From a virus, in IMG/VR virus record IMGVR_UViG_3300037869_000009, positions 10,094 through 74,093 of that record: DNA of 64,000 nt. One strand, 5' to 3'. Positions within the stretch are counted from its first letter, which is position 1. The number at the start of each line of letters is the position of its first letter. The notes beneath the pieces are model-generated. The model was not told where the DNA came from. It made no database searches and worked only from the letters and a program-made list of their open reading frames with translations. The translations under genes and the position numbers were made by a program. Below, piece after piece: positions 1 to 64,000 of the stretch.

Positions 1-1546
1 GGTTGGTACCATCCCAGACCTTGATTCCTGCCTGGTCGCTCGCAATGACAACCGGGATTGAGTTCACACCCGTCTTCTGGCCAACCGATGGCGCAGTGCT
101 ACCGAGCCACTGATCAACCCATACCTTCGTAAGTTCGGGAGCATCTGACGCGTTTAGTCGACAAGTGCCACTCGTCCCACTCGTATATGCCGTCATGATG
201 ACGCGCATCTGGATCGCACCACCGACCATCTCGAGCCAAAAATATTGCGAGCCACCGGCAGACGTGCATGCGTATGAGTTGGCGCGCGTCCCGGGAACCT
301 GAAGCGTCACGAAGTTTGTAGAAAACCAGTTCGTGCCATCAAATGTGATTTGTGCTGAAAGAGTTCCATTGAGTGATGAGTTCTGACGCAACTGAAATCC
401 GACCGAACGCTTGCCCGCTAGGTTCGTGATAGTCAATGCATCGTTCAACGCACCAAAGGAACCGGACACCACTTCAGAGAATTGGTCATTCGCAAGTGTT
501 ACAGGTACCGACGATGACATGGCCTTCTGGCCAACTGCCCCCAGGTTCGGGGATAGTGTCACCACCACCGCGGGGTCCGCTGCCACTGCTGCGGTGCTGG
601 CTGCCTTGACAGCAGCAGTATTGGTGCCATCTGTCGTTTTGCTGAACCACGCCTGACCGATGACGTTGGGAACTTGATCGCTGGGCAACCCCACCGGGAT
701 AGACGATGCCAACGCTTTCAGGCCCACAGTGGGCGCCGTGCTTCCCCCTACCCAACTTGCGATGTTGATGGGAACCGTATTGTTCGGGCTGATAGCCACG
801 ACAAGTGCGGAGTCCGCGGCTGCAGCGGCTGTGGATGCTGCCTTGACCGTAGCGATGTTGGTGCCATCTGTGATCTTTCCAAACCATGCCGCTGCAGCGG
901 TGCCCGCGGCCCCCTGGCTGGCCGGCTGCGCCGTTGTACCCGTGGGGTCAGTACGAACTGGGTTCGTGGACGTACCCCCGGCCACGGCCCCTGCAGCGCT
1001 GGGAAGGGCTATGCCCATCACGGACAGGTTCTGTGTGGTGACCCCGGTGTTGTAATCGATCTGAACTTCGGACTTGACCGGAACCACCTGGTCTGAAGCA
1101 ATGTTGACGGCAATGGACTCCGCGGTGACCTGGGTCCCCAAATAGGGAAGCCGTGGTTGACCCACGGTCAACGTAGTGTAGACGCCATTGAATACGGGAC
1201 TGGTCCCGGTGATGGCCCACTTGACCCGGACCGCATCCCCATATTTCAGGTTCATCCGCAGCGTGCGGGTAGACAACGTGGCCGTGATTGCTGCAGCCGA
1301 TACGGTCTGCAGGATCGTAGTCAGGTCCCCGGGGTCTAGTTCTTCAAGAGTCAGGACCAAACTAAGAGACGTGCCGGTCACGGCCCCGGTCACGTTCATC
1401 GTAACCACGACAGACGTTAGCCCCAGGCCCGTGAACACCGATGATGTGCCGGTTACGACACCGGATAAAATCGCCGGGGCATGAATGGCTTGACGGCTGG
1501 AATGCAAAAGGACGTTCTGGGGCCCTAGAAAAAAAACGGCGCTCAT
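1..1546 (-). CDS. Repeat-rich (T/A/S/G/V) virion protein, possibly fibre or surface protein; 3'-partial, not in the ORF track
   Basis: Manual translation: ATG at 1546 overlaps the upstream TGA (ATGA); MSAVFFLGPQ... stays open to base 1; internal repeats WFGKITDGTNIATVKAAST / WFSKTTDGTNTAAVKAAST and GQKxxxxSxPVxxASDQ. Confidence 0.75.
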   Translation of the reverse strand, partial: MSAVFFLGPQNVLLHSSRQAIHAPAILSGVVTGTSSVFTGLGLTSVVVTMNVTGAVTGTSLSLVLTLEELDPGDLTTILQTVSAAAITATLSTRTLRMNLKYGDAVRVKWAITGTSPVFNGVYTTLTVGQPRLPYLGTQVTAESIAVNIASDQVVPVKSEVQIDYNTGVTTQNLSVMGIALPSAAGAVAGGTSTNPVRTDPTGTTAQPASQGAAGTAAAAWFGKITDGTNIATVKAASTAAAAADSALVVAISPNNTVPINIASWVGGSTAPTVGLKALASSIPVGLPSDQVPNVIGQAWFSKTTDGTNTAAVKAASTAAVAADPAVVVTLSPNLGAVGQKAMSSSVPVTLANDQFSEVVSGSFGALNDALTITNLAGKRSVGFQLRQNSSLNGTLSAQITFDGTNWFSTNFVTLQVPGTRANSYACTSAGGSQYFWLEMVGGAIQMRVIMTAYTSGTSGTCRLNASDAPELTKVWVDQWLGSTAPSVGQKTGVNSIPVVIASDQAGIKVWDGTN

Positions 1547-1989
1547 ACGTCCCTCGTAACCGTAAAGCCCGTGACCTGAAAACCAGAATACGAATAGGTG
1601 ATGGTCTTCTGCGCTACCACGGTTGTTCCATCAGTGATGCTGAACACCTTGATCTGCGCCGTAGAAGCTAGGTCACCGCTATAAGTGTAGGTGATGCGCT
1701 TGATCTCGAAGCTGTTCGATGTCTGGACCCAACGTTCTTGCGTAACCTTTCCACCGGTATACGTTGGCGTGTAGATCATCCCAACACGATTGGGCGCAAC
1801 CTCCAGCAGTTGTTCGTTCAGCGAATCGCGCCGGGGATCGTAGACCCCCAGTGCATCACGGAGTCTGAATGCATCTACTACGTACCGGATCCCACCCGCT
1901 GCGCTGGGATCATTGCCCGCGGTCCATGTCTCTAAGACGATTCCTTCATCATCGGATTCGCCTGGTTCCCTATCAGGCGTTTGGCCCAT
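1543..1989 (-). CDS. Hypothetical virion-module protein
   Basis: 148-aa ORF in a co-oriented structural block; beta-rich C-terminus. Confidence 0.7.
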   Translation of the reverse strand: MGQTPDREPGESDDEGIVLETWTAGNDPSAAGGIRYVVDAFRLRDALGVYDPRRDSLNEQLLEVAPNRVGMIYTPTYTGGKVTQERWVQTSNSFEIKRITYTYSGDLASTAQIKVFSITDGTTVVAQKTITYSYSGFQVTGFTVTRDV

Positions 1990-2533
1990 TCAAATCAGCC
2001 TTACGTGCGGCCCTGCGCCGTGGCCGGACGCTGGCGCCATTGTGTGGCGGTACCGATTCAACGGGTCCCGGCGCTTCGGACCGCGCTACTTCTTCGGCCT
2101 GGCGTTGCGCTTTGATGGACCCAAACTCTTCATCCCTATTCGCTTCACGTTCTCGCAGCGCCGCTGCGTTTCGCAACTCCGCTTCTTTGACCTGATGCAC
2201 AAGCTTCACGGCTGCAGCCATGCCTTGGGCATGACCGTGTTGGGTGATCGCTGCGATATGCGCATTCTTGGCCAACTGATCCACGACACCAACGGCCCGT
2301 GTTACCCACTCCTTCACCAACGAAGCGACTTCCAGATCTTTGATCACCCCTGATTCGAGATCCTGGTCCACTTGAATGTGAAGTGACTGCACCACACTGG
2401 CTGCCTGAATCAGTGCCTGTTCTGCCCCTTCACAACGCCGTGCTGCAGCAAGGCTAGCTTCCTGCACATCTTCTAACCGAAGACCGACGTCATGAATCAC
2501 ATCGGCTTTGAACACGGCCTTTTCAGCGCTCAC
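1973..2533 (-). CDS. Hypothetical coiled-coil protein
   Basis: 186-aa ORF tightly packed in the minus-strand operon. Confidence 0.7.
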   Translation of the reverse strand: MSAEKAVFKADVIHDVGLRLEDVQEASLAAARRCEGAEQALIQAASVVQSLHIQVDQDLESGVIKDLEVASLVKEWVTRAVGVVDQLAKNAHIAAITQHGHAQGMAAAVKLVHQVKEAELRNAAALREREANRDEEFGSIKAQRQAEEVARSEAPGPVESVPPHNGASVRPRRRAARKADLNGPNA

Positions 2534-2542
2534 GCGATCACC

Positions 2543-4090
2543 TTATCGGGTATAGGGAACAACGCAGATGACGTCATTGATTTTGAGCGCAAACTCAAAC
2601 TTCAACTGGCCATTTGCCAGCGATGTCCCCGGGTAGTAATCGTTGTTTGCAGCTGAGTTGGCGCCGGGCCGCAGCTTTTTTCCATTCAGATACACGTCAT
2701 AGTCATTGACGAAACTGCCCACAGACATGTCTGGAAGCTGTGCATTCAGGTTGGCGCCACCTGCTGCGCCACCAACATCGGTGTCAGCTCCCACGGTGCC
2801 CGTGAGCTCCGCATAGGTCGGGGTTCGCCTGCGGGACAGCGCCAGGGCTTTTAGAATACTGACTTCGGCACCGAAAACAGTTTCGAGATCCGACCATTCC
2901 GCGCTGGTATCCGACAGCTTGATCCCGTTGGTTTGAGCCCAGCTCGAACCGGCCTGATTGCCATCATCCAGGTACAGTTCACCAGCCCCTAAAACGCGGA
3001 AATCGGCGGAAGACGTGGTCCCAATCAGGCCCGCGGTAACCCCGATGTCGATCTCGGTTCCCCCGGTGTCCACCTTCAGCGAACCCAGGATGTCTACCGG
3101 GGCCGTGTTGTTGATGTCTACCAGGGCCCCGTTGAACTCGATTTCGTCGCCACCCGCAGCAGGCTTGACGGCAAAGACATCAACGCCCCCGGTGCTGTCC
3201 TGGAATGCAAACTTGTAGGTATCGTCAACGCGCCATTCGATGTGCTTCCCGGTCTGGCTCACGGCCCCGGATTGGTTGTCCACGGCATAGTCCAGACTCA
3301 CGGTCACGGACTGCGACATGTCCACGAATCCCGATTGCGAGATCCACGCTTGTTCGGGAAGGCTGTCGAAGTTTGTACGCGCTACGTATGCGTAGTTGAT
3401 GGACAACGATTCGATGTCGGCAACGGGGCACGCTTCGAGATCATCAAAGGTAGCGTTCTGACGAACGAAGCTCAGCTTTACGCGCCGGGCCCCAGACGTA
3501 TCGTTGAAAGCCAGCCCATCGGCCCCGGTACTTTCGTACTGCAGCAGCGCGAACACTTCGCGCCCACCACTTTCAACGATCTCCCCTGTTGCTGCGTTGC
3601 GAATCAGACACAAGTTCTTGGGGTCAACCGCGTTCTGGCCCGTGATTTCGATCAGTTCGTTCTGCGCAAAAGGACCCCCGTTCAGTGTGGAATGCGCCAC
3701 CACGGCGCCTTCGGTTCCTGCATTGAACGCAGCCACTTCGCTGGGTGTCTCGCTGCTGGCAACGGACAAGATCACGTAGTCCTGCGAAGCCGGGACCGCG
3801 ACATCAGTCAACATCGTGATGCGGCGCAGAATCTTCTGGGACTCGAGTTCATCCAGGTCCGAGTTCAGGGCCTGGATACCGCGCTTCTTCGAGTTGACTG
3901 TTGGGATGTCATCCCACCAGTTGCCAGCGGAGTCAGCCCAGATCGCACGCTTCAACTGCGAACGAATACCATTCAGATCGTCTTGAATATTTGCAGCCCC
4001 GGACTCCAGTGCTGACCCCACCGCTAGGGTGTCATCATAGGAATCCGAGTTGCGGATCTGGGTTTCTTGCCTGATGAACGTACGACCCAT
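2543..4090 (-). CDS. Putative virion structural protein
   Basis: 515 aa, acidic and G/A/S/D/T-rich; C-terminal VYLNG...DY...F.F.L..ND beta-domain of the kind seen in virion proteins; downstream of capsid genes. Confidence 0.7.
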   Translation of the reverse strand: MGRTFIRQETQIRNSDSYDDTLAVGSALESGAANIQDDLNGIRSQLKRAIWADSAGNWWDDIPTVNSKKRGIQALNSDLDELESQKILRRITMLTDVAVPASQDYVILSVASSETPSEVAAFNAGTEGAVVAHSTLNGGPFAQNELIEITGQNAVDPKNLCLIRNAATGEIVESGGREVFALLQYESTGADGLAFNDTSGARRVKLSFVRQNATFDDLEACPVADIESLSINYAYVARTNFDSLPEQAWISQSGFVDMSQSVTVSLDYAVDNQSGAVSQTGKHIEWRVDDTYKFAFQDSTGGVDVFAVKPAAGGDEIEFNGALVDINNTAPVDILGSLKVDTGGTEIDIGVTAGLIGTTSSADFRVLGAGELYLDDGNQAGSSWAQTNGIKLSDTSAEWSDLETVFGAEVSILKALALSRRRTPTYAELTGTVGADTDVGGAAGGANLNAQLPDMSVGSFVNDYDVYLNGKKLRPGANSAANNDYYPGTSLANGQLKFEFALKINDVICVVPYTR

Positions 4091-4099
4091 TCCAACAGT

Positions 4100-4264
4100 C
4101 TACCGCTTCAGTTCACGCACCTGGAATGGAACGGGTCTACGTTCTTCCTGGGTACCGCAGTTGTAGCAAACCCGCCGCAAACACTTTTCGTAGCGCAGCC
4201 ATATTCCCCATGTGTGGTGACCGCGAATCTTGCATCGCAAGCGTGCGAGCCACGTTTGCAGCAT
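4100..4264 (-). CDS. Small Cys/His protein (CxxxGHxW...CxxCG), below the ORF-track cutoff
   Basis: Manual translation MLQTWLARLRCKIRGHHTWGIWLRYEKCLRRVCYNCGTQEERRPVPFQVRELKR (54 aa) fills the gap between flanking genes. Confidence 0.5.
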   Translation of the reverse strand: MLQTWLARLRCKIRGHHTWGIWLRYEKCLRRVCYNCGTQEERRPVPFQVRELKR

Positions 4265-4270
4265 CGAACA

Positions 4271-4693
4271 TCAATCCTGTGGGGGTGATGGGGGCCTGCT
4301 ACTGGGTTCGCGCCGGGCTTCGGAAGTCACCCACTCCAACGTTCGGATCTCCAGCGCCAGCGCTTCGGATTCATGACGGAGCGAGATCTCGCGTTCCCCC
4401 AGCACCTGCGGAAGCACGACCTGGATAACGTGTTCCAGCGTACCCAGTAGGGTTGCCTTCAGCCCTTCGGTGGGGTCCGCATGAATGACTTCAGCCCGGG
4501 CCGCATGGGCATCCCACAGCCGCTGCAGGGTCCCAGTTTCCACCAGCCTACGCACCGCATTGGTAACGAGCTGGGGCGCTTCCCGGGCCACCGTGGTGGC
4601 TTCAGAAAGCGCCCCTTGAACTCTCGGTTGATCGTGGTCACGCAACACCCGCAGGCGCTCAATGGCAGCGACGATGGCCCGGGTGTCGTTCAC
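4271..4693 (-). CDS. Hypothetical protein
   Basis: 140-aa ORF, operon context. Confidence 0.65.
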   Translation of the reverse strand: MNDTRAIVAAIERLRVLRDHDQPRVQGALSEATTVAREAPQLVTNAVRRLVETGTLQRLWDAHAARAEVIHADPTEGLKATLLGTLEHVIQVVLPQVLGEREISLRHESEALALEIRTLEWVTSEARREPSSRPPSPPQD

Positions 4694-4696
4694 GGA

Positions 4697-5413
4697 TCAC
4701 TTCTTTGGGTGTCGTGAACGCTGCTGCGAAGCAACCTTGTTGGTGGGGTTTCCGTGCTCATCCAGGATGGCGGCGTGATCACCAGTGGTGCTGTCCGCGG
4801 TCGTTTCCTTCACGGTGGTGTCACTGGGAATGCCCGATTCGGTAAGTTCACGGACACGCTGCTGGATGCGCCGCTGTGCTTCAGCGCTTCGGGCTTCGCG
4901 CTCGCTGACCCGGCCCACGGGAACCACTCCCTGCTGGGTTTCGGCCTGCATGCGCAGTTCGGTCCCTTCGGGATCGGGATCAATCATCTGCCCGTCATCG
5001 GTGCGGTTCTTGGGATCCAGGTCCGCGATCCCAATGTTGCCTCCACCTGCATTGGTGGGCAGTCCGTTGGCATCGATGCGCTTGCGATTCTCCACCGCGT
5101 TCATGCGGTGCGGACGTCCAGCCGTGGCGCGTTCCACCTGTTCGGCTTCGTCTTCTTCAAGCTTCGTCGCTTCATCACGGGTGCAGACGTCAAAGAGTTT
5201 CTGGCTGTCAGAATCCAAATCGTTGTGGCGCAGTTCCTTCAACAACTCTGCCGTCTCGGGATTGACCAGATACCAACCCTTCGCAGCAAGGTATAGGGAA
5301 CCTTCGAACATGTAGCGCTTGATCCGGAAAACCCCGCGCTTGTCAGGTTTGATGCGGACCAACATGTCATTTGGACGCTGTTCCGCCACTTGCATCGGTG
5401 TCGCTGTTGCCAT
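4697..5413 (-). CDS. Hypothetical head-associated protein
   Basis: Charged ORF downstream of capsid genes; ATG at 5413 preferred over the track start 5434. Confidence 0.7.
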   Translation of the reverse strand: MATATPMQVAEQRPNDMLVRIKPDKRGVFRIKRYMFEGSLYLAAKGWYLVNPETAELLKELRHNDLDSDSQKLFDVCTRDEATKLEEDEAEQVERATAGRPHRMNAVENRKRIDANGLPTNAGGGNIGIADLDPKNRTDDGQMIDPDPEGTELRMQAETQQGVVPVGRVSEREARSAEAQRRIQQRVRELTESGIPSDTTVKETTADSTTGDHAAILDEHGNPTNKVASQQRSRHPKK

Positions 5414-5454
5414 GACTCGAAATCCTTTCAGCAAATCATCAGTATCCCCACCAA

Positions 5455-5491
5455 CAAAAAACCGCCAGCGCGCGTGTTAGACGGCTGGCGG
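5455..5491 (-). terminator. Intrinsic terminator after capsid/decoration genes
   Basis: Stem CCGCCAGC/GCTGGCGG followed on the minus strand by a T7 tract. Confidence 0.55.
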
Positions 5492-5520
5492 CTTCCACAC
5501 TGCAACCTGGGTGGCTTACG

Positions 5521-5823
5521 TCACGGCGCAGTGGTCAAAAGCGTGGCCCCACCCCGCGTGTTCTGAGTGGCCCGGGCTTCCACAATAACGGCCCGAATCT
5601 CATTGACCAGCGCTCGCAGTGCTGACATTTCACCTGCGGTAGGGGGATCCGAAAATGCCGTAAGGGCCGGCGTTGCAATGCTGGCTGCAGGAACCCCGCC
5701 CTTCAGAGTCGCAAGATCAGTGGCGATGTCGCGCAAGATCTGGGTGATATGCGGGATTCCACCGGAGCCACCCGGGACCATTCCAGAACCACCGGATGCA
5801 AAGTTCTTCGCAATCGCTGCCAT
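5521..5823 (-). CDS. Putative head fibre/decoration protein
   Basis: 100 aa, G/A-rich, second gene after the major capsid gene. Confidence 0.55.
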   Translation of the reverse strand: MAAIAKNFASGGSGMVPGGSGGIPHITQILRDIATDLATLKGGVPAASIATPALTAFSDPPTAGEMSALRALVNEIRAVIVEARATQNTRGGATLLTTAP

Positions 5824-5863
5824 TTGGGTATTCCTCTTGAAGTCTGAAGGGCCCGGTGGCGCT

Positions 5864-6205
5864 TTACAGCGCCATCACGATCACGCGGAATGTGGTCGCA
5901 CTAAGGTTGGTCGCATTTGGAACTTCGACGTCCGGCGCATCCGCAGCGTTGTTACTGTCGCCATGGAACACCTGTAGCTTGTCCGCCGCTTTATTGTAGG
6001 TAACGGAATAGCCCCCGGTGTTCTGCGGAACGACTCCCACGATTTCCAGGTTGCCTTTGCCCAGCGCTGCCCGATAGAGCGCCTGAAAGTTCGCGGTGCC
6101 ACCGGTTGGGTAGGCGCCATCGCCAGCAAACGACACCAGGTCATTGCGCTGGGGACCGAACTCCATATTGTTTTCTTTGACGATGGTGACCGTACCAAGT
6201 GCCAT
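5864..6205 (-). CDS. Putative capsid decoration protein
   Basis: Directly after the major capsid gene; F.GD..YPTGG motif recalled from head-decoration proteins. Confidence 0.6.
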   Translation of the reverse strand: MALGTVTIVKENNMEFGPQRNDLVSFAGDGAYPTGGTANFQALYRAALGKGNLEIVGVVPQNTGGYSVTYNKAADKLQVFHGDSNNAADAPDVEVPNATNLSATTFRVIVMAL

Positions 6206-6244
6206 GTTGATCTCCGTCCTGTGAACGCTGCGTTGCCGGTGCGA

Positions 6245-7198
6245 TCAGCCAACGCTGACGTTGGTAGCCTTCACCACTGCGGTTTCTTCGTAGAAGTTGA
6301 AGGCCAGCCGCATGCGGGCCACGATAATCAGAACGCCTTTTCGAATATCCTTATCGGTTTCAAACTGGATATTTCGATAAATCCCGATTGCGATGTTCTT
6401 GGGATTGGTCAGCAACACGTTCGTTGTGTCGCCACCGACACCCAGGTTTTCAGGGAACAGGGGAACGTCCACTACCGGGATGCCGCTGTAACCCACGGCT
6501 GCATCGGTCTGCAGCGCTGCGTCACCAATACCTGTCTGGCGATCCGAGATCGAATCACGGTAGTCCAGCTCTGCATCCATTGCAGTCATGAACCGCATGG
6601 CTGCCTTGTCGCCCAAGTAGGGGCTGGGCATCGTCTTGATCATGTCGCGGAGAATCGTCTTGTTCAGTGACGATCCACCTGCGTTGACGATATTGGACGT
6701 GGCTTTAGCCAGCATGCCATCAAACAACGCAAGGTAGTCATCGCTAGAAGTGGTATCCCCCTGGATCACCAGTTCATCGATGTCACGCGAAATGGCTTGC
6801 CCCATCATCTGCATGATCGTCTGACGCAACGCGTCTTTCTCGATTGAATCCTCCAATACGGAGTTGTTCAGATCGACTTCCGCTTTCACTTCCTTTGCAT
6901 CCAGTTCGATCTTCGACAGATCCACCTTGGCCCGGTCAGCCACCGCAAGCGCAGTAGCCTCATGCGCAGGACGCATGATGCGCGAACCAAACCGGATCTT
7001 CGGAATGGACACCTTCGGTGCCGACATCGGGACAACCGTAGCCAGTCCCAGGATCTTGCTTCGATCGATCAGGATGCGGATGAACCGCACCGCCTGTTGC
7101 TCTACCAAAAGTCCGCCACCGGTCAGGAGATCTGAAAGTGCCAGATCGGCCTTCTCCAGCAGCGATTTGTTATTCAAATGGATTGCGCCGTCTGCCAT
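6245..7198 (-). CDS. Major capsid protein (HK97 fold)
   Basis: 317 aa; GGLL..QQA.RFI, ..IELDAKEVKAEV.L...VLEDSIE, ...YSGIPV..VP.FP, LLTNPKNI..GI.R.I..E motifs; follows protease/scaffold. Confidence 0.9.
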   Translation of the reverse strand: MADGAIHLNNKSLLEKADLALSDLLTGGGLLVEQQAVRFIRILIDRSKILGLATVVPMSAPKVSIPKIRFGSRIMRPAHEATALAVADRAKVDLSKIELDAKEVKAEVDLNNSVLEDSIEKDALRQTIMQMMGQAISRDIDELVIQGDTTSSDDYLALFDGMLAKATSNIVNAGGSSLNKTILRDMIKTMPSPYLGDKAAMRFMTAMDAELDYRDSISDRQTGIGDAALQTDAAVGYSGIPVVDVPLFPENLGVGGDTTNVLLTNPKNIAIGIYRNIQFETDKDIRKGVLIIVARMRLAFNFYEETAVVKATNVSVG

Positions 7199-7293
7199 GT
7201 CTTCAATCTCCCTGAACTCACGGTGTGAGTATTCAACCTAACCGCCCCGCTCCACTTCGGGGCCTTTTGAACCGGGAACGTGGTGCAGTTACG

Positions 7294-8148
7294 TCAATCG
7301 AAAAACGATATTTCGGCTGGCGTGTTTTCCTTCGTGATCGGATCGTTCATATCCAAGGGCCACGAAACGGGCTTTGACTTCTGCGCGCGCACGCGTTCCT
7401 CTTCGGTCAGCTCCGAACGCACCTGGTTCGAGCCCGGTGCACTCGTGCTCATTTCGTCCAGGCGATCTTTCTGACGCTTCACGGCTTTGGTGAGCGATGC
7501 CAGACCTTCGGTCAGGGTAGTCAGAGTTGCCATCAACGCGGGGTCGGTCGCTGGCGCAGCCGGCACAGCTACAGACTTGGACGCTGGCTTCGTCGCTGCC
7601 TTTGCAGTCCCCTCGGTTGGCTCATCTTCATCGGTGGATTCCGTTGCCGGCGCTCCGGCAATCTCAGTCAAGAGTTCCACCAACATAGTGGTGGCTTGCT
7701 GAAGCTTGGCACTGCGAGCGGTGGATAACTTACGACCCGCCTTCACCGCAGGTTCTGGGGTAACTCCTGGCACTGCAGCCGGGGTGGCAGCCTGTGGAAT
7801 CAGGGCGCCCGTCAAAGCTGCGATGCCTTCCAAGGCCCGCTGCAGTTCAGTCGGGATAGGTGCAGCATCCGCAACAGTGGCTCCTTCAACTTCTTTAGTG
7901 ATTGCAGCTGCAGTGTCCTGCAATCCCTTCATGGCCTTCAAGAGTGCATCTTTTTTGGCGCCCTGTAGCTTCATGCCCGGATCCTTCTGTTCGTCGGTGG
8001 AAGCATCACGCTTCACCAGTAGAAACTTCCGTCTATTCGCGGGCCGGTCCACCACTGAAACTTCGTGAACAACGATTCCCGTGAGTTCGTGCGTTTCATC
8101 TTCAGCAGCCGCAAGTTCTGCCTTGATGACACCAGCTTTGCGCCGCAT
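7294..8148 (-). CDS. Capsid scaffold / protease-associated protein
   Basis: N-terminal ELTGIVVHEVSVVDRPANRRKFLLVK motif typical of prohead-protease-associated regions, then A/T/P-rich linker and coiled coil; precedes the capsid gene. Confidence 0.7.
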   Translation of the reverse strand: MRRKAGVIKAELAAAEDETHELTGIVVHEVSVVDRPANRRKFLLVKRDASTDEQKDPGMKLQGAKKDALLKAMKGLQDTAAAITKEVEGATVADAAPIPTELQRALEGIAALTGALIPQAATPAAVPGVTPEPAVKAGRKLSTARSAKLQQATTMLVELLTEIAGAPATESTDEDEPTEGTAKAATKPASKSVAVPAAPATDPALMATLTTLTEGLASLTKAVKRQKDRLDEMSTSAPGSNQVRSELTEEERVRAQKSKPVSWPLDMNDPITKENTPAEISFFD

Positions 8149-8216
8149 TGGATGATCACTCCCTTAGTTTTGAAAGGCTACGTGAGCACGATCCGCAGTC
8201 GCAAGGATGCAACGCG

Positions 8217-9017
8217 TCATGGTACTTCAGGTTTCTGGAATGGCTTCGCGTTGCGGTACGCAGCACCGCCGATGCTGAATCCGGTGAACTCACCTTTTTT
8301 GACCTGGTCCCAAAGGTCATCGTCAGCAACACGGATTGCCAACAGCCAGGTCCCTTTGGTGATGGTTTCTTCGCCCAACGTGAAGCCCACAGGTGCCAAA
8401 TAGCTTTCAAGAATCTTCAGTTTCCCGGTAACGATCTCGCTGTGCTGCTTTCCCAGGGCCTGGTAATGCTCCATGAAGCTGTGCGCTGCGGCCCGAATGG
8501 ACTCCGCGTTGTAAAAGTCCTTCTGGGAATCAACGGTGTCGGGTTCCAGCACCGCTCCCAACACGAACCGTTCTTCATCAGTTTTGAACAACTTCACATG
8601 GGTCAACGCTTTGTTGACCATTGCCTGTTCCGCCACGCTGACCGGCGCTTCCGGTTCCTGTGTTGGCTTCGCACGCTTCGAGATCACGCGGACGTTGGGA
8701 CCGTCCGCCAACGCTTCGGAAGTAGCGAAAACACCGGGGCCCAGGGGTGACACAAAGATTGTGGTGGCTGTATCCAGTGCAGCTTCAAGGGCGCCAATGC
8801 TGGGCAGTTCCAACACCCAGGCACCCTTTGCAATGCGCTGAATCTCGGCCATGTCAGGACCGTCCGAGTCCGACCACAGACTGGCGGGAAAGACGTAGGC
8901 AGTTTGACCTGACTCCCCCAGGGCCTTGGCTGCCACGATGACAGCCAAGTCTTCAGCTGATTCATCCACCGCGTGATCCCCTTCAGGCGTCACTGTCGCG
9001 ACCCCACTCCGGATCAA
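8217..9017 (-). CDS. XkdF-like prohead serine protease
   Basis: ERFVLGAVLEPDTVDSQKDF...IRAAAHSFM...QH...ILESYLAP...KGTWLLAIRV.DDDLWDQVKKGEFTGFSIGG. Confidence 0.85.
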   Translation of the reverse strand: MIRSGVATVTPEGDHAVDESAEDLAVIVAAKALGESGQTAYVFPASLWSDSDGPDMAEIQRIAKGAWVLELPSIGALEAALDTATTIFVSPLGPGVFATSEALADGPNVRVISKRAKPTQEPEAPVSVAEQAMVNKALTHVKLFKTDEERFVLGAVLEPDTVDSQKDFYNAESIRAAAHSFMEHYQALGKQHSEIVTGKLKILESYLAPVGFTLGEETITKGTWLLAIRVADDDLWDQVKKGEFTGFSIGGAAYRNAKPFQKPEVP

Positions 9018-9738
9018 CGGATTTGAAACGTCGGGTCTTTGGATCGTAGACGGCGCTATTCATGTCCATGGGCCACGCCGTCTTTTCAACAGTGGTTGGC
9101 GCAGACTTCGTGTCCGCCTTGGCTGTTGCGGTGACCGTGGTCTGTTCGCCTTCCAGCACGCGTTCCAGCTGCGCTTGCTGTGCGAGCAACCCGATCAAGC
9201 AACCGATTTTGTTGCGAACTTCCCAGGTGTCATCAGCACCTGGTTCAATCTTGATCGTCAAAACGCGGCTGATTTCGGCCAGCTTTTCAGCAGCCGGACC
9301 CTTCTGAATCGCTTCGCGGATGCCCTTGGCCAGGTCATGTTCCTGACCCTCCACCATCTTCACGAGCTCCGCCGTAGTATCGATGACCTGTTTCGAAATC
9401 GAATCCAGGTTCTGGATCGGCACTTCACGAACTTCCACTTCACGCTGCCAGGGGTCATTGGCAATCACCACCGGGATCACAATCGAAGTCGCTGTGTCTT
9501 CGAACAACTGCACCTTCAACACTTCGGCTGCAGCCTTCTTCAAGCTTTCCGGTAGGCCGTCCCCACGACTGATCATGGTCAGTAGGTCTTTGACCGTGAC
9601 TTGCTTGACCTGGGGTTGGTCAGCAGCCTGTTCACCAGCGAGCGCATCTGCGTCCGCTTTGAGCACCCGAAGACGTTCCTGAAGCGCTTGATCCATGAAT
9701 CGGGACCCTCCGAAATGGAGTAGACCCGATCCGTTCAT
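8983..9738 (-). CDS. Hypothetical scaffold-like head protein
   Basis: 251-aa helical acidic ORF between MuF and protease; C-terminal WPMDMN motif shared with the 7294-8148 product; start may be 9696. Confidence 0.6.
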   Translation of the reverse strand: MNGSGLLHFGGSRFMDQALQERLRVLKADADALAGEQAADQPQVKQVTVKDLLTMISRGDGLPESLKKAAAEVLKVQLFEDTATSIVIPVVIANDPWQREVEVREVPIQNLDSISKQVIDTTAELVKMVEGQEHDLAKGIREAIQKGPAAEKLAEISRVLTIKIEPGADDTWEVRNKIGCLIGLLAQQAQLERVLEGEQTTVTATAKADTKSAPTTVEKTAWPMDMNSAVYDPKTRRFKSVDPEWGRDSDA

Positions 9739-9746
9739 AGCGTCGC

Positions 9747-9772
9747 AAGTTGTCGCCCCGGGGCGACAACTT
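9747..9772. repeat. Dispersed palindrome copy 1 (AAGTTGTCGCCCCGGGGCGACAACTT)
   Basis: 26-bp perfect palindrome read directly. Confidence 0.95.
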
Positions 9773-9874
9773 AGATTAGGGTATGTGGGACGGGTGCCCC
9801 CGGGCTAGACGGCATGGAGAACAAAATCGTGCCCACCCTTGATAGCAGGGTTCATTGAATACAGGGGCACCCGT

Positions 9875-9898
9875 AGTTGTCGCCCCGGGGCGACAACT
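9875..9898. repeat. Dispersed palindrome copy 2 (AGTTGTCGCCCCGGGGCGACAACT)
   Basis: 24-bp perfect palindrome, 128 bp from copy 1. Confidence 0.95.
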
Positions 9899-10200
9899 CA
9901 CGGTGTCCAGACGCGTGGACCCGGGGGTGGCTCCCAAACCTGCCCATTCAGTTCAGCCCGCAATGCCTTCGGGAGTGCGTCCAGAATCCTTGACACTGAC
10001 CAGCCATGACCGGCGCGCAGTTCCCGGAACCAGCGTTCCAAGATTTTGAAACGACGCCGTGTCTCCTGTGCTGTCATTTGGCAAGGGTGTTCACGGTATG
10101 ACTGCGCAATGGTGGCGTGAAATGCAGCAAACACACGCGCATGTTTTGCGGTGTCTACCTGTCCCCGGGTCAACATCGCTTCCAACAGTTCGCATGCCAT
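9898..10200 (-). CDS. Hypothetical protein
   Basis: 100-aa ORF, operon context. Confidence 0.65.
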   Translation of the reverse strand: MACELLEAMLTRGQVDTAKHARVFAAFHATIAQSYREHPCQMTAQETRRRFKILERWFRELRAGHGWSVSRILDALPKALRAELNGQVWEPPPGPRVWTP

Positions 10201-10210
10201 AGGTCCGAGT

Positions 10211-11263
10211 TTAGACCGGTAAAACGGTGCTACGGCAATGACCGTGCAAGGGTGGGAAAATGGCTCCGATACCAGCCAACTGTTTGGGACTCTTTCCCTT
10301 GCTGAACTCGCCTACGTCATCGGCTTTGCCGTAACCACTTCGTGTCACAGTTGCGATCCGAACATTCTTTTCACCCTGTTTCACATACAGAATCCGATTC
10401 CCGTTCTGGTCCGTTCCTTCGTTGACCCAAGGACTGGCCTGGGTGATTTCTTCGGGGTCCTTCAGACTCGTGATCTTGTTGATGTGATTCATCGCGGTTT
10501 CAGTTGTAAACACTGTCCCGTGATAGAACCGGCATACATTCGAAGTCACTTCATCCAACACTGCCTGAAACACCCATTCCGTGATCCCGGCATCGTCAAA
10601 GGCCCCGAACTGCGAAAACGTCCGCGCATGGGTACTGAAGCTGTTAGCCACGACTCGCCAATAACTGGGTCCCCTGGACACACTGTTCCCCAGTGACGTC
10701 TGCAGCGACTTTCCGATCTCGATCGGCCCCTGTCCGGTCTGAAGTCCACGTTCCACAATCCCGCGGGCCCTGCCCGAGTGCCAATCGGCCCGGTTCCCAA
10801 GTTCATCGCGAACATAGTTCGTGGTGATTTGCCGAACCAACTTTTCAACCTTTCGATCGCGGGAAGACAGCTCCGCCCCGATCTCCATCTTGAAAGTGCG
10901 CTTCATGCTGGCCCGGGTAGCCTTGGCAAGCTTGGGCCCCTCGGACTCCAAGATGGCTGCGAACTTCGGGGGCACCGTGGCGATCTTCGCCTTCAGGATC
11001 CGGTTTGCTGCTTTCAGAACCTTGTCCACCTGACCATCCGTCATGCGGTCCCAGCTGACGTCAAGAGTATCCAGCGCAGCCTTCACGGCCCTGGCTTCGT
11101 CCCCGGCCACCGCGGCATTGATCCTGCGGGACAAGCGCTCCGTGATGACTACGAAGTCCGCGGCCTTCAAGGGGTCCAGCGCTTTGGTGATGTCTACCCG
11201 TAGCATCTGGGACGCAAGCTGTTCCGCAGCCAGGGCCCCAGACTGGTAGATCGCAACACTCAC
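10211..11263 (-). CDS. Head morphogenesis protein (SPP1 gp7 / MuF-like)
   Basis: FQAVLDEVTSNVCRFYHG and terminal FPPLHGHCRSTVLPV motifs; follows portal. Confidence 0.9.
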   Translation of the reverse strand: MSVAIYQSGALAAEQLASQMLRVDITKALDPLKAADFVVITERLSRRINAAVAGDEARAVKAALDTLDVSWDRMTDGQVDKVLKAANRILKAKIATVPPKFAAILESEGPKLAKATRASMKRTFKMEIGAELSSRDRKVEKLVRQITTNYVRDELGNRADWHSGRARGIVERGLQTGQGPIEIGKSLQTSLGNSVSRGPSYWRVVANSFSTHARTFSQFGAFDDAGITEWVFQAVLDEVTSNVCRFYHGTVFTTETAMNHINKITSLKDPEEITQASPWVNEGTDQNGNRILYVKQGEKNVRIATVTRSGYGKADDVGEFSKGKSPKQLAGIGAIFPPLHGHCRSTVLPV

Positions 11264-13257
11264 GTGGGCTGGACCATGGTGGCGAACACGTCCGCAGGAA
11301 TCTTGATCACTTCCGGTTCATCATCGTTATCATCCACCACAGTCACGGGTGGCTTCGCTGCCAGACGCGCTTCGCGCTCCCGTAGTTCGCAGCGTTTCGC
11401 TGCCACCGATTCTTCGATCTCCACGGCTTCGAGCTGGTCACGCAACTTCATCAACCGTGCTGCGTTCATCTTCAGCCGGCGCTTCGCGGTTGCAACGGCC
11501 CCCAGCGGTTCACCGATGCCTGAAGCTTCACCGGCTGTCGGGATATCGTTGTCATCGGTGACGTCCAACGGGATACCCGCAATCGTCATTGTGATGGGCT
11601 GTTCGGTCCAGTCCGCATCGATGCGGGGAAGCTCTGTGTGAAAGACACGGTCCGCAGCAATCACGCGCCCATCCTTCGGAACCAGGATCCCCACGCTGCT
11701 TAGCTTCGTAAGCGCTTCGGCCATCTCCAAGGGATCTGTGATGCGTGGACCATCGGAAACCAGCTTCCAATATTTGATCCCGAGTGCTGGAAGAATCATG
11801 CGATTCAGCGTGAAATCAGTGCTTAGTCGTTCGGGTCCAAAGACCTGCGTTTCTGCGAACTCCAGTGCGGCCTGTGCACTGGCTCGGTTGAAGTCACGGA
11901 TGTCACCACGAAGCATGCGGGGCAGCCGAAACGACATGCCTACTTTATCGATGTTGCGTTCATCGTAGTTTTGAAACAGCGCGTCTTTCATGTGCGCGTC
12001 TGTCAATGGTTTGATCTCGATCCTACAACGCCCCGAGTTTTCCAAGCCCATCATCGCTTGGATCGGTGGGGAGTCCGCTTCCAGGATCAGGATCTTGTGG
12101 AAGTTGCGCTTCCCCTTGATCTCACCTTCGATGAAGGACCGGATAGTCTTCACGGAATCGGCCTGCAGCCGTCCACCACTGACCGTGATCACCAGCGGTG
12201 GAATGGACTTATTTTCGAAGTAAGTGAAATTCACTTCTTCGGCATGGCGGGAGCCCAGCACTGAAATCAGATTCCCGATCCAACGCGGTACGCCATACGC
12301 GCTAGTCGCGCTGTGGATACGGAAGTGAATCACTTCGTTTGCTGCTACCGCCTTGGGTTCCTTCTTCTGTAGGCCCTTCAAATCGTCATAAGCTAGGCCG
12401 GTGCGTGCGCTGATGACCCTGGGGTCCCCAAACTCTTTGAACCACACAGGCTTCTGACCAGCCACGATCTGGATGAAGCGCCGGAACGTGCGATACACGG
12501 TCTGGGGCATGAATGTGATGGGGCCGCGCTGCACTACCTGCTGAACCGGGATGCGATCCACATCTTGTTCAACAAGGCGCACGGTATGGGCTGCCATCCC
12601 AACGAACTGCTGGGGCTTGCCAGCTGCGTTGCGCACCACCTCCCAGTAGCCGTTCCCGGTTGTCTCCATGTCGGCCCGGGTCCGATGGCGCAGCGTGACA
12701 AAACTGATGTCCGGGCATGCATACTCAAAAAACGATTCGGCCCGCGCGCGTTCGATACGCATGTCCCGCTTCAGCCGTTCGATCTCTGAATCCACTTCGG
12801 CTTCCGTGGGTTCATTGTCCTTGGCTTCGGGATCTCCTTCGCCTGACCGCAACAGCCGATCCAGAAACATTGCATCGCGAACCTTGTCCCGCGCGTCATC
12901 GGCATCCAGGTTGATCGTGGGTTCAAAGTGATGACCAAACCCATCAATGTTCGTGGCGTACGAATCGATATTTTGACGCAAGCTGTTCGAGTGCTCTAGC
13001 AGCTCGTAAAGGGTCTGAGGATCGAACGGCGGGGTCAGGTACCCATCCACCATTGCGAAGCCGGACGCTGCACTGGTGATGATGTTGGCGGGGTCATTGC
13101 TGGCACTGCTGGAAAGCGATGCAGAGTCTTTCCGGACCTGGGACTTACCTACCAGCTCGAAGCGATCGCCACCGCCGATGATGGTTGCTCGCACACGTTC
13201 AGTCAGATCATCGGTGGCATTCATCGCCACCGATGCTGCTTTCTCGCGCGCACCCAT
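11260..13257 (-). CDS. Portal protein (PBSX-like)
   Basis: 665 aa; D.ETTGNGYWEVVRN..GKP, ANEVIHFR, YGVPRWIG, ..F..KSIPPL.I.VSGG, SFRLPRML.G...DFNRASA motifs. Confidence 0.9.
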   Translation of the reverse strand: MGAREKAASVAMNATDDLTERVRATIIGGGDRFELVGKSQVRKDSASLSSSASNDPANIITSAASGFAMVDGYLTPPFDPQTLYELLEHSNSLRQNIDSYATNIDGFGHHFEPTINLDADDARDKVRDAMFLDRLLRSGEGDPEAKDNEPTEAEVDSEIERLKRDMRIERARAESFFEYACPDISFVTLRHRTRADMETTGNGYWEVVRNAAGKPQQFVGMAAHTVRLVEQDVDRIPVQQVVQRGPITFMPQTVYRTFRRFIQIVAGQKPVWFKEFGDPRVISARTGLAYDDLKGLQKKEPKAVAANEVIHFRIHSATSAYGVPRWIGNLISVLGSRHAEEVNFTYFENKSIPPLVITVSGGRLQADSVKTIRSFIEGEIKGKRNFHKILILEADSPPIQAMMGLENSGRCRIEIKPLTDAHMKDALFQNYDERNIDKVGMSFRLPRMLRGDIRDFNRASAQAALEFAETQVFGPERLSTDFTLNRMILPALGIKYWKLVSDGPRITDPLEMAEALTKLSSVGILVPKDGRVIAADRVFHTELPRIDADWTEQPITMTIAGIPLDVTDDNDIPTAGEASGIGEPLGAVATAKRRLKMNAARLMKLRDQLEAVEIEESVAAKRCELREREARLAAKPPVTVVDDNDDEPEVIKIPADVFATMVQPT

Positions 13258-13550
13258 CAGAATGACCTGGAGTCGAAGCCACCAAACCAGGCTTCAGGGA
13301 CTCCACTGGTGAACGCAGTGGTTCGGATACGCAGCTTTTTGCAAGCGTGCGGAACGGTGTAGAAGCCCGGCGCAGTAATGCCGCTGTGAACAGCTTGGTA
13401 ACGCGCCCCGTCCAGCGATATTTCAACGTCCAGCGTGGCGACGAAGGTCCCCATGATCTGGATCGTCTTCTCGACGTAGCCAGCAACTTCCTTCGGGGCC
13501 CCGGCTGCAACGGATGCGGGGACTGTCAAGGCTTTCAGTTCTGTCTTCAT
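13257..13550 (-). CDS. Hypothetical protein
   Basis: 97-aa ORF abutting the portal start. Confidence 0.65.
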   Translation of the reverse strand: MKTELKALTVPASVAAGAPKEVAGYVEKTIQIMGTFVATLDVEISLDGARYQAVHSGITAPGFYTVPHACKKLRIRTTAFTSGVPEAWFGGFDSRSF

Positions 13551-13722
13551 GTGACCCCTTTGGCTCCCGGCAATGTAACTCGGGTGCCAAACGGTGGGCC
13601 ACGGCGGCGCTGTGCGTACTCTTACAGCACTGCCAGTTGAAGCGTCCTTCCCCCCAGTTGACGCTACGCTGTCTTATCCGGGGCGCTCCATCTGGAACAG
13701 TGCAGATGGAGCGCCTTCCCCT

Positions 13723-14079
13723 TCAGGCACGCTTACTCTTCGTGGCGAGTTGACCCGCTGGGACACGTCCCCGGGGCGCTGGCGCCACTTCTTCATTCCG
13801 TTTACGCCCTTCCACGATCGCTTGACGAAGTGCTGGATCCACTGCGCCGGGAGTACGGCCTTTCATGGCCCGGAATCCTTTGTCCGAGCATGCCGCATCG
13901 ATGCGATCCCGAAGATTCAAGTCAGTGATGTAGCGATGCAAAGAGCTGTAGCCAACATCCAGGTGTTTGGCTGCAGCTTCTTTGTTTCCGCGGTGTTTGA
14001 CGATCGCACCCACGATCAAATCCGCCACGTGCTTGTCGCCCTTCACCAGTCGTAGCGCTTGAATCTTCGATACTGACAT
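13723..14079 (-). CDS. Fis-like HTH DNA-binding protein
   Basis: AIVKHRGNKEAAAKHLDVGYSSLHRYI HTH; GGAGG RBS supports ATG at 14079. Confidence 0.75.
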   Translation of the reverse strand: MSVSKIQALRLVKGDKHVADLIVGAIVKHRGNKEAAAKHLDVGYSSLHRYITDLNLRDRIDAACSDKGFRAMKGRTPGAVDPALRQAIVEGRKRNEEVAPAPRGRVPAGQLATKSKRA

Positions 14080-14100
14080 TCTCTTTACCTCCAAGGTCCA

Positions 14101-14120
14101 GTATCTCAGAACTGCGATAC
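14101..14120. promoter_or_regulatory. 20-bp operator copy (GTATCTCAGAACTGCGATAC)
   Basis: One mismatch to consensus GTATCYCAG-N4-GRGATAC; between the divergent HTH and sigma4 genes. Confidence 0.7.
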
Positions 14121-14195
14121 CGGATCAAGGCCAATCGATCCGTACGGGAAAACACCAGTATTGAACCGCAAAAAAGGTGGCTATTATGCGGAGTC

Positions 14196-14693
14196 ATGCG
14201 CGTCCCCGCATTCGCCTATCTCGCGTTCTATCGATCCCAGCACCCGACTCCGCGCCGGTCCCACCCGAAGCCAGCTCACAACCCGTGGGATGAACTGGAG
14301 TGGTGGCAGCACCCGGAAGCCATACGCGCCGTCAATGAACACCCCAACGGGATGACACTCGAAGAAATCGGGCGCCACATGGGGATCACTCGGGAACGGG
14401 TCAGGCAAGTGGAAGCCACCGCGCTACGGAAGCTGAAAGAATGCAGCGGGGATGAAGTGATCAACGTGGGCCGCTTCGCGGTTGCGATCCCGGACTGTGA
14501 GCGCTGCGACCAGCCCTACATCCGACGCAATGGACGTGACCGGCGCTGCGACTTATGCGAAGCCAAGCGCCGGAAGAACCGCAGATCCCGGGCCCACATC
14601 AGTCCAGCATTAGGCGTTGCACAGCGGACCGCACTTCATCCGCTGTCATCGTCCAGTGGTCATGTGGAAAGTGGCAGACATAGCGCAGCTTGA
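14196..14693 (+). CDS. Sigma70 region-4-only protein with C-terminal CxxC/CxxC
   Basis: GMTLEEIGRHMGITRERVRQVEATALRKLK = sigma region 4.2 HTH; no region 2. Confidence 0.8.
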   Translation: MRVPAFAYLAFYRSQHPTPRRSHPKPAHNPWDELEWWQHPEAIRAVNEHPNGMTLEEIGRHMGITRERVRQVEATALRKLKECSGDEVINVGRFAVAIPDCERCDQPYIRRNGRDRRCDLCEAKRRKNRRSRAHISPALGVAQRTALHPLSSSSGHVESGRHSAA

Positions 14694-14931
14694 ACGCCTG
14701 GAAGTGCTTCAGTGCCAACACATCGCCCACACAATGGGCAAGAATCGCTACCGCCAGCTGCGCCGGACCACTTCCGGAATACCCCCAGTCCAGACCCGTT
14801 GGCGACTTGCGCAACAGGTCCAGACGGGGGTTCAGGGCTTCTTCGTGAGTCGTGCCGGGCTGTGGCCCGGAGTGCAGGACCACGACACTGCAGCCCGTTA
14901 CGGAACGATGGCCGATGTATTCCACTGACAT
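14599..14931 (-). CDS. DUF6166-like protein
   Basis: SPTGLDWGYSGSGPAQLAVAILA motif (recalled family); ATG at 14931. Confidence 0.7.
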   Translation of the reverse strand: MSVEYIGHRSVTGCSVVVLHSGPQPGTTHEEALNPRLDLLRKSPTGLDWGYSGSGPAQLAVAILAHCVGDVLALKHFQAFKLRYVCHFPHDHWTMTADEVRSAVQRLMLD

Positions 14932-14944
14932 AGGGACCAAACGT

Positions 14945-15154
14945 TTACCGTCTGCAATCCCGCAGTCTATCCGCAATATCGTCCAAGTGCTTCGCCTGTT
15001 CGGCTTCAGCCCCTGCAGACCGTTCCAGGGCCCGCGCAATGCGCTCCATGATGTGGCCCGCATCATCCGCGGCTGCCCTTCCCGTGGGGGCCAGCGCGGC
15101 CCCCAGGCCAAAGGACAGGAACGCAACGAACCCGATTACTGCTGATTGCTTCAT
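14945..15154 (-). CDS. Small signal-peptide/membrane protein with coiled coil
   Basis: MKQSAVIGFVAFLSFGLGAALA hydrophobic N-terminus; promoter immediately upstream. Confidence 0.65.
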   Translation of the reverse strand: MKQSAVIGFVAFLSFGLGAALAPTGRAAADDAGHIMERIARALERSAGAEAEQAKHLDDIADRLRDCRR

Positions 15155-15164
15155 GCTATCGATT

Positions 15165-15184
15165 GTATCCCAGCTGCGGAATAC
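15165..15184 (-). promoter_or_regulatory. Operator copy in promoter ATTGCA-17-TACAAT
   Basis: GTATCCCAGCTGCGGAATAC; -10 lies 7 nt upstream of the ATG at 15154. Confidence 0.75.
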
Positions 15185-15252
15185 TGCAATGCCCCGGATG
15201 AAGTATTTGTTGGCACGATTCTGGGGGCCCGGGCCAGGGGATCCAGGGGGCC

Positions 15253-15267
15253 GATAGCTTAGCTATC
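15253..15267. repeat. GATAGC-TTA-GCTATC inverted motif copy 1
   Basis: Exact 15-mer, intergenic. Confidence 0.85.
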
Positions 15268-15401
15268 TGCGCCGGGGAAACAGACCGCTGAACGTCCCCA
15301 GATAGGGGCGATCACCAAATCGCCCAAAAACGAAGCTAAGTATATGAAATCATTCAGGACACCCCCGATCGCCAGATCGGCGATTCGGGGGATCACTTCG
15401 G

Positions 15402-15626
15402 TCAGACTTCGAAGGTCACCAGACCGGTCCGGTGGCTGACCACCGTGGTGGTCTGGGGCTCTACCCGAAGCTGGGCAGGGTCCAGGACCAGCATGGTCCC
15501 GGAGTCCGCCAAATCGGCGGTAACCACGAAGGCCACCCCGTCCCGGATCTCCCGGACTCGGACTCGAAGTTCCGAGGTACGGAAGCCACGGAGTCCGGAA
15601 GCGATAGCGTAGGTTTTGGTGTTCAT
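15402..15626 (-). CDS. Small early-type hypothetical protein
   Basis: MNTKTYAIASG... 74 aa, AAAGGAA RBS-like sequence upstream. Confidence 0.65.
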   Translation of the reverse strand: MNTKTYAIASGLRGFRTSELRVRVREIRDGVAFVVTADLADSGTMLVLDPAQLRVEPQTTTVVSHRTGLVTFEV

Positions 15627-15652
15627 GGGAGCGGTTCCTTTCGAGTGGTGAG

Positions 15653-15811
15653 TTAGCGTGCGGAGTTGGAAGCAAGCCACTTCACAGCGGCTGCGGGGTT
15701 CCTGCGCTGGCACTTGCTGCAGGGGTACACAACCCGTTCGCTGCAGAGTCCGCCACACAGGGGGCAGTGGCCGGACTTGATCTTGTTGATGGTGGTCTTC
15801 GCGGTGTTCAT
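15653..15811 (-). CDS. Small CxxC/CxxC protein
   Basis: MNTAKTTINKIKSGHCPLCGGLCSERVVYPCSKC...; follows a promoter cassette. Confidence 0.6.
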   Translation of the reverse strand: MNTAKTTINKIKSGHCPLCGGLCSERVVYPCSKCQRRNPAAAVKWLASNSAR

Positions 15812-15830
15812 CTTGCGTTCCCCTTGATTG

Positions 15831-15918
15831 ACTCGACTTCTAAAGAGTATCCCAGATCGGGGATACTGCATAGCCCCCTTCGCAACTATTTTCGAAGTGC
15901 TGGGGAACACTGCGAAAT
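15831..15918. repeat. ~88-bp promoter cassette, copy A (copy B at 16299-16387)
   Basis: Near-identical direct repeat, roughly 9 differences by eye. Confidence 0.9.
15847..15866 (-). promoter_or_regulatory. Operator copy (GTATCCCAGATCGGGGATAC)
   Basis: Consensus match; minus-strand -10 TACTCT. Confidence 0.85.
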
Positions 15919-15920
15919 GG

Positions 15921-16094
15921 TCACTTTTGTGTCCAGGGTTCGCTTCGCAACCGAGCCACGATCCCTTCAGCGGTTGCGCGGTAACAGACGCGAGTCCAGA
16001 ACTCGCCATCGATCCGGACTTCATACGCGGTGCGGTCCAGCACCCCGAACAAACCCCAGTTGTTGGGCACTTCCACGATTGTGATCTCTTTCAT
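15921..16094 (-). CDS. Small hypothetical protein (57 aa), not in the ORF track
   Basis: Manual translation MKEITIVEVPNNWGLFGVLDRTAYEVRIDGEFWTRVCYRATAEGIVARLRSEPWTQK. Confidence 0.55.
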   Translation of the reverse strand: MKEITIVEVPNNWGLFGVLDRTAYEVRIDGEFWTRVCYRATAEGIVARLRSEPWTQK

Positions 16095-16096
16095 GA

Positions 16097-16276
16097 CTAC
16101 TCCAGCACCACCACGTTTACAGGCAATGTGATCTCATTTAGGCGCCACCGGACCCACTGGTCAGGGGCCACTTCCCGGACGGTTCCACCACTTGCAAGTT
16201 CGTAGAACCGGAGTCCGATCCCATACGAGTTGACCACAGTTTCAATCCGCCCGTTTACCTTGATCTGCTTTGGCAT
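16097..16276 (-). CDS. Small hypothetical protein (59 aa), not in the ORF track
   Basis: Manual translation MPKQIKVNGRIETVVNSYGIGLRFYELASGG...VVVLE; GGGAG RBS; follows cassette B. Confidence 0.6.
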   Translation of the reverse strand: MPKQIKVNGRIETVVNSYGIGLRFYELASGGTVREVAPDQWVRWRLNEITLPVNVVVLE

Positions 16277-16298
16277 CTGCTGCGCTCCCGTTTGCTAC

Positions 16299-16387
16299 AC
16301 TCGACTTCTAAAGAGTATCCCAGTTCGGAGATACTGCATAGCCCCCAGCACCAACTATTTTCGAAGTGCTGGGGACCACTGCGGAAT
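16299..16387. repeat. ~88-bp promoter cassette, copy B
   Basis: Direct repeat of 15831-15918. Confidence 0.9.
16315..16334 (-). promoter_or_regulatory. Operator copy (GTATCCCAGTTCGGAGATAC)
   Basis: Consensus match. Confidence 0.85.
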
Positions 16388-16887
16388 CAGCGCAGCGTGA
16401 GCGCACCATATCGCGCCATCCCAGGCTTGCTGGGGTCGAAGATGTTTCCGCGCGCAAAGTTCTTTTCCGGGGCCTTCCAGCTAGCAGGCTTCAAAATGTC
16501 CCCAGTTTCCCGAACAATGAAGACCAGCACGCTTCTGCCAGTGCCGTGGATCGTCGCAATCCGGACGTACTTCGGACCGATCCTGTTGATCTCCACCGTG
16601 GCGTTCGGTCCCACGATCTCCTGCGCACGCTTCAGCCAGGCAGCCAAAGCCGTGTTGAAATCCGGGGCTGCATCCGGTGCGGACTCCGCTTCCGGGGCTT
16701 CTGGGAGCGCCACAGAAGGCGCCACCGCTGCGGACTGGGCAACCGCCGGGGCCGCTTCCAGACGGGCCTGCAGGGCCCTGCAGCGCGCCAGCAGCACGTC
16801 CCCCAGGACAATGTTCCCGGCAACGTAGGCTTTGCTGGCCTGGTCCGCGGTGGTCTGCAGTTCGGTCTGAAGTTCGTTGCGTTCCAT
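16387..16887 (-). CDS. Conserved phage early-type protein (GDILKPASWKAP...RGNI motif)
   Basis: KYVRI...SV..F...TGDILKPASWKAP...RGNIF motif recalled from many phage hypotheticals; ATG at 16887. Confidence 0.75.
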   Translation of the reverse strand: MERNELQTELQTTADQASKAYVAGNIVLGDVLLARCRALQARLEAAPAVAQSAAVAPSVALPEAPEAESAPDAAPDFNTALAAWLKRAQEIVGPNATVEINRIGPKYVRIATIHGTGRSVLVFIVRETGDILKPASWKAPEKNFARGNIFDPSKPGMARYGALTLR

Positions 16888-16921
16888 CTTGCTACCCCGT
16901 GATTGACTCGACTCCCTAATA

Positions 16922-16941
16922 GTATCCCAGATCTGGGATAC
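16922..16941 (-). promoter_or_regulatory. Operator copy in promoter TTGATT-17-TACTAT
   Basis: GTATCCCAGATCTGGGATAC (perfect palindrome) fills the -35/-10 spacer. Confidence 0.9.
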
Positions 16942-16987
16942 AATCAACAGGGTCCCCGATGTTTTTTTTTCGGGGACCCCGGAACGG

Positions 16988-17197
16988 TCACCACAAACCG
17001 ATCGCGAGTCCCGCGATCTTCGTGGCGTAGGTGGTGGGGCAAGCACGCTTGCCCAGACGTTCCATGGTGGAACGAACGTCCGCCATGAAGATGGGAAGGT
17101 TGTGGGCGTTGGTTGCCCACGTCCGGATGGAGTCGGACTCCACCTGGGAAAGGGCCGTGGTGAAGAAGATTTCTGCTTTGGTGCTGCGCTTGGCCAT
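16988..17197 (-). CDS. Small early-type hypothetical protein
   Basis: MAKRSTKAEIFF... 69 aa; followed by GC hairpin at ~16951-16980. Confidence 0.65.
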   Translation of the reverse strand: MAKRSTKAEIFFTTALSQVESDSIRTWATNAHNLPIFMADVRSTMERLGKRACPTTYATKIAGLAIGLW

Positions 17198-17233
17198 CGT
17201 TCGTTCCCCCGTGATTGACTCGACTTCTAAAGA

Positions 17234-17253
17234 GTATACCAGTACCGGGATAC
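17234..17253 (-). promoter_or_regulatory. Operator copy in promoter TTGAAT-17-TACTCT
   Basis: GTATACCAGTACCGGGATAC. Confidence 0.85.
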
Positions 17254-17318
17254 ATTCAAGCGCTCTGGTGACCTGGACTCCAATCTTTTTTTTCTTTTGT
17301 CCTACACGCAAACAGTCA

Positions 17319-17350
17319 TAGACAGTATCCCAGTCATGGGATACAATCAA
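17319..17350. promoter_or_regulatory. Overlapping bidirectional sigma70-like promoters sharing one operator (17325-17344)
   Basis: Plus strand TAGACA-17-TACAAT; minus strand TTGATT-17-TACTGT; operator GTATCCCAGTCATGGGATAC. Confidence 0.8.
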
Positions 17351-17423
17351 TGGAGTAGGGACAGGGAAGCGGGAACCGGAGCCGGACCCAGGGCACCTTG
17401 ACATTTTCTCAAGATGGCCCACA

Positions 17424-17708
17424 ATGGAAGGGAAGTATTTTCGAATGGATGCAGTTCAGGCGTTAGCGGATGCGCGGGGTTACGCGCTGGCTGGCCGTGT
17501 TCGATTCACGAAGCACGGAACCAACGAAATGAAGGCAGCATTCGCGGACGTGGATGACGTGATGAACGCCCTAATCAAGGGAACGCACTGTGGTCCCGGG
17601 GATCGTCCCGGACGCTGGAGAATCACGGGCCCGGACTTGTCCGGTACCCACGACCTGACTGTGGTGGTGGTATTCGAAAACGGTGTTCTTGTAGTCACAG
17701 TGTGGTGA
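17424..17708 (+). CDS. DUF4258-family (RelE-like fold) putative toxin
   Basis: GRVRFTKHGTNEM...DDVMNAL...RWRITGPDLSG..LTVVV pattern; start may be 17445. Confidence 0.75.
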   Translation: MEGKYFRMDAVQALADARGYALAGRVRFTKHGTNEMKAAFADVDDVMNALIKGTHCGPGDRPGRWRITGPDLSGTHDLTVVVVFENGVLVVTVW

Positions 17709-17713
17709 AACAA

Positions 17714-18184
17714 ATGGCAAAAACGAAGACGTGTGGACTGTGCAACACAGGGGTATGGCGACCCGTGGATCTCGACTTCACGCAAGCGATTGCCGGGATT
17801 AGCTTCGCTGCGGTGCTGCCTGCGGAACGGTGTTCGCACTGCGGGGAATCAGCACTTTCTCTACAAGTGATGAAAGCTTGGGAACTGGGGGTGGCGCAGC
17901 AACTGGGGGATCTCGCGATCAGGACCGGGGACGCGTTCCGGTTCATGCGGAAGTCCCTGGGTCTGTCCGGGGTGGCGCTGGCCAACCTGCTAGGGGTGGC
18001 TGCTGAGACTGTTTCGCGCTGGGAAAATGTGGCCCCCGATGCGCATGCGTTCGTGTTGCTGACCACGATGGTGGCCGATCGGATTGCCGGAACTAGTGCC
18101 ACGCGGGACCGCTTGCGGGCCACTGGGGGCACGCGTCCCTTGGAACCGGTTGCGGTTACCCTCCCCCGGCTGAAGGCTTCCTAG
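17714..18184 (+). CDS. MqsA-like antitoxin (Zn finger + XRE HTH)
   Basis: CGLC...CSHCGE N-terminal Zn finger; FRFMRKSLGLSGVALANLLGVAAETVSRWEN HTH; paired with DUF4258 gene. Confidence 0.8.
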   Translation: MAKTKTCGLCNTGVWRPVDLDFTQAIAGISFAAVLPAERCSHCGESALSLQVMKAWELGVAQQLGDLAIRTGDAFRFMRKSLGLSGVALANLLGVAAETVSRWENVAPDAHAFVLLTTMVADRIAGTSATRDRLRATGGTRPLEPVAVTLPRLKAS

Positions 18185-18251
18185 CGCCGCTGGGACCCGG
18201 GAATCGCGTCCCGGGTCTGCAGCCCCTGGGACGCCAGGGCTTCCGAGCCCC

Positions 18252-18266
18252 GATAGCTTAGCTATC
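18252..18266. repeat. GATAGC-TTA-GCTATC inverted motif copy 2
   Basis: Exact 15-mer, intergenic. Confidence 0.85.
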
Positions 18267-18359
18267 TGCCCCCTGGACTCCTGGAACCTGGTGGCACAAA
18301 GGCGTGCCAAATCTTTCTTCGGGACGGTTCACGAAATCTTCGTCTCCCCTGTTGTATTT

Positions 18360-18379
18360 GTATCTCAGTGGCGAGATAC
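18360..18379 (+). promoter_or_regulatory. Operator copy (GTATCTCAGTGGCGAGATAC)
   Basis: Consensus match upstream of 18416 gene. Confidence 0.85.
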
Positions 18380-18415
18380 TAGTATTCAGGCAGTAGGGAC
18401 ACCGGAGAAACGAAG

Positions 18416-18736
18416 ATGACCATCACGAAGACCCACGACCAACGCACCGTATACGCAGCTGAAACTGAACTCCCGGCATGGGCCCGCGGGTGGACCCAAT
18501 GTGACAACACCGGCGCCAGCTACAGCACGTATCTCGCGGAAGCGGACCGCGAACACTCGAAGGCTGACCTGCTGCAGATTGAAGCGGAAGCCAAGGCATT
18601 GCGCACCCGCGCACAGTGCGAAGCTGCACTAGCGGAACTAGGAGTCCGGGCCGGTGGAACGTGCGCATCGATGCGGAATATGTACGTCATCGTGAAGTAT
18701 GCGGACCTGTGGCCCCTTCGACAGGTCAGCAAGTAA
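18416..18736 (+). CDS. Small early-type hypothetical protein
   Basis: 106 aa; GGAGAAACGAAG-ATG leader shared with the 19401 gene. Confidence 0.7.
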   Translation: MTITKTHDQRTVYAAETELPAWARGWTQCDNTGASYSTYLAEADREHSKADLLQIEAEAKALRTRAQCEAALAELGVRAGGTCASMRNMYVIVKYADLWPLRQVSK

Positions 18737-18791
18737 GCCGGATTCCGGGGGTCCCGAACTGGGACCCCTGCATCGTCTCTGCCTACACCGC

Positions 18792-18806
18792 GATAGCTTA
18801 GCTATC
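18792..18806. repeat. GATAGC-TTA-GCTATC inverted motif copy 3
   Basis: Exact 15-mer, intergenic. Confidence 0.85.
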
Positions 18807-18888
18807 TGGCCCATCGATCCGAAGCGCCGGAAGCTCTGGACAATCGTGCCAAATCTATTTTCGAAAATCGTCTTCCGACCCGTTGTTA

Positions 18889-18908
18889 GTATCCCAGTTC
18901 CGGGATAC
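18889..18908 (+). promoter_or_regulatory. Operator copy in promoter TTGTTA-17-TACTCT
   Basis: GTATCCCAGTTCCGGGATAC followed by inverted copy of the conserved leader TCTTTAGAAGTCGGGTC. Confidence 0.9.
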
Positions 18909-18945
18909 TCTTTAGAAGTCGGGTCAGCAACAAAGGTAAACGAAG

Positions 18946-19254
18946 ATGGCAAATCAAATGAGCGGTGTAGTGCAGCTGGGTGGGCATATCGATGTGGGCC
19001 AATGCGAAACACTTGGCAGTGGCCGGGTGGTGTGTGACCTGTGGGCCGATGTGATTCCGCACTGGGGTCTGAAGCCCGTAGCCGGCGCACGGTGGCGTGT
19101 TGCACTCCTGGGAGCGAACAGCGTGGAAGAACTCCGCATCGAAGCCCGCAAGCGCATCGATGAACTTCGCACGGCATGCGCCCACGGTTTGATTGTCAGC
19201 TACCGGGGCCCCGCGGACCGCTATTACAGCCGGTTCTACACCCGCGAAATCTGA
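18946..19254 (+). CDS. Small early-type hypothetical protein
   Basis: 102 aa after promoter cassette; GC hairpin at ~19263-19281 follows. Confidence 0.7.
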   Translation: MANQMSGVVQLGGHIDVGQCETLGSGRVVCDLWADVIPHWGLKPVAGARWRVALLGANSVEELRIEARKRIDELRTACAHGLIVSYRGPADRYYSRFYTREI

Positions 19255-19344
19255 AAACGGATCGGGGGCCCAACGGCCCCCCGTTTGGACGGCTTCCCGA
19301 AGTCTGGAAACTATCTTCGGGAATCGGTCCGAATGCACTGGTTA

Positions 19345-19364
19345 GTATCTCAGTTCCGAGATAC
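19345..19364 (+). promoter_or_regulatory. Operator copy (GTATCTCAGTTCCGAGATAC), -10 TACATT
   Basis: Consensus match upstream of 19401 gene. Confidence 0.85.
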
Positions 19365-19400
19365 ATTTATATTGTCAGGTAGCGGAACGGAGAAACGAAG

Positions 19401-19622
19401 ATGACCAGCAACGAAATCAAGGCACTTGCGGCGCGAACCTCGGAAACCACGAGCCTTAGCCTGGACCGTCTTCGCAACCTGGTCCGCACGGCCCGCGAAT
19501 GCGTCAAGTCCCACGGTTACAACCGCGAAGAAGCAGCCTACGAAATGGGATGTGTGGCCGGTTTCGAAGACAACAGCCAGTGCTGCAGCGCGGTCCAACG
19601 CCTGATGCTAGCTGCGATGTGA
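19401..19622 (+). CDS. Small early-type hypothetical protein
   Basis: 73 aa with strong RBS. Confidence 0.7.
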   Translation: MTSNEIKALAARTSETTSLSLDRLRNLVRTARECVKSHGYNREEAAYEMGCVAGFEDNSQCCSAVQRLMLAAM

Positions 19623-19677
19623 AGAGTCCCTGGGGGCCCCGGAAGGCCCCCAGTTGAGTCCGAAGGAAGGTAGTACG

Positions 19678-19932
19678 ATGTCCAGCAACGATTGCCCACG
19701 GGGGCGCCAGACGGCCCTAGATGCAGCGGAGTTTGTACGATTCGCCAGCGCCGGGTCCCTGTCCGGAACGCCCACCGTGGCGTACCTGGAAGCCTTGTAT
19801 CGCAAGGTGATCCAGTGGTCAGAGCTGGTGTCTGACCACCTCTTGATCGCACAGCAGCGCGAAGAACGGGAGCGCCACGGCCACAATCCGCCGATCACCC
19901 TCCCGGATTCCATGCGGGAGCCCAAAAGGTGA
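19678..19932 (+). CDS. Hypothetical protein
   Basis: ATG at 19678 with GAAGG RBS. Confidence 0.6.
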   Translation: MSSNDCPRGRQTALDAAEFVRFASAGSLSGTPTVAYLEALYRKVIQWSELVSDHLLIAQQREERERHGHNPPITLPDSMREPKR

Positions 19933-19962
19933 CAAACCCGTGCGATCGGGTATGCCCAGGTC

Positions 19963-20235
19963 ATGAGATACCGGATCACAGCGAAGGTCTGGGCATCGGC
20001 GTTGAATGCCCAGTCTGTGCGAACCTACCCGGTCCCACGTGGCTATGACAGCTGGGAAGCATTTGATGCCGCATGGGCACCGCAGTTTCCCGCTTCAGAG
20101 CTTGGAAACAACAATGAAATCCACGACTTAACAGACGGTCAGGTAATAGACTTGATCATACGCTGGGGACGGGCATCGATCGAAGAAGGTCCAGACGGAA
20201 TCCGTACCCTGTGCTTCGAAAATGACTACGATTGA
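19963..20235 (+). CDS. Hypothetical protein
   Basis: 90-aa ORF, last of the plus-strand cassette block. Confidence 0.65.
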   Translation: MRYRITAKVWASALNAQSVRTYPVPRGYDSWEAFDAAWAPQFPASELGNNNEIHDLTDGQVIDLIIRWGRASIEEGPDGIRTLCFENDYD

Positions 20236-20307
20236 TTGTAGGTGCGAGTGACCTGCACATAGGGCCCGCTTCGCCAGCGGGCCCGCGTGCGCGCGCTTTC
20301 TCGGACC

Positions 20308-20322
20308 AATAGCTAAGCTATC
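20308..20322. repeat. GATAGC-TTA-GCTATC motif copy 4 (inverted, 1 mismatch)
   Basis: AATAGCTAAGCTATC in the convergent intergenic gap. Confidence 0.7.
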
Positions 20323-20414
20323 GCCCCCGGAAGCCAGAAGGCTGCGCCAGCAGAGTTCAGATCTTCCGAGTTCAGGGGACTTCAGGTGCGGGCCACACCA
20401 CGATCGCCACCGCT

Positions 20415-20648
20415 TCAGCTTCGAGGCTTTCGTGGCGGTGGACGCGTTGGCGCGGCGCTTACGCGGGACTGGGGATCGGTCCATTTCGCATTCTCATTGT
20501 CGACACCGGCCAGGAACGCTTCCCGGGCCAGCGTCTCCAAGATCGTAAGCTCCCCAACGGATAGCGCATCCGGGCTGCAGTGGCGTTCCAGGGCCAGCCC
20601 GATACGGGCGTTGTGAAGCGCCCTGCGGGCCGCACGCGGGACGGTCAC
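20415..20648 (-). CDS. Hypothetical protein
   Basis: 77 aa, GTGA-coupled to upstream small ORF. Confidence 0.55.
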   Translation of the reverse strand: MTVPRAARRALHNARIGLALERHCSPDALSVGELTILETLAREAFLAGVDNENAKWTDPQSRVSAAPTRPPPRKPRS

Positions 20649-20785
20649 AGGACCAGGTCCAGGGTACGGGTAAGAAGCTGGGCAGCCCGCACGATGCCCA
20701 CAGCGCTGGCCAGGGCCGCGATCGTGAAGCCCATTGCCAGCACCGCGATCACTTCCAGGAACCCGAACAAGAGATCGAAGACCAC
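20645..20785 (-). CDS. Small membrane protein (46 aa), not in the ORF track
   Basis: Manual translation MVFDLLFGFLEVIAVLAMGFTIAALASAVGIVRAAQLLTRTLDLVL; fills gap with GTGA overlap. Confidence 0.5.
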   Translation of the reverse strand: MVFDLLFGFLEVIAVLAMGFTIAALASAVGIVRAAQLLTRTLDLVL

Positions 20786-20794
20786 GTGGGGAGT

Positions 20795-21583
20795 TTACAC
20801 CGCAGTGGCTTCGTGGATCTCAGACGCTGCCAGTGCTGCAGCTACTTCGGGATACAGGTCATCGGGCAACGGGTGCCCGGTGGCGATGTATCGAAACTGT
20901 TTGCCGTGGCGCTCGCTGCGAAGCCACGGATTCGGTGCGTAGACCCAGCGCTGAATCGACACGTGGGCCCGCTCGAAGTCAGCCCTGGTGAGGTAGCCCC
21001 GGATCCGTAGCGTTCGGCACAGCTTCACTGCTGCAATCTTCCACGGGGTCAACTGGCGCGGCCCCGATGCGCCACCACTCATACCGTGGACTTCGAAGTC
21101 CGGAACCCATTCACGTTCGCTGTGCTCCCACCGTGGCGCCAGTTCGATCAACTCCCTGACCGGGAACTCCACAGGCCGTGGACGGTAGTCCCCATAGGAC
21201 CGAAGCATCGGCTTCCAATACACCCAGTCCGTTCCCGCGATGACCAGCAATCGGAGCTCACGCGCGATGCTGCACCAGGCCGAACTCTGGAGGTGGTCCG
21301 CCACCAACACGGCATGGACGTCCGGCCCGCGCTTGCTGAAGTCGGATGGACGCAAGGCTTGAAGCAATACTTCCGGATTCGCTTTCAACTTCGCTTGGAC
21401 TCCAACTTGTAGACCGGTCCCAGCATCCACCAGCAACAGATCCCAGCCGCTGCACTCCGGATAGACGCGATAGCCGAACGTCCGGGCCAGGGCCGTGAAC
21501 TCATCACAAAGCGCACTTTCCGTGGGGAAGCGTCGTTCAACTGCTGATAATCGTTCGCGTTTTCGCTTTACAGTCTGGCGCAC
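20795..21583 (-). CDS. Putative PD-(D/E)xK-fold nuclease-like protein
   Basis: E...YPE...WDLLLV...GVQAKL pattern (D...Q-x-K). Confidence 0.5.
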   Translation of the reverse strand: MRQTVKRKRERLSAVERRFPTESALCDEFTALARTFGYRVYPECSGWDLLLVDAGTGLQVGVQAKLKANPEVLLQALRPSDFSKRGPDVHAVLVADHLQSSAWCSIARELRLLVIAGTDWVYWKPMLRSYGDYRPRPVEFPVRELIELAPRWEHSEREWVPDFEVHGMSGGASGPRQLTPWKIAAVKLCRTLRIRGYLTRADFERAHVSIQRWVYAPNPWLRSERHGKQFRYIATGHPLPDDLYPEVAAALAASEIHEATAV

Positions 21584-21684
21584 GCCGATGACCCCCCAAT
21601 AAAAATCACTTGATCACTCACGCTCTTTCGATGCAGAACCCCGGCCACGACTCCCATAGGTATCTGTAGAAAGGGGTCCCGTAG

Positions 21685-22077
21685 ATGAGCATTGAATCAG
21701 AACGGCTGTTGACTGAAGCCGATATCGCGAAGCTGTGCAGTGTGGGCCGAAGCAAAGCCTACCAGATCATGAAGTCGATTCCGGATCACGTAGTCATCGG
21801 CACGGGTCCACGTCCAATGCTGCGGGTGCCGATGTGGGGTTTTCAACGTTGGACTGAAGCAGGCGGAGACAAGTCAGCATGCGAAAACTACTCAGAGTCA
21901 AAGGCAGCCCATATTGGTATTGCGAAGGACGAAACTGGAACGGAGATCCATACCGCCGCACTACCAAACAAACGGATGAAACCAAGGCCCGCGAAGTTGC
22001 CGAACGAATCGCAGCCGAAGAATCTCTTCCCACGCCTGATTACTACTCGCTCTATGACGCGTGCGCAGCGCTCCTAG
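21685..22077 (+). CDS. Excisionase-like HTH protein
   Basis: LLTEADIAKLCSVGRSKAYQIM...LRVP..GF.RW, directly upstream of and overlapping the integrase. Confidence 0.75.
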   Translation: MSIESERLLTEADIAKLCSVGRSKAYQIMKSIPDHVVIGTGPRPMLRVPMWGFQRWTEAGGDKSACENYSESKAAHIGIAKDETGTEIHTAALPNKRMKPRPAKLPNESQPKNLFPRLITTRSMTRAQRS

Positions 22078-22991
22078 TGGACAAGCAAGAATGTCGCGCA
22101 AGTGCAGCATCGATCCAGATTGTCACTGACAAGCTGACCCGAGTCATGCAGCACTTCGGGCCACAACGTGACACCCAAACACTTACGGACGATGACATCA
22201 AAGAATACATCATTGCCCGTCGTAAACACGTCTACAGGGGAAGGCCCATCAGCGATGCCACGATCCGGAAAGAGATCGGAAGGTTGTTCGAAGCGCTGCG
22301 ATTCGCGAAGCGAAAGAAGAAGTGGGCCGGTGAAATCGAGCAACTGCGAATGCCAAGGATGTTGGCACCGGATCAACCGAAGAAGCGTTATCTTCGCGAA
22401 GCGGAATACATAGCGATTCTTGAGCACATCCCGATCAAGCGCCGGGACTACATCGTGATGTGGTGCCACACCGGGGCGCGTTACAGTGAGCTGTTTCGCA
22501 TCGAAGCACAGCACATCGACGAATCGGATCCCAGCAAACCCCGTGTGTACTTGACCGGACGAAAGGGCCGGGTGGAATACAAAGAACGTTGGGTCCCTTT
22601 GTCCGCTGATGCGCTCGAAATCGTGACTGAACGTGCAAAACGCTTCCCCACAGGCCCACTGTTCCCAGACCTGTGGCACAACACGCACGTTCGGAAAGCG
22701 CTGGCCAAAGCTTGTCAACGCGTTGGTGTTCCGCCCTGTAGTCCCAACGATCTGCGCCGCACGTTCGCAACCTGGTATGGGCGCGTTGGGAAGAAGGAAG
22801 ACTTGAAAGCGATGATGGGCCACAGCCCATCATCGAAGCTGGTGGATCACGTCTATCGCCAGCTCCATGCGGACACCGGTTATGAACAGATTCAAGGGTT
22901 CCCGGCACGGCCCCCAATGGGACCACCGCCCTATCAGTACCGGCGCAGAAATCCGATCAATCCGGGGGACGGCGCTTCATTGGGCGCATGA
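21879..22991 (+). CDS. int: Tyrosine integrase
   Basis: HTGARYSE (R), GRKGR (K), NDLRRTFATW (x-x-x-R), MMGHS (H), HVY (Y); N-terminal arm-binding-like region. Confidence 0.9.
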   Translation: MRKLLRVKGSPYWYCEGRNWNGDPYRRTTKQTDETKAREVAERIAAEESLPTPDYYSLYDACAALLVDKQECRASAASIQIVTDKLTRVMQHFGPQRDTQTLTDDDIKEYIIARRKHVYRGRPISDATIRKEIGRLFEALRFAKRKKKWAGEIEQLRMPRMLAPDQPKKRYLREAEYIAILEHIPIKRRDYIVMWCHTGARYSELFRIEAQHIDESDPSKPRVYLTGRKGRVEYKERWVPLSADALEIVTERAKRFPTGPLFPDLWHNTHVRKALAKACQRVGVPPCSPNDLRRTFATWYGRVGKKEDLKAMMGHSPSSKLVDHVYRQLHADTGYEQIQGFPARPPMGPPPYQYRRRNPINPGDGASLGA

Positions 22992-23052
22992 TCAGCCACC
23001 ACATGAAAGCGATGTAGATCACCAACCCGATTTCTTCAGCGTCCATTTCGTA

Positions 23053-23089
23053 AAAGGGCCAGTCACTTGTCCAAGGTGACTGGCCCTTT
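23053..23089. terminator. Probable bidirectional intrinsic terminator
   Basis: 14-bp stem AAAGGGCCAGTCAC/GTGACTGGCCCTTT between convergent genes. Confidence 0.75.
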
Positions 23090-23168
23090 CCCTATCGCCA
23101 ATGAGTTCCGCAGGCAGAAACCACTATCCGTGTCAGCCACCGCAGAATACCCGGGGTCCATTGCGAAG

Positions 23169-23405
23169 TCATCCGCGTTCCACCTGATAAAGGGACCTGC
23201 AATCCGGGCACGTGTTTTCCCGCAGGTAGGTGGCTGACATGGGCGCTAGCAAGTCCCAGCCGCGCCGTGGTTTGACCCGTTTACAAAGCGATGCGGTATC
23301 GATGCCACCACCAGGTTTGTGGCCTTCCGCGGTCAGCTTGCGAATATGCCACTTGCCACTGGGTGGCTGGGCTTCACAGAAGCTGAACTCAATGGTGGGG
23401 GTCAT
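23169..23405 (-). CDS. Hypothetical Cys/His protein
   Basis: 78 aa, WH...SLC...CPDC. Confidence 0.65.
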   Translation of the reverse strand: MTPTIEFSFCEAQPPSGKWHIRKLTAEGHKPGGGIDTASLCKRVKPRRGWDLLAPMSATYLRENTCPDCRSLYQVERG

Positions 23406-23794
23406 CGTTTGCGCAGAGGGTGTAACTCCACGTAATAGTCCTGTTGCGTGAGTTCAGCAACGTATTGGCGAACCGCTGCAGCCAGCAACACGTCCGGTTT
23501 GTAACCCAAGCATTCGGACCACTTCACAGCCCTTTCAAGAGTCAACTTCTGTTGCCCCGATTCGATCACGTGATAGTTCGATGCATGATGCACACCTAGC
23601 AGTGACGCAAACCGCTTCTTCTTCAATCCACTTTTGCGGCGCAACGCTCGCAACATCGACGGTACGGGCAACTTCGGATCAACGGGCGGATGTGTTCGTG
23701 GCGGTGTCCGAGGCTGAAGCGTGATGCACGGATGTTCCACAGAACCCGGGCTGGGATCTTTCAAAACGCGTTCTTCAATGGGGCCGCGCATCAT
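23402..23794 (-). CDS. XRE-family HTH regulator
   Basis: LRALRRKSGLKKKRFASLLGV...YHVIESGQQKLTLERAVKWSECLG. Confidence 0.75.
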   Translation of the reverse strand: MMRGPIEERVLKDPSPGSVEHPCITLQPRTPPRTHPPVDPKLPVPSMLRALRRKSGLKKKRFASLLGVHHASNYHVIESGQQKLTLERAVKWSECLGYKPDVLLAAAVRQYVAELTQQDYYVELHPLRKR

Positions 23795-23797
23795 ATT

Positions 23798-24298
23798 TCA
23801 ACCTCGATCACGTTGTTCTACGAACGCCGCATATTCATCCGCCGTCATCCCTAACCATTCATGAAGTTCCATGTTGTTGCTGGGATCCGATTCATGCCAC
23901 GCATCAATCGCATCATCGATGTCTTCGGGTGCCACCTTTTGGAGCCACGTAAACATGGACCCCGCTTCAGCGAAGCGTTCAACATGCGGACCGCGATGAT
24001 CGGGATGCAACTTGCAAACAAACGTGACCCTAGCGATCAACGTGGGTGGCACCTTGGGACGTGGAATCAACACGATGCCATTGATGTCATCATCACGAAG
24101 TCCGGGAGTTCGCATCACAGTCCCACGATTGTTGATTTCGAACCCGACATTGATCCCGGGAATCGTCGCTTCAACTTCGGCACCGCAGATGGTGCGATCA
24201 TCAGTTCGCGCTGGTTTTGACACGGTTCCCGATCCCCAGTGATTCAAGCCAGCAGTCCAGGTACCAGTACAACCACTCCCACAGGTAATGTTCTTCAA
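23798..24298 (-). CDS. Hypothetical protein
   Basis: 166 aa; C-terminal LHEWLGMTADEYAAFV motif. Confidence 0.65.
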   Translation of the reverse strand: MKNITCGSGCTGTWTAGLNHWGSGTVSKPARTDDRTICGAEVEATIPGINVGFEINNRGTVMRTPGLRDDDINGIVLIPRPKVPPTLIARVTFVCKLHPDHRGPHVERFAEAGSMFTWLQKVAPEDIDDAIDAWHESDPSNNMELHEWLGMTADEYAAFVEQRDRG

Positions 24299-24343
24299 GC
24301 CCTTCAGACAGCAGTAGCGGTGGTGACACTGTTTGCGTAACTG

Positions 24344-24730
24344 TCATCTGCGCCCACCAATGTGTTGCAACAAACAGTCCAGATGCCAAGAGCTTGGATA
24401 CTCGCTTTCTCCCATGGCGGTGATGCGCAGTCCCTGGGACTCCACGTCAAAACCTTTTATGCAGCGAATGCATCGATCATCAGCCTTCGGCCTAGCGGTG
24501 TGATGATCACGATCACAGATCGGCGCTTTCCAACTGGGTCCAAACCACTTCACGGTTTGTGACGTCAGCAACATCCGCGCTTCCATGCGTTGCAAGTTGA
24601 TGATGTAGCGCGACAGCGCGTAACGCGTGGCGCACCACAGGAGTAATCCGCCTGCGAACAGGCCCGCGAAGAACCAACCCGACAGTTGGATATACGTGAT
24701 CGTTGACGTGCATGTAAATGCAGCTGTCAT
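24344..24730 (-). CDS. Membrane-anchored Cys-containing hypothetical protein
   Basis: One hydrophobic segment plus CxxC. Confidence 0.55.
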   Translation of the reverse strand: MTAAFTCTSTITYIQLSGWFFAGLFAGGLLLWCATRYALSRYIINLQRMEARMLLTSQTVKWFGPSWKAPICDRDHHTARPKADDRCIRCIKGFDVESQGLRITAMGESEYPSSWHLDCLLQHIGGRR

Positions 24731-24827
24731 CGCTGCGCCCCATCAGATGCAGCAGCGTTCCCAAGTTCAGTGATCTTCGCCCATGTTGCGGGATCATCGA
24801 ACTTCGCAGCGATGCCAGATGTCATCG

Positions 24828-25040
24828 TCATAGTTCGGACCCGTGAACGCGACAATCACCCGAAATGAACCAACCCCAGCGCGTCCCATCGCCACCACGT
24901 CCGCGTCCATAATGGTTATCGATGACAGCGCAACTGCATCCCTGTTCCCGAGCTTCGATGCTACCGGGAGCCAACACGGGTTCGAAGTCGTGGCCCACGG
25001 GGTGCACATGGCTGCTGTGCCCGCAGATCTTGCACTTCAT
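24828..25040 (-). CDS. Conserved small Cys-rich phage protein
   Basis: PGS.EA..QGCSC.V.DN..GRG...FIS..C.VH motif. Confidence 0.7.
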   Translation of the reverse strand: MKCKICGHSSHVHPVGHDFEPVLAPGSIEAREQGCSCAVIDNHYGRGRGGDGTRWGWFISGDCRVHGSEL

Positions 25041-25444
25041 GGTGCGCCCCGTTCATCCGCGATCCGGATGCTATCGTCTGCTGCCTGCAGCAATGCAGCA
25101 TCGCTACGGGTGTCTTCCGGTGGAACGATGGCGAAGATACGGGCGCCCGATGCCAACTCATGCGGTGGGTTCCCAATCAACGGGACCAGAAACGTGGGTT
25201 CCCCCAGCGTGGACGTTACCGCTTCACCTGGGACCCGTTGGTGAACCACGGGGGCCCGCAGTCCCCATGCCGTGATGATGTCGAGATCGGCGCGCACCGC
25301 GGGGCGCAGCAACTCCGTTCCCGCGGGTGGAACCCTGAAGTGCAGCGTGACGATGCGCCACAACCCGAAGGCCGGAATCACAGCCGCTGGGCAGATGTCC
25401 GGTTCCGATTCCGACGTCAGATATTTTGCCCGGCGCCTAACCAC
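25037..25444 (-). CDS. Hypothetical protein
   Basis: GTG at 25444 coupled to the upstream stop; track start 25636 overlaps another gene. Confidence 0.5.
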   Translation of the reverse strand: MVRRRAKYLTSESEPDICPAAVIPAFGLWRIVTLHFRVPPAGTELLRPAVRADLDIITAWGLRAPVVHQRVPGEAVTSTLGEPTFLVPLIGNPPHELASGARIFAIVPPEDTRSDAALLQAADDSIRIADERGAP

Positions 25445-25707
25445 TAGTGACTTTCTGCCTTCCCGCAGACAGCACAGCCCCCACAGCTGGGCATCGCTGA
25501 ACCCCAATCCATCGTGATGTAAGCCACATTGCAGCTGTGGCGATTGCACCAGATCTGCAGCCCGTGAGCGGTGCGAATCACTGCCAGCCGCGCAAACTCT
25601 TCCATGGATCGTGACGGCGGTTTTTCGGCCCCGCATCTAGCGCAGTGCAGATACATGCCACGCTGGTCCAACGGAACGCTGGAACGGCCATCGATCTGCG
25701 CGGTCAT
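25444..25707 (-). CDS. Conserved Cys-rich phage protein
   Basis: LHCARC.AE.P...EFARL.V..T.HGLQIWC.RH..NV motif; ATG at 25707. Confidence 0.7.
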   Translation of the reverse strand: MTAQIDGRSSVPLDQRGMYLHCARCGAEKPPSRSMEEFARLAVIRTAHGLQIWCNRHSCNVAYITMDWGSAMPSCGGCAVCGKAESH

Positions 25708-25985
25708 GGCACTTTGTCCTTCGTGGTCAGAATGCCCTGGTAGTTCGGCACCGGTTCCGGGGTGGTGATCCAGACGTCGCCATGTTGCTGCAGCGCCATC
25801 ATGATCGTGAGTGGTGATTCTAGTTCCAGATGTCCGGTGGTCCTGAACTCGAAGCCCTGTTTCAAAGCGGCGCAGCACGCGCTTTCATAGAGCTGCAGCG
25901 CTTCCTTGATCTTGACCAGTAGTTCAGGGGCCGCAACATCGGGCCCGCAGGCATGAAGCAAACGAAGTTTCAACGGTTCGATCAT
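25704..25985 (-). CDS. Hypothetical protein
   Basis: 93 aa, ATGA-coupled. Confidence 0.6.
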   Translation of the reverse strand: MIEPLKLRLLHACGPDVAAPELLVKIKEALQLYESACCAALKQGFEFRTTGHLELESPLTIMMALQQHGDVWITTPEPVPNYQGILTTKDKVP

Positions 25986-26326
25986 GGCCGAACTTCCCCC
26001 ATCATGATCGCCATCGCCCGCAGCAGCGCAGGTGGTGGGGACTCCGGTCTGATCACGATCATCACGGTTTCGTAAAGCGCATCGCGGTCCGCTTCGGCAC
26101 GCATCAGATACGAATCCAGGGCACCGCGTTCTTCGGCATTCACGGATTGGTCATCGATGCGGGCCGTCATTTCATCCAGCGTGTTCACAAACACCGTGGC
26201 TGCCAGCTTCGTAGCCGTGAAGTCTTCCATGGGTTCCCGCGGGAAGGACTCCAGGAGTCTGGCCCCAATGGCCTGTGCACAGAGTCCGCGCCCCACGGCC
26301 AAGCGCCGTGTCAGACCCTTGGTCAT
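25982..26326 (-). CDS. Hypothetical protein
   Basis: ATG at 26326, ATGA-coupled. Confidence 0.6.
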   Translation of the reverse strand: MTKGLTRRLAVGRGLCAQAIGARLLESFPREPMEDFTATKLAATVFVNTLDEMTARIDDQSVNAEERGALDSYLMRAEADRDALYETVMIVIRPESPPPALLRAMAIMMGEVRP

Positions 26327-26670
26327 TTGGACCCCCTGGGAAGCGTTTGCTCGAAGTGCTCCCACTGCGGGCCCACGGTCCTGAAGTCCTTGAAGCGCCC
26401 GTCCCGGGCCAGCAGGCGCAGCGCCAGATTGTTGCCGGGTCCGAGCTGGTTCAGCACCCAGCCCACGCATGGGTATTCGGCACCGACAGGGCTTTCGTGG
26501 CATGCCATGGCGCGCAGTTCCCCGGGCAGCAGCGCGCCTATGGCCCCCGGTTCCGCAATGGTGCAGCGCAATGCTTCATGCTTTTCAGCATCGTAGCCCC
26601 CGGGGATGTCGCGTTCCGGAACCACGCTACGCTTCCAGGGACACGCTTTGCATTGCACGTTGCGGTTCAT
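26323..26670 (-). CDS. DUF6283-like protein
   Basis: CKACPWK...MACH...CVGW motif. Confidence 0.7.
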   Translation of the reverse strand: MNRNVQCKACPWKRSVVPERDIPGGYDAEKHEALRCTIAEPGAIGALLPGELRAMACHESPVGAEYPCVGWVLNQLGPGNNLALRLLARDGRFKDFRTVGPQWEHFEQTLPRGSK

Positions 26671-26942
26671 GCCTGCGGATCTCCAGGGGGGTCTTTCCAA
26701 TCCAGCACAGCTTTACGTTTCACGAGCTCGTGAAATACGTCCTGCATGGTGTCCGGGGGCACCGTGGCGGATGCCCCGATTGCAAGTTGACCATCTGGCA
26801 TTCTAGAAAAGCAGACGACAGCGACTCCACAGGGCAACGATGGCGTGGGTCCTGTACCTTCCAAAAGTTCGATAAACTTCGCTGCTAGATCCCCCAGGAG
26901 TGCTGAAGGTTTGTGGATTTCGTTGGGGTCCTTCATCGTCAT
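26667..26942 (-). CDS. Hypothetical protein
   Basis: 91 aa, ATGA-coupled. Confidence 0.6.
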   Translation of the reverse strand: MTMKDPNEIHKPSALLGDLAAKFIELLEGTGPTPSLPCGVAVVCFSRMPDGQLAIGASATVPPDTMQDVFHELVKRKAVLDWKDPPGDPQA

Positions 26943-27508
26943 GGAATGAGCTCCAAGGCGCTAACTGGAACAAACACGGCTGTGGCTTCAACTCCATCCA
27001 ACACAACCCGGATGGTGTTTCCTTCGACCCAGGACACCGAACCAAGATTCCCAGCCCGTGCCGGGAACTGATCTTCTGTGATGCGGACACGGTTCCCGAT
27101 TTGAAACACTCCGCGTGGCTGCGAAGTAGCCCATTCGTAGATCCAGAACGGGGGCCTATCGGGAAGCGTGTGCTTCGACTTCGTACCGATGCGATTACAG
27201 ATACAACACTGAACGAGTCGAACCGATTCAAAGGGTATCACTTCGAGTTCAGCAACGGCGCCGTTGTGGACACAGTCCCGCGATGCCGCGATGGGGCCCA
27301 GCTTCTGTTCCAAGGCGTCACGAAACGCTTTGACGATGCCTTCCCGGATATCGATTTCGAGCTGGGGTCCAGGTTCCTGGGGCCGCAACGGGATCTGATA
27401 CGGGGACCCATGTTTGCAGCCCACGGACAGGGTCCGGTGCAGGGACCCCACAAACTCTTCTTCGACACGCCACCACAAATGGAGTTCGCCTAGAGTCACA
27501 ACGTTCAT
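26939..27508 (-). CDS. Hypothetical protein with C-terminal SH3/KOW-like domain
   Basis: FQIGNRVRIT...GSVSWVEGNTIRVVLDG. Confidence 0.6.
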   Translation of the reverse strand: MNVVTLGELHLWWRVEEEFVGSLHRTLSVGCKHGSPYQIPLRPQEPGPQLEIDIREGIVKAFRDALEQKLGPIAASRDCVHNGAVAELEVIPFESVRLVQCCICNRIGTKSKHTLPDRPPFWIYEWATSQPRGVFQIGNRVRITEDQFPARAGNLGSVSWVEGNTIRVVLDGVEATAVFVPVSALELIP

Positions 27509-28263
27509 GGGACCCCCGGGGCAACGCGCTCCACGTTGCTGATGTCCGTGAAGCCTTCGGAGCCGTCATCCGTTTTGATCTGAACTTCGGTGCCCCTGAT
27601 CTCCGTCACCGTGGCGATTTGGCCCCCGTAGGACCCCAGCTTTGCGTTGATTTTGACGCGCTCCCCCGGGGCAACGTGCAGTTGCGCCACCAGGCGTTCC
27701 GCAACCTTCATCGCGGCTTCAAGCGATGGCGCCAACACAGGCGGAACTGCCCCCGGTGGTACGTAGATCATCCAGCCGTCCGCTTTGGGCTGCACCGCAG
27801 CAGCTTGGCCCCCGTACCAATACATTGAAGTGGTGTGAGTCCAATACGGGGGCAAGGACTCCGGTTCGGGTTCCGTACCCGGTTTGTCATACGTGGTTTC
27901 GGGTTCCGGGAAGTTGTGGACGTGACCGTCTGCTAGCGAAGTGTCGCCATTGCATTCGGACCACTTCGAACCGCAGACCGTGCAACGCAGTTCCATGATT
28001 CGACGTCTATAGGCTTCGCGCCGTTCCGGAACGATGACGGTTGCGAGATGAACCGGGGGTCCCTGGACCGGTGTGGCCCACAGCACCGCGGGCTTCGCTT
28101 CGGTTCCGAGAACCGAGCTGTAACGCGTATTTTCTAGTAATCCGATTCGCTCACAAATAGCACACCGCACCACGAAATACGTAGAGCTGCTATCCGTAAT
28201 GCTGAACCACTGCACTTTGCTGTGATTACATTCCAATGGCGCCCCCTGGAAGTGAGGCAACAT
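27505..28263 (-). CDS. Hypothetical protein with Zn ribbons and C-terminal KOW-like domain
   Basis: CAICE, CTVCG; PGERVKINAKLGSYGGQIATVTEI. Confidence 0.6.
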   Translation of the reverse strand: MLPHFQGAPLECNHSKVQWFSITDSSSTYFVVRCAICERIGLLENTRYSSVLGTEAKPAVLWATPVQGPPVHLATVIVPERREAYRRRIMELRCTVCGSKWSECNGDTSLADGHVHNFPEPETTYDKPGTEPEPESLPPYWTHTTSMYWYGGQAAAVQPKADGWMIYVPPGAVPPVLAPSLEAAMKVAERLVAQLHVAPGERVKINAKLGSYGGQIATVTEIRGTEVQIKTDDGSEGFTDISNVERVAPGVP

Positions 28264-28424
28264 TCATAAGTGTTGCGTAGCGGGAACTGCACTTTTTTGT
28301 TTGCGAGTGGACGTCTAGCTTTGGGAACCGATTGCGGCGCCACTCCTGAGTTACCGGAACGGGAGTCAACCGGAATCGTGGCGAGCTAGTGCTCCGAAGG
28401 GTTGTCAATACGGAACACTGGGGT

Positions 28425-28444
28425 TTGTCGCCCCGGGGCGACAA
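28425..28444. repeat. Dispersed palindrome copy 3 (TTGTCGCCCCGGGGCGACAA)
   Basis: 20-bp perfect core, intergenic. Confidence 0.95.
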
Positions 28445-28703
28445 CTTTCCTGTGAACTGAGATACAACCGCGTAGGGGCCCCTGGCAGCCTCCAGAAGGG
28501 CCGCACGGTTTGGGACAGGTTCTGCTACGGACTGCGGGTCAAACGGGGCACAGGGGCCAGGTCGGGGCCGATGACATCCGCGCTGGGCTCCACGGTTCCC
28601 CAGGACTCGGACCGCAGCGCTGCAGCACCGGAACCCCCCGGAACGTGTATCGATGCGCCGTGTATTACAACTAGTGATCACCCCCCAAGGGGAATATGCG
28701 AGC

Positions 28704-28729
28704 CAGTTGTCGCCCCGGGGCGACAACTG
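28704..28729. repeat. Dispersed palindrome copy 4 (CAGTTGTCGCCCCGGGGCGACAACTG)
   Basis: 26-bp perfect palindrome, intergenic. Confidence 0.95.
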
Positions 28730-29104
28730 ATTTTGTATGCGGGGCAGATGCGGACCAGATGATTTGGGATGGGGCCCGGATGGAAGGCTGTCCGGGGATG
28801 TATCGGGGTGGGCGCGTTGTGGAAAGTATATGTACCCAGTAAGTGACCCAGGCCGGGGCCTACCTGCACCCCACTGTGCGAAAAATACCCCCCTCCCCCC
28901 TGCCCTGTGGTGACACGGCCTATGCCATGCCGAGTCTCCGCGTTTTCTCCGAAGCCGAGCACTGACACGTACGCCTTTCCGCGGAGAAACCACGGCTGCG
29001 CTAGCGCTCGCATACGGACGTGGACCGGGCCGCATGGATTGTCTTCCCCCTTTGCTTCGCTACACCGACCCTCGTAACGCAACGTACCCATTCATGTTTT
29101 CGAG

Positions 29105-29152
29105 TGGCGACCCCAGGCGGATTTGAACCGCCGTTTACGGCGTGAGAGACCG
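29105..29152 (-). other. 3' half of a tRNA-Glu(CTC)-like sequence; candidate attP core
   Basis: Minus strand CGGT-CTCTCAC-GCCG...GGCGG-TTCAAAT-CCGCC-TGGGGTCG-CCA: anticodon loop, perfect T-arm, acceptor 3' side with CCA; no matching 5' acceptor strand or D-arm. Confidence 0.7.
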
Positions 29153-29822
29153 ATGCTCCAACTATTTCCTGTGGAGTTACGGCTACTTGGACAGGCGTCA
29201 AAAACACTTTCAGTCCGAGTTCCCCCTTTCTCCTGACCACGGTGGAGTCAATGATTTGATTTGTCATACATACGTGGGTGCAGTGTGGACGGGGGTGTTG
29301 ACTTAGGCAGCGGTGCATTTTGTGGTTCCAAGTGATCGAGGCGTTTGGTATTCACGGGGGGTGTTTGGACGGTGGGGGTTTGCCGGGTCAAACAGTGCAG
29401 TTCGGTGCAGTTCCAGCTGTTGGTACCACGTCAGCGCGCATCCCTGTGGTGCGCCAGGATCGATGCCATGCATATCCCTGCCTGGGAGTCCTTGGACTCC
29501 TGTGATGCGTCCCAGCCCCGGGAACACCATGACCCGATACGTTGTCCCTGGATCTGGGCACAACCGGTTTTCAAAGTTCCGTGGACAAACCTTCAGCAAT
29601 CCTGGGGGTCCGGTTCCCTGGGGGGTCAATCCCGGTCCCGCGGGACCGGGTTCCCTGTAGCGCTGGTGTTCCTGTGTTCCGTTCCCGTGGGTGGTCCTTG
29701 TTCCCCATGGGTACCTAGACGTGTTGGCCCCTACGGGGCTGCACTTCGTTCCGTGGGTTCCATGTCCCTGTGGTCAGAGTCCCCATCGCCCCTGGGTTCA
29801 CCGGGACTGGCGGGGGGTGGTC

Positions 29823-30254
29823 ATGGATAAACGCGAACGCGCTCCACTAGCGGTGCCCTGTGCCTGCGGAACTGTGCCCACGATTCATGTGGAACCCGAT
29901 TTCGCGACTTGGGTGCAGTGCATGGACTGCGGGGTTGCTGCATTTGCGGGAGCCCCCGAACTGATGAAGGACAAGCCCCATGTGGTGCGCTGCTGGAACG
30001 CGCTGCAGAACTACTTGCGGGCCGCTAGCTGGGGGGCCGCTGCAGAAGAAGTGCTGAACTGCGCCTGTGGGGACCGCGCCGCAGTGCACAGCGGGCCCGG
30101 GTCAGCTCACGTGAGCTGCAATAGCTGCGGGGTGGCTGCGCTGGGGGGTCACGATCTCGGGGCCGTGAAGCGGCGCTGGAACCGACTTCAGCAAGCGCTT
30201 CGGGCAGCGGGCTGGGATCAACCCAGTGTCCGGAAGCCCGATGGGGATACCTGA
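29823..30254 (+). CDS. Tandem Lar-like Zn-ribbon protein (2 domains)
   Basis: Two CACG-x13-CxxCG-x~15-WN units; ATG at 29823. Confidence 0.65.
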   Translation: MDKRERAPLAVPCACGTVPTIHVEPDFATWVQCMDCGVAAFAGAPELMKDKPHVVRCWNALQNYLRAASWGAAAEEVLNCACGDRAAVHSGPGSAHVSCNSCGVAALGGHDLGAVKRRWNRLQQALRAAGWDQPSVRKPDGDT

Positions 30255-30505
30255 TGACAACCAGCGATCCCAAAGACCCCGCATCAACCGGCGCTGCGCA
30301 GATTCTGGAACTGTCGCGGTGCGCCTGTGGAGCCCAGTCCGGGCTGGGGGCCACCGCATTCGGTACCGCATATGTGCAGTGCCGGAACTGTGGAGTAGCG
30401 GCCCACGGCACGGGGCGCGATATCGGAGCCGCGGTGCAGCGCTGGACCGAACTCCAGGACGCGCTGCGGTCCGCGGGCTGGCATGGCTTCAAAGGGATCC
30501 AATGA
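30254..30505 (+). CDS. Lar-like Zn-ribbon protein (third paralogous domain)
   Basis: CACG...VQCRNCGVAA...AVQRW..LQ.ALRSAGW. Confidence 0.65.
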   Translation: MTTSDPKDPASTGAAQILELSRCACGAQSGLGATAFGTAYVQCRNCGVAAHGTGRDIGAAVQRWTELQDALRSAGWHGFKGIQ

Positions 30506-30726
30506 ATCCGCTTCGGACCACACCACCGCTATGCGAGGCATGCTCCATGGGGGCCAGCGCTTGCCAGGCCGTGGGCTACACGAGCTGTACGGACCGGCGC
30601 CGCTACTGGGATCAAGGCTACGTGGCTGCGTTACGACGCATCCAGAAACTGACTTCGGAACTGTCCCCGGATGCCCTTTGGTTCGCGGCCCGAGAAGCAT
30701 CCCGGAACAGGCACTTCAAACCGTGA
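30502..30726 (+). CDS. Hypothetical protein
   Basis: ATGA-coupled, 74 aa. Confidence 0.55.
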   Translation: MNPLRTTPPLCEACSMGASACQAVGYTSCTDRRRYWDQGYVAALRRIQKLTSELSPDALWFAAREASRNRHFKP

Positions 30727-30935
30727 AAGCGGCCCGCAACATCTATGGGGGACAGGTGCTTCAACTCCGCTTGGATGACGAACTGGCCAGCGCCATAACG
30801 CGCCACAGGGATGAACTGGAACGCCGCATGGGAGCCCCCGGGGTCGAAATCACGCTGGCTGCAGCCGTCCGAGCGTTGATCAAGCAAGGGCTGGAAGCTG
30901 AACAGAAGCGAGCACTACGCAAGGCGAAACGATGA
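30723..30935 (+). CDS. Ribbon-helix-helix DNA-binding protein
   Basis: VLQLRLDDELASAITR...TLAAAVRALIKQGLE; GTG start coupled to the upstream stop. Confidence 0.65.
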   Translation: MKAARNIYGGQVLQLRLDDELASAITRHRDELERRMGAPGVEITLAAAVRALIKQGLEAEQKRALRKAKR

Positions 30936-30965
30936 CTACCGCAAAATATCCGGACTGGGGGGCCC

Positions 30966-31187
30966 ATGACACGAACAACGAAACGGATCTGGGACAACGG
31001 CGGTTGGCGCAACTACGCAATGGTTCCCGTGGCTGCGGAGTTCTGCCCGGAGTGCCGGACCCTACGGGGCGAGTTCCACGATGGTTGCGGTGAAGAGATC
31101 TGCCCCCGATGCGAAGCACAGGTGTTGAGCTGCGATTGCGTCTACTACGAAGACGATCCGAAGCACGATCTACGGGATGCCGAATGA
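30966..31187 (+). CDS. Cys-rich conserved phage protein
   Basis: CPEC...GEFH.GC.EE.CP.C..Q..SC.C motif. Confidence 0.7.
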   Translation: MTRTTKRIWDNGGWRNYAMVPVAAEFCPECRTLRGEFHDGCGEEICPRCEAQVLSCDCVYYEDDPKHDLRDAE

Positions 31188-31504
31188 CGGAACCACTTCA
31201 CGGTGGCCCCATCGAACTGGTTCCCAGGGCCCCGCACTTCCGGAACCGTTGTGACGAATGCGTGTTCCTGGGTCACTTCGATGGCTTCGATCTTTGGCTC
31301 CACAGGATGGGTGGGGCTCCATCGCTGCGGGTGCAGTTCAGGGATTCGCCCTATGGCTTCGCTTCCTGCACCATCGCCAGCGCTGCGGAAGCCCGATTGT
31401 CGGACTACGTGCTGGAAGGGGCGGACCCCGATGTCATGGACCGCGTCCACCACGCGCTTCGACTCGCTTACCTTATCTGCATCGACGAAGACCACATTCT
31501 ATGA
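31184..31504 (+). CDS. Hypothetical protein
   Basis: CDEC.FLG motif, ATGA-coupled. Confidence 0.6.
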   Translation: MTEPLHGGPIELVPRAPHFRNRCDECVFLGHFDGFDLWLHRMGGAPSLRVQFRDSPYGFASCTIASAAEARLSDYVLEGADPDVMDRVHHALRLAYLICIDEDHIL

Positions 31505-31728
31505 CCGTCCTGGACTTCGAAATCATCACGTTTCGCCCCGGTGACCGCGTGGTCTGGAACCGCACGAAGGCCAGATGGGCCGCGCTACATAGCCCGCGTG
31601 GCACCGTGCTGGGGTTCACCAAGGTGGGACTCATCAGGGTTCAACTCGACGGGGGCCGCATCGTGGCGCTTCCGCAACGTCGATTGAAGTTGTCGCCCCG
31701 GGGCGACAACTCCGGGGCCCGCTCATGA
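31501..31728 (+). CDS. Small SH3-like protein; C-terminus encoded by palindrome copy 5
   Basis: FRPGDRVVW...GTV.GFT..GLIRVQLDG; ends KLSPRGDNSGARS. Confidence 0.6.
   Translation: MTVLDFEIITFRPGDRVVWNRTKARWAALHSPRGTVLGFTKVGLIRVQLDGGRIVALPQRRLKLSPRGDNSGARS
31688..31711. repeat. Dispersed palindrome copy 5
   Basis: 24-bp perfect palindrome inside the 3' end of a CDS. Confidence 0.95.
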
Positions 31729-32195
31729 CATCGAAGTGGGAGCAAATAATGGCGGACACGTTGGCGGAGTCCGGCCCCGGGAACCCGGAACTGATTGACG
31801 AAGCCAAATGCAGGGCCATCGCTGAAGCCATCTTGAAGCGTTACGAAGATTCGGGGGAGTCACTGGATCACAACGCGATAGCCCGGGACCTTCGAATCGA
31901 ACTCTATCCCCATCTCAAAGCTGCGGGGCCCTACGCTGCCCAAGCATTTGTGGGCCCCATAATCAAAGAGTTCGGGAAGCGCCGTGCGGAAGCCCATCGC
32001 ATGGAGGAAATCGCATTCATGACTGTGGGTCCCGATGAACTGGGGGACCCCGTGGGTGCAACGCATCGATGCCCGAACTGTGGCGAACTCCACGACGTCA
32101 TCAACTCAGACATTCTTCACGCCATCAAATGCCCGCGGAGCGGTGACCTATACCTGGTCGGGATCCGGGGCCAAGTCATCAACAAGCGCTCATGA
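31725..32195 (+). CDS. Hypothetical protein with C-terminal Zn ribbon
   Basis: CPNCGE.H...CP..G..YLVG. Confidence 0.65.
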   Translation: MTSKWEQIMADTLAESGPGNPELIDEAKCRAIAEAILKRYEDSGESLDHNAIARDLRIELYPHLKAAGPYAAQAFVGPIIKEFGKRRAEAHRMEEIAFMTVGPDELGDPVGATHRCPNCGELHDVINSDILHAIKCPRSGDLYLVGIRGQVINKRS

Positions 32196-32557
32196 CACGA
32201 ACCATGGTCCAGACCGGGACTCCACAATGGGTCCTGGATTCGGTGCGCACCACAGTCAACGAAGCTATCGAATACATCGCTTCGGATACAGCGATGCATG
32301 AACCCCCGTTGTTTGGGATGAAGAAGATCAAGGACCCCAACTTCATCGCTGCGCTAGTGGCGAAGACGGTACAGTGCGCCATGAAAGCCGGTCACCGCTT
32401 CGATGTTGGTGCGCTGCGCAGCTTCAACGCCGTGGCGTTCCCAGACGATGCCCCCGATCACGCATTGATCACTGCCATCACGGTGGATGACGAAGCGGGG
32501 TCCACGAATGTCGAAATCCTTTACGACGCGACACGCGCGATTCAGCATCGCCCATGA
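32192..32557 (+). CDS. Hypothetical protein
   Basis: ATGA-coupled, 121 aa. Confidence 0.6.
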   Translation: MTRTMVQTGTPQWVLDSVRTTVNEAIEYIASDTAMHEPPLFGMKKIKDPNFIAALVAKTVQCAMKAGHRFDVGALRSFNAVAFPDDAPDHALITAITVDDEAGSTNVEILYDATRAIQHRP

Positions 32558-32832
32558 AAAAAGTCACGTTCGGCCCCGAAGGCAAATACGAGTCCCAGGT
32601 GCGCAAGGTGATGGACCAGACCGGGGCCCAAACCGTGGTGCTGCTGGTTATCAACGGGAAGAAAGGAACCGGGCTATCGGCACGGCACCGTACCGGTGGC
32701 CTGACCCCCAAAGAACAGGTGGGGTTGCTGCGGGGCATGGCGCTGGCCATGGACGAAGGCAACGCGCTGTCCGGGGCCAGCTTCGAGATTCCCGATAGCG
32801 ATGCTGAACCACCGAAGGGTTACGACGCGTGA
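32554..32832 (+). CDS. Conserved phage hypothetical protein
   Basis: GPEGKY...VVLLVING.KGTG.S pattern. Confidence 0.65.
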   Translation: MKKVTFGPEGKYESQVRKVMDQTGAQTVVLLVINGKKGTGLSARHRTGGLTPKEQVGLLRGMALAMDEGNALSGASFEIPDSDAEPPKGYDA

Positions 32833-33041
32833 CGATCGATGACGATCGAGATCCCGATTTCGCGCCCGTTCATCCCGATGACCCCACGGTGATGGTCCAC
32901 GCGGGCCACAACACGCGGCTAGGTGTCGTGATGCTGAAAGTGGGTGAAAAAGTGTTTTACATGTCTCCAAACCATGCCGAAGGCTTCGCACGGGAACTGA
33001 TGGACCATGCACGTCAAGCCCGATCAACGCATGGGACCTGA
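32829..33041 (+). CDS. Hypothetical protein
   Basis: Coupled, 70 aa. Confidence 0.6.
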   Translation: MTIDDDRDPDFAPVHPDDPTVMVHAGHNTRLGVVMLKVGEKVFYMSPNHAEGFARELMDHARQARSTHGT

Positions 33042-33043
33042 CG

Positions 33044-33352
33044 ATGCCGCGTCCGCTGACTCCAAAGGGGGCAAGGCTTCGAGACATGATTTTGGCGCAC
33101 CCAACCGCGACATACATGGAGCTATCGGCCCTGTTGGCTGCTGAAGGCTACGAATCGATTCGACCCAACATGTTTACGCATGCGCGCCACGCGCTTCGGG
33201 CCGAAGGCTTCGAGATCCCAGATATCCCGAAGGGACAACCATCGCAGTTGCGGAACCGGCCACCGCTGAAACCGAAAAAGGTCCCGATGGTGTGGCCCCG
33301 TGATGAACGCAAACGGTGCCCCACCTGTGGCCAAGTCGTGAAGGACCCATGA
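33044..33352 (+). CDS. Putative DNA-binding protein with terminal CPTCG
   Basis: Basic, helical N-terminus. Confidence 0.55.
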   Translation: MPRPLTPKGARLRDMILAHPTATYMELSALLAAEGYESIRPNMFTHARHALRAEGFEIPDIPKGQPSQLRNRPPLKPKKVPMVWPRDERKRCPTCGQVVKDP

Positions 33353-33648
33353 CCGCACCGAACTGGCATGACTTGACAGGCAACGAACAGCAGGCCGTGA
33401 TCCATCACGCTTTGCTTGCGGTGCTGCGCACGTTGCGGTCCGAGCTCCCGCGGGAATGGCTCCAACACATTTCGTTCGGGACCATGTGCTGGATGACTGC
33501 GGACCCCACGAAGTGCACGGCCCGATTCACGGATCACACCGTGGCCACGGCGCCAAACGACATTGAAATATCGGCACGGATCGCATTGCAAGCGCTGCTG
33601 CAGTCCATGGATGCAGGCATCAAAGAAACCGTGATGGATCCCCGATGA
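33349..33648 (+). CDS. Hypothetical protein
   Basis: ATGA-coupled. Confidence 0.6.
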   Translation: MTAPNWHDLTGNEQQAVIHHALLAVLRTLRSELPREWLQHISFGTMCWMTADPTKCTARFTDHTVATAPNDIEISARIALQALLQSMDAGIKETVMDPR

Positions 33649-33866
33649 CGTGGACCACTGAACCCAGCTTGGACAAGCTACCGGACATCTTGCTGGGTCC
33701 CCGGCCCGGTGGATGCACGGTCCGCGCCTTCGTGCCCTTCAGTCACCAGGGCCGCTTCCAATGCACGGTGCCAATCTGGGTGCCCGACATCGATACCGGG
33801 ACCGCAATCGTTGTGTATCTCGAAGATGGGAAGCCGGTGACCCTGTTGCGGGATCTGGTGTCCTAG
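33645..33866 (+). CDS. Hypothetical protein
   Basis: ATGA-coupled, 73 aa. Confidence 0.55.
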   Translation: MTWTTEPSLDKLPDILLGPRPGGCTVRAFVPFSHQGRFQCTVPIWVPDIDTGTAIVVYLEDGKPVTLLRDLVS

Positions 33867-33906
33867 ACCGCGTCCCCGCTGATGCTGCTGCTGGAGACAC
33901 CGAACG

Positions 33907-34224
33907 ATGCCGTGGACTGAACCGAAGCCGTGGTGGAAGAACCGCTTCAAGCGCTTGCTCTACTTACAGGTGGTGCTGCACTGCGCCATGTCTGCTGTAG
34001 CACTGTATTCGATCATCTTTGGCAACGGCATGCCCCCTGTAGCCACCGCGATCCAGCTCGTTTTTTTGTGGATTCAAATGGCCATCCACGTACTGGCTAC
34101 GAACAATCTCGGGGACCACGTCCGGGAGCTCCACCGCTTCTACGCCGTCACCATGGATGACCACACGCAACAGCTACAAGCGTTACAGCGGTCAGCACCG
34201 CGGAGCGATCACGATGTCCAATGA
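33907..34224 (+). CDS. Two-TM membrane protein
   Basis: Two hydrophobic helices. Confidence 0.6.
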   Translation: MPWTEPKPWWKNRFKRLLYLQVVLHCAMSAVALYSIIFGNGMPPVATAIQLVFLWIQMAIHVLATNNLGDHVRELHRFYAVTMDDHTQQLQALQRSAPRSDHDVQ

Positions 34225-34301
34225 ACCGGAGTGGTCAGCCTCGAAGGTCAAAGCCGATGTGTTGAAGCGGCACGTGAAGACGTCATGAATGGGGTCAAGT
34301 C

Positions 34302-34505
34302 ATGAACGAAGCGCAGCAATGGGAATACATAACGCTTACCAGCGCGGTGACCGATGCAGCACTGAACCGCTTGGGTAAGCAAGGCTGGGAACTGGTCAGC
34401 GTGATCATCGCCCCGCAGCAAGGCAACGCACCCCCGGGGCGAACGCTCTACTTCAAGCGGTTACTTGGCTTCGAGCGCTGGTCCGCCAGCGATGCCGCGA
34501 AATGA
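34302..34505 (+). CDS. DUF4177-like protein
   Basis: QWEY.....LN.LG.QGWELVSV......YFKR. Confidence 0.75.
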   Translation: MNEAQQWEYITLTSAVTDAALNRLGKQGWELVSVIIAPQQGNAPPGRTLYFKRLLGFERWSASDAAK

Positions 34506-34894
34506 CGGAGCCCCGTAGCGCGATCGATGACGCGGTCCTGGCTGCCATGGTGCTGGCCGTGAAGTCCACCTTCGTGAAGCTGATGGGGGCCAAGGAAGCA
34601 CAGCGCATCTTCAAAATGAAGACAGCCCGTGATCGCCAATCGTATCGGCTCACGATGGCGCGACTCCTACGCAAGGCCATCCACTCCGGTAAGTACCCCA
34701 TCGATGCCGGGGCGCTACGCATCATAGGGATCGGGGCCCCCGATGACGTTCCTGATGCTGCCCCGGTGCGCGCCATTGAGCTAGACGAAGAAAATCGCCT
34801 GTTCGGGGTGCGCTTCGACGTCGAAGACGATAGCGGACCCGATGACGAAGTGTTGGTTACCGTCGAAATGGACAACGATGGACCACGATCTTGA
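34502..34894 (+). CDS. Hypothetical protein
   Basis: ATGA-coupled, 130 aa. Confidence 0.6.
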   Translation: MTEPRSAIDDAVLAAMVLAVKSTFVKLMGAKEAQRIFKMKTARDRQSYRLTMARLLRKAIHSGKYPIDAGALRIIGIGAPDDVPDAAPVRAIELDEENRLFGVRFDVEDDSGPDDEVLVTVEMDNDGPRS

Positions 34895-35093
34895 AATCGA
34901 ACTAGCGGTGGCCAAAGACGCGTCCCGCAGGGACCGCTACCGCACCGTACTGTTCATCGCTGCATCACTAGCGCTCTGCGTTGCCGTGACGCTACCGAAC
35001 CGGTTGCCCGTGCATTGGCCCAGCGTGATTTACGGCTTCTACATCGGATGCATAGCGCACTGGTGGCTTGCCATCGCAGGGGACCATCGATAA
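34878..35093 (+). CDS. Small two-TM membrane protein
   Basis: ATG at 34878; two hydrophobic segments. Confidence 0.55.
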   Translation: MDHDLEIELAVAKDASRRDRYRTVLFIAASLALCVAVTLPNRLPVHWPSVIYGFYIGCIAHWWLAIAGDHR

Positions 35094-35746
35094 TGGCCGA
35101 TGCCTTCATCCACACCGTAACGCCATGGGACCGGGACCCCGGTACCGAAGGGGCGCTGGACAAGTCCGGAACCCTGTTGATCCATCCCGCGGAGTGGTGG
35201 GCACAGTTCAGCCAAAGCGAAATCGCAATGTTCTGTGTTCGCCACGGCATCTACTGCGTACCCACCACTGAACTGGTGGATTGGTTGCGAACCGAACTCG
35301 AAGCGCCGGCAATCGAGATCGGTTCCGGCAACGGGGTGCTGGCCAATGCGCTGGGCATCGCTGCCACGGACTCCATGATGCAGCTGGACCCCGTAATCAA
35401 AGCGCAATACTACGATGCAGCGGGACAGCCTACGATTCAATACGGACCCAACGTGAAGCGCATGGCTGCTGATGAAGCGGTGCGCTTCTACAAGCCCCGC
35501 ACCGCGCTGGCGTGCTGGGTGACCCACAAGTTCAGGCCCCATGAAGAGTGGCGTGAAGGTAATCAATACGGAGTCAAAGAAGAAGCCATCTTGAAGCGGG
35601 CCCGCTACGTCTTCGTAGGCAACGAAAACGTGCACCGGGGCAAGCCCATCCTGGAACTGAAGCACCGCCACCACCACTTCCCGTGGCTGGTGTCGCGAAG
35701 CATGACCGAAGCACCCAACTTCATCGGAATATGGGAAAAGCGATGA
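35093..35746 (+). CDS. SAM-dependent methyltransferase-like protein
   Basis: AIEIGSGNGVLANAL motif I; ATG at 35093. Confidence 0.65.
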   Translation: MADAFIHTVTPWDRDPGTEGALDKSGTLLIHPAEWWAQFSQSEIAMFCVRHGIYCVPTTELVDWLRTELEAPAIEIGSGNGVLANALGIAATDSMMQLDPVIKAQYYDAAGQPTIQYGPNVKRMAADEAVRFYKPRTALACWVTHKFRPHEEWREGNQYGVKEEAILKRARYVFVGNENVHRGKPILELKHRHHHFPWLVSRSMTEAPNFIGIWEKR

Positions 35747-36159
35747 CTCCAAATCCAGCTACAGATCTATTTCTGGACTATGACGAATCGATTGCATTCG
35801 CGATGCAACGGACCGGGTTACCGCAGACGTTGATCGAACAAGTCGATAGGGCCCAAAGCATCTACTTCGTGCTGTGCGGCATCACCGCCGAAGATCCCGA
35901 GATCTATCCGGAGATCAACTTTGCAGAACTCCGGAAACGTCATGCCGACCTGTTGCCGCAACGTGGCAGAGACGGACTTTTCAACATGTCCTTCGACGCT
36001 GAAGCCGTGTTCATGATCCGATACGGATTGCCGTGGCCAGCATCGGGAACCGTGATCGAAGCGTTCACGGCATTCCAGGAAACGCGGGGCATCACGGACC
36101 ACGGGGCCGCTGAAATCTATCGTAAATGGGTTCAGGAATGGGTCCCGCCACAGGACTAG
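35743..36159 (+). CDS. Hypothetical protein
   Basis: ATGA-coupled, acidic. Confidence 0.6.
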   Translation: MTPNPATDLFLDYDESIAFAMQRTGLPQTLIEQVDRAQSIYFVLCGITAEDPEIYPEINFAELRKRHADLLPQRGRDGLFNMSFDAEAVFMIRYGLPWPASGTVIEAFTAFQETRGITDHGAAEIYRKWVQEWVPPQD

Positions 36160-36199
36160 CGACCCTTGGACCCCGAAGGGCCACACTGGGTATGCTGGT

Positions 36200-36454
36200 T
36201 TGGTGCCCTCCCGAATCGTTACGCATGCTAAACGGAGGACATCATTGACATTTGAACAGTTCGCGGAGCACTACGCTTCATACGGCTCCGATCACCCCTA
36301 TTGGCGTCCGGGCCAGTTCGTGTTCAACGTGCTTCAAAACCACAGACCCGATCTCGCGGACCAGCTGCGCGGTACCAACCTGGACCCCTTCCACCGAAGC
36401 GACTTGATCCCAGCCACAATGGTTTGGCTGAAGAACAACTGGGACATTTCCTAG
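36200..36454 (+). CDS. Hypothetical protein
   Basis: WR.GQ..FNVL...RPDLA..L.GT.LDPF motif seen in phage hypotheticals. Confidence 0.6.
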   Translation: MVPSRIVTHAKRRTSLTFEQFAEHYASYGSDHPYWRPGQFVFNVLQNHRPDLADQLRGTNLDPFHRSDLIPATMVWLKNNWDIS

Positions 36455-36550
36455 ACCAAATCGTGGCGCATCGCAGCACACCTGCAAACACCACAAATGC
36501 ACTTTGCGACCGCTCATCACTGAGATACTGTGCAGCGGGTGACGAAACCC

Positions 36551-37078
36551 ATGAAATGCGTGAACTGCGGGGCTCGGTTCACAACCGAGAACGCGATAGC
36601 GTTCGATGCCAGCACCGGGAAGCGTGTATCACGGGGCAATCAAAAAGTTGGAGTCGGTGACATGGGCCCGTGCCGCAACTGTGGCGAAGTCCTGATCTTC
36701 GATGGCCATCGCCTGCGGGAACCGCATCGTGCGGAATGGAACACACTACCAGGCTATATCCAGCTAGCCTTGATCAAAACCAGCCGCATGCTGGCAGCGG
36801 AGCGCCGGAAGCGCTTGAAGGCAAAGGAACCGGTTCCGATCACGGCACCCCTGAAGTGTCCGCGATGCGCGGTCCCATTTGACAACGCGTTGTGCCAGAA
36901 CGCGAGTGGCGACACACCGGGCACCGGATGCATGGGGTTGTGCAAGCGTTGTGGCGAAATGTTGGTGTTTGAGTCCAGCACCGTGATTCGCAGCGCCGGA
37001 CCACTTGAAATGGCTAGAGCGCCACGCGAGCTGTCGGAATGGAGCAAAGAGATCAAGGCCATGCGAAAACAGAACTGA
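36551..37078 (+). CDS. Tandem duplicated Zn-ribbon protein
   Basis: Two CxxC-x~25-CxxCGE.L.F units. Confidence 0.65.
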   Translation: MKCVNCGARFTTENAIAFDASTGKRVSRGNQKVGVGDMGPCRNCGEVLIFDGHRLREPHRAEWNTLPGYIQLALIKTSRMLAAERRKRLKAKEPVPITAPLKCPRCAVPFDNALCQNASGDTPGTGCMGLCKRCGEMLVFESSTVIRSAGPLEMARAPRELSEWSKEIKAMRKQN

Positions 37079-37079
37079 A

Positions 37080-37385
37080 ATGGCCTTCGATGAACCCAAA
37101 CTGTTCGTGATCTACAGGCACACCCCGAAGCACCCCGAAGCCGTGGTGGTGCGCCGCTTCGATCTGGTTTCCGATGGCACCGGGGGTGCAGTCGGGAAGC
37201 AGCGTGGCGATGACAAGGTGTTTACGTCGCTAGACAAAGCCAGGGGCTGGCTTCAACGCGTCCATCCCGACTTGGAAAAGACAACCCGTATCGATACCGA
37301 CCACTTCACTGTGGTGGAAAGCTGGACCACGTGGACACCTATCGCGACGATGCCGCTACTCAGTATTCCAGTTCAGAGAACATAG
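37080..37385 (+). CDS. Conserved phage hypothetical protein
   Basis: F.IY..TP.HP...VVRRF...E.W pattern. Confidence 0.65.
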   Translation: MAFDEPKLFVIYRHTPKHPEAVVVRRFDLVSDGTGGAVGKQRGDDKVFTSLDKARGWLQRVHPDLEKTTRIDTDHFTVVESWTTWTPIATMPLLSIPVQRT

Positions 37386-37756
37386 ACCACTGCGCCCAAG
37401 CGATCCGCAAAACACTGGTGGACCACAGCTGCGGTGGGTTCATCGTGGTGGTCAGCCCCGATGGCGCTGCATCGTTCAGTGAGTCCCCACCATGGGCTGG
37501 GATTCGTATCGAAGCCGAAGACAGTGGTCAAATCGTATTGCACTTCGATGCCCGAACCGTTGACCAAATCGAGTCAGCGTTACACTTCCTGACTTCAATC
37601 ACGCACTACTGCTTTCAGTTCGGGGGCCTGTTCCGCCACTTCGTGGAGCAATGCAGGGCCACGCTGAAAGAAGCCGGCATTGACCCCGGTGACGATGCAG
37701 CGGACAGCGATGAACTCGTGCTGTTCAGCCCCGTGGACAAAACCAAGGGGAACTGA
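37331..37756 (+). CDS. Hypothetical protein
   Basis: 141-aa ORF in the plus-strand block. Confidence 0.55.
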   Translation: MDTYRDDAATQYSSSENIDHCAQAIRKTLVDHSCGGFIVVVSPDGAASFSESPPWAGIRIEAEDSGQIVLHFDARTVDQIESALHFLTSITHYCFQFGGLFRHFVEQCRATLKEAGIDPGDDAADSDELVLFSPVDKTKGN

Positions 37757-38163
37757 TGACCACCGATAAAGTTTTCGCACAGGCAGTGGCCACCACGGTT
37801 TGCAACGTGATGAAGTGCAACGTAATGGTGAAAGCCTACGTTCCTGATACGGAACTGATCCTGGCAGTGGCGCGCAACGAAGTCCCCACGTACCAAATAA
37901 TCCGGACCCCGCTGGCCCCAGGCATGGCGCCAGACGAAATCATGGAAGCCGTAGTCCAGCAAGTCATGGTGGCGCTACCCCTGAAAAACGATTCACTGGA
38001 ACGCAACGTCAGAGTTCGAACCTGTGAGCACGAATGGACACGATCAAACCTCGGAAGTGGACCCGATGGCTACGTGGCGCAATGCGCGAAATGCTTGCGG
38101 ATGGCGGACTACCTGACGTCAAGCGCCACTTTCGAACTGTGGGGCCCAGCACTGAACCACTGA
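37756..38163 (+). CDS. Hypothetical protein with C-terminal CxH...CxxC
   Basis: Coupled ORF. Confidence 0.55.
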   Translation: MTTDKVFAQAVATTVCNVMKCNVMVKAYVPDTELILAVARNEVPTYQIIRTPLAPGMAPDEIMEAVVQQVMVALPLKNDSLERNVRVRTCEHEWTRSNLGSGPDGYVAQCAKCLRMADYLTSSATFELWGPALNH

Positions 38164-38510
38164 CGTTCCCGGTGGTGTCGCTACGTGAGTTCAGGATCAA
38201 GCATTGCACCGTGACGATGCGCGAGATCCCCACGGAGTGGCCGGACTCCGCATACAACAACGTGGAAATCAGCGTGGAACTTCAGGTCCCGAACATCAAC
38301 GAACCCCACAACCTGATCCGGACCCGGTTCGTTCAAGTCATGACCCGGGGTATCTGGGAAGGGATGCAGGCACGCAGCAACTTCGGAATCACGGAACCGC
38401 TATCGATGGCACGCGCCGTGATCCGGGACCAAATCGTCCACGCCTTGGCTCATGAGGTAGACGAATGGTTGACGGTCAACGGGATTCGCTGCGCGCCACA
38501 ACATCAGTGA
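38034..38510 (+). CDS. Hypothetical protein
   Basis: HALAHEVDEWL.V.G motif; long overlap with the previous ORF makes the start uncertain. Confidence 0.55.
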   Translation: MDTIKPRKWTRWLRGAMREMLADGGLPDVKRHFRTVGPSTEPLTFPVVSLREFRIKHCTVTMREIPTEWPDSAYNNVEISVELQVPNINEPHNLIRTRFVQVMTRGIWEGMQARSNFGITEPLSMARAVIRDQIVHALAHEVDEWLTVNGIRCAPQHQ

Positions 38511-38727
38511 CCCCCTTGTGTGGTAGCGCCGGCACAAACGCGGTCCAGTCAGCCTTCAGTGTCCATTTCTCCATCAACTCACGGTGCGGGATCTGGATCA
38601 CTTCAACGGCGCCGTGGCACCGCACCGTGATTACAAACGAATCCGAAAGCAAATCCACTTCGGTGTAGACGCATTGAACCTTGAATCCGCACACCGCACA
38701 GGTTGGTACCGGAAAATCCACGTTCAA
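38476..38727 (-). CDS. Hypothetical Cys protein
   Basis: P.CAVC...V.CHG; convergent with the plus block. Confidence 0.6.
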   Translation of the reverse strand: MNVDFPVPTCAVCGFKVQCVYTEVDLLSDSFVITVRCHGAVEVIQIPHRELMEKWTLKADWTAFVPALPHKGVTDVVARSESR

Positions 38728-38957
38728 CCTGCACTCCCCGCGGGTGGTACCACGACGTAGCGCCGGCCCTGTCGCTGGATGACCTTGCGAACTTCGAGCT
38801 CCACCAAAGCACGCTTCAGTCTGATTTCACAGAGCCCCGTGGAACCAAGCTCACGGAAAGTCGAAGGCCCGTGCTGCTTCAGGTATTCATGAACGCTGAA
38901 GCGGGCCATGGAGTGTTCTTCGGACACCGTTCGTTTCCGCAACGTCATTATTTCCAT
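38724..38957 (-). CDS. Small winged-HTH-like protein
   Basis: VHEYLKQHGP.TF.EL...ALVELE.RK.I...GRRY. Confidence 0.55.
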   Translation of the reverse strand: MEIMTLRKRTVSEEHSMARFSVHEYLKQHGPSTFRELGSTGLCEIRLKRALVELEVRKVIQRQGRRYVVVPPAGSAG

Positions 38958-38996
38958 CGTACCGCCAGGTTGGCTTCGAGTTCAGCAATACCCAAT

Positions 38997-39020
38997 AGTT
39001 GTCGCCCCGGGGCGACAACT
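38997..39020. repeat. Dispersed palindrome copy 6
   Basis: 24-bp perfect palindrome 2 nt after a stop codon. Confidence 0.95.
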
Positions 39021-39022
39021 GG

Positions 39023-39232
39023 TCAACGCGTGCGCTTCGCTCGCTCGCTCCACAGATACTGTGCCTTCCGAGCATGGGTGATCATCATCAACGCAAACAG
39101 AGCTAGTACCCACAAGGGTTCATGCTTCGCTGCCAGCAGCGCGGTGGCCCCGCTATAGGCCAGCGCGAAGAAGACGTGGAATCCGGGGACGTTATCCAGC
39201 TTGCAGTCACTTGGACCCATCAGTTGAACCAT
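39023..39232 (-). CDS. Small membrane protein
   Basis: Two hydrophobic segments. Confidence 0.5.
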   Translation of the reverse strand: MVQLMGPSDCKLDNVPGFHVFFALAYSGATALLAAKHEPLWVLALFALMMITHARKAQYLWSERAKRTR

Positions 39233-39844
39233 TCAAGCAACCACTGGGGGCCGATGCATATATGGCATTGGGTACAAAGGCGCGATCGGAAGTAGCGCAG
39301 CAACAAGCGCTGTGGCTACCTGCAAGGGCCCCGTGGTCATCGTATTGAGACGACGTCCCACGGTATCGATCTGCACTTCAGGCGGACTGCACAAGTCACG
39401 AAGCCAGGACTCAAACGCTGGCAGTGACCAGCGATCCGGTAACCACTGCGCCCCGAACACATCCCGTGGCACATGCATGGCGTTCCGATGATATGCGATG
39501 CGTTCATCCAGTTCTTCGTCTAACTCGAAACCCAGGAAAAATAGCGTCCAAATCCCCTTGGCCCTGCTGCGGGCCCGGGCCCGCGCATCCACAACTGTGG
39601 CAGCTCTACGAACCAACTTCGGACCAGCCCATTGCGCAGTCTTCGGAAACAAGCGGGCCATGAAATCACCACCACCACGTTCATCTAGAATATCGGTGTC
39701 CCACCATTTCAGACGTTCGGGGTCAGCTGATTTCTCACCAGCCCATGCCACCATGAACTGCAGTGCGAGTATGGAATCAAGCTCGCCAGCATCATGAACC
39801 ACGTTCCGCTGAACTGGCGTGGTCAACCAATCAGTCTTTGGCAT
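39233..39844 (-). CDS. brxE: BrxE-family (BREX type 6-like) protein
   Basis: LDSILALQFMVAWAGE...RLKWW.TD..DE.GG.D...RL.P.T..WA...AA..VD....LF.LGFELDE.LDER matches my recollection of myxobacterial BREX-6 BrxE; no other brx genes nearby. Confidence 0.7.
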   Translation of the reverse strand: MPKTDWLTTPVQRNVVHDAGELDSILALQFMVAWAGEKSADPERLKWWDTDILDERGGGDFMARLFPKTAQWAGPKLVRRAATVVDARARARSRAKGIWTLFFLGFELDEELDERIAYHRNAMHVPRDVFGAQWLPDRWSLPAFESWLRDLCSPPEVQIDTVGRRLNTMTTGPLQVATALVAALLPIAPLYPMPYMHRPPVVA

Positions 39845-40310
39845 GTGCCCTCTTCAGCCGGCGCTTCTGTTCCGCCAAGTAGATTTCAAAAGCCCTGTCT
39901 TTGTTGTGGGCGAAAAAGTGGGCTCGGGCCGCATCACTTCCATAGGTGTTGGAAGCGCCATGTATTGCCACTAGATCCAGATCAAACTTGAACGCGCTGC
40001 CTTCATCAAGTGCTATCTCCCACCACATAGCAAAGTTGCGAAGCTGTTCTTCATACGTTGGAAACCGCGCCACGAATACTTCGGTGTGTTCCGAACTTGG
40101 AACATCAGCACTACGTACGAAGTGCAACAGAATCGGGAACTCACCATCACACCTATATCTGTCATCGCGTCCGCCATCATCCATCCAGACATCGTGCGCC
40201 GGCCCATCAGGGCCGAACTCGGACAACACGCGGTGGGCCGCATAGACATACGCCTTCGACGGTTCCTCATGCGACTTCGGAACCGGTAAGTTGCGGGCCT
40301 TGACCCTCAT
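39831..40310 (-). CDS. Hypothetical protein
   Basis: 159 aa, operon context. Confidence 0.6.
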   Translation of the reverse strand: MRVKARNLPVPKSHEEPSKAYVYAAHRVLSEFGPDGPAHDVWMDDGGRDDRYRCDGEFPILLHFVRSADVPSSEHTEVFVARFPTYEEQLRNFAMWWEIALDEGSAFKFDLDLVAIHGASNTYGSDAARAHFFAHNKDRAFEIYLAEQKRRLKRAHAKD

Positions 40311-40876
40311 GCTGCCTTCTTCACAGCCACAACCTTGGCCCGGGACCGTTCATAGGCACGGCGCCACGTAGCCTTTGCACGTGCATAGCGTTTGGGATCG
40401 GCTTTGATGCGCTGATGCCTGGCCTTTGCAGTAGCCTTACTACGCGCAATGCTTTTCGCCCTATACACGGGATCGCGATGGTAGCGAGCAAAGCTGTAGG
40501 CCCGAACATAGGCCCGCTTGCGCTCCATTGCATCCGCACTCATGCGGGACCGATACACCTTAGCCTTAGCAAGCACGTCCTGTTTGTGGCGCTGGTAGTA
40601 ACACCGATCATACTCCCGTCGTCGCGCGACCCATGCAGGATCACAACGCTTCCCCGCGTAGTAGATACGTCGATCACATCGGGCCGCGCCGTTGAGCTCA
40701 CGTGCTTCCTGAACCCTACCCCGTAACACGCTGTGACGGCATTCCAAGGCGCAAACAATATCAGCGATGCGCCAGCTCAACGTTGCAAACTCTTCATTGA
40801 GTTCTTCACGAAGATTCGTCCAGCTCATTGGAACCCCCACTAGATCCCCGCCTGGTAGTAATATTCGATACGCCAC
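40307..40876 (-). CDS. Arg/Lys/Tyr-rich helical repeat protein (HNH N-terminal-like, no nuclease)
   Basis: RREYDRCYYQRHKQDVLAKAKVYR-type repeats. Confidence 0.55.
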   Translation of the reverse strand: MAYRILLPGGDLVGVPMSWTNLREELNEEFATLSWRIADIVCALECRHSVLRGRVQEARELNGAARCDRRIYYAGKRCDPAWVARRREYDRCYYQRHKQDVLAKAKVYRSRMSADAMERKRAYVRAYSFARYHRDPVYRAKSIARSKATAKARHQRIKADPKRYARAKATWRRAYERSRAKVVAVKKAA

Positions 40877-41436
40877 TCATGGCCACAGCCACCGAAGCCG
40901 GCATCATCATCAATGCAGCGGTGCAGGTAGTGAGCACGCGCTGCCCAGATGCCTTGATCTACGTGGCGCTTCCCACACTTCGGGCAGTTCAGATGACAGA
41001 ACGTGATGGTTTCAAACCCATACGCTATCGCGTTATCGGTGCAATGCACGGTGCCACGGGACCCCAGTAGCGGGAAGCTGAACACCTGGGTGACGTGGTC
41101 ATGGTGTTGAAGCTCCCGCAAGTGGTCCAGCATGGCAATGTTACGCTTAGGTCCAGCGACAACGCGCCCATACGTAGACCACTCCGCACGGAACGGAATC
41201 ACTTCGTGTCCCAGTTCCTTTGCCAACCTAGCCGCAATGGTATCGGCACCCCGGGCAGCGCCATGAATCACGATGGACCCCGGTGGTAGCGCTGCAAGGG
41301 GGCGACGAATCGCAGCTTCATCGGTCCAGTCCCGAGACCCAGTCACCACTACCGCGGGCACCTGCAGCGGTAGTGGTAGCTGAATCCACTTCGACACAAA
41401 AGGCTTCCGTTTACGTGCTGCGCTCACGCTATGCAC
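40840..41436 (-). CDS. YspA/DUF2493-type SLOG protein with C-terminal Zn ribbon
   Basis: VVVTGSRDW...VIHGAARGADTIA...W..YG..AGP.RN..ML; then CPKCG..H...H..HRC...CGHEW. Confidence 0.8.
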   Translation of the reverse strand: MHSVSAARKRKPFVSKWIQLPLPLQVPAVVVTGSRDWTDEAAIRRPLAALPPGSIVIHGAARGADTIAARLAKELGHEVIPFRAEWSTYGRVVAGPKRNIAMLDHLRELQHHDHVTQVFSFPLLGSRGTVHCTDNAIAYGFETITFCHLNCPKCGKRHVDQGIWAARAHYLHRCIDDDAGFGGCGHEWRIEYYYQAGI

Positions 41437-41833
41437 AGGTTGCCGCTACTGCACCAATAGGCGCCAGCTGGCGCGCAACACGCATCGCGGTCCCTTCCAC
41501 GAAATCCTGATCGATGTCACCTCGAAATGGGCCCGGGATGTAGGCGTGCGCTGCACCACATTCAATGAGCTGGACCCCAGGCATGCGACCCACGGCCCGT
41601 ACATCTAACAGTGATGCCGGTGTCGGTTCATCGATCCAGATCCAGGAGTGCGGAACCCCGGCCATTATGCCGTCCACTACCCGGCTGTAGATGCCAACGC
41701 TCTGCAGTATATTGGAAATGATCCGGGTAACTTCGTAGACCCGGACATCTTCATCAATCGCGCAAAGCACCATATTGGACAGCCGGTGTGCTTCACGGTG
41801 CAGCTTCGGGAACTGCAGCTGTGATGATTGCAT
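41429..41833 (-). CDS. Transglutaminase/papain-like fold, possibly inactive
   Basis: V.G......HSWI..D pattern; no obvious catalytic Cys. Confidence 0.4.
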   Translation of the reverse strand: MQSSQLQFPKLHREAHRLSNMVLCAIDEDVRVYEVTRIISNILQSVGIYSRVVDGIMAGVPHSWIWIDEPTPASLLDVRAVGRMPGVQLIECGAAHAYIPGPFRGDIDQDFVEGTAMRVARQLAPIGAVAATCA

Positions 41834-41875
41834 TTGGTGTCAACGCCCCCCTTCAACCTTTGGTTATGGCCACCC

Positions 41876-42349
41876 TTATGCGACCCGCTTGAAAGTACGC
41901 TTCCCAGCGCGCTTCTTACGGCTCAACCACGTTTCATGCCAAACCACGTGCTTCGCCTTGCAAGAATCGCAACGAACTCCATCAACATCTGGGGCCTTAC
42001 AATCAACGCATTGCCCTGCTTCCTTGCGTTCTGCATAGAGTCGCTTCGATAACTCGCGTCCATAGATGCGATGGGTCTTGCACTCAACGTATTTGTGACC
42101 ACCTAGCTTCCACGTCTTATCAACACATCGAATGCAAAGCCCTGCTTTCGTCTGCGCCTTACGCCACTTCATTTGAGTCAATGCCCATAACTCACGGCAC
42201 GTTCCACAATGCAAATACTCTGACCGATTGATACCATCGCATGCCTGGCAACGCTTCACGGTCTGGGTGCGCTTCCCAGACTCAATGACCCGTAACGGTG
42301 CAGAAGGTGGCTTCACTGACTTCCATATCGCTGTCGCTATTGATGGCAT
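41876..42349 (-). CDS. Cys-rich Zn-binding repeat protein
   Basis: KAGLCIRC...C..H / KEAGQCVDC...RCDSC repeats. Confidence 0.65.
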   Translation of the reverse strand: MPSIATAIWKSVKPPSAPLRVIESGKRTQTVKRCQACDGINRSEYLHCGTCRELWALTQMKWRKAQTKAGLCIRCVDKTWKLGGHKYVECKTHRIYGRELSKRLYAERKEAGQCVDCKAPDVDGVRCDSCKAKHVVWHETWLSRKKRAGKRTFKRVA

Positions 42350-42376
42350 TCCTGTTATCCTTTCGTTCCCCCCAGT

Positions 42377-42820
42377 CTACGACTTCAGTCCCCCAAGGCA
42401 GCGCTCACGAAACCCGTTCAATAGTTCAGCGGCCCGCGTAAACCCCACCTGCAACGTAAGCTCACATAAATCGCGTTCTTCGGGACTGCGGACCACGAAC
42501 CCGTTCACTTCAAGCGCTTGATCGTGGACATGGGTTGCGCGCTCACGTCGCTTCACCGCTACTTCCGGCATTATTTCCTGCGGTGCCGGGATCTCTACCC
42601 CGGGCTTCGCAAGGTAGTTCTTATCTACCTTCGTCCTTCGACCCCTTCGACCCCCAGGAGGGACCGGCTGGCCGGCTTTGCGCGCCTTCCTCCGGTCCGT
42701 GGTGCGCACCACATGAACTAGGCCCGGGGTTATCTTCAGTCCCGCCTTCTTCGCGGCTGCCACAACTTCTGCAGCGGGTACATTGAAGGGATACTTCCGC
42801 ACGAACTCTGATTTTGACAT
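42377..42820 (-). CDS. Basic nucleoid-associated-like protein
   Basis: MSKSEFVR...AAEVVAAAKKAGLKIT..LVHVVR and C-terminal L.L.VGF.RA.ELL..FR; resembles myxobacterial small basic proteins (recollection). Confidence 0.55.
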   Translation of the reverse strand: MSKSEFVRKYPFNVPAAEVVAAAKKAGLKITPGLVHVVRTTDRRKARKAGQPVPPGGRRGRRTKVDKNYLAKPGVEIPAPQEIMPEVAVKRRERATHVHDQALEVNGFVVRSPEERDLCELTLQVGFTRAAELLNGFRERCLGGLKS

Positions 42821-42933
42821 CTGCCCACGAATCCTTCGTGTATTCGCGTTGTGGGCTAGGGGCCCCACAACCATTTCCGGCATTCGCCGATTCTGTGGGC
42901 CTTATCGCATGTCCGTGGAATGGTCTAGTTTTT

Positions 42934-43497
42934 TTAGGCAGCCACGTCCCGATGGGTAGCCTGATGTGGGTGATCGGCCCCCCGGTCAACAAAGAGTTTT
43001 AGTTGCGCAGGGGGCCCAGGTTCATCAGATGGCTGGTCCTGGGATAGTTCAATAGGACCATAGGCCCGGTCCGCCACGGCTGACGCATACTTCATTTGTT
43101 GCACCGTGGACGATCCCACCTCCGTGGCGCCCAAGTTCATGGCCCCCAGACGGGAAGCTAGGATTTGGTCCCTGAGATCCAGCCACCGCTTGCGCCGTTC
43201 GGACTGCAGCGCATCGCGAACCCGGGCAGCGTAGTTCCGAACGCTGGCGTGGGTACGCTGCAATGCCGCTAGCTCGCGTTGCGTGGCTTCGTGGCGCCCC
43301 TTCTCTTCGTGGAACCAGGTCCGTACCTGGGTCAGCATGGCGTCCATGGAGCGCATCGCAGCCACCTCCAAAGCCAGGGCCGCGCGTTCCCGCTTCACGG
43401 GTTCAAGCTCCGTAGTCAGTTGCCCGTTTTCGATTCGAAGCGCTGCCACTTCGGCTTCGAGCTGCGCAACACGGTATTGCATCGCCTGATATTTCAC
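42934..43497 (-). CDS. Coiled-coil hypothetical protein
   Basis: Heptad-rich N-terminal two-thirds. Confidence 0.65.
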   Translation of the reverse strand: MKYQAMQYRVAQLEAEVAALRIENGQLTTELEPVKRERAALALEVAAMRSMDAMLTQVRTWFHEEKGRHEATQRELAALQRTHASVRNYAARVRDALQSERRKRWLDLRDQILASRLGAMNLGATEVGSSTVQQMKYASAVADRAYGPIELSQDQPSDEPGPPAQLKLFVDRGADHPHQATHRDVAA

Positions 43498-43560
43498 GTC
43501 CGCCTACCCTCCCGGGAGCCACCGCGGTCCCAACAAACCAATGGGAGTCAAGGCCCGATT

Positions 43561-46257
43561 TCAGCCAAGAACTTGGACCCCGATACGGGCAGCGGTACGG
43601 CCCCCAATCAAGAGGTGGTGAAGCTTGCGGCCCACCTCCCGTGCAATCCACGAAGCCATCAGACGATCGCCTGTATGGGCTTCAGGAGTGTAGTCCAACA
43701 TTTCAGCGTGCCACTCTTCGAAGTCTTCGCAGACGTTCTGTTCCACGATACCCCGGAACACCGTGGGCATGATCCAGCGGGCCGCTTCCATCTCCGCTGC
43801 CATGGACGCCACCCCGAATCTGGGGTCCGCCTTCTGAGCCCCCGTGGTGAATGGGATCACGGGCACCACCGCTGTCATCGCTTCGCGTGCCAACTCCACG
43901 ATGTGCTGCTGGACACCATTGTTCTCGACAGCCACGAACCCCTTGAAACGAACGCCGTGGCTAACGACGCGTTCCAGCAACTCCGTGGCGCCCCACCTCC
44001 CGGACTCCAGCCACAACGGTTGACGGGTCCCATCGGGGTGAATGAACAACGTGAAGATCGACGTGTTGGCACCGGTCACCCTGCGGGAGCCGATGTCCAC
44101 AGCACTGATGACCACGCATCGTTCCGGTACGAACTCGAGTTCAGCAACGGGACCCACCCCTTTGCCACGTGCCTTGCATGACGTAATGAATGCAGGCTTG
44201 AAGATGAGATCACCTTCATCCCTGGGTTCGCACATAAAAACACGTGCGAACTCCAGTGAACCCGATACTTTTTCGAACTCTTTGATCCGCGATTCGGGCC
44301 AACGCTGTGGCCACGCAGACTTCATCACAACACGCTTGTTGCCCTGCGCATCCGTGATCTCACGCGCCAACCTGATGGGGCGCTTGATCATGTGCCAACC
44401 GCGTTCCTTTGTGAGCTCGTTTGCGAGATCCCGGGGGTGCCATGCGTTGGTGCAAAACGCGACCATGGCATTGGTCGTGGTGCGAGGTAACACCGTGGTG
44501 CGAAACCACTTCGATGCCTTACGGCGCTGGACTTCGGTGTCCGTGATCTCTCCGTTCAAGAGATCGTCCACGATCAAGAGATCGACACGTGCACCAACCA
44601 CGTTGCTACTATTGTAACCAACCGCCGTAATCGATGCTTCTTTGGCAAAAGTGAGACGCTGGACTGTAATGCTAACGTCCTGCCAGACGTCGCCACGCCT
44701 GAGATCCGGGAACACGTGGTGCAGTTCTTCAGACGTCTCTATGTACTTTTTGATAGCACTAAGAGTGTTGCGTGCCTTCTCCTGGCTATGGTTCAGGATC
44801 ATCACGCGTAGATTGGGATTGCGTCCGAGCTCCCACAGCACACGCCCGATCGCCAGCTGATTAGTGTTGTGCGTAACGGTGTAGTGGCGCCCCGCCAGAT
44901 AGGTATGATCGTCGGAGTCCACCGCGATGCACCGTGCTGGTTCGGTAGGAATCCTGCGGATGGCAGCGACAGCCTTCCAGCGCTGCTTCCCACCAACACG
45001 ATCCGCATCACCCAGCTTCTGGCGATCCAACTTGCGCCGTAGCTTGAAGACAGGTTCACGCGCCGTGAACGTGATGCGGTACCGCTTCCCCACCACGCGC
45101 CCATCCAACACAGCGTCCGATGCCACCATCGAAGCCTTGAACCCCAATGACCTGATCAACTCCAACGCGCCGGTGGCCAGCTGTTCATTGCAGACACAGA
45201 GTTCAACCCTGGAACTGCCACCCGATGACCCATTGCTGATGGAACCATCGGTGTCCAGCAGGCCGGCTAGCAGCTCCCTACGGTCAGCCTCAGCAGCCCG
45301 CAGGTATTGGGCCGGGATGCATTTGCGACCCTTCCCGAGCACACCCAGCAAGCGCAACCTGCGCCTGGTGCGGCCCCACTGATCACCCAGCGTTCCCTGT
45401 CTGATGTGACTGCGCCCACTGTCGGCATGGTCTGGCCTACCACCGACCAACGAAATGCAACGATCCCAGATGAAGCGATCCGATTCCGCGAACACCAACG
45501 CTGCGCTATTGGAAATACCATCACCCAACCAGGCGCCCAACACATAGGGATGAATCGGCAACCGGTGCCGGGCATGCTGCACCGGTCCACACACCGGAAC
45601 GCGCCACCGAAACCGATCGTCACTTTCCCGTAACCCGGTATCCAGCATGTGCTGAGTAGTCACAATCCGAGCCCCGGCCCTACCTCCACCGCGTGAACTC
45701 GACAGCTTGGCGAGCCACTGGTGTTCGGCATCAGCAAGCAACGTGGCGCCGTCTTCAAAGACCACTTCAAACATGTCGCCCAACGCCACCGGTGATGCAT
45801 AGGTGACATTACAGGGGAACCCATCGCCACCGAAGACCCTGTCACCAGCGCGCAGGGCCCCCATGGTCCGCCACCCATCTGGTGTCGGGATCTCGGTATG
45901 CACAGCCAGACGCTTCCCGGACTCCGGATGCGCAAGCACCACAATCTTACGATGCTTCGTCAGCGCTGCCTGGATCTCGACATGAAACGGCAACTGTTCG
46001 ATGGGTTTCCGTGTCTCTTCGTCGCGCAACACGTATTCACAAAACGCGTTGACGTTTTCACGACAACGCTGGAACACCAGGGCCCTGGCTTCAAGGGCCC
46101 TGGCCTGCAACTCCACGGGGTCCAGGTCAGTTGAGATTGCTTCGAGTGCTCCCGATCCCAGGTGCGAGTTCTGCAGGATCGTCGGGTTCAGGTGGTTCTG
46201 ATTCGCTGCTGGAATCTGAAAGTGCTCTGACTTCAACCGGCCCGCTTTGACTCTCAT
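43561..46257 (-). CDS. terL: Terminase large subunit with intein
   Basis: Walker A AHPESGK|T split by intein; Walker B LLIVDD; motif III FCTNAWHP.DL; nuclease SAVD.G, VENNG, HTGD..MA; ATG 46257 preferred. Confidence 0.9.
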   Translation of the reverse strand: MRVKAGRLKSEHFQIPAANQNHLNPTILQNSHLGSGALEAISTDLDPVELQARALEARALVFQRCRENVNAFCEYVLRDEETRKPIEQLPFHVEIQAALTKHRKIVVLAHPESGKRLAVHTEIPTPDGWRTMGALRAGDRVFGGDGFPCNVTYASPVALGDMFEVVFEDGATLLADAEHQWLAKLSSSRGGGRAGARIVTTQHMLDTGLRESDDRFRWRVPVCGPVQHARHRLPIHPYVLGAWLGDGISNSAALVFAESDRFIWDRCISLVGGRPDHADSGRSHIRQGTLGDQWGRTRRRLRLLGVLGKGRKCIPAQYLRAAEADRRELLAGLLDTDGSISNGSSGGSSRVELCVCNEQLATGALELIRSLGFKASMVASDAVLDGRVVGKRYRITFTAREPVFKLRRKLDRQKLGDADRVGGKQRWKAVAAIRRIPTEPARCIAVDSDDHTYLAGRHYTVTHNTNQLAIGRVLWELGRNPNLRVMILNHSQEKARNTLSAIKKYIETSEELHHVFPDLRRGDVWQDVSITVQRLTFAKEASITAVGYNSSNVVGARVDLLIVDDLLNGEITDTEVQRRKASKWFRTTVLPRTTTNAMVAFCTNAWHPRDLANELTKERGWHMIKRPIRLAREITDAQGNKRVVMKSAWPQRWPESRIKEFEKVSGSLEFARVFMCEPRDEGDLIFKPAFITSCKARGKGVGPVAELEFVPERCVVISAVDIGSRRVTGANTSIFTLFIHPDGTRQPLWLESGRWGATELLERVVSHGVRFKGFVAVENNGVQQHIVELAREAMTAVVPVIPFTTGAQKADPRFGVASMAAEMEAARWIMPTVFRGIVEQNVCEDFEEWHAEMLDYTPEAHTGDRLMASWIAREVGRKLHHLLIGGRTAARIGVQVLG
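44866..45912 (-). mobile_element. Intein (349 aa) with LAGLIDADG homing endonuclease, class-3 signature
   Basis: Starts R-LAVHTEIPTPDGW, block B ADAEHQW, PYVLGAWLGDG, ELLAGLLDTDGS, block F RCIAVDS.DH.YLAG, ends VTHN|T. Confidence 0.9.
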
Positions 46258-47086
46258 CTGACACACCCCATCGACGCAGCATGCCAACACCCAACTGAAG
46301 CCACTTCGCAGCGTGCTCCGGTGACAGCGCCCCACCCGTTGCGCCTTCCACATCGTCATCGCCCACGGGGTGCCCCATGGCCAAGCGTTCGGCCTGCAGC
46401 GCCATCTTGCTGGCTTCGGTGCCAAGCTTCGTCAGCACCGCCAGCTTCTGCATGAAGCTGATTCCTTCCTTCAGGGTCAGGTCCGTGGACTCGTCTTCCA
46501 GCAACTTGCGAAGCCTGGGCATCAGGGCCTTTGCCCCGGCCAGCAGTTCGCCAGTGACGTCCGCCAACTCCGTAGCGTTCCGACGTGCCCGCTTGATAAG
46601 CTTGCCCTCTTCGGATCGTGTAAGCGCTGCATCGCGCTGCGATGCCTTACGCGTCTTTTCGCGCTCCACCATCAACGCCATGTTGCGTTGCGTACTGGCT
46701 TCAGGTGTCGCGAGTTCAGCCGCTGTAGGAATCGGTGGTTCTGCCACGACTTCGGCACCACGTACTGCAGCTTCTTCAGCTTCGGCCCGCATCTTCCGGG
46801 CCAGCACCTTGTCCGCTTCCAGGAGTTCGGACACCGGGGGGCGCCCCTGTCGTGGCCAACCCTTGTTCCATGCGATGCTGGCCCGGTTCCTGGGGCACCC
46901 CATCAAGGCAGCGACTTTGACGATCTGACCGGGATGCTTGCGGTAGGTTTCGATCCAGCGTTCCCACTCCGCATCACTGACCCGCTTTGGGATACCTGCG
47001 GTGGGTGACCGGAAGCCCCCACGCAACGGCTTCGGTTTTTCTTCGTCCACGGACCCGAGTTTGCGACGCGTTGCAGGCCCTGTCAC
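46127..47086 (-). CDS. Probable terminase small subunit
   Basis: N-terminal HTH-like region (W..G.W) and helical body directly upstream of terL. Confidence 0.6.
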   Translation of the reverse strand: MTGPATRRKLGSVDEEKPKPLRGGFRSPTAGIPKRVSDAEWERWIETYRKHPGQIVKVAALMGCPRNRASIAWNKGWPRQGRPPVSELLEADKVLARKMRAEAEEAAVRGAEVVAEPPIPTAAELATPEASTQRNMALMVEREKTRKASQRDAALTRSEEGKLIKRARRNATELADVTGELLAGAKALMPRLRKLLEDESTDLTLKEGISFMQKLAVLTKLGTEASKMALQAERLAMGHPVGDDDVEGATGGALSPEHAAKWLQLGVGMLRRWGVSDESQSGPVEVRALSDSSSESEPPEPDDPAELAPGIGSTRSNLN

Positions 47087-47418
47087 TTCCGTGGCGGTGA
47101 CGTGGTCCTAGTCCGGGGCCTGACTGAGCTCCGGTTCTCCGCGGGCATCTGGACCCCGGGCACGGGCTTAGACGGCCCTACAGACGGTTGCTCCGGTGCC
47201 GGGGGAACAATGCTTTCGATAAATGCACGTCCCAGTTCCTGTGACATCTGGCGCACTTCGTGGGTTTCCTGGTTGTCCGCAGTGGCCTTTGCAAGGGCGG
47301 CTGCAATGCGTTCCCCAGCCCACATAATCGAAATCGCGATAGCCCGGGTATTGGTGCCACAGCCCTTTGTGACCTGCTGCACCATCGTTTGGAATGTGGG
47401 CAACTTGGGGGTCGTCAT
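47083..47418 (-). CDS. Hypothetical protein
   Basis: 111 aa, coupled. Confidence 0.6.
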   Translation of the reverse strand: MTTPKLPTFQTMVQQVTKGCGTNTRAIAISIMWAGERIAAALAKATADNQETHEVRQMSQELGRAFIESIVPPAPEQPSVGPSKPVPGVQMPAENRSSVRPRTRTTSPPRK

Positions 47419-47423
47419 GCGTT

Positions 47424-48446
47424 CTACCTACCCCCACCGATACGCGCAATCGCAAGTTCGCAGTACGCAGAATTCAATTCACAACCAAACCACTGACGTC
47501 CGAGCTGTTCAGCAACTAAGCCGGTAGTACCTGAACCAAAAAACGGATCAAGTACGGCACCGCCACGGGGAGCACCCGCGAGTATGCAGCGCTCCACCAA
47601 CTTGGGTGGCATCGTTGCGAAATGCGCACCCTTGTACGGCTGCGGTGTAACCGTCCAGACGGTGCGCACGTTGCGCGATTCTTTGTTACCTACCGCGTTT
47701 GTCGCAAGCCTGCGCGATGCAGATGTACCGGAACCGAACTTGAATGCAGCGTCTTCGTAGTCGCGACATTTTGGGATTCCGACACACGCATCTTTCATGG
47801 TTGACACGGACACCGGCTCCCGCACAGCGTCCGAATCAAAATAGTACCGAGCATTCTTCGCCAGCAAAAACACGTATTCGTGCGCTTTAGTTGGTCGATC
47901 CCGACAACTCTCCGGCATCGGGTTGGGCTTGTGCCAAATGATATCGCTGCGCAGGTACCAGCCATCCGCTTGCAATGCGAACGCGACTCGCCACGGGATG
48001 CCAATCAAATCCTTGGGCTTGCAACCAACGGATAGCTCAATGCGCCGCGGCTCAAACCGAGCGCGCCCATTGGCACGCGCCGCTGCTGCGATCCTAGTCA
48101 CTTCATCCGTTGGATGACCCAACCTAGTGGAAGACGGCCCCCCGCCACTCCCCTTCGTTGTACTGGCGTAGGAGTCACCCAGGTTGAGAAACAGCGTGCC
48201 GTCGTCGCGCAGCACGCGCCTCACCTCGCGAAAGACATCGACAAGCTTCGCCACATATTCATCAGGGCTGCGCTCCAATCCAATCTGTTCCGTATGACCA
48301 TAATCGCGTAGGCCAAAATACGGTGGACTTGTCACGCAACAAGCAAAAGTCTGTGCGGGCAACGTCAACAAAGTGTTGCGACAATCGCCTACCACGCACC
48401 GGTTTAGTCCGAAGTGAGCGAACAGATTTTTTGCAGCAATCCGCAC
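47424..48446 (-). CDS. Solitary N4-C/N6-A DNA methyltransferase (beta class)
   Basis: VTSPPY (motif IV) before VLDPFFGSGTT (motif I); IIWHKPNPMPES..DR. Confidence 0.92.
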   Translation of the reverse strand: MRIAAKNLFAHFGLNRCVVGDCRNTLLTLPAQTFACCVTSPPYFGLRDYGHTEQIGLERSPDEYVAKLVDVFREVRRVLRDDGTLFLNLGDSYASTTKGSGGGPSSTRLGHPTDEVTRIAAAARANGRARFEPRRIELSVGCKPKDLIGIPWRVAFALQADGWYLRSDIIWHKPNPMPESCRDRPTKAHEYVFLLAKNARYYFDSDAVREPVSVSTMKDACVGIPKCRDYEDAAFKFGSGTSASRRLATNAVGNKESRNVRTVWTVTPQPYKGAHFATMPPKLVERCILAGAPRGGAVLDPFFGSGTTGLVAEQLGRQWFGCELNSAYCELAIARIGGGR

Positions 48447-48488
48447 CCATCACCTCTTCGGCCGCATGAACCTTACACAACGCATACA

Positions 48489-48857
48489 TCAAGGGTACGT
48501 CATAGGCGCCGCTAACCCGTGCTGCAGCAACTCTTCATTCAGGGAAATGCCTTGCCCATCAGGCGCCCACACTTCGACAAGCCATCGCCCGTATTTTTCT
48601 TTGAGCTTGGCCTTGTAGCTGCGCAACAACATCTGGCCGGCGCGGGCATCAAACCAGCGCTGCACAAATGCAGTGGCAGCCTGGCCCTGCAACCGCATCG
48701 CTCCAACCACTTCGGGAGTATTGACCCCAAGCAACCGGACCCGTGTAACGGCCCGCACTTCGAATCCAAGATCAATATCAAGATCGAAGGTGTCACCATC
48801 AACAACCCTGCGCAGGCTTGCGCGGTAGTCATAGGCTGGACCATGGGGCGTTGTCAT
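48489..48857 (-). CDS. Thermonuclease (SNase-like)
   Basis: RVVDGDT.D..IDLGF...RVRL.GVNTPE...KYGRWL. Confidence 0.85.
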   Translation of the reverse strand: MTTPHGPAYDYRASLRRVVDGDTFDLDIDLGFEVRAVTRVRLLGVNTPEVVGAMRLQGQAATAFVQRWFDARAGQMLLRSYKAKLKEKYGRWLVEVWAPDGQGISLNEELLQHGLAAPMTYP

Positions 48858-48863
48858 TGAATA

Positions 48864-49514
48864 TCACCTTTTGCGAAGTGGAAACCTGACTGCATCGGAC
48901 TTCAATCGGATCACGTTGTATCCCATGAGGTGTTCCAAAGACGCACCGAAGTCATGAGGATCAAAGGTCCGATAGTCCGCAGGTTCGGTGCCGATGCGCA
49001 ACACCAGGTGAAGCACTGCCAACAGTTCCCGATTCGGAATCGATGGAACCGCCGTCATGGGCTGTCCGCTACAGCGCCCTTCCAGGAAGGGGTAGCGGTC
49101 CGGTGCAAAGAAGTTGCCCCCGTAGCCCGGGAGCTGCACCCCGTTACCCTCCGCACCCCCATGCAAGGCACGCCACAGGTGGACCAGGTACCAATACCCA
49201 TCGGACCCACCCCCAGGGCAATCGAGCTCCAATCGACGGGCCAGCGTATGCAGTCCGAAGCGCAACCGGTAACCCCGGTTCCGAACCGGGAACAGGTCCC
49301 GGGCTTCCGCCAACGCCACGAAGACGATGCGAAGCAGTAGCGTGCGCAACCCATCCGTGACTTCGCCACTGGCCACAGCAGCATCCAGCGCGGTGCGCCC
49401 ATCGCGATCGGCTGCTTCATCAAAGCTGCGGACCAGCAGTTCCAAGGCTTCCAACAACTGACCTTGCCAACGGCGCATCGTGGCGTGGTCCCAGCCGCTG
49501 TCAGGCGCGTTCAT
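48864..49514 (-). CDS. Isolated N-terminal domain of an Eco57I/type IIG- or DISARM DrmMI-like methylase (no catalytic motifs)
   Basis: GL.TLLLRIVF...AEAR.L.P, L..L.R..HGG, LPGYGG.FF.PDRYPFLEGR, Y..FD...FG..LE.L; stops before any SAM-binding or NPPY motif. Confidence 0.65.
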   Translation of the reverse strand: MNAPDSGWDHATMRRWQGQLLEALELLVRSFDEAADRDGRTALDAAVASGEVTDGLRTLLLRIVFVALAEARDLFPVRNRGYRLRFGLHTLARRLELDCPGGGSDGYWYLVHLWRALHGGAEGNGVQLPGYGGNFFAPDRYPFLEGRCSGQPMTAVPSIPNRELLAVLHLVLRIGTEPADYRTFDPHDFGASLEHLMGYNVIRLKSDAVRFPLRKR

Positions 49515-50316
49515 CACGGACCCGTTTGTATCGACAGCCCCGGCACGATAACACCTTGCCAGCAGCAAGGTGCCCAGCAGCGATCAACCGTTCGCGCCCA
49601 CACCTGCAGCGGCAACGGTAACCGTGACGGGGCTTCTTTCCGAACCGCACTGCGCAAACCACGATCCAGAACCCAACCTGTGTACCGGTGGCGATGTTGA
49701 TCTGTTTGCGGGGTCCGATCCCTCTTGCGCGCCGCTCCCGCATTCTCTGCACCCGACGTGCTTCTACAGGGGTAGTCCCAAACTTGGCAGCCAATCGCTG
49801 TTCGGCCTGGGTGCGGCCAAACTTCAATCTACATGCGTCGGTGCAATGCACCGCGGCCCGCGTGCGAACCGGGCAGAACAACACTTCGCAGTTACGACAG
49901 CAACAAACCCAGCGATCAGAATCGCGCTCTGCCCGCTTCAACCGTGCATGTTGCCGTTGCGCAGAAGCACGGGCCTTGTGGGGATTGGATGCGCGCCAAT
50001 GCAACGCGTACTGCCTGAGCCATTCCCTACGATTCGCTAGACGTTCTTCAAGGACGATCTCCACATCGTGCTGACGATGGCTGTATTCCCTGAACTCTTC
50101 GTGGATCTCCGCACGAAGGTCACTCCAGCGCGTCCGCTGACTTCGGCCAACACGAGACACGTTCCGGAAGTCATCAACAACTTCGTCACGTACCGCGCCC
50201 CCGGGGCTGGGTGACGGTGGTAGTAGTACCCAACGCGCCTTGGGCCCGTAAACAAGTGCGCCATCTACCCAATGCCAGCCAGCGTCCCATGACGCACCTG
50301 CATGGGGTGCCGTCAT
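49501..50316 (-). CDS. Cys-rich putative DNA-binding protein (homing-endonuclease-type accessory domains)
   Basis: C..C...F.P......C...CR and G..VG.W.V......C.C.CG......L..G...SC.GC; no HNH core. Confidence 0.55.
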   Translation of the reverse strand: MTAPHAGASWDAGWHWVDGALVYGPKARWVLLPPSPSPGGAVRDEVVDDFRNVSRVGRSQRTRWSDLRAEIHEEFREYSHRQHDVEIVLEERLANRREWLRQYALHWRASNPHKARASAQRQHARLKRAERDSDRWVCCCRNCEVLFCPVRTRAAVHCTDACRLKFGRTQAEQRLAAKFGTTPVEARRVQRMRERRARGIGPRKQINIATGTQVGFWIVVCAVRFGKKPRHGYRCRCRCGRERLIAAGHLAAGKVLSCRGCRYKRVRDERA

Positions 50317-50783
50317 TCCGAGTCCTGAAGCGCAATGATCAAACCTCCATCTGGCTGCGGAGTGCACTTCAAAAACATCGGCACGGTCCGGGCTTTCTTC
50401 ACATTCTCCGCAGACACCACAACGGGTCCATCATGTTCAGCCAGCACCATCATCAGCATCGATAGTGCCGCTTGATTCGTGGCTTCGGCCCGGAACTGCG
50501 CCTTCTGCTTACGGGCCAACTTGGCTTCGCGAGCCCTGCGGTGCTTCCGGTTCACGGGCTGTTCAGACTGTCGCCCCGGGGCGACAGCTTGACGGGCCTG
50601 CTGTTCAAGGTCCCGGTACGCTGCCAAACTCATGAAGTCGCCACGGTCCGTGCACATTCCGACTTCGGGATTGCCGGGATCGCAGGGGTGCCACTCGCCC
50701 TTCACAAAGGACGGCACCACAGGGTTCGGCAACGCTGCCATGTCCCGCAACATCATCACGTGGTTTTCGGATTCAGATTGCAT
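50313..50783 (-). CDS. Hypothetical protein
   Basis: 156 aa; contains palindrome variant. Confidence 0.6.
   Translation of the reverse strand: MQSESENHVMMLRDMAALPNPVVPSFVKGEWHPCDPGNPEVGMCTDRGDFMSLAAYRDLEQQARQAVAPGRQSEQPVNRKHRRAREAKLARKQKAQFRAEATNQAALSMLMMVLAEHDGPVVVSAENVKKARTVPMFLKCTPQPDGGLIIALQDSE
50568..50587. repeat. Dispersed palindrome copy 7, compensatory variant (CTGTCGCCCCGGGGCGACAG)
   Basis: 20-bp perfect palindrome within a CDS; flanks changed symmetrically (T/A to C/G). Confidence 0.85.
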
Positions 50784-50789
50784 ATCCCC

Positions 50790-51149
50790 TCATTCACCGA
50801 TCCGTTCCAGCACCACGGTGGGTTGCCGACTCGCATAGGTACGCAGCACGTGGTCACGATTGAGATCCAATTCGCCGAACACCACCACCCGATCCCCGGG
50901 GCCCAGTAGCTGCAGCATTGCATCATCGCGGATGACCCGGGCTTGCGTGATGCGCTTCGACGCATTGGCCGGGGTATGGACCACAATCGGAACCAGACCG
51001 CTGCAGCGTGCCTGACGTACCGCTGCGGACTGTGCCCCGAAGGGGTCCCCATCCGTGATGACCCAGGTTCCCGCGGGAAGGGCCTGGACGTAGTCCCGGA
51101 CCCGCTGCTGGTCACTCCACGTCATCGAACCCAGAACCAGTACCTTCAC
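50790..51149 (-). CDS. Divergent second SLOG/DUF2493-like protein
   Basis: MKVLVLGSMTWSD...LP....VITDG...GA pattern. Confidence 0.55.
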   Translation of the reverse strand: MKVLVLGSMTWSDQQRVRDYVQALPAGTWVITDGDPFGAQSAAVRQARCSGLVPIVVHTPANASKRITQARVIRDDAMLQLLGPGDRVVVFGELDLNRDHVLRTYASRQPTVVLERIGE

Positions 51150-51499
51150 CGCTTGGCCTTGGCCTTCTTCGCGGTAAGCTTCGTACGCGTACGCGCCGCG
51201 CCGCGCTTCGACGCAACACCGTTCCCAGCCACTAGATAGCGCAGCTTCGACGCTTCACGCATCGATGTAACGTCGTGGGTCAATCGCGACACATCATGAA
51301 TCAGCTTTGCATTCTCGGACTCCAGGAACGCGACGCGTGCCACCATCACGTTCCACTCATCCACCACCGATACGCAGACCTTCCTTTGTACATCGGTCAT
51401 GTTGATAAGGTGATCCCGCATGAGATCGATCATGGGCCCCCCAGGTCTGTAATACACTTCGGTATCCAACTTCGGTGCCGTAAAAACGATTTGGTTCAT
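51146..51499 (-). CDS. Coiled-coil hypothetical protein
   Basis: ATG 51499, ATGA-coupled. Confidence 0.55.
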   Translation of the reverse strand: MNQIVFTAPKLDTEVYYRPGGPMIDLMRDHLINMTDVQRKVCVSVVDEWNVMVARVAFLESENAKLIHDVSRLTHDVTSMREASKLRYLVAGNGVASKRGAARTRTKLTAKKAKAKR

Positions 51500-52074
51500 G
51501 GTGATGTCCCTTCGAGTTCGTGCCCGTGTTGCAACCATCCCGACCTGACCCGACGCGCGAACAACTCGACATAGGGCCCACCAGGTAGCAGACGTTCCGC
51601 AATCTCATAGATGCGGTCAGGCTTCGAGCTGTGTTCCTGCACCGGTGCCTGGAACGATGACCTAACGCTGCGGTCCTGGACCTGGACGCGTCCCCTGGTC
51701 CCAATCAGACACACTTCGTGGCTGGCCCTAACGTAATGCCCCATTCCGATGTGTTGCTTCCCATGCTTCGTCAACTTCTCCCACACCACTTCGGACTTCA
51801 GCGTGAAGCCCCAGAACCGCATGACATCTAGCGCTTCCTGTTGCATCGCAGCAACGCGCCACAGCATCAACATGCAATCGTCAGCCAGTGGTGGCAGCGG
51901 GAACCGGACGATCTGATCCACCGTCATGCACGGATAGTGCTTCTCTGCGCCGCGTCCGGGACCCTGGACCTTGTCACTGAACTTCCACGGTGGGTCAGCC
52001 AGCAACACTTTCGCTGGGGACTGAGCGGGCCCGGCGCCGATCACGCTTGGCACGCTTGGCAGCGCGCTTAGCAT
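51496..52074 (-). CDS. MT-A70-family methyltransferase
   Basis: LLADPPW...HY.CMT...I...P....DC.L.LW...WGF..KS..VW.K...G.GHY.R..HE.CLIG.RG. Confidence 0.9.
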   Translation of the reverse strand: MLSALPSVPSVIGAGPAQSPAKVLLADPPWKFSDKVQGPGRGAEKHYPCMTVDQIVRFPLPPLADDCMLMLWRVAAMQQEALDVMRFWGFTLKSEVVWEKLTKHGKQHIGMGHYVRASHEVCLIGTRGRVQVQDRSVRSSFQAPVQEHSSKPDRIYEIAERLLPGGPYVELFARRVRSGWLQHGHELEGTSP

Positions 52075-52723
52075 CGCTGCGTTCCCGTTGCTCCCGTTCG
52101 GCTTCGTCTGCAAGCTCCCGGCTACGACCCTCATAGATCACTTCCACCTTTCCAGCGATGGCCTTGCGCTGCTGCGCGGTGCCGTGCCCGTATTTGCAGA
52201 GCCCCACCATGGTGCAGGCGAACGCATCGCTTTCGTTGTCATCCGCAGCATCAAAGGCCCAGCGCTTCCACACCTCACGCATCATCGTGTTCTTCTCGGA
52301 ATGCCCTTGATCCGTAGCGAATACCTTCAACGTGTTGGGCGGGACATTGAGCATTACGAACCGCATCACGTGGCGCAACTTGAAGAGTTCCAACTTCAAC
52401 GCCCCGTGAGCCATCCCAAGTGAATGGGCCTGGTTCGACGCGAACCCGGCGCCTTCGAACACCCAGACTTCAGGGGCCAACGCACGGCCCCGTAACCACT
52501 CCACGAAGTGCTGTAACCCTGCCACCATCTCTTCCAGGCGCAGCAGCCCGGTGGTCTTCGGCTTCAACACGGTGTGATACAAAACCTGCGGTGCCAAGTC
52601 TTTGGGATCCGAGCTAGTACCGCATACCGCTACAAGTCCGGTGCCTGTGAGCGAGACATCGATCCCAGCCACCACCAGTGCCGTGGTCCGTGGCGCTTCA
52701 AGCGTTTGCGCCTTGACCCTCAC
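51995..52723 (-). CDS. RuvC-like Holliday junction resolvase
   Basis: VAGIDVSLTGTG, VFEG, P.TLK.FAT..G...K, DDNE.DAF. Confidence 0.85.
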   Translation of the reverse strand: MRVKAQTLEAPRTTALVVAGIDVSLTGTGLVAVCGTSSDPKDLAPQVLYHTVLKPKTTGLLRLEEMVAGLQHFVEWLRGRALAPEVWVFEGAGFASNQAHSLGMAHGALKLELFKLRHVMRFVMLNVPPNTLKVFATDQGHSEKNTMMREVWKRWAFDAADDNESDAFACTMVGLCKYGHGTAQQRKAIAGKVEVIYEGRSRELADEAEREQRERSDAKRAAKRAKRDRRRARSVPSESVAG

Positions 52724-54690
52724 GCTGCGGACTCCAGACGTAACACCGATGAATCGTCACCACGTTCAATGATCAAGCGGTGCGGGAGCTGGTCCAGCAA
52801 CGCCTGGTCATGGCTCACCACGAACGCCTGTTCCAGACCCACGGACCCCAGCATGGAGTGGAACACCCGGGCCAGCGCTTCCCGGTTCTCTGAATCCAGG
52901 GGCCCAAAGGGTTCATCGATCGTGGACCACGCCACTGGGGTCCCCCTGACTTCGCGAAGCATCGCAGATGCCGCTAGCCGCAACGCGGACGCCACCAGTA
53001 CCCTGGCACCACCTGACTTGGCCTTGACGTCTTCGATTTCACCGCATCGATCGTCAACCAAGATCTCCAGTTCATCACTGAACTTGGGCCCCCGTGCGGC
53101 ATCGCACTTCGGGCACTTCTTTTCGCGCTGCCCCACATAGGCATAGCCACATTCCAAACACAGCGGGGCCAAGTCTTTGGTGGGGCGCTCCCATGCGAAC
53201 TCAAGCGATAGCCCACTGTCCTGCAGCAGTTCATTCGCGGACGCTTCGAGCTGCGAAATGTGGACACGTGCGATGCGTGCCGGGACCCCCGTGGGCCCCA
53301 GCGCCTTCTGCATCAGCGCCACCACACGGGCTTCACGTTCGGCGGTAGCCACGTCCCCTTCGAGCTGGACCACGCGCTTGCGATGCCCGCCATCAGACGC
53401 AAGCTTCTGTTGCAACGCGGCCCCTTCGCGCTGCGCTGCATCGTATTCGAGTTGCGCCCTATCGCGCTGCGCCATCAGATCCGCTACTTCGTGTAGCAGG
53501 TCACTGATGCCAGACTCCGTGTAGCCCTGCACCACAGCAGCCAACTCTTTGCCGCGCTTGACCGCTGCATTGTAGGTGCCAGCTTGCTGGTCCAACTCCC
53601 GCAACTGCGCATCCACGGGGCGCACAGCCTGGAACCCTTCATCGTAGGCATCCTGTGCGGCCTTCAGTTCGGCTTCTGCTTCGCGGTGCAGTGCCACGAA
53701 CTGGTCCACGTTGGCACCCACCTGGTTGGCCACGGGGCACGCTTCGCACATCACGGGGCACACCCCATCGAACCCAGTGGTGGTCAGCGCCCCTAGTTCT
53801 TTCAACCGTTCCTTCTTCTGTTCCCTACGCAATCTGAGCTGGGCCAACGCTTCACGTGCCACAACCACGGCCTGTGCCACATCGGACCTGGAAGCCAGCA
53901 ACGGCTTCAGCGTTGCTACGGTGCGCCGCAACTCCCGCAGTTCAGCAAACGCCTTGCCCAAGGCATCGGGGTCCGGACGATCTTCGATCTCTTCCGCGAA
54001 TCCCGCGATGATGGCTCGCACTTCAGCGGCCCGATTCTGGTGCTTCGTGAACTCCGCTTCGGCCAGTGCAATCTGATGGACGTCCATCAACATTCCTTTG
54101 ACCGTAGCCAATGCAACACGGGCTTCAGACAGCCGCTGTTGCGCAGCACGGGCCCGTTCTGTGGCCCGCTTCGCTGCTAGGGTCCAGCGCTCCATGCGCA
54201 ACCATGCCGCGATCACTTCGCGCCGTTTCCCGGTGCGCATGCCCACGATGCTTTCGATGTCATCCTGTCGGAAGTCCACCGTGGCCACGTAGTCATCGAA
54301 GCTGACCCCAAGATGCTGGATCAAGAACTGCTGCGCTGCGGTACCCCGCATGGACTCCGCTTCACCCCGCATCACGGTCAGCACCGTGGCTGCACCACGC
54401 TTGCGATGGCGTCGCACAATCAAGTCACCCACCTGAACTTCAACGGTGCAGGCTTCCTGTGTGCTGTTGATAATGTCATCGTCCAGCCGCTTGCGGTGGA
54501 CCCCGAACAGACACCACCCGATGGCTTCGATCAATGCGGTCTTCCCGGCCCAGTTCGAACGCCTGGGGTTGCTGCGGTACCGCGCCACCACAGCGATGGG
54601 GCCCGCGGGAAGGTGCAGGTTGACCTGGTCCCGGAACGGCATCCAGCCCTGAATCATGAGCCGATCAATGCGCGACATCGGGAACCCCAT
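52720..54690 (-). CDS. sbcC: SbcC/Rad50-like ATPase
   Basis: N.AGKT Walker A, coiled coils with CP..C hook, KSGG signature, IDEPFGPLD Walker B/D-loop, VSHD. Confidence 0.9.
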   Translation of the reverse strand: MGFPMSRIDRLMIQGWMPFRDQVNLHLPAGPIAVVARYRSNPRRSNWAGKTALIEAIGWCLFGVHRKRLDDDIINSTQEACTVEVQVGDLIVRRHRKRGAATVLTVMRGEAESMRGTAAQQFLIQHLGVSFDDYVATVDFRQDDIESIVGMRTGKRREVIAAWLRMERWTLAAKRATERARAAQQRLSEARVALATVKGMLMDVHQIALAEAEFTKHQNRAAEVRAIIAGFAEEIEDRPDPDALGKAFAELRELRRTVATLKPLLASRSDVAQAVVVAREALAQLRLRREQKKERLKELGALTTTGFDGVCPVMCEACPVANQVGANVDQFVALHREAEAELKAAQDAYDEGFQAVRPVDAQLRELDQQAGTYNAAVKRGKELAAVVQGYTESGISDLLHEVADLMAQRDRAQLEYDAAQREGAALQQKLASDGGHRKRVVQLEGDVATAEREARVVALMQKALGPTGVPARIARVHISQLEASANELLQDSGLSLEFAWERPTKDLAPLCLECGYAYVGQREKKCPKCDAARGPKFSDELEILVDDRCGEIEDVKAKSGGARVLVASALRLAASAMLREVRGTPVAWSTIDEPFGPLDSENREALARVFHSMLGSVGLEQAFVVSHDQALLDQLPHRLIIERGDDSSVLRLESAA

Positions 54691-54886
54691 CGCGTTGAAG
54701 CGGCGCCATCTCCACCGTCATAGTGGGATGCGTCAACCCGTCCCGACTCCTGAACCCAAAGCGTTGGTTACACTCCGCGCACTTCACTTCCAGATGAACG
54801 ATCCACCCTTCGGGTTGATCATCGGAATCTGTAAACGTGTTGAAAGTGACCATGGCTTCGAACTCGCCAGTATGTGGACAAGACAT
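54665..54886 (-). CDS. Small Zn-ribbon hypothetical protein
   Basis: C.H..F...V...CAEC...F.F. Confidence 0.6.
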   Translation of the reverse strand: MSCPHTGEFEAMVTFNTFTDSDDQPEGWIVHLEVKCAECNQRFGFRSRDGLTHPTMTVEMAPLQRDGVPDVAH

Positions 54887-55446
54887 CAGAACCCCACGTC
54901 ATCCAGGATCTGCAGACACCCCTGAAGCGCTTCACCCACCACGGGATCGCGCTGCGCTTCGTCACCGAACCAGCTGCGAACTTCGTCCCGTTCATCTACG
55001 CGCTGCTGACCCTTTGCCTTGGCTTCAGGGGCAGCGCTGCGGTCCGGGATGATGATGGGGGTTAGCGACACAGCAGCGGCGCCACGGGCCCGCAGGGCCT
55101 TCACCATCTCGGTTCCATCGAAGCCGGCCCGTTCCGAACGCGCCAACCTGGGGGCCAGCTTCACGAACGCGCCCCGGACATCCCGACCATCGTCCAGTTC
55201 CATCTTGATCACGTTGGCCGTGGTGAGCTCCACGAACCGAACCCCCGTGGGTACCGCTACGGGCACCGCTTCGGGGGCCACCGCTGGCTTCGCGGCCCGC
55301 TTCTTCCGTGTCTTCGGAGCACCCTTCTTCCACAAGCCCGCTGGAAACAGCGGTTCCTGATCCATCAAATCCGATTCGATCGGCGAAGCCAGCACTTGCT
55401 CGGTGATCTCGATCTCCATCTTTGGTTTGCGGGTGCGCAATGGCAT
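54886..55446 (-). CDS. Hypothetical protein (SbcD C-terminal-like)
   Basis: DVRGAFVKL region; lies between SbcD and SbcC. Confidence 0.5.
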   Translation of the reverse strand: MPLRTRKPKMEIEITEQVLASPIESDLMDQEPLFPAGLWKKGAPKTRKKRAAKPAVAPEAVPVAVPTGVRFVELTTANVIKMELDDGRDVRGAFVKLAPRLARSERAGFDGTEMVKALRARGAAAVSLTPIIIPDRSAAPEAKAKGQQRVDERDEVRSWFGDEAQRDPVVGEALQGCLQILDDVGF

Positions 55447-55670
55447 TGCAGTCCCTTCTGAACTACGTGGGTCCCCTGAACGACCGGGGACCCCCTCACA
55501 ACTTCAATCAATCCTTGTCGCCACCGGGCTGTGCAGGCTGCGCCGGTTGTTCGCGCGTTTCCGTGGTCCGAGTCGTAGTCTCGGTTTCCTTTTGTTCAGA
55601 CGACTTCGAATCCGGCTGTTCGTTCTGCTTTTGCTGACCCATTTCTTCGATCCTTCTGTTGGTTCAGAAA

Positions 55671-55985
55671 TCATCGCAACCTGACCGTGCAAGCTTTGCC
55701 GCACCCCGTGGAGCCACCACAACACACCACGCCGGCAACGGCGCTGCCATCAACGCCACGTGCCCGGAAACCAGTGTGCTGCCAGTCCTGACGGCCACAG
55801 CCCCACAACTCAAACCCAGTGAACTGGATGGCAGTGAAACCGTGCGCTTCCAGTACGCGCCGGGACTCCGCTTCATCAGTCTTTGGGCCCAAGCAACCGC
55901 CCCCCGATGCCATGATCCCAAGGACCACGATCACACCCACCAAAATCAACACTTCCAGCAACGATGTGGTTCCGCATTGACGCAT
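55671..55985 (-). CDS. Conserved phage membrane protein with prepilin-like N-terminus
   Basis: G-TTSLLEVLILVGVIVVLGIMA, then VLEAHGFT.I..TG....C...D...TGF.A..V.G..C.G...K..T.R; ATG 55985. Confidence 0.7.
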   Translation of the reverse strand: MRQCGTTSLLEVLILVGVIVVLGIMASGGGCLGPKTDEAESRRVLEAHGFTAIQFTGFELWGCGRQDWQHTGFRARGVDGSAVAGVVCCGGSTGCGKACTVRLR

Positions 55986-55989
55986 AGCC

Positions 55990-56742
55990 TTAGATCTCCG
56001 CAATGGTGTAACCCTTGCCTTGCGCCGCATCGTCCGTGCTGAAGCTGGCCGGTGATCCCGGAATCACCACGTTGACGCCACCGACCTGGACAACCTGGGG
56101 TTTGTGGTAGTGCCCATTGACCACTAGGTCTGGCTGTAGCGCTGCGATTCGTTCCAGCGGAAGGTCCAGATCCCTGCCCCGCGACAGCTCCACGGTTTCG
56201 GATCCCAGCTTGGCACCTGGCACCGTCATGTGACCCATCACCACCAGCTTATAGTTGGCCTTTTTTCGCATCGCAGCCGCACTGAAAGCCTGGTCCAGCA
56301 AGTCCACGAACAGGGGTTGCGCTGCTTCGACTTGGGACCGCGCCACGTAGGGCAACGCCAGAAACACAACGCGGTGATCCGGAAACGCCACGGTGCCGGG
56401 CAACTCGAAGATATGTTTGTTGCCGTCGTTCTCGAAGGCCACCCGTGCCGGGGTCAGCGTAGTCAGGGGGCCCGCAACTTCCACAACGTCATGGTTCCCA
56501 GCAATCGCCACCAGTGTCCGAGTCGCCCCCAGCTTACGAAACGCATCGATGATGTCCGCTGCATACTGGGACTGCAGCATGTGCCCGGGATCGCACGCAT
56601 CACCTGCGAACGCGACAACATCCACTTCTTCAACAGCGGCTGCCTGCTGCACCACATCCAAGTAGCGCAACAGTTCGGGGCGCCGTGGCACACCCAGGGT
56701 ATGCGCGTCCAGATGCCAATCCGATGTGAAAAGAACTCGCAT
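55990..56742 (-). CDS. sbcD: SbcD/Mre11-like metallophosphoesterase nuclease
   Basis: SDWH, AGD..D, GNHD, MGH, GHYH, PGS motifs. Confidence 0.92.
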   Translation of the reverse strand: MRVLFTSDWHLDAHTLGVPRRPELLRYLDVVQQAAAVEEVDVVAFAGDACDPGHMLQSQYAADIIDAFRKLGATRTLVAIAGNHDVVEVAGPLTTLTPARVAFENDGNKHIFELPGTVAFPDHRVVFLALPYVARSQVEAAQPLFVDLLDQAFSAAAMRKKANYKLVVMGHMTVPGAKLGSETVELSRGRDLDLPLERIAALQPDLVVNGHYHKPQVVQVGGVNVVIPGSPASFSTDDAAQGKGYTIAEI

Positions 56743-56972
56743 CAGAAGGTCCCGTTGCCACCGTTGGTTTCAAACTCCATCCACGCCACCAAAAAAGCCT
56801 TTTGCAGACGTTGCTTACAAGCCAGCCCAGCTTCGCCCGGCATCATAGCCGTGCACATTGCATCAAGAGCCCGCTTGTATGCATGGGCCAACCGGTTCTT
56901 AGTGATGTCCGTTCCCTTCCAGTCATCGGGAACGTGGAGTTCCGTACGCCAATCAATCTGCGGTTCATCCAT
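56742..56972 (-). CDS. Hypothetical protein
   Basis: 76 aa, coupled. Confidence 0.55.
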   Translation of the reverse strand: MDEPQIDWRTELHVPDDWKGTDITKNRLAHAYKRALDAMCTAMMPGEAGLACKQRLQKAFLVAWMEFETNGGNGTF

Positions 56973-57576
56973 TGGCCACCCGCTTCAATGACTGAAGTGC
57001 ATCCACCAACGCATTACTGAGTTCCACCATCTGATCCGCCGTACCGCCACGATCGGGATGACACCGCAACGCACATGCTTTATAGGCCAACCGGATCTCT
57101 GCTTCGGTGGGCTCGCGACTTGAGATGCCCAGCACATCTCGCCACGTGCATTTACCAGCATCGGCCGGCAACGCGTTGAACCCTAAATAAGCTCGATCAA
57201 CGATATATGTTGCACCGCAACGTTCAATACTGCGGAGCCCTTCCAATGCATATCCCACAGCCCGCAGGTTGGCACGCACGGTATCCCAACGATCGCACGC
57301 GATAACCTGCGGGCTGCGCCTGCGTACCCAATACACCGCCACCCCGGCATCCCCAGGTTCACGGCTATCCGCGTATGGAAACCCGTCCCGCTTTATCGGT
57401 ACGTTGGTAGAAATCACGACGTCACTACGGCTGACCCCCATCAGACGCAACGTCTTCAGAACTTCATCACGCGCCCGCGCAAATGGTACCTGGTACCTGC
57501 CACGTGCCGGATGTGGCGTCCGATCCCATCCCAGTGGCCAGTCCAGCGGGTATGCATTGATTCCTTCAACTGGCAT
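56965..57576 (-). CDS. J-domain (DnaJ-type) protein, C-terminal J domain
   Basis: AYPL.WP.GW.RT N-terminus; WRDVLGI...IR.AY...HPDRGG. Confidence 0.85.
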   Translation of the reverse strand: MPVEGINAYPLDWPLGWDRTPHPARGRYQVPFARARDEVLKTLRLMGVSRSDVVISTNVPIKRDGFPYADSREPGDAGVAVYWVRRRSPQVIACDRWDTVRANLRAVGYALEGLRSIERCGATYIVDRAYLGFNALPADAGKCTWRDVLGISSREPTEAEIRLAYKACALRCHPDRGGTADQMVELSNALVDALQSLKRVANG

Positions 57577-58717
57577 TGCGTCCCGCATCCTTATCCACAG
57601 CGGTGTTGACGTCATCCAGCAACTGATTCAGCACATCAGGATTCTGGGACAGGAACGCCACAGCCCGGTTTTCGCCCTGCCATTTATGCTTGCGCCACGT
57701 GATCCAGGAACCCGCCACGCCCACGACATCCACAGCCCTGCCCACCATCAATGCGTCGCGTGCGGTATCGAAGCCAGGGGGGCTGAACTTTCCGTTAGAC
57801 AGATGGAAGATCGCGTTGGAGTCGCGACCATCCATGTGACCCACCTTGCTTTTATAGATGCGCATTCGGTGACGGAAACCAATGATGTTTTCCGGTTTCT
57901 CTTCGCCGTCATAAAGAGGCTTCATCTTCGTGACTCGGACCAATAAGGATGCATCGAACAGCAGCGCTGCACCGCCCTTCACTTTCCAGTCATCCTGTTT
58001 GGAAAATGGGCTATCCGGTGCTTCGTCACGTTCCTGTGCCACCAGAACCAAGGCACAGTCCGCGGCTGCCAACAGCGGAACCAGATGGTCCAGCCATGCC
58101 TGATTCATGGCTGCGCGTTGGCGTCCCCAATGACCTTTCGCCATCTCTTCACCGCCACCCTGGTCTTTCAAAATGCGCTCAAGTTCCCGTGCTGGAACCA
58201 GCTTGTTGATGCTGTCTACAACGCAGATCGAACGAATATAAGGTTGATCTTTCTTTGTCTCCACCACCCACTTCAGGAACCGATCCACGTTATCCACGGT
58301 TTCTTCGTAGGTTCGCGGACGCACTGACATCAAATTGGGACGCTGTTCGAGATCACCCATCAGCTCCGATGCGAACTCGCGACCAGTTGCGAACTCCGCA
58401 TCCACCAGCGCTGCCATATGTCCCCCGTCTGCGAAGGACCGCAGCCAACCCAGAACTGCCGCCGTCTTCCCGTGGTGCGTGGGACCGTGCACCGTGGTGA
58501 TGCGCCGGATCGGAAGGCCACCGATCCGAACTGCCCGATTGAAGTCAGGAAAAATGGTACGAACTGATTCCACTGAATCCAACGTGTCAGCAGCACGGGC
58601 CCAGCCCTTCGGTAGCGCAAGGGTCTTCCGCACGGGTGGTGGCAGCGTCCCCGCCTCCACTGCATTCGGTGGTGCCTGTTCTTCGGGAGGCACCGTGGCT
58701 GCTTTGCGTCTGGGCAT
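57566..58717 (-). CDS. recA: RecA-like recombinase
   Basis: GG.P..RITTVHGPTHHGKT, VDAE, VVDSI..LVP, Q.R, GG.AL.F.AS. Confidence 0.9.
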   Translation of the reverse strand: MPRRKAATVPPEEQAPPNAVEAGTLPPPVRKTLALPKGWARAADTLDSVESVRTIFPDFNRAVRIGGLPIRRITTVHGPTHHGKTAAVLGWLRSFADGGHMAALVDAEFATGREFASELMGDLEQRPNLMSVRPRTYEETVDNVDRFLKWVVETKKDQPYIRSICVVDSINKLVPARELERILKDQGGGEEMAKGHWGRQRAAMNQAWLDHLVPLLAAADCALVLVAQERDEAPDSPFSKQDDWKVKGGAALLFDASLLVRVTKMKPLYDGEEKPENIIGFRHRMRIYKSKVGHMDGRDSNAIFHLSNGKFSPPGFDTARDALMVGRAVDVVGVAGSWITWRKHKWQGENRAVAFLSQNPDVLNQLLDDVNTAVDKDAGRNAS

Positions 58718-58918
58718 CTAAATCTCTCGTGCCGTCCTAGTAAACACACTCACGAACACCACGTATTCGTCATCAATCAGCTGCACACCGGCCCGAAACT
58801 TCAAGTCATACATGATTCCGTCTTCGAGATTCGGATGTTCGTCACACACCTTGTCCAGGAACTTGTCCAGCTCGATATGGCACGCACTACGATTGACCAT
58901 CACCTCAGACTTAGACAT
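58718..58918 (-). CDS. Hypothetical protein
   Basis: 66 aa, coupled. Confidence 0.55.
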   Translation of the reverse strand: MSKSEVMVNRSACHIELDKFLDKVCDEHPNLEDGIMYDLKFRAGVQLIDDEYVVFVSVFTRTAREI

Positions 58919-58929
58919 ATAGCCCGCTC

Positions 58930-60348
58930 TCAGAATGGGATTTCGTCACCCTGTTCCAGGCCACAGGTGGTGCAAGTTCCAGCTTCCACGGGGCCGCTGC
59001 AGCTGAAACACACGTCATCCGTAACGGATGCCGCTGGCGCGGCTGGTACGGATGCCTGTGGTGCTACGGCCTGCGGTTCAGGCTCCGCATCCACTTCATA
59101 TTTGGCACCGCACTTCGGGCATTCCGTGGCCGTGACTGCCATCGGCGTTTTGCAGTCATCACAAGGAATCATTTCCACTTCGGGCTGTAGCGGTGGTGCC
59201 GGTGGATCCACACGCTTGCGCCGTGTCTGACTCCCAGCTGGCGCAGACGCTGCCTGTGGTGCGCTGGTACCGGGGCGCTGCACTGCCCGCGTTGCAGGGC
59301 CTGCAGCCGGTGCATTTCCGTTTGGCTTCGCTACTACAGGGGCGGTGCCGTTGCTGGGGCGCTGCACTGCCCGCGTTGTTGGAGTTGCAACGGTGGAACG
59401 CTGCGCTTGTCCAGGACTGGCCGCAGGCCGTATCTTCGGGCGCTCCCCAGTGCAAAGCGCCATCCGAACGTTTTGGTCTTCGCTGAAGATCTCATCAAGC
59501 GGGAGTTCAACTTGCGCCGCTGCTTCGAACGCAGCCCTGATTTTCTCCATGTCACCATCTTGCGGAACCGTGTGGCGTACTGGGTCCGGATACTCTTCCG
59601 AAGTAATGAGCGCAAAGATCTCATCGGTGCATTCCAAACCTTCCGCCTTGTAAACTGAGTAAGCATTCATTGGGGAAGCTGCGCGCTTGTCATACTCCCA
59701 CCTAAATGGGTAAGGACGTAGCAATGGGTCACCCGCTTCTTCCCCCAGCATTTTCAGTTGCTGCGCAATAACCTCACCCATCTTACGCCCGAGTAAACCG
59801 GACTCCCTGGTCAACATCACGCCACTACCTATGTCTTCGTGGTCCACCACCACAAAGATGTACTCTTGTTTGGCATCCAGAGAATGCCCAAAGTTCTGGC
59901 GCCCACGCTTTGTCAGCCCGGACAGCTCGCCCCGTGACCAACTTTCCACACTGCTGTCCTTCGGGTTTTTCCACATGAAGATCGAGTCTTCCAATCCGAT
60001 ATGGTCAGCACGCCGCAACCACTCCCGAAGTAATAGAAACGGATCACGATCCGGAAGCACGCGCAAAATGCCGCTGGATTTGTCGCGAAAATGCTGCTGC
60101 CCCGTGATGGTTTCAGGGTCCGGTGACACAAAACGAAGGAACCGCATGAATCGCTTCGGGGGTCCGCCACGATTGTCCTTGTCTTCCTGGACATCAATCA
60201 TGTTGAACTGATGTGCATAGTAGGACAGTGGCGTGACCGCGGTGTGTAACCACACTGTCTTCTCTTTGTCATCCTTCCAGTTCTTCAGCCACTGGCCACC
60301 GCCAAACCGCTCCCGTGTCTTCTGTACGAATGCACCGATCCCTGGCAT
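58930..60348 (-). CDS. Candidate single-stranded-DNA-binding protein with P/A-rich linker and C-terminal Zn ribbons
   Basis: Aromatic-rich N-terminal domain, CxxC pairs, acidic ...GDEIPF tail typical of SSBs; next to RecA. Confidence 0.55.
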   Translation of the reverse strand: MPGIGAFVQKTRERFGGGQWLKNWKDDKEKTVWLHTAVTPLSYYAHQFNMIDVQEDKDNRGGPPKRFMRFLRFVSPDPETITGQQHFRDKSSGILRVLPDRDPFLLLREWLRRADHIGLEDSIFMWKNPKDSSVESWSRGELSGLTKRGRQNFGHSLDAKQEYIFVVVDHEDIGSGVMLTRESGLLGRKMGEVIAQQLKMLGEEAGDPLLRPYPFRWEYDKRAASPMNAYSVYKAEGLECTDEIFALITSEEYPDPVRHTVPQDGDMEKIRAAFEAAAQVELPLDEIFSEDQNVRMALCTGERPKIRPAASPGQAQRSTVATPTTRAVQRPSNGTAPVVAKPNGNAPAAGPATRAVQRPGTSAPQAASAPAGSQTRRKRVDPPAPPLQPEVEMIPCDDCKTPMAVTATECPKCGAKYEVDAEPEPQAVAPQASVPAAPAASVTDDVCFSCSGPVEAGTCTTCGLEQGDEIPF

Positions 60349-60349
60349 G

Positions 60350-61003
60350 TCAGACCTTCCTTCCCACGAAGCCGTCCGCAATACGGTTCAACTGCCTACC
60401 TCGTTCGCTCCATGCATCCTTCAATCCTTCAAGCGCCCTAAAGGTCCCGTGCATTTCGGCCTTACGGTTTTCAATTGACTGCCACTGGTCGCCCCAGTTC
60501 CCGATCACGCGGTCCTGGATTTCCTGCAGCGTAGGTGCCTTGGCTGACCCCCCAGATGCCTTCAATGCAGACTTTTCGGACTCCAGCTGTTCACGTGCCG
60601 TGGACCGCATCACTTCGAGCTCACGATCCATTTCAGCGCTGAACTTCAGGTCCGCGATCTTGGCAACACGTGACAACCGGATGGCGTCATAGTAGTTGCG
60701 GCCCGCATTATCCACAGCCCTGATCACTACCCCGTATTCAGCGGTGGCTTCACCCAACGTGAGTTCATCGGTCAAGCGCTTGTAAGACGACTGAACGTCA
60801 ATGCGTAGGATGTCATTTACAACGTGACCCCACGGTGCCGGAAATACTCCGGACGCTGGTTCATCCGTAGGTTGCTGCGCTACCGCTGGGTGAGGCTTGG
60901 GCCCCGAAGGGGGTTCCCCGGATGCCTGCACCTGTGGTGGCGGTTCTGGGTTGTCGCCCCGGGGCGACAACTGGTCATCGACACGTCTACGCCGTGTTGC
61001 CAT
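60350..61003 (-). CDS. Hypothetical coiled-coil protein
   Basis: 217 aa; N-terminal DQLSPRGDN encoded by palindrome copy 8. Confidence 0.65.
   Translation of the reverse strand: MATRRRRVDDQLSPRGDNPEPPPQVQASGEPPSGPKPHPAVAQQPTDEPASGVFPAPWGHVVNDILRIDVQSSYKRLTDELTLGEATAEYGVVIRAVDNAGRNYYDAIRLSRVAKIADLKFSAEMDRELEVMRSTAREQLESEKSALKASGGSAKAPTLQEIQDRVIGNWGDQWQSIENRKAEMHGTFRALEGLKDAWSERGRQLNRIADGFVGRKV
60950..60971. repeat. Dispersed palindrome copy 8 (GTTGTCGCCCCGGGGCGACAAC)
   Basis: 22-bp perfect palindrome inside the 5' end of a CDS. Confidence 0.95.
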
Positions 61004-61048
61004 AGTTCCTTTCCAGCGATCCCGTGGACCGCTTCTATCTATTGGGAG

Positions 61049-63508
61049 TCAGCTACGAAATCCGGCGAACAAAGGTAGATCATCGATCTTGTTTTTGTTC
61101 TTCGCACACAGTTCGGCGAAGACACGGGCCTTACGCTGCTGCGTAGTTTCGACCCAGCCCACATCGGGAAACGCTGCAGCCAACACACGTGCGCTGGCTG
61201 GGTAAATCCGGTTGTCCCAATAGTACCTGCGATCGATGCGCTCCAACGCACCAGGATCCGTGGCCGGAACAGCATCCAGCGTAGTTCCCTGTCGCCCCAC
61301 GACTAGATACGCTACCCGGGATCCTTCCCTGATCTCTTCACCCCTGGCAGCCAGCACGATGGCCACACGAACGTGTGCCGGTTGCGCCTGCAGATCTCGG
61401 GATGCGCCGCACCTGGGACACTTATCGGGTCCATCGACTTCGACGCCACCGAAGTCATAACCGCAGCGCACCTTGCGCCGGTCCATGGCTTTGCAGGCAC
61501 GCCCCGAATAGCGTTGCCGATACTCGGACAGCGCCTTCACGGACTGTGTCACCACGATGTCTTCAACTGCCAAGTCCCCCGTCAACACGCGGTCCTGCCA
61601 GCGCTGCACAAACGCCTGAAGCTCTGCCACCGGGGGCACTGCGGGCCCCAACAACATGCCAATCAGTTCGCGTTGCATCCGCCGCGCAATGCGAACCGCA
61701 TCACCACGCTTGTACTCCAGCCCCTTCACTTCGGGCTTTTTATCAGCGCTAACCGCCTTGCCCTTGTAGACACTGAACGCGCCTGCGTACCGCTTCGCCG
61801 TGACCAACACCAATCTGCGGAACGTCTTTTCAAACTCCAGTTTGAAGTGACATTCCGTAGCACCCAGTTGCCGCGCTAGGGCTCCCCATTCCGCATTCAA
61901 TTCGTTGACTACAACTTCAAACGCTTCGCGCCGGCCCGCTGCAAATATGCTGTCGGTATCCCCGTAGAACGGATCCAGACCGTGGAGCTTGGCACGGTCA
62001 GCGACATGGTGAATCAACCACGCGCCAGTCTTCGTGACCCCTTCGGCAACGTCACGGCAAAAGAAGCGGGTGAAGTTGGACCCCACGATCCCATAGAAAC
62101 TATTGGCAACGATTTTGAATGCACTTGAAAGCCGTTTGTAGTGGTCACTTTCAGGACTCCCGGGGTCCGCTGCATCTGCCTTCCGGGTGTACTCCCCACG
62201 CTTCGTAACCAGCTGGTCCAGCGCCAGCGGAAGCATGCCCCGCTGCGCCTTTGAAAACTTCACCGGTGCCTGATCAAACGGAAGTCTGCAGGCCCCACCC
62301 ACGGGGTCCGGTGCATCCGCGGGAATCATGGTTTCTGGGGACATATTCAGCGTGCGAATGATGCTGGGATACAGAGAAGCAAAGTCCGCCACGTGGACGT
62401 CTTCCACGATGCCAATCCGGGTGGGCTCCATGACGTAGGCGCCTTTGTACGGAGTCCCGATGTGCTCATGCTTCGTGGGCCAGCGGTGCCCGTGCTGGGC
62501 CCCCAGCTTCAACAGGAAGCCGTCCCCTTGCTGGCTGGCCATCAGACTGCGGCTATCCGGTAGACAGCTCGTGATGTGGCACACCGCCAAATGCAAAGCC
62601 ACATATCCTGTCTTAGCTTCAATGCGTGGCAGAAGTGCGGTGTCCTTCCGGTTGTAAGTCATCAGTAGGCGCCGGGACTCGCCCCCCTTCAACCAGGCTT
62701 CCCAGGTGTAGCGCGCATCAAAATCGTCCTTGCCCTCCCCAAGCGTGTGCATGGCAACGTCCTGCAGCTTGAACGATGCTTTTTCGTCCCCGGACTCATG
62801 CGCATGCATGTTGTATTTGCGGAACACTTCGAGGTGATCCAACCAACACCACCGGTTCCACTGCGGGACGCGTCCCCTGGGCCTGCAGTCCAGGTGAGTG
62901 GCGCGCGCCATGATCACTGGGAAATCGAAGCCATCCCCGTTCCACGCAAGTAGGACGTCGGTTTCCCGCGCTGCAGCTAGGAACCCTTCGATCAAGTAAC
63001 GTTCCGCTGCATCGGTGTCGCAACGCAGCCAATCCCAGTGTTCATTTCCACAATGGTCCAGAAAGGCCCACGACAACACGCGGGCTTCGCCAGCCCGGGC
63101 CTGGCTGAACGTTTTCCTAGAATCCGTTTCGATGTCGAACCAACCCAGTCGTGGGGTGGGCGACACGACGTGAATCGGGGAGTCAGTCAGGAAGCGGCGC
63201 AGCGGATTGACGTCTGCTTCAAGAATCGGGACGGGAGGCTGACCCGAACGGCGCGCGCCTTCCTGGATGCGTTCACAGATATCGCGCCGGTCCCACCGGT
63301 TCCTGAAATCAACTCTGGTGTATCGGCCCTGTGACTGCAGTCCGATCACCTGTCGCATGCGCTGCAGGTCACCACGATCGGAATCATCCAAGTCCAGAAA
63401 GAACGCGGCCCACTTCGCTGGCAACACACGAACGGTGGTGACTTCTTCGTGGCGTTCAACCAGGTGGACCGTATCCCGGTCCACCCAGCCGCTGACAAGC
63501 TCGATCAT
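61049..63508 (-). CDS. Family B DNA polymerase
   Basis: Exo DIETDS, WNGDGFD, YN..D; pol DFASLYPSII, KIVANSFYG, YGDTDS. Confidence 0.95.
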   Translation of the reverse strand: MIELVSGWVDRDTVHLVERHEEVTTVRVLPAKWAAFFLDLDDSDRGDLQRMRQVIGLQSQGRYTRVDFRNRWDRRDICERIQEGARRSGQPPVPILEADVNPLRRFLTDSPIHVVSPTPRLGWFDIETDSRKTFSQARAGEARVLSWAFLDHCGNEHWDWLRCDTDAAERYLIEGFLAAARETDVLLAWNGDGFDFPVIMARATHLDCRPRGRVPQWNRWCWLDHLEVFRKYNMHAHESGDEKASFKLQDVAMHTLGEGKDDFDARYTWEAWLKGGESRRLLMTYNRKDTALLPRIEAKTGYVALHLAVCHITSCLPDSRSLMASQQGDGFLLKLGAQHGHRWPTKHEHIGTPYKGAYVMEPTRIGIVEDVHVADFASLYPSIIRTLNMSPETMIPADAPDPVGGACRLPFDQAPVKFSKAQRGMLPLALDQLVTKRGEYTRKADAADPGSPESDHYKRLSSAFKIVANSFYGIVGSNFTRFFCRDVAEGVTKTGAWLIHHVADRAKLHGLDPFYGDTDSIFAAGRREAFEVVVNELNAEWGALARQLGATECHFKLEFEKTFRRLVLVTAKRYAGAFSVYKGKAVSADKKPEVKGLEYKRGDAVRIARRMQRELIGMLLGPAVPPVAELQAFVQRWQDRVLTGDLAVEDIVVTQSVKALSEYRQRYSGRACKAMDRRKVRCGYDFGGVEVDGPDKCPRCGASRDLQAQPAHVRVAIVLAARGEEIREGSRVAYLVVGRQGTTLDAVPATDPGALERIDRRYYWDNRIYPASARVLAAAFPDVGWVETTQQRKARVFAELCAKNKNKIDDLPLFAGFRS

Positions 63509-64000
63509 GCGGCGCCGGAGCGCACGAACTCAGTTGTCAGGCCAATCAAATCACGGCCCTTGGTTTTCACCGCAATCCGTAGAAACACATCGTCCCCGAT
63601 CTCGATCTCTGCGTACGCATTGGCGTGATGCATCGTGACCTTGCCAGCGCTAACCAGCAGAGCGCCGGTATTGGCGTCCTTGAACGGAACTTCACGAACC
63701 TTGCCATCCAACTGCGTCAACAGGGTGACCCGGTTCTCAGCTGCAGGTGCGGCCAGCTTAGCTCCCGCTGGGGCCGGCTTCGCAACTCCATTGGCCCGCG
63801 CTTTCGTCGGTGGCTTGATCTCCGCCGCTTTGCGCTCCACCTCACGAGCTGGGGCACCAGCCTTCGCATCGGCCAACAGCTGTTTCTTCTTCGCGCCTTC
63901 TTCGAGCCCCGCGATCGTCTTCAGCTTGCGGAACCCGACGTCCAAGAACTCTTGCTTCGTGAACTGTTCCACGATCTGGACCATCTGATAAGCCGTCTGC
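63505..64000 (-). CDS. Hypothetical protein, 5'-partial
   Basis: Frame stays open (...QTAYQMVQIV) past the window end. Confidence 0.6.
   Translation of the reverse strand, partial: QTAYQMVQIVEQFTKQEFLDVGFRKLKTIAGLEEGAKKKQLLADAKAGAPAREVERKAAEIKPPTKARANGVAKPAPAGAKLAAPAAENRVTLLTQLDGKVREVPFKDANTGALLVSAGKVTMHHANAYAEIEIGDDVFLRIAVKTKGRDLIGLTTEFVRSGAA

Follow-up and report, generated by a model that had tools for sequence, protein, structure and literature searches.

Why should one phage genome carry the same perfect palindrome at many separate positions, and what might read it? The sequence considered here (the window) is a stretch of 64,000 nucleotides from the 107-kb genome of an uncultured soil phage. 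We compared the copies with one another, with the rest of the genome, with related phages and with bacterial genomes, and we compared the proteins that accompany them.

An invariant palindrome is dispersed through the genome

TGTCGCCCCGGGGCGACA is an 18-bp palindrome with eight exact copies in the window (Table 1). The genome-wide count that the initial annotation had called for gave 12 exact copies in the whole virus record (107,034 bp), all 12 of them identical. The 18-mer did not occur in 100 dinucleotide-preserving shuffles of the window, so that none is expected by chance, as that annotation had maintained for the first eight. Allowing up to two mismatches, we found no further matches in the window, and the nearest variants in the full record differ at three or more positions and are probably unrelated to the 18-mer. 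Most copies have AGT...ACT flanks that extend the symmetry to 24 bp, in agreement with the extents of 20–26 bp first assigned to the copies, and similarity between copies ends abruptly at the palindrome edges. The symmetric flank changes ascribed to copy 7 hold weakly: one complementary pair makes a 20-bp palindrome, but there is no set of such changes.

Among 185,579 representative species genomes there were 46 scattered single matches to the 18-mer, none related to the phage, and no copies beyond chance in these bacterial genomes. A host repeat of the REP/RAYT type was ruled out on these grounds, and the initial decision not to call the palindrome a REP element was sound. The approximately 40 of 122 called genes of this phage (G000) that were searched included no transposase, whether RAYT, IS200 or of another kind.

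Table 1. Positions of the palindrome copies and of the candidate binder gene in the window.
Feature	18-mer or gene position	Strand	Palindrome	Setting	Counterpart in relatives
Copy 1	9751–9768	none	26 bp (9747–9772)	Upstream of 251-aa head-assembly gene 8983–9738 (minus); copy 2 lies 127 bp away	
Copy 2	9878–9895		24 bp	Flank overlaps TGA stop of 100-aa ORF 9898–10200 (minus)	G003 site between MuF-like block and head genes
Copy 3	28426–28443		20 bp	Poorly coding stretch between leftward block (ends 28263) and rightward block	
Copy 4	28708–28725		26 bp	282 bp from copy 3	
Copy 5	31691–31708		24 bp	TGA immediately before; 16 nt upstream of ATG of gene 31725–32195 (plus)	
Copy 6	39000–39017		24 bp	5 nt past stop of 69-aa gene 39023–39232 (minus); 42 nt before 77-aa ORF 38724–38957	
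Copy 7	50569–50586		20 bp, divergent flanks	~200 nt downstream of conserved 119-aa gene 50790–51149 (minus); within doubtful ORF 50313–50783	G003 site at stop of homologue of 119-aa gene
Copy 8	60952–60969		22 bp	79 nt past PolB stop (61049); ~34 nt within called start of 217-aa ORF 60350–61003	L164 (same 18-mer); L171 (different site version)
p89 gene, 3' part	63505–64000	minus		Full gene at genomic 73598–74917 (window 63505–64824), running past window end	

The sites lie preferentially between genes

Using independent gene calls of close and distant relatives, we found 10 of 19 sites in intergenic DNA, which makes up only 3–11% of the sequence (p ~1e-7), and four more 25–42 nt inside a start codon. 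The early impression that copies often fall at gene junctions was therefore correct. Fifteen sites began 0–8 nt after an upstream stop codon, even where the downstream gap was 200–600 nt; this adjacency looks terminator-like, and binding alone does not explain it. Some sites are within genes, among them those for primase and UvrD. One site is at a convergent gene junction, and another lies where a methylase gene ends; G001 and G003 do not have this gene. Small inverted cassettes have a site on either side. The cassette of L164 encodes a PadR regulator and the matching one in G000 a 98-aa Zn protein, although the site is identical in the two phages.

We found no shared promoter motif beside the sites. 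The Ogr/Delta late promoters of P2 and P4 contain a TGT-N12-ACA dyad centred near -55. The dyad spacing is the same here, but a -10-like TANNNT was at the right distance (+31 to +38) in only 7 of 55 sites, and the Ogr_Delta zinc-finger activator (PF04606) had no match at E ≤ 1 in G000–G003. Because no conserved promoter motif adjoins the sites, a regulatory role for them is not proven.

Related phages carry conserved sites in their own versions

Relatives of approximately 100–110 kb each had their own version of TGT-NNN-C-YCGR-G-NNN-ACA, with 16 copies in G001, 13 in G002, 14 in G003 and 9 in G005, and additional versions were present in L166–L171. The count in relatives that had been suggested at the outset thus revealed a clade-wide repeat set. 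Seven alignable sites in G002 and G005 differed at 1 of 126 positions, compared to approximately 15% divergence in their flanks, and imperfect half-sites were conserved too. L164, which has 82–86% nucleotide identity to G000, has the exact 18-mer at three syntenic spots. Alignment of syntenic loci, also proposed initially, found the sites perfectly conserved at syntenic gene junctions in relatives of this identity. Judged from these alignments, purifying selection acts on the sites. Where relatives have a different version of the sequence, the location is still kept, as seen after PolB and upstream of the ResIII helicase. At two sites the homology between G002 and G005 stops exactly at the site edge, and recombination at the sites seems to occur.

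These comparisons bear on the tiny mobile palindromic element suggested in the initial annotation and, more generally, on a functionless 18-mer that spreads by mobility or recombination. Such an element would leave identical copies with abrupt edges, and could account for the two homology breaks, for the site at the methylase gene that G001 and G003 lack, and for DUF3102-like genes in which the 18-mer looks like an 18-nt in-frame insertion, in two frames. However, syntenic sites are retained at 82–86% identity, imperfect halves included, and positions stay while the sequence shifts in step with a protein (see below). The lack of bacterial copies beyond chance and of a transposase among the G000 genes searched also argues against it. 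As a main explanation it is not supported, and we consider it very improbable.

The symmetry is a property of double-stranded DNA

The central 4 bp were self-complementary in every version of the site (CCGG or TCGA). Variants in a single half were on the sense side in six cases and on the antisense side in five, indicating no dependence on the transcribed strand. The sites of L170 and L171 join a TGTAAC half with a TGTATC half, and a hairpin formed from them would have an A.A or T.T mismatch in every copy. The self-complementary centre, the strand-independent half-site variants and the halves that could not base-pair together argue that the sites are recognised with two-fold symmetry as double-stranded DNA and not as an RNA hairpin.

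If the palindromes worked in RNA, they could be terminators without a U-tract, 3'-end stabilisers or processing hairpins. A transcript would form a 7–10-bp GC-rich stem with a 4-nt loop, and both the 15 sites just past stop codons and the one at a convergent junction are where such elements might be found. The "loop", however, is always self-complementary and switches symmetrically from CCGG to TCGA between phages, and variants compatible with G.U pairing have no sense-strand preference. The mismatched halves of L170 and L171, the sites within primase, UvrD and other genes, and the absence of a U-tract also count against a hairpin, which in addition needs no identical copies, yet 12 of 12 are identical. 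We regard a role in RNA as quite improbable. An intrinsic (rho-independent) terminator in particular was rejected, as it had been from the start: no T-run follows any copy, the centre is constrained and relatives have mismatching half-sites.

A ParB-type protein is a candidate reader of the sites

The protein that emerged as a candidate binder, p89, has 439 amino acids, predicted to form a zinc ribbon, an acidic linker, a ParB-type helix-turn-helix (HTH) DNA-binding domain and, at the C-terminus, a beta-rich domain. PolB is encoded directly downstream and a phage Sigma70_r2 protein (outside the window) directly upstream. Across the clade, genes for a UvrD-like helicase and a sigma factor lie on one side of the p89 gene and that for PolB on the other, and p89 is always paired with a phage sigma factor. 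There is no site inside the p89 gene itself in this clade. The binders named in the initial annotation (RHH 30723, wHTH 38724, XRE 23402, basic 42377 and TerS) gained no support; p89, which was not on that list, did.

In a predicted model, residues 214–336 matched ParB chain 6t1f_D with a Z score of 9.8 and an rmsd of 2.4 Å over 109 residues. ParB-family chains filled most of the top rows of structural matches, with Spo0J, Noc, KorB and SopB listed; Z was 8.2–9.8 for ParB/Spo0J/Noc-type chains and 5.8 for the KorB DNA-binding domain, and values below approximately 13 can reflect a common arrangement in helical domains. Because the model is predicted and the fold is helical, we assign a ParB/Spo0J/Noc-type DNA-binding domain to p89 with moderate confidence. 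The DNA-binding domains of ParB, Spo0J and Noc act as dimers on inverted repeats of 13–18 bp (PMC5016525).

The N-terminus of p89 has the zinc ribbon in place of ParB_N and no clear known fold. The ParB N-terminal CTPase domain (PF02195) had no match in G000–G003 except one below threshold, elsewhere in G002, and the ParA models (PF13614, PF01656) gave only weak P-loop matches in these genomes, in a DnaB-like helicase. Because both ParA and the CTPase domain are absent, this would not be a classical partition system. The Pfam DUF3102 (PF11300) and Plasmid_parti models did not match p89 itself. The L007 homologue, which aligns with p89 at E 5e-10, matched PF11300 at 25.5 bits (cut-off 24.4), and DUF3102 clusters were among the Atlas neighbours.

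The recognition helix co-varies with the half-site

The recognition-helix Arg was invariant in 29 p89 homologues (His in G004). The residues beside it differed between groups: RQxxY was paired with TGTCG (G000, L164, L005, L006, L209), R[T/G/A]xxY with TGTCT (G001, L166, L168, L167), RSSAY with AGTCC (L169) and RE[ST]AL with TGT[A/G] (G002, G005, G003, L170, L171). Thus, in the sequences of approximately 14 phages that are in part related by descent, the helix co-varied with half-site positions 4–5. The L166 protein is nearer to G000 p89 (41–44%) than to that of G001 (37%), yet it has Thr, and its site has T at half-site position 5, as in G001. There is no simple one-residue code, because L231 (RSYAY) and L245 (RAYAY) have the same 18-mer.

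The HTH domain was the sole thing that unrelated elements (29–58% GC) had in common with the phage. These elements contain the identical 18-mer inside the HTH gene, just past the recognition helix and in one or the other of two reading frames; in five distant homologues the gene itself includes the site in this way, in a loop region. In L209, the homologue gene follows a ParA. Overall, the exact 18-mer spans elements of 29% to 66% GC, always with the same HTH domain, and we found no other protein that co-varied or co-occurred with the site.

On balance, we favor the interpretation that the sites are specific double-stranded DNA binding sites of a kind with parS or the KorB operator, with a p89 homodimer as their most likely reader, and that they mark module boundaries. 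Of the options first considered, binding by a dimeric phage protein has the best support, given the complete dyad symmetry, the strand-independent halves, the purifying selection and the HTH co-variation. From the sequences we infer that p89 would bind as a dimer, with one 9-bp half-site (TGT-CG-CC-CC) for each monomer. Together with its 12 sites, the protein would then be part of a co-evolved genome-wide set, in which the beginning of the recognition helix changed in relatives along with all of their sites. Bound p89 may act at module boundaries as a KorB- or Noc-like global regulator or as an insulator of transcription units, and the sites could incidentally supply short homologies for modular recombination.

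p89 could instead be a replication initiator, with the palindromes as origins or helicase-loading sites. In lambda O and SPP1 gene 38 the origin lies inside the initiator gene, and the five distant homologues with a site in a loop of their own gene resemble this layout. The gene is in the replication module of two unrelated phage types, this clade and L007, where it heads a Gp157/AAA_24/ResIII/DUF669/primase module, and we recognised no other initiator in the genome. That a gene contains a site is no specific argument for an origin, because Bacillus subtilis spo0J also contains parS. Moreover, a set of 12–16 identical origins in 100 kb would have no precedent, the sites are single dimer sites and not iteron arrays, and the partner of the gene in L209 is a ParA and has no part in replication. 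Inspection by eye showed no pronounced AT-rich unwinding element next to the sites; the 109 bp that separate copies 1 and 2 have approximately 47% A+T, counted on the flank, compared to 42% genome-wide. We consider an initiator role unlikely.

Comparison with known dispersed repeats

The closest published analogue appears to be the repeat of Cluster O mycobacteriophages (Corndog), a 17-bp dyad, 5'-TGTTCGGNNNCCGAACA, with 34 invariant copies (PMC4351075). Most of those copies fall in the gaps that separate ORFs or close to ORF 5' ends; they have no orientation bias and are absent from host genomes, and recombination between them yields indels (PMC4351075). A dimeric DNA-binding protein was proposed, with a ParB-like protein among three candidates, and a transcriptional role was judged unlikely (PMC4351075). 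Both repeats have many invariant dispersed copies, TGT...ACA ends and dyad symmetry. The Cluster O repeat differs in its 3-bp variable spacer and in sequence, and belongs to an unrelated actinobacterial phage group. No binder was singled out there, whereas here fold, co-variation and co-occurrence across lineages indicate a candidate, and each related phage carries its own site version.

Dispersed invariant dyad repeats were thus already known in phage genomes. This case adds a concrete candidate binder, a simple putative recognition rule (Gln, Thr or Glu beside the invariant Arg against half-site positions 4–5) and a natural series of matched protein–site pairs from more than 10 phages. The co-occurrence of 18-mer and HTH would tie the uncharacterised DUF3102-like domain family to ParB-type centromere binding. 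If the assignment is correct, the pairs could provide orthogonal protein–operator combinations for DNA labelling or gene control, and a handle on how gene modules are marked and shuffled in large phages.

ParB/Spo0J–parS and Noc–NBS resemble the proposed system in the predicted HTH type of p89 and in having perfect palindromes, of 14–18 bp, as targets read by dimers (PMC5016525). The position of B. subtilis parS inside spo0J parallels the five homologues with a site in their own gene. ParABS differs in that this phage and G001–G003 lack the ParB_N CTPase domain and ParA. In addition, parS is TGT-N10-ACA, compared to TGT-N12-ACA here, and the phage sites are spread out and do not group near an origin; the initial judgment that this is not canonical parS stands.

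RK2 has 12 KorB operators. KorB is a ParB-family global regulator whose palindromic OB operators are scattered, many of them far from promoters (PMC11790492), and it dimerises via a beta-rich C-terminal domain (PMC5016525). The number, symmetry and dispersal of the palindromes match, as does the C-terminal beta domain of p89. To slide, KorB requires CTP and an N-terminal domain that p89 lacks, and its partners KorA and IncC (ParA) were not found here. In N15, the repeats IR1–4 are dispersed in the genome. They are cited as SopB-binding inverted repeats (PMC7205306). They too are centromere-type palindromes for a ParB-family protein at several separate phage-genome positions. N15, however, has SopA (ParA), full-length SopB and four sites and is a plasmid prophage, whereas the present phage encodes an integrase and carries 12 sites.

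A broader proposal, possible but doubtful, is that a ParB-fold protein that lost both ParA and the CTPase domain and acquired a zinc-ribbon head is, with its cognate 18-bp palindrome, a portable cassette. In this ~105-kb soil phage clade, possibly of Myxococcota, it would have become genome-wide punctuation: 12–16 sites would delimit modules, insulate transcription or replication or set their timing, and serve as recombination breakpoints, with a specificity re-programmable by one or two residues beside the invariant Arg.

The immunity repressor binds the stoperators of Cluster A mycobacteriophages (L5 gp71), 13-mers that are asymmetric and follow the direction of transcription. Their likeness to the present sites (tens of identical short sites in short intergenic spaces of long operons in a temperate phage) suggests that a different phage regulator, such as an immunity repressor, might bind the palindromes and silence late and replication operons in the lysogen. 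The phage encodes an integrase, its sites are in short gaps of long co-directional operons, often right past stops, and pairs of sites bound the inverted cassettes, with PadR in that of L164. These sites, however, are perfect palindromes with no orientation bias of their halves, the cassette gene changes between G000 and L164 while the site does not, and we found no protein other than p89 that co-varies or co-occurs with the site. We judge binding by another regulator distinctly unlikely. The early operators, TAT-N12-ATA, have the same 3+12+3 layout as the dispersed sites, but are a separate motif family with the degeneracy normal for operators.

The repeated palindrome in G000

We found 12 exact copies, and no degenerate ones, of the perfect palindrome TGTCGCCCCGGGGCGACA (the 18-mer) in the full record of G000, the phage under study. 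Eight of these are in the window, all exact and at the positions reported in the initial annotation, with no extra match at up to two mismatches; 100 shuffles of the window gave no copies. The longer extents reported there (20-26 bp) were also correct: most copies have AGT...ACT flanks, and the commonest form of the site is a 24-bp perfect palindrome. The annotation's view that this is not a REP element of the host was borne out as well. In a scan of one genome per species over 185,579 prokaryote species, no represented genome had the 18-mer at an abundance equal to that in the phage. There were 46 single occurrences in unrelated taxa, about the number expected from composition in high-GC DNA, and none showed similarity to the phage. 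Because the prokaryote matches are scattered, single and unrelated to the phage, we rejected a host REP element for the represented genomes.

The G000 record is 107,034 bp, 98% complete and 58% GC, with the window at bases 10094-74093, and nearly all genes are on the minus strand. These include genes for a portal, a MuF-like protein and a terminase with an intein; PolB, a UvsX/RecA-like recombinase, Mre11/Rad50-like SbcCD, a primase and a DnaB-like helicase; and two DNA methylases and an integrase. The large terminase contains a homing-endonuclease/intein insert with a Hom_end match, and the ResIII helicase ORF, ~300 aa longer than its counterparts in relatives (464-501 aa), contains CLSGDT...VVHNS, which by sequence looks like an intein. 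The sole sequencing run in which G000 is present, its probable source, was a soil DNA metagenome. No relative emerged from a phage collection searched at the DNA level, viral contigs scanned for PolB gave no match, and the nearest cultured phages have portal identities of only 32-34%. Portal relatives are numerous in metagenomes, on contigs of ~100-110 kb, and Myxococcota are suggested as hosts of the clade. Two relatives that are both complete, G002 and G003, carry short direct terminal repeats (120 and 127 bp).

Features and their coordinates
Feature	Position	Strand	Remarks
18-mer palindromes	window 9747-9772, 9875-9898, 28425-28444, 28704-28729, 31688-31711, 38997-39020, 50568-50587, 60950-60971		8 copies
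p89 gene	genomic 73598-74917 (window 63505-64824)	minus	439 aa
Sigma70 region 2 protein	genomic 74952-75548 (L057:859-1455), just right of window	minus	198 aa
ResIII helicase ORF	genomic 81280-83595		771 aa
Large terminase	window 43561-46425
N6/N4 DNA methylase	genomic 6099-7445, left of window		448 aa
Zn ORF	window 38476-38727		83 aa, neighbor of the proposed wHTH
Proposed wHTH	38724-38957		77 aa
ORF next to the proposed wHTH	39023-39232		69 aa
ParA-type ATPase gene and the HTH gene after it	L209:3578-5289
Early operators	window 14101-19364		10 copies
Promoter-plus-leader cassettes	window 15834, 16302, 17221	minus
Promoter-plus-leader cassette	window 18907	plus
13-bp palindrome ATAGCTWAGCTAT	window 15254, 18253, 18793, 20309		4 copies

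Genome-specific versions and conservation of the sites

Several related phages and contigs have a repeated palindrome of their own, with the common architecture TGT-NNN-C-YCGR-G-NNN-ACA. No motif of this type was found near the portal in many more distant portal relatives, indicating that the site is a property of a subclade.

Where related genomes could be aligned, the sites were preserved. G002 and G005 are ~85% identical in alignable DNA, and in seven sites with alignable flanks only 1 of 126 positions differs while the flanks have diverged; even the imperfect half-sites TGTAGCC and TGTAATC are kept. L164, a relative with 82-86% nucleotide identity to G000, has the exact 18-mer at all three syntenic positions covered. 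The AGT flanks are not kept there, so the selected unit is the 18-mer. Positions also persist when the sequences are different. One is within the ORF following PolB, ~35-42 nt past its called start (G000, L164, L171). Another is in the divergent region that precedes the ResIII helicase operon (G000, L164, L166, L170, L171, G003), and a third separates the MuF-like block from the head-assembly genes (G000, G003).

Placement relative to genes and mosaic seams

Judged by gene calls made independently, 10 of the 19 sites fall in intergenic DNA, which makes up only 3-11% of the sequence (p about 1e-7). Four others are 25-42 nt after a called start. The remaining five are deep within coding sequence: two small ORFs, one ORF of 267 aa, a primase gene and, at its 3' end, a UvrD-like gene. 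When we called genes roughly ourselves in four genomes, 15 sites started 0-8 nt past the upstream stop codon, even where 200-600 nt separate the site from the next gene, and in G002 and G003 a TAA or TAG stop is often inside the half-site itself. There were no conserved columns beyond ±12 of the site center and no common promoter word beside the sites; the sole enriched word downstream, AAGGA, resembles a ribosome-binding site. The sites resemble the TGT-N12-ACA dyad of P2-type late promoters, but the defining Ogr/Delta protein was not found in G000-G003. The -10-like element TANNNT is enriched at the matching distance (+31 to +38) and is present in only 7 of 55 sites.

The sites coincide with mosaic seams, as judged from homology edges, the end of a methylase gene and the brackets of a cassette. 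At two sites, the homology between G002 and G005 stops precisely at the edge of the palindrome. The N6/N4 DNA methylase inserted among the G000 tail genes has no counterpart in G001 or G003 and only a 73-aa partial match in G002; one palindrome falls within the final ~20 codons of the methylase gene, shortly beyond the part encoding the catalytic domain. Several phages have a small inverted cassette flanked by a pair of sites, and its contents vary: a 98-aa zinc protein in G000 and PadR in L164. Recombination at the sites is probably a by-product. The cassette genes were rejected as binders since G000 and L164 have the same site and different cassette genes.

Probable recognition as double-stranded DNA

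Palindromes of this kind could act in RNA, as hairpins. Five observations from the sequences argue indirectly against function at that level. First, the central four bases, which would be the hairpin loop, are self-complementary in every version of the site and have changed symmetrically between phages, from CCGG to TCGA. Second, where half-sites are unequal, the change giving G.U is on the sense strand in six cases and the antisense strand in five, and T/C variation in the two halves of the G001 sites fits independent assortment. Third, sites in L170 and L171 join TGTAAC and TGTATC halves, giving an A.A or T.T mismatch in any hairpin; for a protein, the difference is simply W. Fourth, no copy is followed by a run of T. 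Fifth, some sites are inside essential genes. Very probably, the sites are recognized as double-stranded DNA by a two-fold symmetric protein.

p89 as the candidate binding protein

The lead to p89 came from four viral contigs (48-50% GC) that have the identical 18-mer and share nothing detectable with G000 except one p89 homologue (27% identity over 107 aa, E 5e-10). This homologue has a match to Pfam DUF3102, and its gene is the first in a replication module typical of siphoviruses. In the clade of G000, p89 is always directly downstream of a Sigma70_r2-type gene and upstream of PolB. A gene of the same position and size directly precedes the p89 homologue in every relative examined. Among the eight relatives with gene tables consulted, six have a Sigma70_r2 match recorded for this gene (all but L164 and L170), and sigma-p89-PolB looks like a conserved gene string. 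Homologues of p89 number ~4,500. An alignment including distant p89 members had no usable stretch for searching, and a search with a closer alignment recovered only four relatives already known.

AlphaFold models of p89 were built from 29 aligned homologues (full length) or 16 (N-terminal domain). They show a confident N-terminal zinc ribbon, a disordered acidic linker, a helical domain and a C-terminal beta domain. Folded alone, the N-terminal domain had a pLDDT of 90 and no structural match above Z 3.6. Residues 214-336 of the predicted structure matched the DNA-binding domains of ParB, Spo0J and Noc (Z 9.8, 9.6, 8.9 and 8.2; rmsd 2.4-3.5 Å over 106-116 residues) and, at Z 5.8 and 4.8, those of KorB and SopB. 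ParB-family chains made up most of the top rows for the helical domain in both the Foldseek and VIA lists, and neighbors of p89 in the ESM Atlas were DUF3102 and ParB/Spo0J clusters. A precomputed match to Plasmid_parti (PF01672) was not reproduced on re-search. ParB-superfamily proteins bind inverted repeats as dimers through a central HTH domain and dimerize through a C-terminal domain that is beta-rich in KorB (PMC5016525). Neither a ParB_N CTPase domain nor ParA was found in G000-G003. We think it probable, with some reservation, that p89 is the protein recognizing the sites. A different binder, proposed in the initial annotation, a 77-aa "wHTH" ORF, gained no support: neither it nor the adjacent 69-aa ORF matches a family in Pfam or PHROGs, and neither this ORF nor the neighboring small ORF is kept in relatives.

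The first residue of the recognition helix is an Arg, invariant in the 29 homologues and replaced by His in G004, and the residues that follow track half-site positions 4-5. The set compared is small, and shared descent accounts for part of its structure. The most telling case, as judged from sequence, is L166. Its protein is overall nearer to G000 p89 (41-44% identity) than to that of G001 (37%), but in its helix Thr replaces Gln276 of G000 p89, and one substitution separates its site from the G000 core: T for G at position 5, the base also present in G001. Two distant homologues (L231 and L245) go against the simple rule, having the G000-type 18-mer with RSYAY and RAYAY helices.

Recognition helices and sites
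Helix start	Half-site	Phages or contigs	Site (copies)
RQTAY, RQNVY, RQQAY	TGTCG	G000, L164, L209, L006, L005	TGTCGCCCCGGGGCGACA
RTTMY, RTTAY, RGTAY, RAMAY	TGTCT	G001, L166, L168, L167	G001 TGTCYCCTCGAGGRGACA (16); L166 GTCTCCCCGGGGAGAC; L168 TGTCTCCCCGGGGAGACA; L167 TGTCTACTCGAGTAGACA
RSSAY	AGTCC	L169	GTCCCACCGGTGGGAC
RESAL, RETAL	TGT then purine or A/T	G002, G005, G003, L171, L170	G002 and G005 TGTGGCCCCGGGGCCACA with variants (13 and 9); G003 TGTAACCTCGAGGTTACA (14); L171 TGTAWCCTCGAGGWTACA; L170 TGTAWCCCCGGGGWTACA
His in place of Arg	TGGAAA	G004	TGGAAACCCGGGTTTCCA

The same 18-mer in other elements

A metagenome scan detected the 18-mer in at least 120 contigs. Among the matches listed, most contigs are high in GC with a single occurrence, compatible with chance or unrelated loci. 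A p89-type HTH domain is encoded on three more contigs among the matches listed, each with the 18-mer inside the gene for it. Including those of L005 and L006, five divergent homologues contain the unaltered 18-mer, each time immediately behind the recognition helix. Three of them translate it as VAPGR and two as SPRGD, indicating that the nucleotide sequence is conserved and not the peptide. In one contig of 29% GC (L209), a DUF3102-like HTH gene contains the exact 18-mer, itself 78% GC, which cannot arise by composition at 29% GC. This gene directly follows a gene for a ParA-type ATPase (AAA_31, E 3e-32). The pair is arranged as in classical parA-parB loci, the second gene containing the site, and is likely a partition cassette that uses the same site.

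The 18-mer is also present at a recurrent soil locus with conserved flanks, cgtcgcgt...acaaattc (L183, L184, L187, L206, L211, L241, L243 and ~15 more). This locus is unrelated to the phage clade, and no p89-like gene was detected near it.

Possible roles and comparison with known repeats

Our leading reading is that bound sites would be fixed marks at module boundaries, similar to those of KorB or Noc, that may insulate or time transcription units. It is based on the bias toward junctions and stop codons, the bracketing of inverted cassettes, and the obligatory pairing with a phage sigma factor gene. A serious alternative is that the sites serve replication initiation, or the organization or segregation of replicating DNA. 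The replication-module context of p89-type genes in two unrelated phage types, the presence of a site inside the gene of p89-type homologues, and the ParA partner in one distant case favor this alternative.

The palindromes are the same kind of feature as a repeat in Cluster O mycobacteriophages, here in an unrelated, uncultured clade. Cluster O phages have more than 30 copies of 5'-TGTTCGGNNNCCGAACA (PMC4351075). Corndog has 34; their arms are invariant and they show no orientation bias. Of these, 14 are situated between ORFs, 10 are near ORF 5' ends, and the remainder are deeper in genes (PMC4351075). The repeat is not in host genomes, and recombination between copies caused deletions (PMC4351075). 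The authors suggested a dimeric DNA-binding protein, with three candidates including a ParB-like one, thought a role in transcription unlikely, and did not settle on a function (PMC4351075). New relative to Cluster O are a nominated binder, a recognition rule, and the sharing of one exact site across lineages.

Other repeats in the early region

The early region of G000 has a separate family of 20-bp palindromes, GTATCCCAG-N2-CTGGGATAC (GTATCYCAG-NN-CTGRGATAC), in promoter spacers and with ordinary operator degeneracy. These early operators and the 18-mer have a common 3+12+3 layout (TAT-N12-ATA and TGT-N12-ACA), which suggests a related recognition mode or paralogous binders. Four near-identical promoter-plus-leader cassettes (...GGGATACTCTTTAGAAGTCGAGTCAA...GGGGAACG...ATG) are upstream of small early genes, and the 13-bp palindrome of this region has GC-rich surroundings. 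Two relatives, L061 and L115, have a second TGT-N12-ACA family with an asymmetric center, TGTCCCG-YATC-CGGSACA, clustered within ~7 kb in L061 and with one copy in G003. This family is probably the counterpart of the G000 early operators.

Follow-up and report, generated by a model that had tools for sequence, protein, structure and literature searches.

Ten copies of one 20-bp palindrome stand in front of small genes in a short segment of an uncultured soil phage genome, which raises the question of what this sequence does there and which protein, if any, reads it. The phage is represented by a 107,034-bp virus record; the window considered here is a stretch of 64,000 bp from it (G000:10094-74093), and among sequencing runs, this sequence was present in the source DNA run only and in no RNA run. 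The original prediction was that a single repressor silences a bank of strong early (host-takeover or anti-defense) promoters through these sites. We suggest, with a probability of about 0.55, that the ten palindromes are operators placed in promoter cores and shut by one dimeric repressor, for which the likeliest candidate is a Fis/NtrC-type helix-turn-helix (HTH) protein.

Distribution and conservation of the palindrome

A pattern search of the window recovered all ten predicted copies of GTATCYCAG-N4-GRGATAC at their expected positions, seven of them exact (15847, 16315, 16922, 17325, 18360, 18889, and 19345) and three with one mismatch (14101, 15165, and 17234). Dinucleotide-preserving shuffles give an expectation of 0.00 exact matches, and with up to three mismatches allowed, 21 strand-hits were observed against 0.92 in such shuffles. 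Since extending the search to the complete 107,034-bp record, a check proposed in the original prediction, yielded no other copy with fewer than two mismatches, the palindrome is confined to 5.3 kb. This segment belongs to a 6-kb accessory island bounded by the portal gene and the integrase. As predicted, the small genes that follow each copy are directed away from approximately 17.3 kb; there are one to three of them per site, and about 16 genes of the island lie downstream of the ten predicted promoters. The asymmetric flanks are consistently oriented to the downstream gene, with a -35-like box on the 5' side and the -10 box and leader on the 3' side. In five cassettes the repeat exceeds 20 bp, the -10 box and a leader of about 25 nt with TAGAAGTCGAGTCA being held in common. 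Cassette 4 is 91% identical to cassette 3 over 55 nt and 94% identical over a 36-nt upstream stretch that bears a hairpin. Several cassettes of the window are recent duplicates, and therefore the ten copies do not represent ten independent events.

The same dyad was found in six related phage contigs with GC content of 58-67% (G1, L121, L177, L178, L179, and L180), and a conservation matrix was built from 26 sites of the seven phages. In the gene-proximal arm, A17, T18, A19, and C20 are present in 26/26 sites, T21, just outside the arm, in 23/26, and G14 and G16 in 24/26 each. The distal arm is conserved as well (T4 in 26/26 sites, C5 in 25/26, G1 in 23/26, T2 in 22/26), and positions 9-12 are free. 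The 26 sites thus combine dyad symmetry and two conserved arms with a free center, as is typical of dimeric operators. The function of a -10 box cannot explain the conservation of the distal arm. The pattern is consistent with the binding site of a dimeric protein overlapping the promoter core, and we consider a dimeric-regulator site that overlaps the -10 box to be probable. Three further relatives, G2, L181, and L182, have no palindromes (the latter two were inspected over 12-20 kb). The genes of the window island are not common to the relatives; at the equivalent spot these carry DNA methyltransferases and, in the syntenic region of L182, an AcrVA2-like gene, and no acr gene was recognized in the window. 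These genes of the relatives offer the sole hints toward the predicted early, host-takeover or anti-defense role. The predicted control module is lineage-wide.

Predicted promoters and target genes

Read together with the T behind it, the gene-proximal arm yields a -10-like hexamer (GATACT or TACNNT) that shows the expected A (-11) and T (-7) and is properly positioned ahead of the gene. All 26 sites contain GATAC; T comes next in 23 of them, and the other three have TACAAT or TACATT. This agrees with the original proposal that the palindrome forms part of the promoter core, contributing the spacer and the -10 box. The claim that the promoters are strong was not supported: TTG-type -35 boxes occur at about six of the ten window sites and are weak as consensus matches, and at a strict sigma-70 threshold of at least 9/12 consensus matches only the rightward promoter at 17325 passes, with 9/12. 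The sigma-70 consensus scan found no excess of promoter-like matches in the region over shuffles, and no recognizable -35 box was found in the cassettes of the relatives. In five cassettes of three relatives, the ATG codon lies exactly 7 nt past the site and is not preceded by a Shine-Dalgarno sequence, with a hairpin and a T-run upstream; this arrangement implies leaderless transcripts, which would start at the ATG and place GATACT at -12 to -7. Hairpins were also observed upstream of the sites at 15847, 16315, and 16922, and a hairpin with TTTT precedes four L178 sites.

Six operators are read leftward. Operator 1 (14101..14120, minus strand, one mismatch) occupies the 116-bp gap between the divergent genes for the Fis-type HTH protein and a sigma-region-4-like protein; its minus-strand reading is TTGATC-17-GATACT, and 20 nt farther on come GGAGG and the ATG at which the HTH gene begins. 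A site in this position is present in the six other phages. Operator 2 (15165..15184, minus, one mismatch) supplies the -10 box TACAAT; after a further 7 nt, a 69-aa signal-peptide-like ORF opens with its ATG, a leaderless layout lacking a Shine-Dalgarno sequence. Operator 3 (15847..15866, minus, exact) has the -10 box TACTCT/GATACT and the conserved leader TTAGAAGTCGAGTCA, with the ATG 35 nt past the site; its targets are a 52-aa zinc-ribbon ORF and a 74-aa ORF. The near-duplicate of this cassette at operator 4 (16315..16334, minus) precedes ORFs of 59 aa and 57 aa. Operator 5 (16922..16941, minus), a perfect palindrome with a hairpin immediately upstream (approximately 16950-16985), forms TTGATT-17-TACTAT facing a DUF7717 gene (16387-16890), and operator 6 (17234..17253, minus, one mismatch) forms TTGAAT-17-TACTCT facing a 69-aa ORF (16988-17197).

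Operator 7 (17325..17344, plus) marks the divergence point. Its leftward reading is TTGATT-17-TACTGT, and its rightward reading, TAGACA-17-TACAAT, leads to a DUF4258-like ORF and a zinc-ribbon/XRE ORF of the YgiT/MqsA family (17424..18184, plus), which are predicted to be transcribed from it. This pair also has a promoter of its own, TTGACA-16-CACAAT, and a dyad of its own, CTTGA-N7-TCAAG (17397-17413). Operator 8 (18360..18379, plus), TTGTAT-17-GATACT, faces a 106-aa ORF (18416-18736); operator 9 (18889..18908, plus), TTGTTA-17-TACTCT with the conserved leader, faces a 102-aa ORF (18946-19254); and operator 10 (19345..19364, plus), TGGTTA-17-TACATT, faces the ORFs 19401-19622, 19678-19932, and 19963-20235. 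For operators 5, 6, and 9 and for the rightward reading of operator 7, the promoter sequences originally quoted were confirmed letter for letter, in the same orientation as the gene that each precedes. The neighbor of operator 1, transcribed divergently from the HTH gene (14196..14693, plus), encodes 165 aa with sigma-70 region 4.2 and a CxxC...CxxC ribbon. It is conserved next door in all ten contigs, including the site-less G2, L181, and L182, and hence is not tied to the operator.

The candidate regulator and alternative readings

The gene at 13723..14079 (minus) heads its own unit and encodes a 118-aa protein with an N-terminal HTH_8 domain (Fis/NtrC-type) and, behind it, a basic tail with GRxxG / PRGR. 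Against Pfam HTH_8 this protein reaches 21.1 bits, just below the cut-off of 22, and the profile is matched by 9/9 orthologues (best E 2.6e-7). In a fold search against 48,161 chains, its top five matches were the DNA-binding domains of NtrC1, NtrC4, NtrX, Fis, and a sigma-54 activator, with middling Z of 6.9-5.8, rmsd of 1.7-2.6, and 46-51 residues aligned; the matches to NtrC and Fis domains as a whole ranged over Z 6.9-5.5. The tail has a weak match to Lsr2. The DNA-binding domains of NtrC and Fis bind dyad sites as dimers. The nearest relative is 79% identical in the HTH protein (compared as protein). In 7/7 phages that encode a typical HTH_8 protein, the palindrome lies in the upstream gap of its gene, whereas of the site-less relatives G2 has a divergent HTH_8 copy inside an operon and L181 and L182 have no copy in the 12-20 kb inspected. 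Among the three proteins originally named as candidates, only this one tracks the site; the MqsA-like protein and the XRE protein at 23402 do not. Shared ancestry confounds this association of site and HTH gene, in that the seven positive phages may form one clade. Across its orthologues the Fis-type protein has a variable recognition helix (YSSLHRYI, RSAFFRLV, KTTMYRII, and others), whereas the outer half-site is invariant. On balance the Fis-type protein is most likely the binder, and we put its being the regulator of the sites at even odds. The proposal of a single repressor thus stands as regards one common dyad-symmetric site with conserved arms in 26 sites of seven phages, while the identity of the repressor has been narrowed to a candidate.

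Under repression by such a protein, each promoter would head a short transcription unit of the accessory island. GRGATAC with the following T would double as the -10 box, as GATACT at -12 to -7 or as TACNNT in some copies, and the distal arm would lie in the spacer one and a half turns upstream. A dimer across both arms would then cover -27 to -8 and block RNA polymerase from the -10 box, so that, the site being common, one protein could shut ten promoters together. The HTH protein would repress itself through the copy in its own promoter (negative autoregulation). On entry, with the repressor absent, the island would fire in a burst; as the repressor builds up, the island would be damped and read-through into the neighboring head genes limited. 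We infer this logic of burst and shut-off in parallel to the action of Aca proteins on anti-CRISPR promoters. The sites, where they lie, how they are conserved, and their association with the HTH gene are observed; that the promoters are active, that they are repressed and not activated, which protein binds, and when it does so are predicted.

The palindrome could instead be not a protein operator but part of a promoter/terminator cassette spread by duplication and recombination (PeSL-like), its symmetry then being either fortuitous or the imprint of a hairpin (in DNA or RNA) or of a pair of -10-like hexamers placed back to back. The sequence common to the cassettes indeed reaches up to 55-110 nt, well beyond the 20 bp; the genes between the sites are wholly different among the relatives while the cassette boundary is constant; and the arms as single strands could pair in a hairpin of 7-8 bp (-4 to -8 kcal/mol). 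However, the distal arm is conserved across the seven phages while flanks and center diverge, the hairpins are weak, changes in the arms are mostly non-compensatory (one pair is lost in each of the sites at 14101, 15165, 16315, and 17234), and the relatives already have a separate GC-rich hairpin and T-run upstream of the site. We therefore regard this explanation as unlikely, and a role in cassette shuffling would be compatible with operator function. A protein bound at the dyad could also act as an activator, recruiting RNA polymerase where a usable -35 box is absent, possibly with the sigma-region-4-like protein. The weak -35 boxes of the window, the unrecognizable ones of the relatives, and the sigma region 4.2 mimic that adjoins the HTH locus in each of the ten contigs fit this proposal, but the site spans -27 to -8, including the -10 box, and a protein in that position occludes sigma region 2. 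Moreover, the spacer is 17 bp rather than the 19-20 bp of MerR-type activators, and contigs without the sites still carry the sigma-region-4-like gene. Activation appears the least probable of the alternatives.

Repression could also be exerted by another protein. The MqsA-like zinc-ribbon/XRE antitoxin (17714-18184) could autoregulate at operator 7, the nine other sites being its extended regulon. It is predicted to be transcribed from the operator promoter with the best consensus and is a member of the YgiT/MqsA family; MqsA represses its own and other promoters via palindromes, and HipB, an XRE-type protein, recognizes the identical core TATCC-N8-GGATA (review, PMC3920265). Nevertheless, G1 and L177 keep the operator without a homologue across the whole portal-to-integrase interval, no homologue was found in the inspected parts of L178, L179, and L180, the pair has the promoter and the different dyad of its own described above, and distant homologues lack such a site upstream, which makes this assignment improbable. 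We consider no more probable that the phage borrows a global repressor of its host, such as a LexA-like protein. GIL01 and CTXphi borrow host LexA; the outer half-site is invariant although the candidate regulators of the phages differ in their recognition helices; and the genome has no S24 or CI-type repressor. On the other hand, the motif occurs 0-2 times, against 2-3 for a reversed-pattern control, in five Myxococcota/Phycisphaerae genomes with portal-related prophages, which may not be the true hosts. To our knowledge it matches no LexA box, and the sites vanish in relatives without the Fis-type gene. Even less probable is silencing of the island in lysogens by the XRE protein 23402-23794 as a prophage repressor. 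Its gene lies beside the integrase, where immunity repressors are typically encoded, with a weak orthologue beside the G1 integrase, and the site-less G2 gives neither an integrase nor an XRE match. Yet the nearest operator is more than 4 kb from the gene, the divergent region at 28-30 kb contains none, the recognition helices differ (HHASNYH in G0 versus SAAHLSD in G1) while the half-site is the same, and L182 has several XRE genes and zero sites.

Comparison with known regulatory systems

Multi-site regulons are exemplified by the C1 operators of P1, the gp71 operators and stoperators of L5, the conserved inverted repeats of phiC31, and the KorA operators of RK2, which lie over -10 boxes. 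The predicted phage regulon resembles them in that one repressor has many dispersed copies of one site, several overlapping promoter cores. Sites of P1 and L5 lack symmetry and are scattered over the genome, and the stoperators of L5 work inside transcribed regions; in contrast, the phage sites are symmetric, restricted to one 5.3-kb island, and always in a promoter core, so a stoperator of the L5 type was rejected. KorA gave only an insignificant match in the fold search.

At the DNA level, the closest likeness is to the operator of Escherichia coli hipBA, a promoter-overlapping site of a dimeric HTH repressor with the consensus TATCC-N8-GGATA (PMC3920265), whose half-site core and spacing are identical to positions 2-6 and 15-19 of the C-variant phage sites. 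As HipB uses the same core and spacing in a proven operator, the geometry of the phage dyad is workable. The resemblance is limited to the DNA site: no HipA or HipB homologue was found in the phage genome, whose only two XRE HTH matches at E 1e-4 gave E 0.27 or no match with HipB-like chains, and the HipB operator class was rejected.

The arrangement of the cassettes recalls the PeSLs of T4-type phages, short hairpin and promoter cassettes between small, mostly unknown ORFs of a hypervariable region, between which the genes differ among relatives (PMC2839356, PMC4122927). In the soil phage, too, a stem-loop terminator stands directly before the promoter among small ORFs of a variable region. 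PeSLs are described as promoter-terminator motifs, with no repressor site mentioned in the accounts compared, whereas the dyad is the best-conserved part of the phage cassette; in the relatives, moreover, the cassette runs directly into a predicted leaderless start.

The predicted logic is nearest to that of Aca1, Aca2, and Aca10, small phage HTH proteins acting at inverted repeats in accessory or anti-defense promoters, with autoregulation, a burst followed by shut-off, and an island that adjoins head genes (PMC6765145, PMC8633003, PMC9410906), features that on the phage side are predicted. The systems differ in scale, as Aca proteins control one operon through one site in the accounts compared, whereas the phage has ten promoters with one common site. 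The candidate is of the Fis/NtrC type, outside the Aca families that those accounts cover, and the Aca repressor class was rejected: the candidate gene is the first in its own unit rather than following an acr gene, and none was recognized in the window. The module would be a new example of a type of phage gene control that is already known.

Operator-like palindromes in the small-gene island

The window spans bases 10094–74093 of the linear record of the phage (IMG/VR virus, 107,034 bp, completeness estimated at 98%). It contains an island of approximately 16 small ORFs between the portal gene (11260–13257, minus strand) and the tyrosine integrase gene (21879–22991, plus strand), the majority of them without a family. 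Family matches were obtained for HTH_8 (13723–14079, minus strand), Sigma70_r4 (14196–14693, plus strand), DUF6166 (14599–14931), DUF7717 (16387–16890) and a YgiT/MqsA-family protein (17714–18184), with a weak match for DUF4258 (17424–17708). A literature search on DUF6166 and DUF7717 found no papers.

The palindrome GTATCYCAG-N4-GRGATAC, originally noted in ten copies, has seven exact matches in the window (15847, 16315, 16922, 17325, 18360, 18889 and 19345), and the remaining three copies (14101, 15165 and 17234) are present with one mismatch each; exact matches are absent from dinucleotide-preserving shuffles. Read on the strand of the gene that follows, the site positions given originally and the four accompanying promoter readings proved correct. 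A scan of the complete 107,034-bp record revealed no further site with fewer than two mismatches over the 14 specified positions, and thus all ten are restricted to 5.3 kb. The copies do face small genes, with minus-strand genes to the left of approximately 17.3 kb and plus-strand genes to the right, and each operator faces one to three of them. A near-identity DNA search of 50,697 records of cultured phages gave no match to this phage, and an IMG/VR scan for the palindrome pattern returned chance-looking single matches and no second multi-copy genome. The inner bases of the site are asymmetric: CAG at positions 7–9 stays on the plus strand in all eight informative sites regardless of gene direction. 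As the sites form two paralogous groups, this strand bias is not significant and may be due to chance.

In the direction of the gene, each dyad is preceded by a variable −35-like box, which is of the TTG type at about six sites, and the last bases of the dyad build a −10-like hexamer, GATACT (register 16–21) or TACNNT (register 18–23). Five cassettes, that is, sites with their flanking promoter and leader features, share a leader containing TAGAAGTCGAGTCA, the ATG lies 34–38 nt past the dyad in seven of the ten, and several sites are preceded by hairpins. At site 15165, TACAAT is followed by 7 bases and an ATG, without a Shine-Dalgarno sequence. These promoters had been called strong. Among the ten, only the plus-strand copy at 17325 reaches at least 9 of 12 consensus matches, and the total of promoter-like sequences in the region at this threshold is not above that in shuffles; hence the sites are promoter-like, and the word "strong" is unjustified. 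None of the RNA runs searched for the window DNA contains it.

A second promoter passing the same scan (at least 9 of 12) lacks an operator (17398–17425). This operator-free promoter, TTGACA-16-CACAAT, directly precedes the gene pair encoding the DUF4258-like and MqsA-like proteins. Its −35 box is enclosed by a distinct dyad, CTTGA-N7-TCAAG, possibly an autoregulatory site of the pair; promoter and dyad together occupy 17397–17425. Another palindrome, GATAGCT(T/A)AGCTATC, occurs four times in the genome, always within the island (15253–15267, 18252–18266, 18792–18806 and 20308–20322). All four copies lie 55–135 nt past a stop codon, and three are approximately 70–95 nt upstream of an operator-promoter. 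It holds the GATA and TATC tetramers of the operator in reversed order and could be the site of a second regulator or a unit boundary.

Conservation of the site in related phages

The syntenic relative G1 (64.8 kb, portal 55–60% identical) has three sites, GTATCCGAACGTTGGGATAC, GTATCCGAACATTGGGATAC and a degenerate copy upstream of the HTH_8 orthologue, whose gene is again divergent from the gene of the sigma-region-4-like protein (below, the sigma-r4-like protein). In the Logan contig L121, the HTH_8 orthologue (66% identity; 68% in another alignment) has the site GTATCTCAGCACTGCAATAC 21 nt ahead of its ATG, a spacing equal to that found for the window gene. Four further contigs, L177–L180, were found via the sigma-r4-like protein; in all four, a site lies between the two genes of the divergent pair, and additional full dyads precede island genes in L177, L178 and L179. 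Protein searches of viral contigs with the MqsA-like, sigma-r4-like and Fis-like (HTH_8) queries retrieved only G1 or irrelevant HTH fragments, and a scan of JGI metagenomes with the Fis-like alignment confirmed nothing. The closest relative, on contigs from run ERR12037361, shares 79% identity in the HTH_8 protein and 73% in the MqsA-like protein.

The resulting matrix comprises 26 sites from seven phages (58–67% GC), oriented by gene direction. The proximal, gene-side arm is nearly invariant (ATAC in 26/26, G14 and G16 in 24/26, the next T in 23/26) and, judging from this alignment, is doubly constrained as −10 box and half-site. The distal arm, too, is almost invariant (T4 in 26/26, C5 in 25/26, G1 in 23/26, T2 in 22/26, A3 in 20/26) around a free dyad centre; its conservation has no promoter explanation and argues for a dimer that binds symmetrically. 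An ATG located exactly 7 nt past the dyad, with no Shine-Dalgarno sequence and with a GC hairpin and a T-run ahead, characterises five cassettes (L177:4737, three in L178, and L179:14396). This layout implies a transcript start at the ATG, with GATACT at −12 to −7, and provides the best available, albeit indirect, support for the putative promoter identity. As a whole, the comparative evidence supports well the original reading of the palindrome as an operator inside a promoter.

Other repeats were observed in these genomes. The repeat CCGTCG-N7-CGACGG of the relative G2 (5 copies), considered as an analogous operator, was rejected as a coding tandem repeat. A GC-rich perfect palindrome with the core TTGTCGCCCCGGGGCGACAA occurs in 12 copies across the genome of the window phage (for instance, at window positions 9747–9772, 28425–28444 and 38997–39020), and the relatives have versions of their own at gene ends: AGTCTCCCCGGGGAGACT in G1 and GTGTCTCC..GGAGACAC in G2, L178 and L179. 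In the latter version, a single base in each arm departs from the island operator (GTGTCTC versus GTATCTC).

In L182, the spot that corresponds to the island and adjoins the small gene neighbouring the portal gene holds an AcrVA2-like gene (7467–8513); in L178 (4638–6416) and L180 (4080–5375), it holds N6/N4 DNA methyltransferase genes. Such genes are a hint of an anti-defence hot-spot at this locus; the anti-defence label originally put on the island itself is not well supported. As for the host, a portal-based genome scan yielded 50 loci (L122–L171) with 45–52% identity. The majority are prophage-like stretches from MAGs of Myxococcota (Polyangia, Kofleriaceae and others), and none of the loci has the island, the HTH_8 gene or the site. 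The portal relatives suggest Myxococcota (Polyangia) as the host group. The GC content of the window phage (58%) is well below that of these MAGs (approximately 67–69%), and hence its host may be a relative with lower GC content or a different kind of organism. The phage also has a tRNA-Glu attP fragment.

Candidate regulators

The island and its vicinity encode four candidate DNA-binding proteins. No S24-type repressor was found in the genome, and only two genes have XRE-type HTH matches reaching E 1e-4 genome-wide, 23402–23794 and the MqsA-like gene 17714–18184; the sigma-r4-like gene gives one more such match, a faint one (E 0.008). Of the three proteins originally proposed as possible repressors, the MqsA-like and XRE proteins do not track the site, which narrows the choice to the Fis/NtrC-type HTH_8 protein. 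The whole portal-to-integrase interval of G1 and L177 encodes no MqsA-like protein, and neither do the retrieved portions of L178–L180; all five relatives bear the operator. In the window, the MqsA-like gene has another promoter besides, together with a small dyad of a different kind, and the regions upstream of two distant homologues showed no related dyad. The XRE gene at 23402 has no site within 4 kb, and the recognition helix of its G1 orthologue differs although the half-site is the same. All ten relatives examined encode the sigma-r4-like protein. Among them are G2, L181 and L182, where no site of the operator type occurs, not even the proximal half GRGATACT; thus the protein is not tied to the operator. 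In all seven site-bearing phages, the gap upstream of the HTH_8 gene contains a site; in the site-free relatives, the gene is missing from the region fetched (L181 and L182) or is a divergent copy inside an operon (G2). This co-occurrence is confounded by the relatedness of the phages, and the recognition helix is not invariant among the orthologues. We put the odds that the HTH_8 protein is the regulator at about even.

The Pfam HTH_8 profile is matched by nine of nine orthologues. In an AlphaFold model built from nine sequences, residues 11–67 have pLDDT >90 over most of the stretch, and the best fold matches among 48,161 chains are the DNA-binding domains of NtrC1, NtrC4 (solved on DNA), NtrX and Fis (Z 6.9–5.5). 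A likeness to KorA was dismissed, as the Foldseek comparison with a first, shallow model was not significant and the KorA matches (E 0.3–0.6) were unusable. The homodimer prediction for residues 1–75 gave no verdict (score 0.00) and counts neither for nor against a dimer. The C-terminal half (residues 68–112) has a conserved GFRxRxGRxRG stretch, and the window protein has an additional PRGR segment (PRGRVPA) weakly resembling the Lsr2 DNA-binding domain, to which a four-sequence profile of this half is similar at E 0.001–0.003. This tail could be a minor-groove arm.

The divergently encoded sigma-r4-like protein (165 aa; 14196–14693, plus strand) combines a sigma-70 region 4.2 HTH with a CxxC...CxxC ribbon. 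Its recognition helix TRERVRQ is conserved among the relatives, and each of the ten contigs examined has the gene adjoining the portal module. The promoter-like TTGAAC-15-TATTAT ends 8 nt short of its ATG. The protein may mimic or compete with region 4 of the host sigma factor.

Proposed regulation and known systems

Bound at −27 to −8, a dimer would lie over the −10 box and the spacer, which would prevent open complexes from forming at any of the ten promoters. The site in the regulator's own promoter, whose distal arm is weaker in G1 and L177–L180, would result in negative autoregulation. Upon infection, with the repressor absent, the island would fire, and it would be damped as the repressor builds up; the damping would also curb leftward read-through to the portal and head genes. 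By the same logic, Aca proteins damp anti-CRISPR promoters, according to two studies (PMC6765145, PMC9410906).

Taken jointly, the stand-alone Fis/NtrC-type domain with an AT-hook-like tail may represent an unrecognised family of phage "island repressors", functionally Aca-like. The operator fused to the −10 box, and in the relatives also to a leaderless start codon, may form a portable terminator-operator-promoter-ATG cassette that co-regulates and shuffles anti-defence genes across a clade of approximately 100-kb soil phages, probably of Myxococcota. We regard this combined reading as tentative, with roughly three chances in ten of being right. Since the site marks every transcription unit of the hypervariable island, it can be used as a handle in searching for accessory genes under common control that lack homologues, possibly anti-defence genes. 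The main value of the observations is this handle on an island of an uncultured phage lineage, together with a simple protein–site pair: the 118-aa protein and the 20-mer can be tested cheaply and could show a stand-alone Fis/NtrC-type domain to be a phage repressor.

One repressor acts at many sites in P1 (C1), L5 (gp71), phiC31 (the CIRs) and RK2 (KorA), and it is in this respect that the island resembles these systems. The way in which hairpins, promoters and small ORFs are laid out in this variable region is similar to the T4-type PeSLs, as described in PMC2839356 and PMC4122927. The DNA core of the phage sites with the C variant coincides with the HipB operator consensus TATCC-N8-GGATA (PMC3920265), and thus a dimeric HTH protein can read the geometry of the phage site; as the phage has neither HipA nor HipB, this is a resemblance rather than membership. 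The operator island falls within an already known kind of phage regulation.

What the first reader, a model, noticed from the sequence alone, without database searches (positions are those of the whole stretch)
17319..18184. DUF4258/MqsA-like toxin-antitoxin pair at the centre of the regulon: a candidate TA-based lysis-lysogeny switch
Seen: the TA-like operon sits at the exact point where early transcription diverges; its near-consensus promoter (TAGACA-17-TACAAT) overlaps an opposite promoter (TTGATT-17-TACTGT) and both are covered by one copy of the 20-bp operator. Established: MqsA-type antitoxins bind palindromes in their own promoter and can repress distant genes. Inference: the antitoxin HTH may be the master repressor of all ten operators, so protease-triggered antitoxin loss would open the early genes. 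This is a hypothesis only.
Basis: inference. Interest (0 to 1): 0.75.

Follow-up and report, generated by a model that had tools for sequence, protein, structure and literature searches.

The report
Self-regulated toxin-antitoxin cassette in phage
The two genes are a real MqsR/MqsA-type toxin-antitoxin pair carried by a 107-kb temperate soil phage, but the pair has its own promoter and its own family-typical operator, so it most likely controls only itself and not the phage's ten early promoters.

Summary
The 20-bp palindrome GTAT-N12-ATAC occurs exactly ten times in the 107-kb phage. All ten copies lie at window 14101-19364, six before leftward genes and four before rightward genes. The pair is the first rightward unit, behind TAGACA-17-TACAAT.

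The gene names are right. The toxin (87 aa, true start 17445) folds like MqsR and belongs to DUF4258. The antitoxin (17714-18184) is a zinc-ribbon plus HTH protein of the MqsA/YgiT family.

The master-repressor idea is not supported.
- In 83 bacterial loci of this antitoxin family (mostly Myxococcota), 63 carry CTTGAC-N5-GTCAAG just upstream of the operon. Random windows of the same loci give a mean of 4.5.
- The recognition helix ETVSRWEN is conserved across the family.
- The phage cassette keeps such a site, CTTGACATTTTCTCAAG at 17397-17413. It overlaps the -35 box of a second promoter and is the only copy in 107 kb.
- A related phage has related GTATCC...GGATAC promoter sites but no such cassette.

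Best reading: an ordinary, self-regulated TA cassette placed behind a phage early promoter. The scan has found DUF4258-MqsA pairs before on other DNA. The protein that binds the 20-mer is unidentified; the XRE protein at 23402-23794 is the best lead.

The parts
17319..17347 (+). Phage-type early promoter P1: TAGACA, 17-nt spacer, TACAAT. The 20-bp palindrome at 17325-17344 fills the spacer and the first three bases of the -10 box.
   Evidence: It is one of ten GTAT-N12-ATAC sites in the genome.
17322..17350 (-). Opposite promoter-like hexamers TTGATT-17-TACTGT over the same palindrome. Whether they function is unknown. The leftward gene 16988-17197 already has its own promoter-operator at 17234.
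17397..17413 (.). Predicted operator of the antitoxin: CTTGACATTTTCTCAAG, the palindrome typical of this family.
   Evidence: It is the only match to CTTGA-N7-TCAAG in the 107-kb genome, at 0 or 1 mismatch. The same motif lies upstream of 63 of 83 family loci, against a control mean of 4.5.
17398..17425 (+). The cassette's own promoter P2: TTGACA, 16-nt spacer, CACAAT. Its -35 box lies inside the palindrome.
   Evidence: P1 and P2 are the only two 10-of-12 sigma-70-like matches in 13600-20400.
17445..17708 (+). Toxin, 87 aa: DUF4258 family with an MqsR-like BECR (RelE-superfamily) fold. Presumed RNase.
   Evidence: 147 homologs, which start at this Met. 51 of 61 homologs hit PF14076. The model has pLDDT 95. 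The best PDB match is MqsR, 3hi2.
17714..18184 (+). Antitoxin, 156 aa, MqsA/YgiT family: zinc ribbon C7, C10, C40, C43, then an XRE-type HTH with recognition helix ETVSRWEN.
   Evidence: The family profile matches E. coli MqsA (3gn5) over nearly its whole length, E=1.6e-8. The complex model with the toxin scores 0.71 against a best control of 0.02.
18180..18266 (+). Three GC-rich hairpins after the antitoxin stop codon. The third is the 15-bp palindrome GATAGCTTAGCTATC (18252-18266). They probably mark the end of the cassette's transcript, although no U-tract follows.
   Evidence: RNA fold of 18180-18275, -45.5 kcal/mol.

Best explanation
This is a type II toxin-antitoxin cassette of the DUF4258/MqsA kind. 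It sits in the early region of a temperate 107-kb soil phage whose host is probably a member of the Myxococcota.

Shown:
- The toxin has an MqsR-like BECR fold.
- The antitoxin has the MqsA architecture.
- The two genes travel together in many bacterial genomes.
- The cassette has its own sigma-70-like promoter P2, whose -35 box lies inside a 17-bp palindrome of the type conserved upstream of this family's operons.

Inferred:
- An antitoxin dimer binds CTTGAC-N5-CTCAAG at 17397-17413 and represses P2. This gives the usual TA autoregulation and a steady low expression in the lysogen.
- The same site lies about 50 nt downstream of the start of P1 transcripts, so a bound antitoxin could also block transcripts coming from P1.
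- P1 is an ordinary member of the phage's ten-promoter early set. Another factor controls it through the 20-mer.
- The cassette therefore behaves like a moron: it has its own promoter, its own operator and hairpins at its end. Its likely roles are prophage stabilisation or exclusion/abortive infection against other phages.
- It is a passenger of the early regulon, not its master switch.
For: TA identity:
- The toxin model has pLDDT 95 and its best PDB match is MqsR, 3hi2 (probability 1.0, TM 0.52-0.62). RelE, HigB and BrnT toxins follow.
- 51 of 61 toxin homologs hit PF14076.
- The antitoxin hits TIGR03830 at E=2.9e-12.
- The antitoxin family profile hits MqsA 3gn5 over profile positions 2-118.
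- Of 83 family loci, 57 have the toxin directly upstream, 2 have the reverse order and 23 are solo.
- PMC11980606 lists DUF4258 as a BECR-fold TA toxin family and reports 17 DUF4258-MqsA fusions.
- The complex model scores 0.71 against a best control of 0.02. That mark was reached by 51 of 78 solved complexes and 2 of 108 mismatched pairs. The three runs agree in 100% of contacts and the partner pLDDT is 87 or more. Because the MqsR-MqsA complex is solved, this pass may only reflect likeness.

Own operator:
- CTTGA-N7-TCAAG (up to 2 mismatches) lies upstream of 63 of 83 loci. Random windows of the same loci give a mean of 4.5 and a maximum of 9.
- The motif mostly sits about -36 or -53 from the start codon.
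- The recognition helix is conserved across the family: S-R-W-E invariant, E-T and N at 90% or more.
- The CTTGCC..GGCAAG variants go with a distinct HTH subgroup.
- The window's site is the only copy in 107 kb and overlaps the -35 box of P2.

Independence of the 20-mer:
- Phage G001 shares 40-68% protein identity in synteny.
- G001 has four GTATCC..GGGATAC-TAGAT sites before gene starts. One is orthologous, lying before the HTH_8 gene and divergent from the sigma-r4 gene.
- Neither tblastn nor an HMM finds an MqsA or DUF4258 homolog in G001.
Against: - No binding data exist.
- The 20-mer binder is not identified, so dual specificity of the antitoxin cannot be excluded.
- G001 is only 59% complete, although its stretch from the integrase to the portal gene is contiguous.
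- Both proteins score below the curated cut-offs of their families when scanned alone.
- The cassette does sit directly behind the strongest-looking 20-mer promoter, at the point where early transcription diverges.
- A relative in another run keeps the cassette at the same place, so the position may be selected.
- The covariation of palindrome and HTH follows lineage, so it is not independent evidence.
Confidence: 0.75

Rival explanations
1. One reading: the MqsA-like antitoxin is the master repressor. It binds all ten 20-bp palindromes, and its proteolysis opens the early genes, making a TA-based lysis-lysogeny switch.
For: - Apart from the HTH_8 gene at 13723, it is the only clear sequence-specific HTH encoded behind one of the ten promoters.
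- It sits at the divergence point behind the best promoter.
- From general knowledge, E. coli MqsA has been reported to bind palindromes outside its own operon.
Against: - The family operator CTTGAC-N5-GTCAAG has no likeness to the 20-mer. It is present once, at the cassette's own promoter.
- The recognition helix is conserved across the family.
- G001 has related 20-mer sites without the protein.
- The pair is a common chromosomal cassette.
Confidence: 0.07
2. The cassette is functionally wired into the lytic programme. On induction, P1 gives a burst of toxin-first transcript. The RNase toxin then helps shut down the host or time early development, and the antitoxin restrains it in the lysogen.
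For: - The tandem promoters P1 and P2 give the cassette two inputs.
- The toxin is translated first.
- The position is conserved in a relative.
Against: - G001 manages without the cassette.
- An antitoxin bound at 17397-17413 would also hinder P1 transcripts.
- There are no expression data.
Confidence: 0.12
3. The toxin is inactive or decayed, and only the antitoxin matters, as a small local regulator.
For: - 23 of 83 family loci have no detectable toxin.
- The window's toxin scores below the Pfam cut-off.
Against: - The toxin ORF is intact.
- It is 63% identical to its nearest homolog.
- It keeps the family's invariant His and near-invariant Trp and Asp.
- It folds with pLDDT 95.
- It docks on the antitoxin in the complex model.
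Confidence: 0.05

Closest known systems
E. coli MqsR/MqsA (YgiU/YgiT) type II toxin-antitoxin system
   Same: - The toxin gene comes first.
- The toxin has the MqsR-like BECR fold.
[quoted passage not shown] It aligns with MqsA over almost its whole length.
- There is a palindrome in its own promoter.
- The modelled toxin-antitoxin contact is through the antitoxin's N-terminal domain.
   Different: - The toxin belongs to Pfam DUF4258, not to the MqsR family, and no activity has ever been shown for it.
- Where MqsA has Asn97 in the recognition helix, this family has Glu.
- The operator is CTTGAC-N5-GTCAAG rather than ACCT-N(2-4)-AGGT (the MqsA site is quoted from general knowledge).
- The antitoxin has about 25 extra C-terminal residues.
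- The pair is carried by a phage.
DUF4258-MqsA toxin-antitoxin modules catalogued in PMC11980606 (RelE/ParE superfamily survey)
   Same: The same two families are adjacent or fused. Here 59 of 83 family loci are paired.
   Different: - That survey calls the family undescribed and lists its usual gene order as antitoxin-toxin (A/T). In this subfamily the order is toxin-antitoxin in 57 of 59 pairs.
- I did not see the shared operator, or its placement over the -35 box, described there.
Prophage-borne TA 'morons' such as P1 Phd/Doc
   Same: A self-regulated TA pair carried by a temperate phage, with its own promoter. It plausibly acts in prophage maintenance or exclusion (general knowledge).
   Different: - The protein families are unrelated.
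- This cassette also receives read-in from a phage early promoter that carries the phage's common operator.

Membership tests
MqsA/YgiT antitoxin family (PF15731, TIGR03830) | N-terminal zinc ribbon with two CxxC pairs | tested here: met
   C7, C10, C40 and C43. C40 and C43 are invariant and C10 is at least 90% conserved in the 26-sequence alignment.
MqsA/YgiT antitoxin family (PF15731, TIGR03830) | C-terminal XRE-type helix-turn-helix | tested here: met
   HTH_3 at E=3.6e-4 and HTH_31. The HTH aligns with that of MqsA in 3gn5.
MqsA/YgiT antitoxin family (PF15731, TIGR03830) | Single-sequence score above the curated family cut-off | tested here: not met
   PF15731 scores 19.6 bits against a cut-off of 30. 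TIGR03830 scores 46.5 against 61.8. However, many homologs carry PF15731, and the profile of the subfamily hits MqsA at E=1.6e-8. This is a divergent subfamily.
MqsA/YgiT antitoxin family (PF15731, TIGR03830) | Encoded next to a BECR-fold toxin that it binds through its N-terminal domain | tested here: met
   The toxin gene ends 5 nt upstream. 59 of 83 family loci are paired. The complex model scores 0.71 against a control of 0.02; it is a model only, and a like complex is already solved.
MqsA/YgiT antitoxin family (PF15731, TIGR03830) | Binds a palindrome in its own promoter | not testable with these tools
   In silico only. A conserved palindrome lies upstream of 63 of 83 loci and at 17397-17413 here.
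DUF4258 (PF14076) BECR-fold toxins | Pfam match above the gathering score | tested here: not met
   17.5 bits against 25 for the window's protein. 51 of its 61 homologs match at E<=0.01, the best at E=3.8e-10.
DUF4258 (PF14076) BECR-fold toxins | RelE/MqsR-type alpha/beta (BECR) fold | tested here: met
   The model has pLDDT 95. Foldseek hits are MqsR 3hi2, then HigB, RelE, BrnT and YoeB.
DUF4258 (PF14076) BECR-fold toxins | Toxicity or RNase activity neutralised by the partner | not testable with these tools
   According to PMC11980606, no member of the family has been characterised.
Phage master repressor of the ten 20-mer operators | Expected DNA specificity matches the operator | tested here: not met
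   The family operator is CTTGAC-N5-GTCAAG and the recognition helix is conserved across the family. The 20-mer is GTATCCCAG-NN-CTGGGATAC.
Phage master repressor of the ten 20-mer operators | Co-occurs with the operator type in related phages | tested here: not met
   G001 has four related sites but no homolog. This rests on a single relative.

The most novel reading that the evidence does not exclude
The antitoxin, alone or with the toxin, also recognises the 20-bp palindrome or otherwise gates the ten early promoters. Loss of the antitoxin would then trigger the phage's early programme, making a toxin-antitoxin pair the lysis-lysogeny switch.
Probability: 0.07. Interest if true: 0.75.

Novelty: new member of a known kind. 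Interest (0 to 1): 0.3.

Why it matters
This removes an attractive but unsupported candidate for the master regulator of a striking ten-promoter phage regulon. The search now points to other proteins.

It also gives three concrete, testable predictions for a TA family that the literature calls undescribed:
- the operator is CTTGAC-N5-GTCAAG, placed over the -35 box;
- the toxin has an MqsR-like fold;
- the antitoxin N-terminal domain is the toxin-binding surface.

The tandem arrangement of a phage promoter followed by the cassette's own promoter is a tidy example of how a mobile TA cassette plugs into a phage circuit.

Tried and rejected
- Scans of IMG/VR for the 20-mer (GTATCNCNGNNCNGNGATAC) and for GTATCC-N8-GGATACTA gave only single, chance-like matches.
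- The search for related loci with the antitoxin in viral contigs gave only unrelated phages that share the HTH (L005-L008).
- The closest relative of the pair (P0001/P0028, 73% and 63% identity, same gene order) lies on a 2.2-kb contig whose DNA could not be fetched.
- A run with a 106-kb relative (X2) was laid on the region, but the table of differences was cut before the operator positions. Conservation of the 20-mer and of the 17397 site in that relative could therefore not be read.
- No RNA holder was listed for the region.
- The single-sequence toxin model was poor, pLDDT 65. It was replaced by the alignment-based model.
- PADLOC and PHROGs gave nothing for the toxin.
- The sigma-r4 protein alone found no relatives in viral contigs.
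- 80 portal relatives from metagenomes carried no multi-copy GTAT-N12-ATAC sites. Only L310 shares the HTH_8, sigma-r4 and 20795 genes.
- I considered the sigma-r4/zinc-ribbon protein as the 20-mer binder and rate it unlikely. Its recognition helix is identical in G000, G001 and G002, yet G002 has no GTATCC-type site in 101 kb.

Full report
**Context.** The window is bases 10094-74093 of a 107,034-bp IMG/VR virus record rated 98% complete.
- It encodes a portal protein (11260-13257, minus strand), a Mu-F-like head protein, a major capsid protein and a tyrosine integrase (21879-22991). It is therefore a temperate tailed phage.
- An identical 11.8-kb contig and the best sequencing run come from a soil metagenome.

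**The observation.**
- The pattern GTATCCCAGNNCTGGGATAC with up to three mismatches gives 9 matches, against 0.02 expected.
- The looser GTAT-N12-ATAC occurs exactly ten times in the whole genome: at 14101, 15165, 15847, 16315, 16922, 17234, 17325, 18360, 18889 and 19345.
- Oriented by the gene that follows, each copy lies between a TTGnnn-like hexamer and TAC(T/A)nT. About half are followed by a conserved leader that ends in a ribosome-binding site and ATG.
- Six copies serve leftward genes and four serve rightward genes. The two innermost, 17234 and 17325, are 91 bp apart.

**The toxin.**
- Its homologs are 85-89 aa long and begin at the window protein's residue 8, so the start codon is ATG 17445.
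- A library-wide HMMER search gave 147 relatives. 51 of 61 of them hit Pfam DUF4258, although the window protein alone stays below the cut-off.
- A model built on that alignment has pLDDT 95. Its best PDB match is the MqsR toxin of 3hi2, followed by HigB, RelE, BrnT and YoeB.

**The antitoxin.**
- It has C7, C10, C40 and C43, followed by an XRE-type HTH.
- Its homologs are annotated as YgiT family and many carry PF15731.
- TIGR03830 scores E=2.9e-12, below its cut-off.
- A profile of the subfamily matches E. coli MqsA over almost its full length, E=1.6e-8.

**The pair.**
- A complex model of the antitoxin N-terminal domain with the toxin scores 0.71, against a best control of 0.02. That mark was reached by 51 of 78 solved complexes and 2 of 108 mismatched pairs. 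The runs agree 100% and the partner pLDDT is at least 87. Because MqsR-MqsA is a solved complex, this shows likeness rather than proof.
- PMC11980606 lists DUF4258 as a BECR-fold TA toxin family that is undescribed experimentally, and records DUF4258-MqsA fusions.

**Is the pair a conserved module?** A scan of 185,579 species genomes with the antitoxin alignment returned 205 relatives, of which the best 80 were kept. They are overwhelmingly Myxococcota MAGs. Together with three loci fetched earlier (L107-L109), that makes 83 loci:
- 57 have a DUF4258 gene directly upstream on the same strand;
- 2 have it directly downstream;
- 23 have none.

This is a common chromosomal cassette, sometimes found beside other TA pairs.

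**The family's operator.**
- The first three loci I read all carried a palindrome of the form CTTGA(C/A)-N5-(G/T)TCAAG just before the operon.
- Across all 83 loci, CTTGA-N7-TCAAG with up to two mismatches occurs in the 130 nt upstream of the operon in 63. Random windows of equal length from the same loci give a mean of 4.5 and a maximum of 9.
- The consensus is aCTTGAC-N5-GTCAAGt.
- It sits mostly at -35/-36 or about -53 from the start codon, so the TTGAC of the left half is positioned to serve as a -35 box.
- The recognition helix ETVSRWEN is conserved across the family: S-R-W-E invariant, E-T and N at 90% or more.
- The subgroup with CTTGCC..GGCAAG has a distinct HTH signature (KFIRK...ELG). 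This fits the idea that the protein reads this palindrome, though the signal follows lineage.

**The same site in the phage.**
- CTTGACATTTTCTCAAG lies at 17397-17413. The CTCAAG right half is also seen in other family members.
- It is the only match in the 107-kb genome at zero or one mismatch.
- It overlaps the -35 box of TTGACA-16-CACAAT (17398-17425). Together with P1, this is one of only two strong sigma-70-like matches in 13600-20400.
- The cassette has therefore brought its own promoter and operator, and it sits downstream of a phage-type promoter.
- Three hairpins follow the antitoxin stop codon.
- This layout is that of a self-contained, self-regulated insert. Nothing in the antitoxin's expected specificity resembles the 20-mer.

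**Independence of the 20-mer from the cassette.**
- A portal search found a related phage, G001 (IMGVR_UViG_3300036761_002481). It shares 40-68% protein identity in synteny over most of the genome.
- Between its integrase and portal genes it has four sites: GTATCCGAACGTTGGGATAC, a one-base variant of that, and two degenerate copies. Each is followed by TA(G/A)AT and lies 30-70 nt before a gene start.
- One site is orthologous to the window's 14101 site. It lies between the divergent sigma-r4 gene and the HTH_8 gene that heads the packaging operon.
- Neither tblastn nor an HMM with filters off finds an MqsA or DUF4258 homolog in G001.
- The operator type therefore exists without the cassette. 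This is one relative only, and the record is 59% complete, but the relevant stretch is contiguous.

**Who binds the 20-mer?** This remains open. Apart from the excisionase-like gene, the phage's other HTH proteins are three.
- **An XRE protein at 23402-23794.** It hits HTH_19 and HTH_3 above their cut-offs. It has a homolog in G001 (34% identity) and none in G002, and G002 lacks GTATCC-type sites.
- **An HTH_8-like protein at 13723-14094.** It is present in G001, L310 and weakly in G002.
- **A protein at 14196-14693 made of sigma-70 region 4.2 plus a zinc ribbon.** Its recognition helix is identical in three phages with different or absent sites, so it is an unlikely binder.

My rough odds are: XRE 35%, HTH_8 10%, sigma-r4 10%, the antitoxin 7%, and another phage or host factor for the rest. 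With three genomes this is only a lead.

**Mechanism proposed.**
- In the lysogen, the antitoxin (inferred to act as a dimer) sits on 17397-17413 and throttles P2. This keeps toxin and antitoxin at a balanced low level.
- P1 is held off by whatever binds the 20-mers.
- On induction, P1 fires together with the other nine promoters. A bound antitoxin about 50 nt downstream may damp the read-in.
- The likely benefit is prophage retention or exclusion of other phages, as for other prophage TA pairs.
- Shown: the family memberships, the pairing, the conserved palindrome, its uniqueness in the phage, and the promoter hexamers.
- Inferred: binding, repression, toxicity and biological role.

**Comparison and novelty.**
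- The pair works like MqsRA and is a divergent member of the MqsA family, with a DUF4258 toxin. This combination is already catalogued.
- Earlier notes of this scan record DUF4258-MqsA pairs in several other genomes, phages and prophages among them.
- This is a new member of a known kind.
- The modest new points are the family-wide operator and the two-promoter wiring.

**Verdict.** The TA identity is supported. The TA-based master switch is not supported (about 7%). Interest is 0.3.

Noticed in passing
window 14196-14693 (+): A stand-alone protein made of sigma-70 region 4.2 (Sigma70_r4, E=1.3e-11; best NCBIfam hits are RpoD and MzaA) plus a C-terminal CxxC...CxxC zinc ribbon. Homologs in phages G001, G002 and L310 have an identical recognition helix in the three aligned (G000, G001, G002). 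The gene always lies opposite to the surrounding genes and divergent from the HTH_8 gene. It could mimic sigma or bind -35 boxes.
   Followed up: partly
window 23402-23794 (-): The only canonical XRE/HTH_19 protein of the phage, next to the integrase. It has a homolog in G001, which has GTATCC-type sites, and none in G002, which has none. It is the best lead for the 20-mer repressor.
   Followed up: partly
L106 12137, 13301, 16162, 16889 (G001 = IMGVR_UViG_3300036761_002481): A related phage carries four promoter-associated sites, GTATCCGAAC(G/A)TTGGGATAC followed by TA(G/A)AT. The outer bases match those of the window's 20-mer, but the core differs.
   Followed up: yes
window 16988-17197 (-): The first leftward gene at the divergence point (69 aa). 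A low-confidence Atlas model (pLDDT 0.60) resembles the N-terminal domains of anti-sigma factors (FecR, zf-HC2, DUF4880).
   Followed up: partly
window 15847-19400, gene-side flank of the 20-mers: About half of the ten promoter cassettes share a leader of about 22 nt (TCTTTAGAAGTCGAGTCAATCA) between the -10 box and the ribosome-binding site. Several also share an upstream CACTTCGAAAATAGTT-like word. Whole promoter-leader units therefore appear to have been duplicated.
   Followed up: no
G002 = record of L098 (IMGVR_UViG_3300005825_000044), genome-wide; L310 5855 and 9128: Relatives carry dispersed 20-bp perfect palindromes. G002 has GTGTCTCCTCGAGGAGACAC in 17 copies over 101 kb, mostly after genes. 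L310 has GTGTGGCCCCGGGGCCACAC. They may be terminator-like or regulatory hairpins, and resemble the genome-wide palindrome another note reports in this window.
   Followed up: partly
L109-L189 (bacterial DUF4258/MqsA loci): In many loci the palindrome starts 35-36 nt before the start codon. The promoter would then give a leaderless or nearly leaderless mRNA. A second class has it at about -53.
   Followed up: partly
window 18252-18266: The 15-bp palindrome GATAGCTTAGCTATC lies just after the cassette. Another note of the scan reports copies at 15253, 18792 and 20308. It is unlike both the 20-mer and the TA operator.
   Followed up: no
window 14000-19500 against run X2: A 106,430-bp contig in another public run is a relative, with 80-92% DNA likeness in patches of the early region. 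It keeps the TA pair and has rearranged promoter cassettes.
   Followed up: partly
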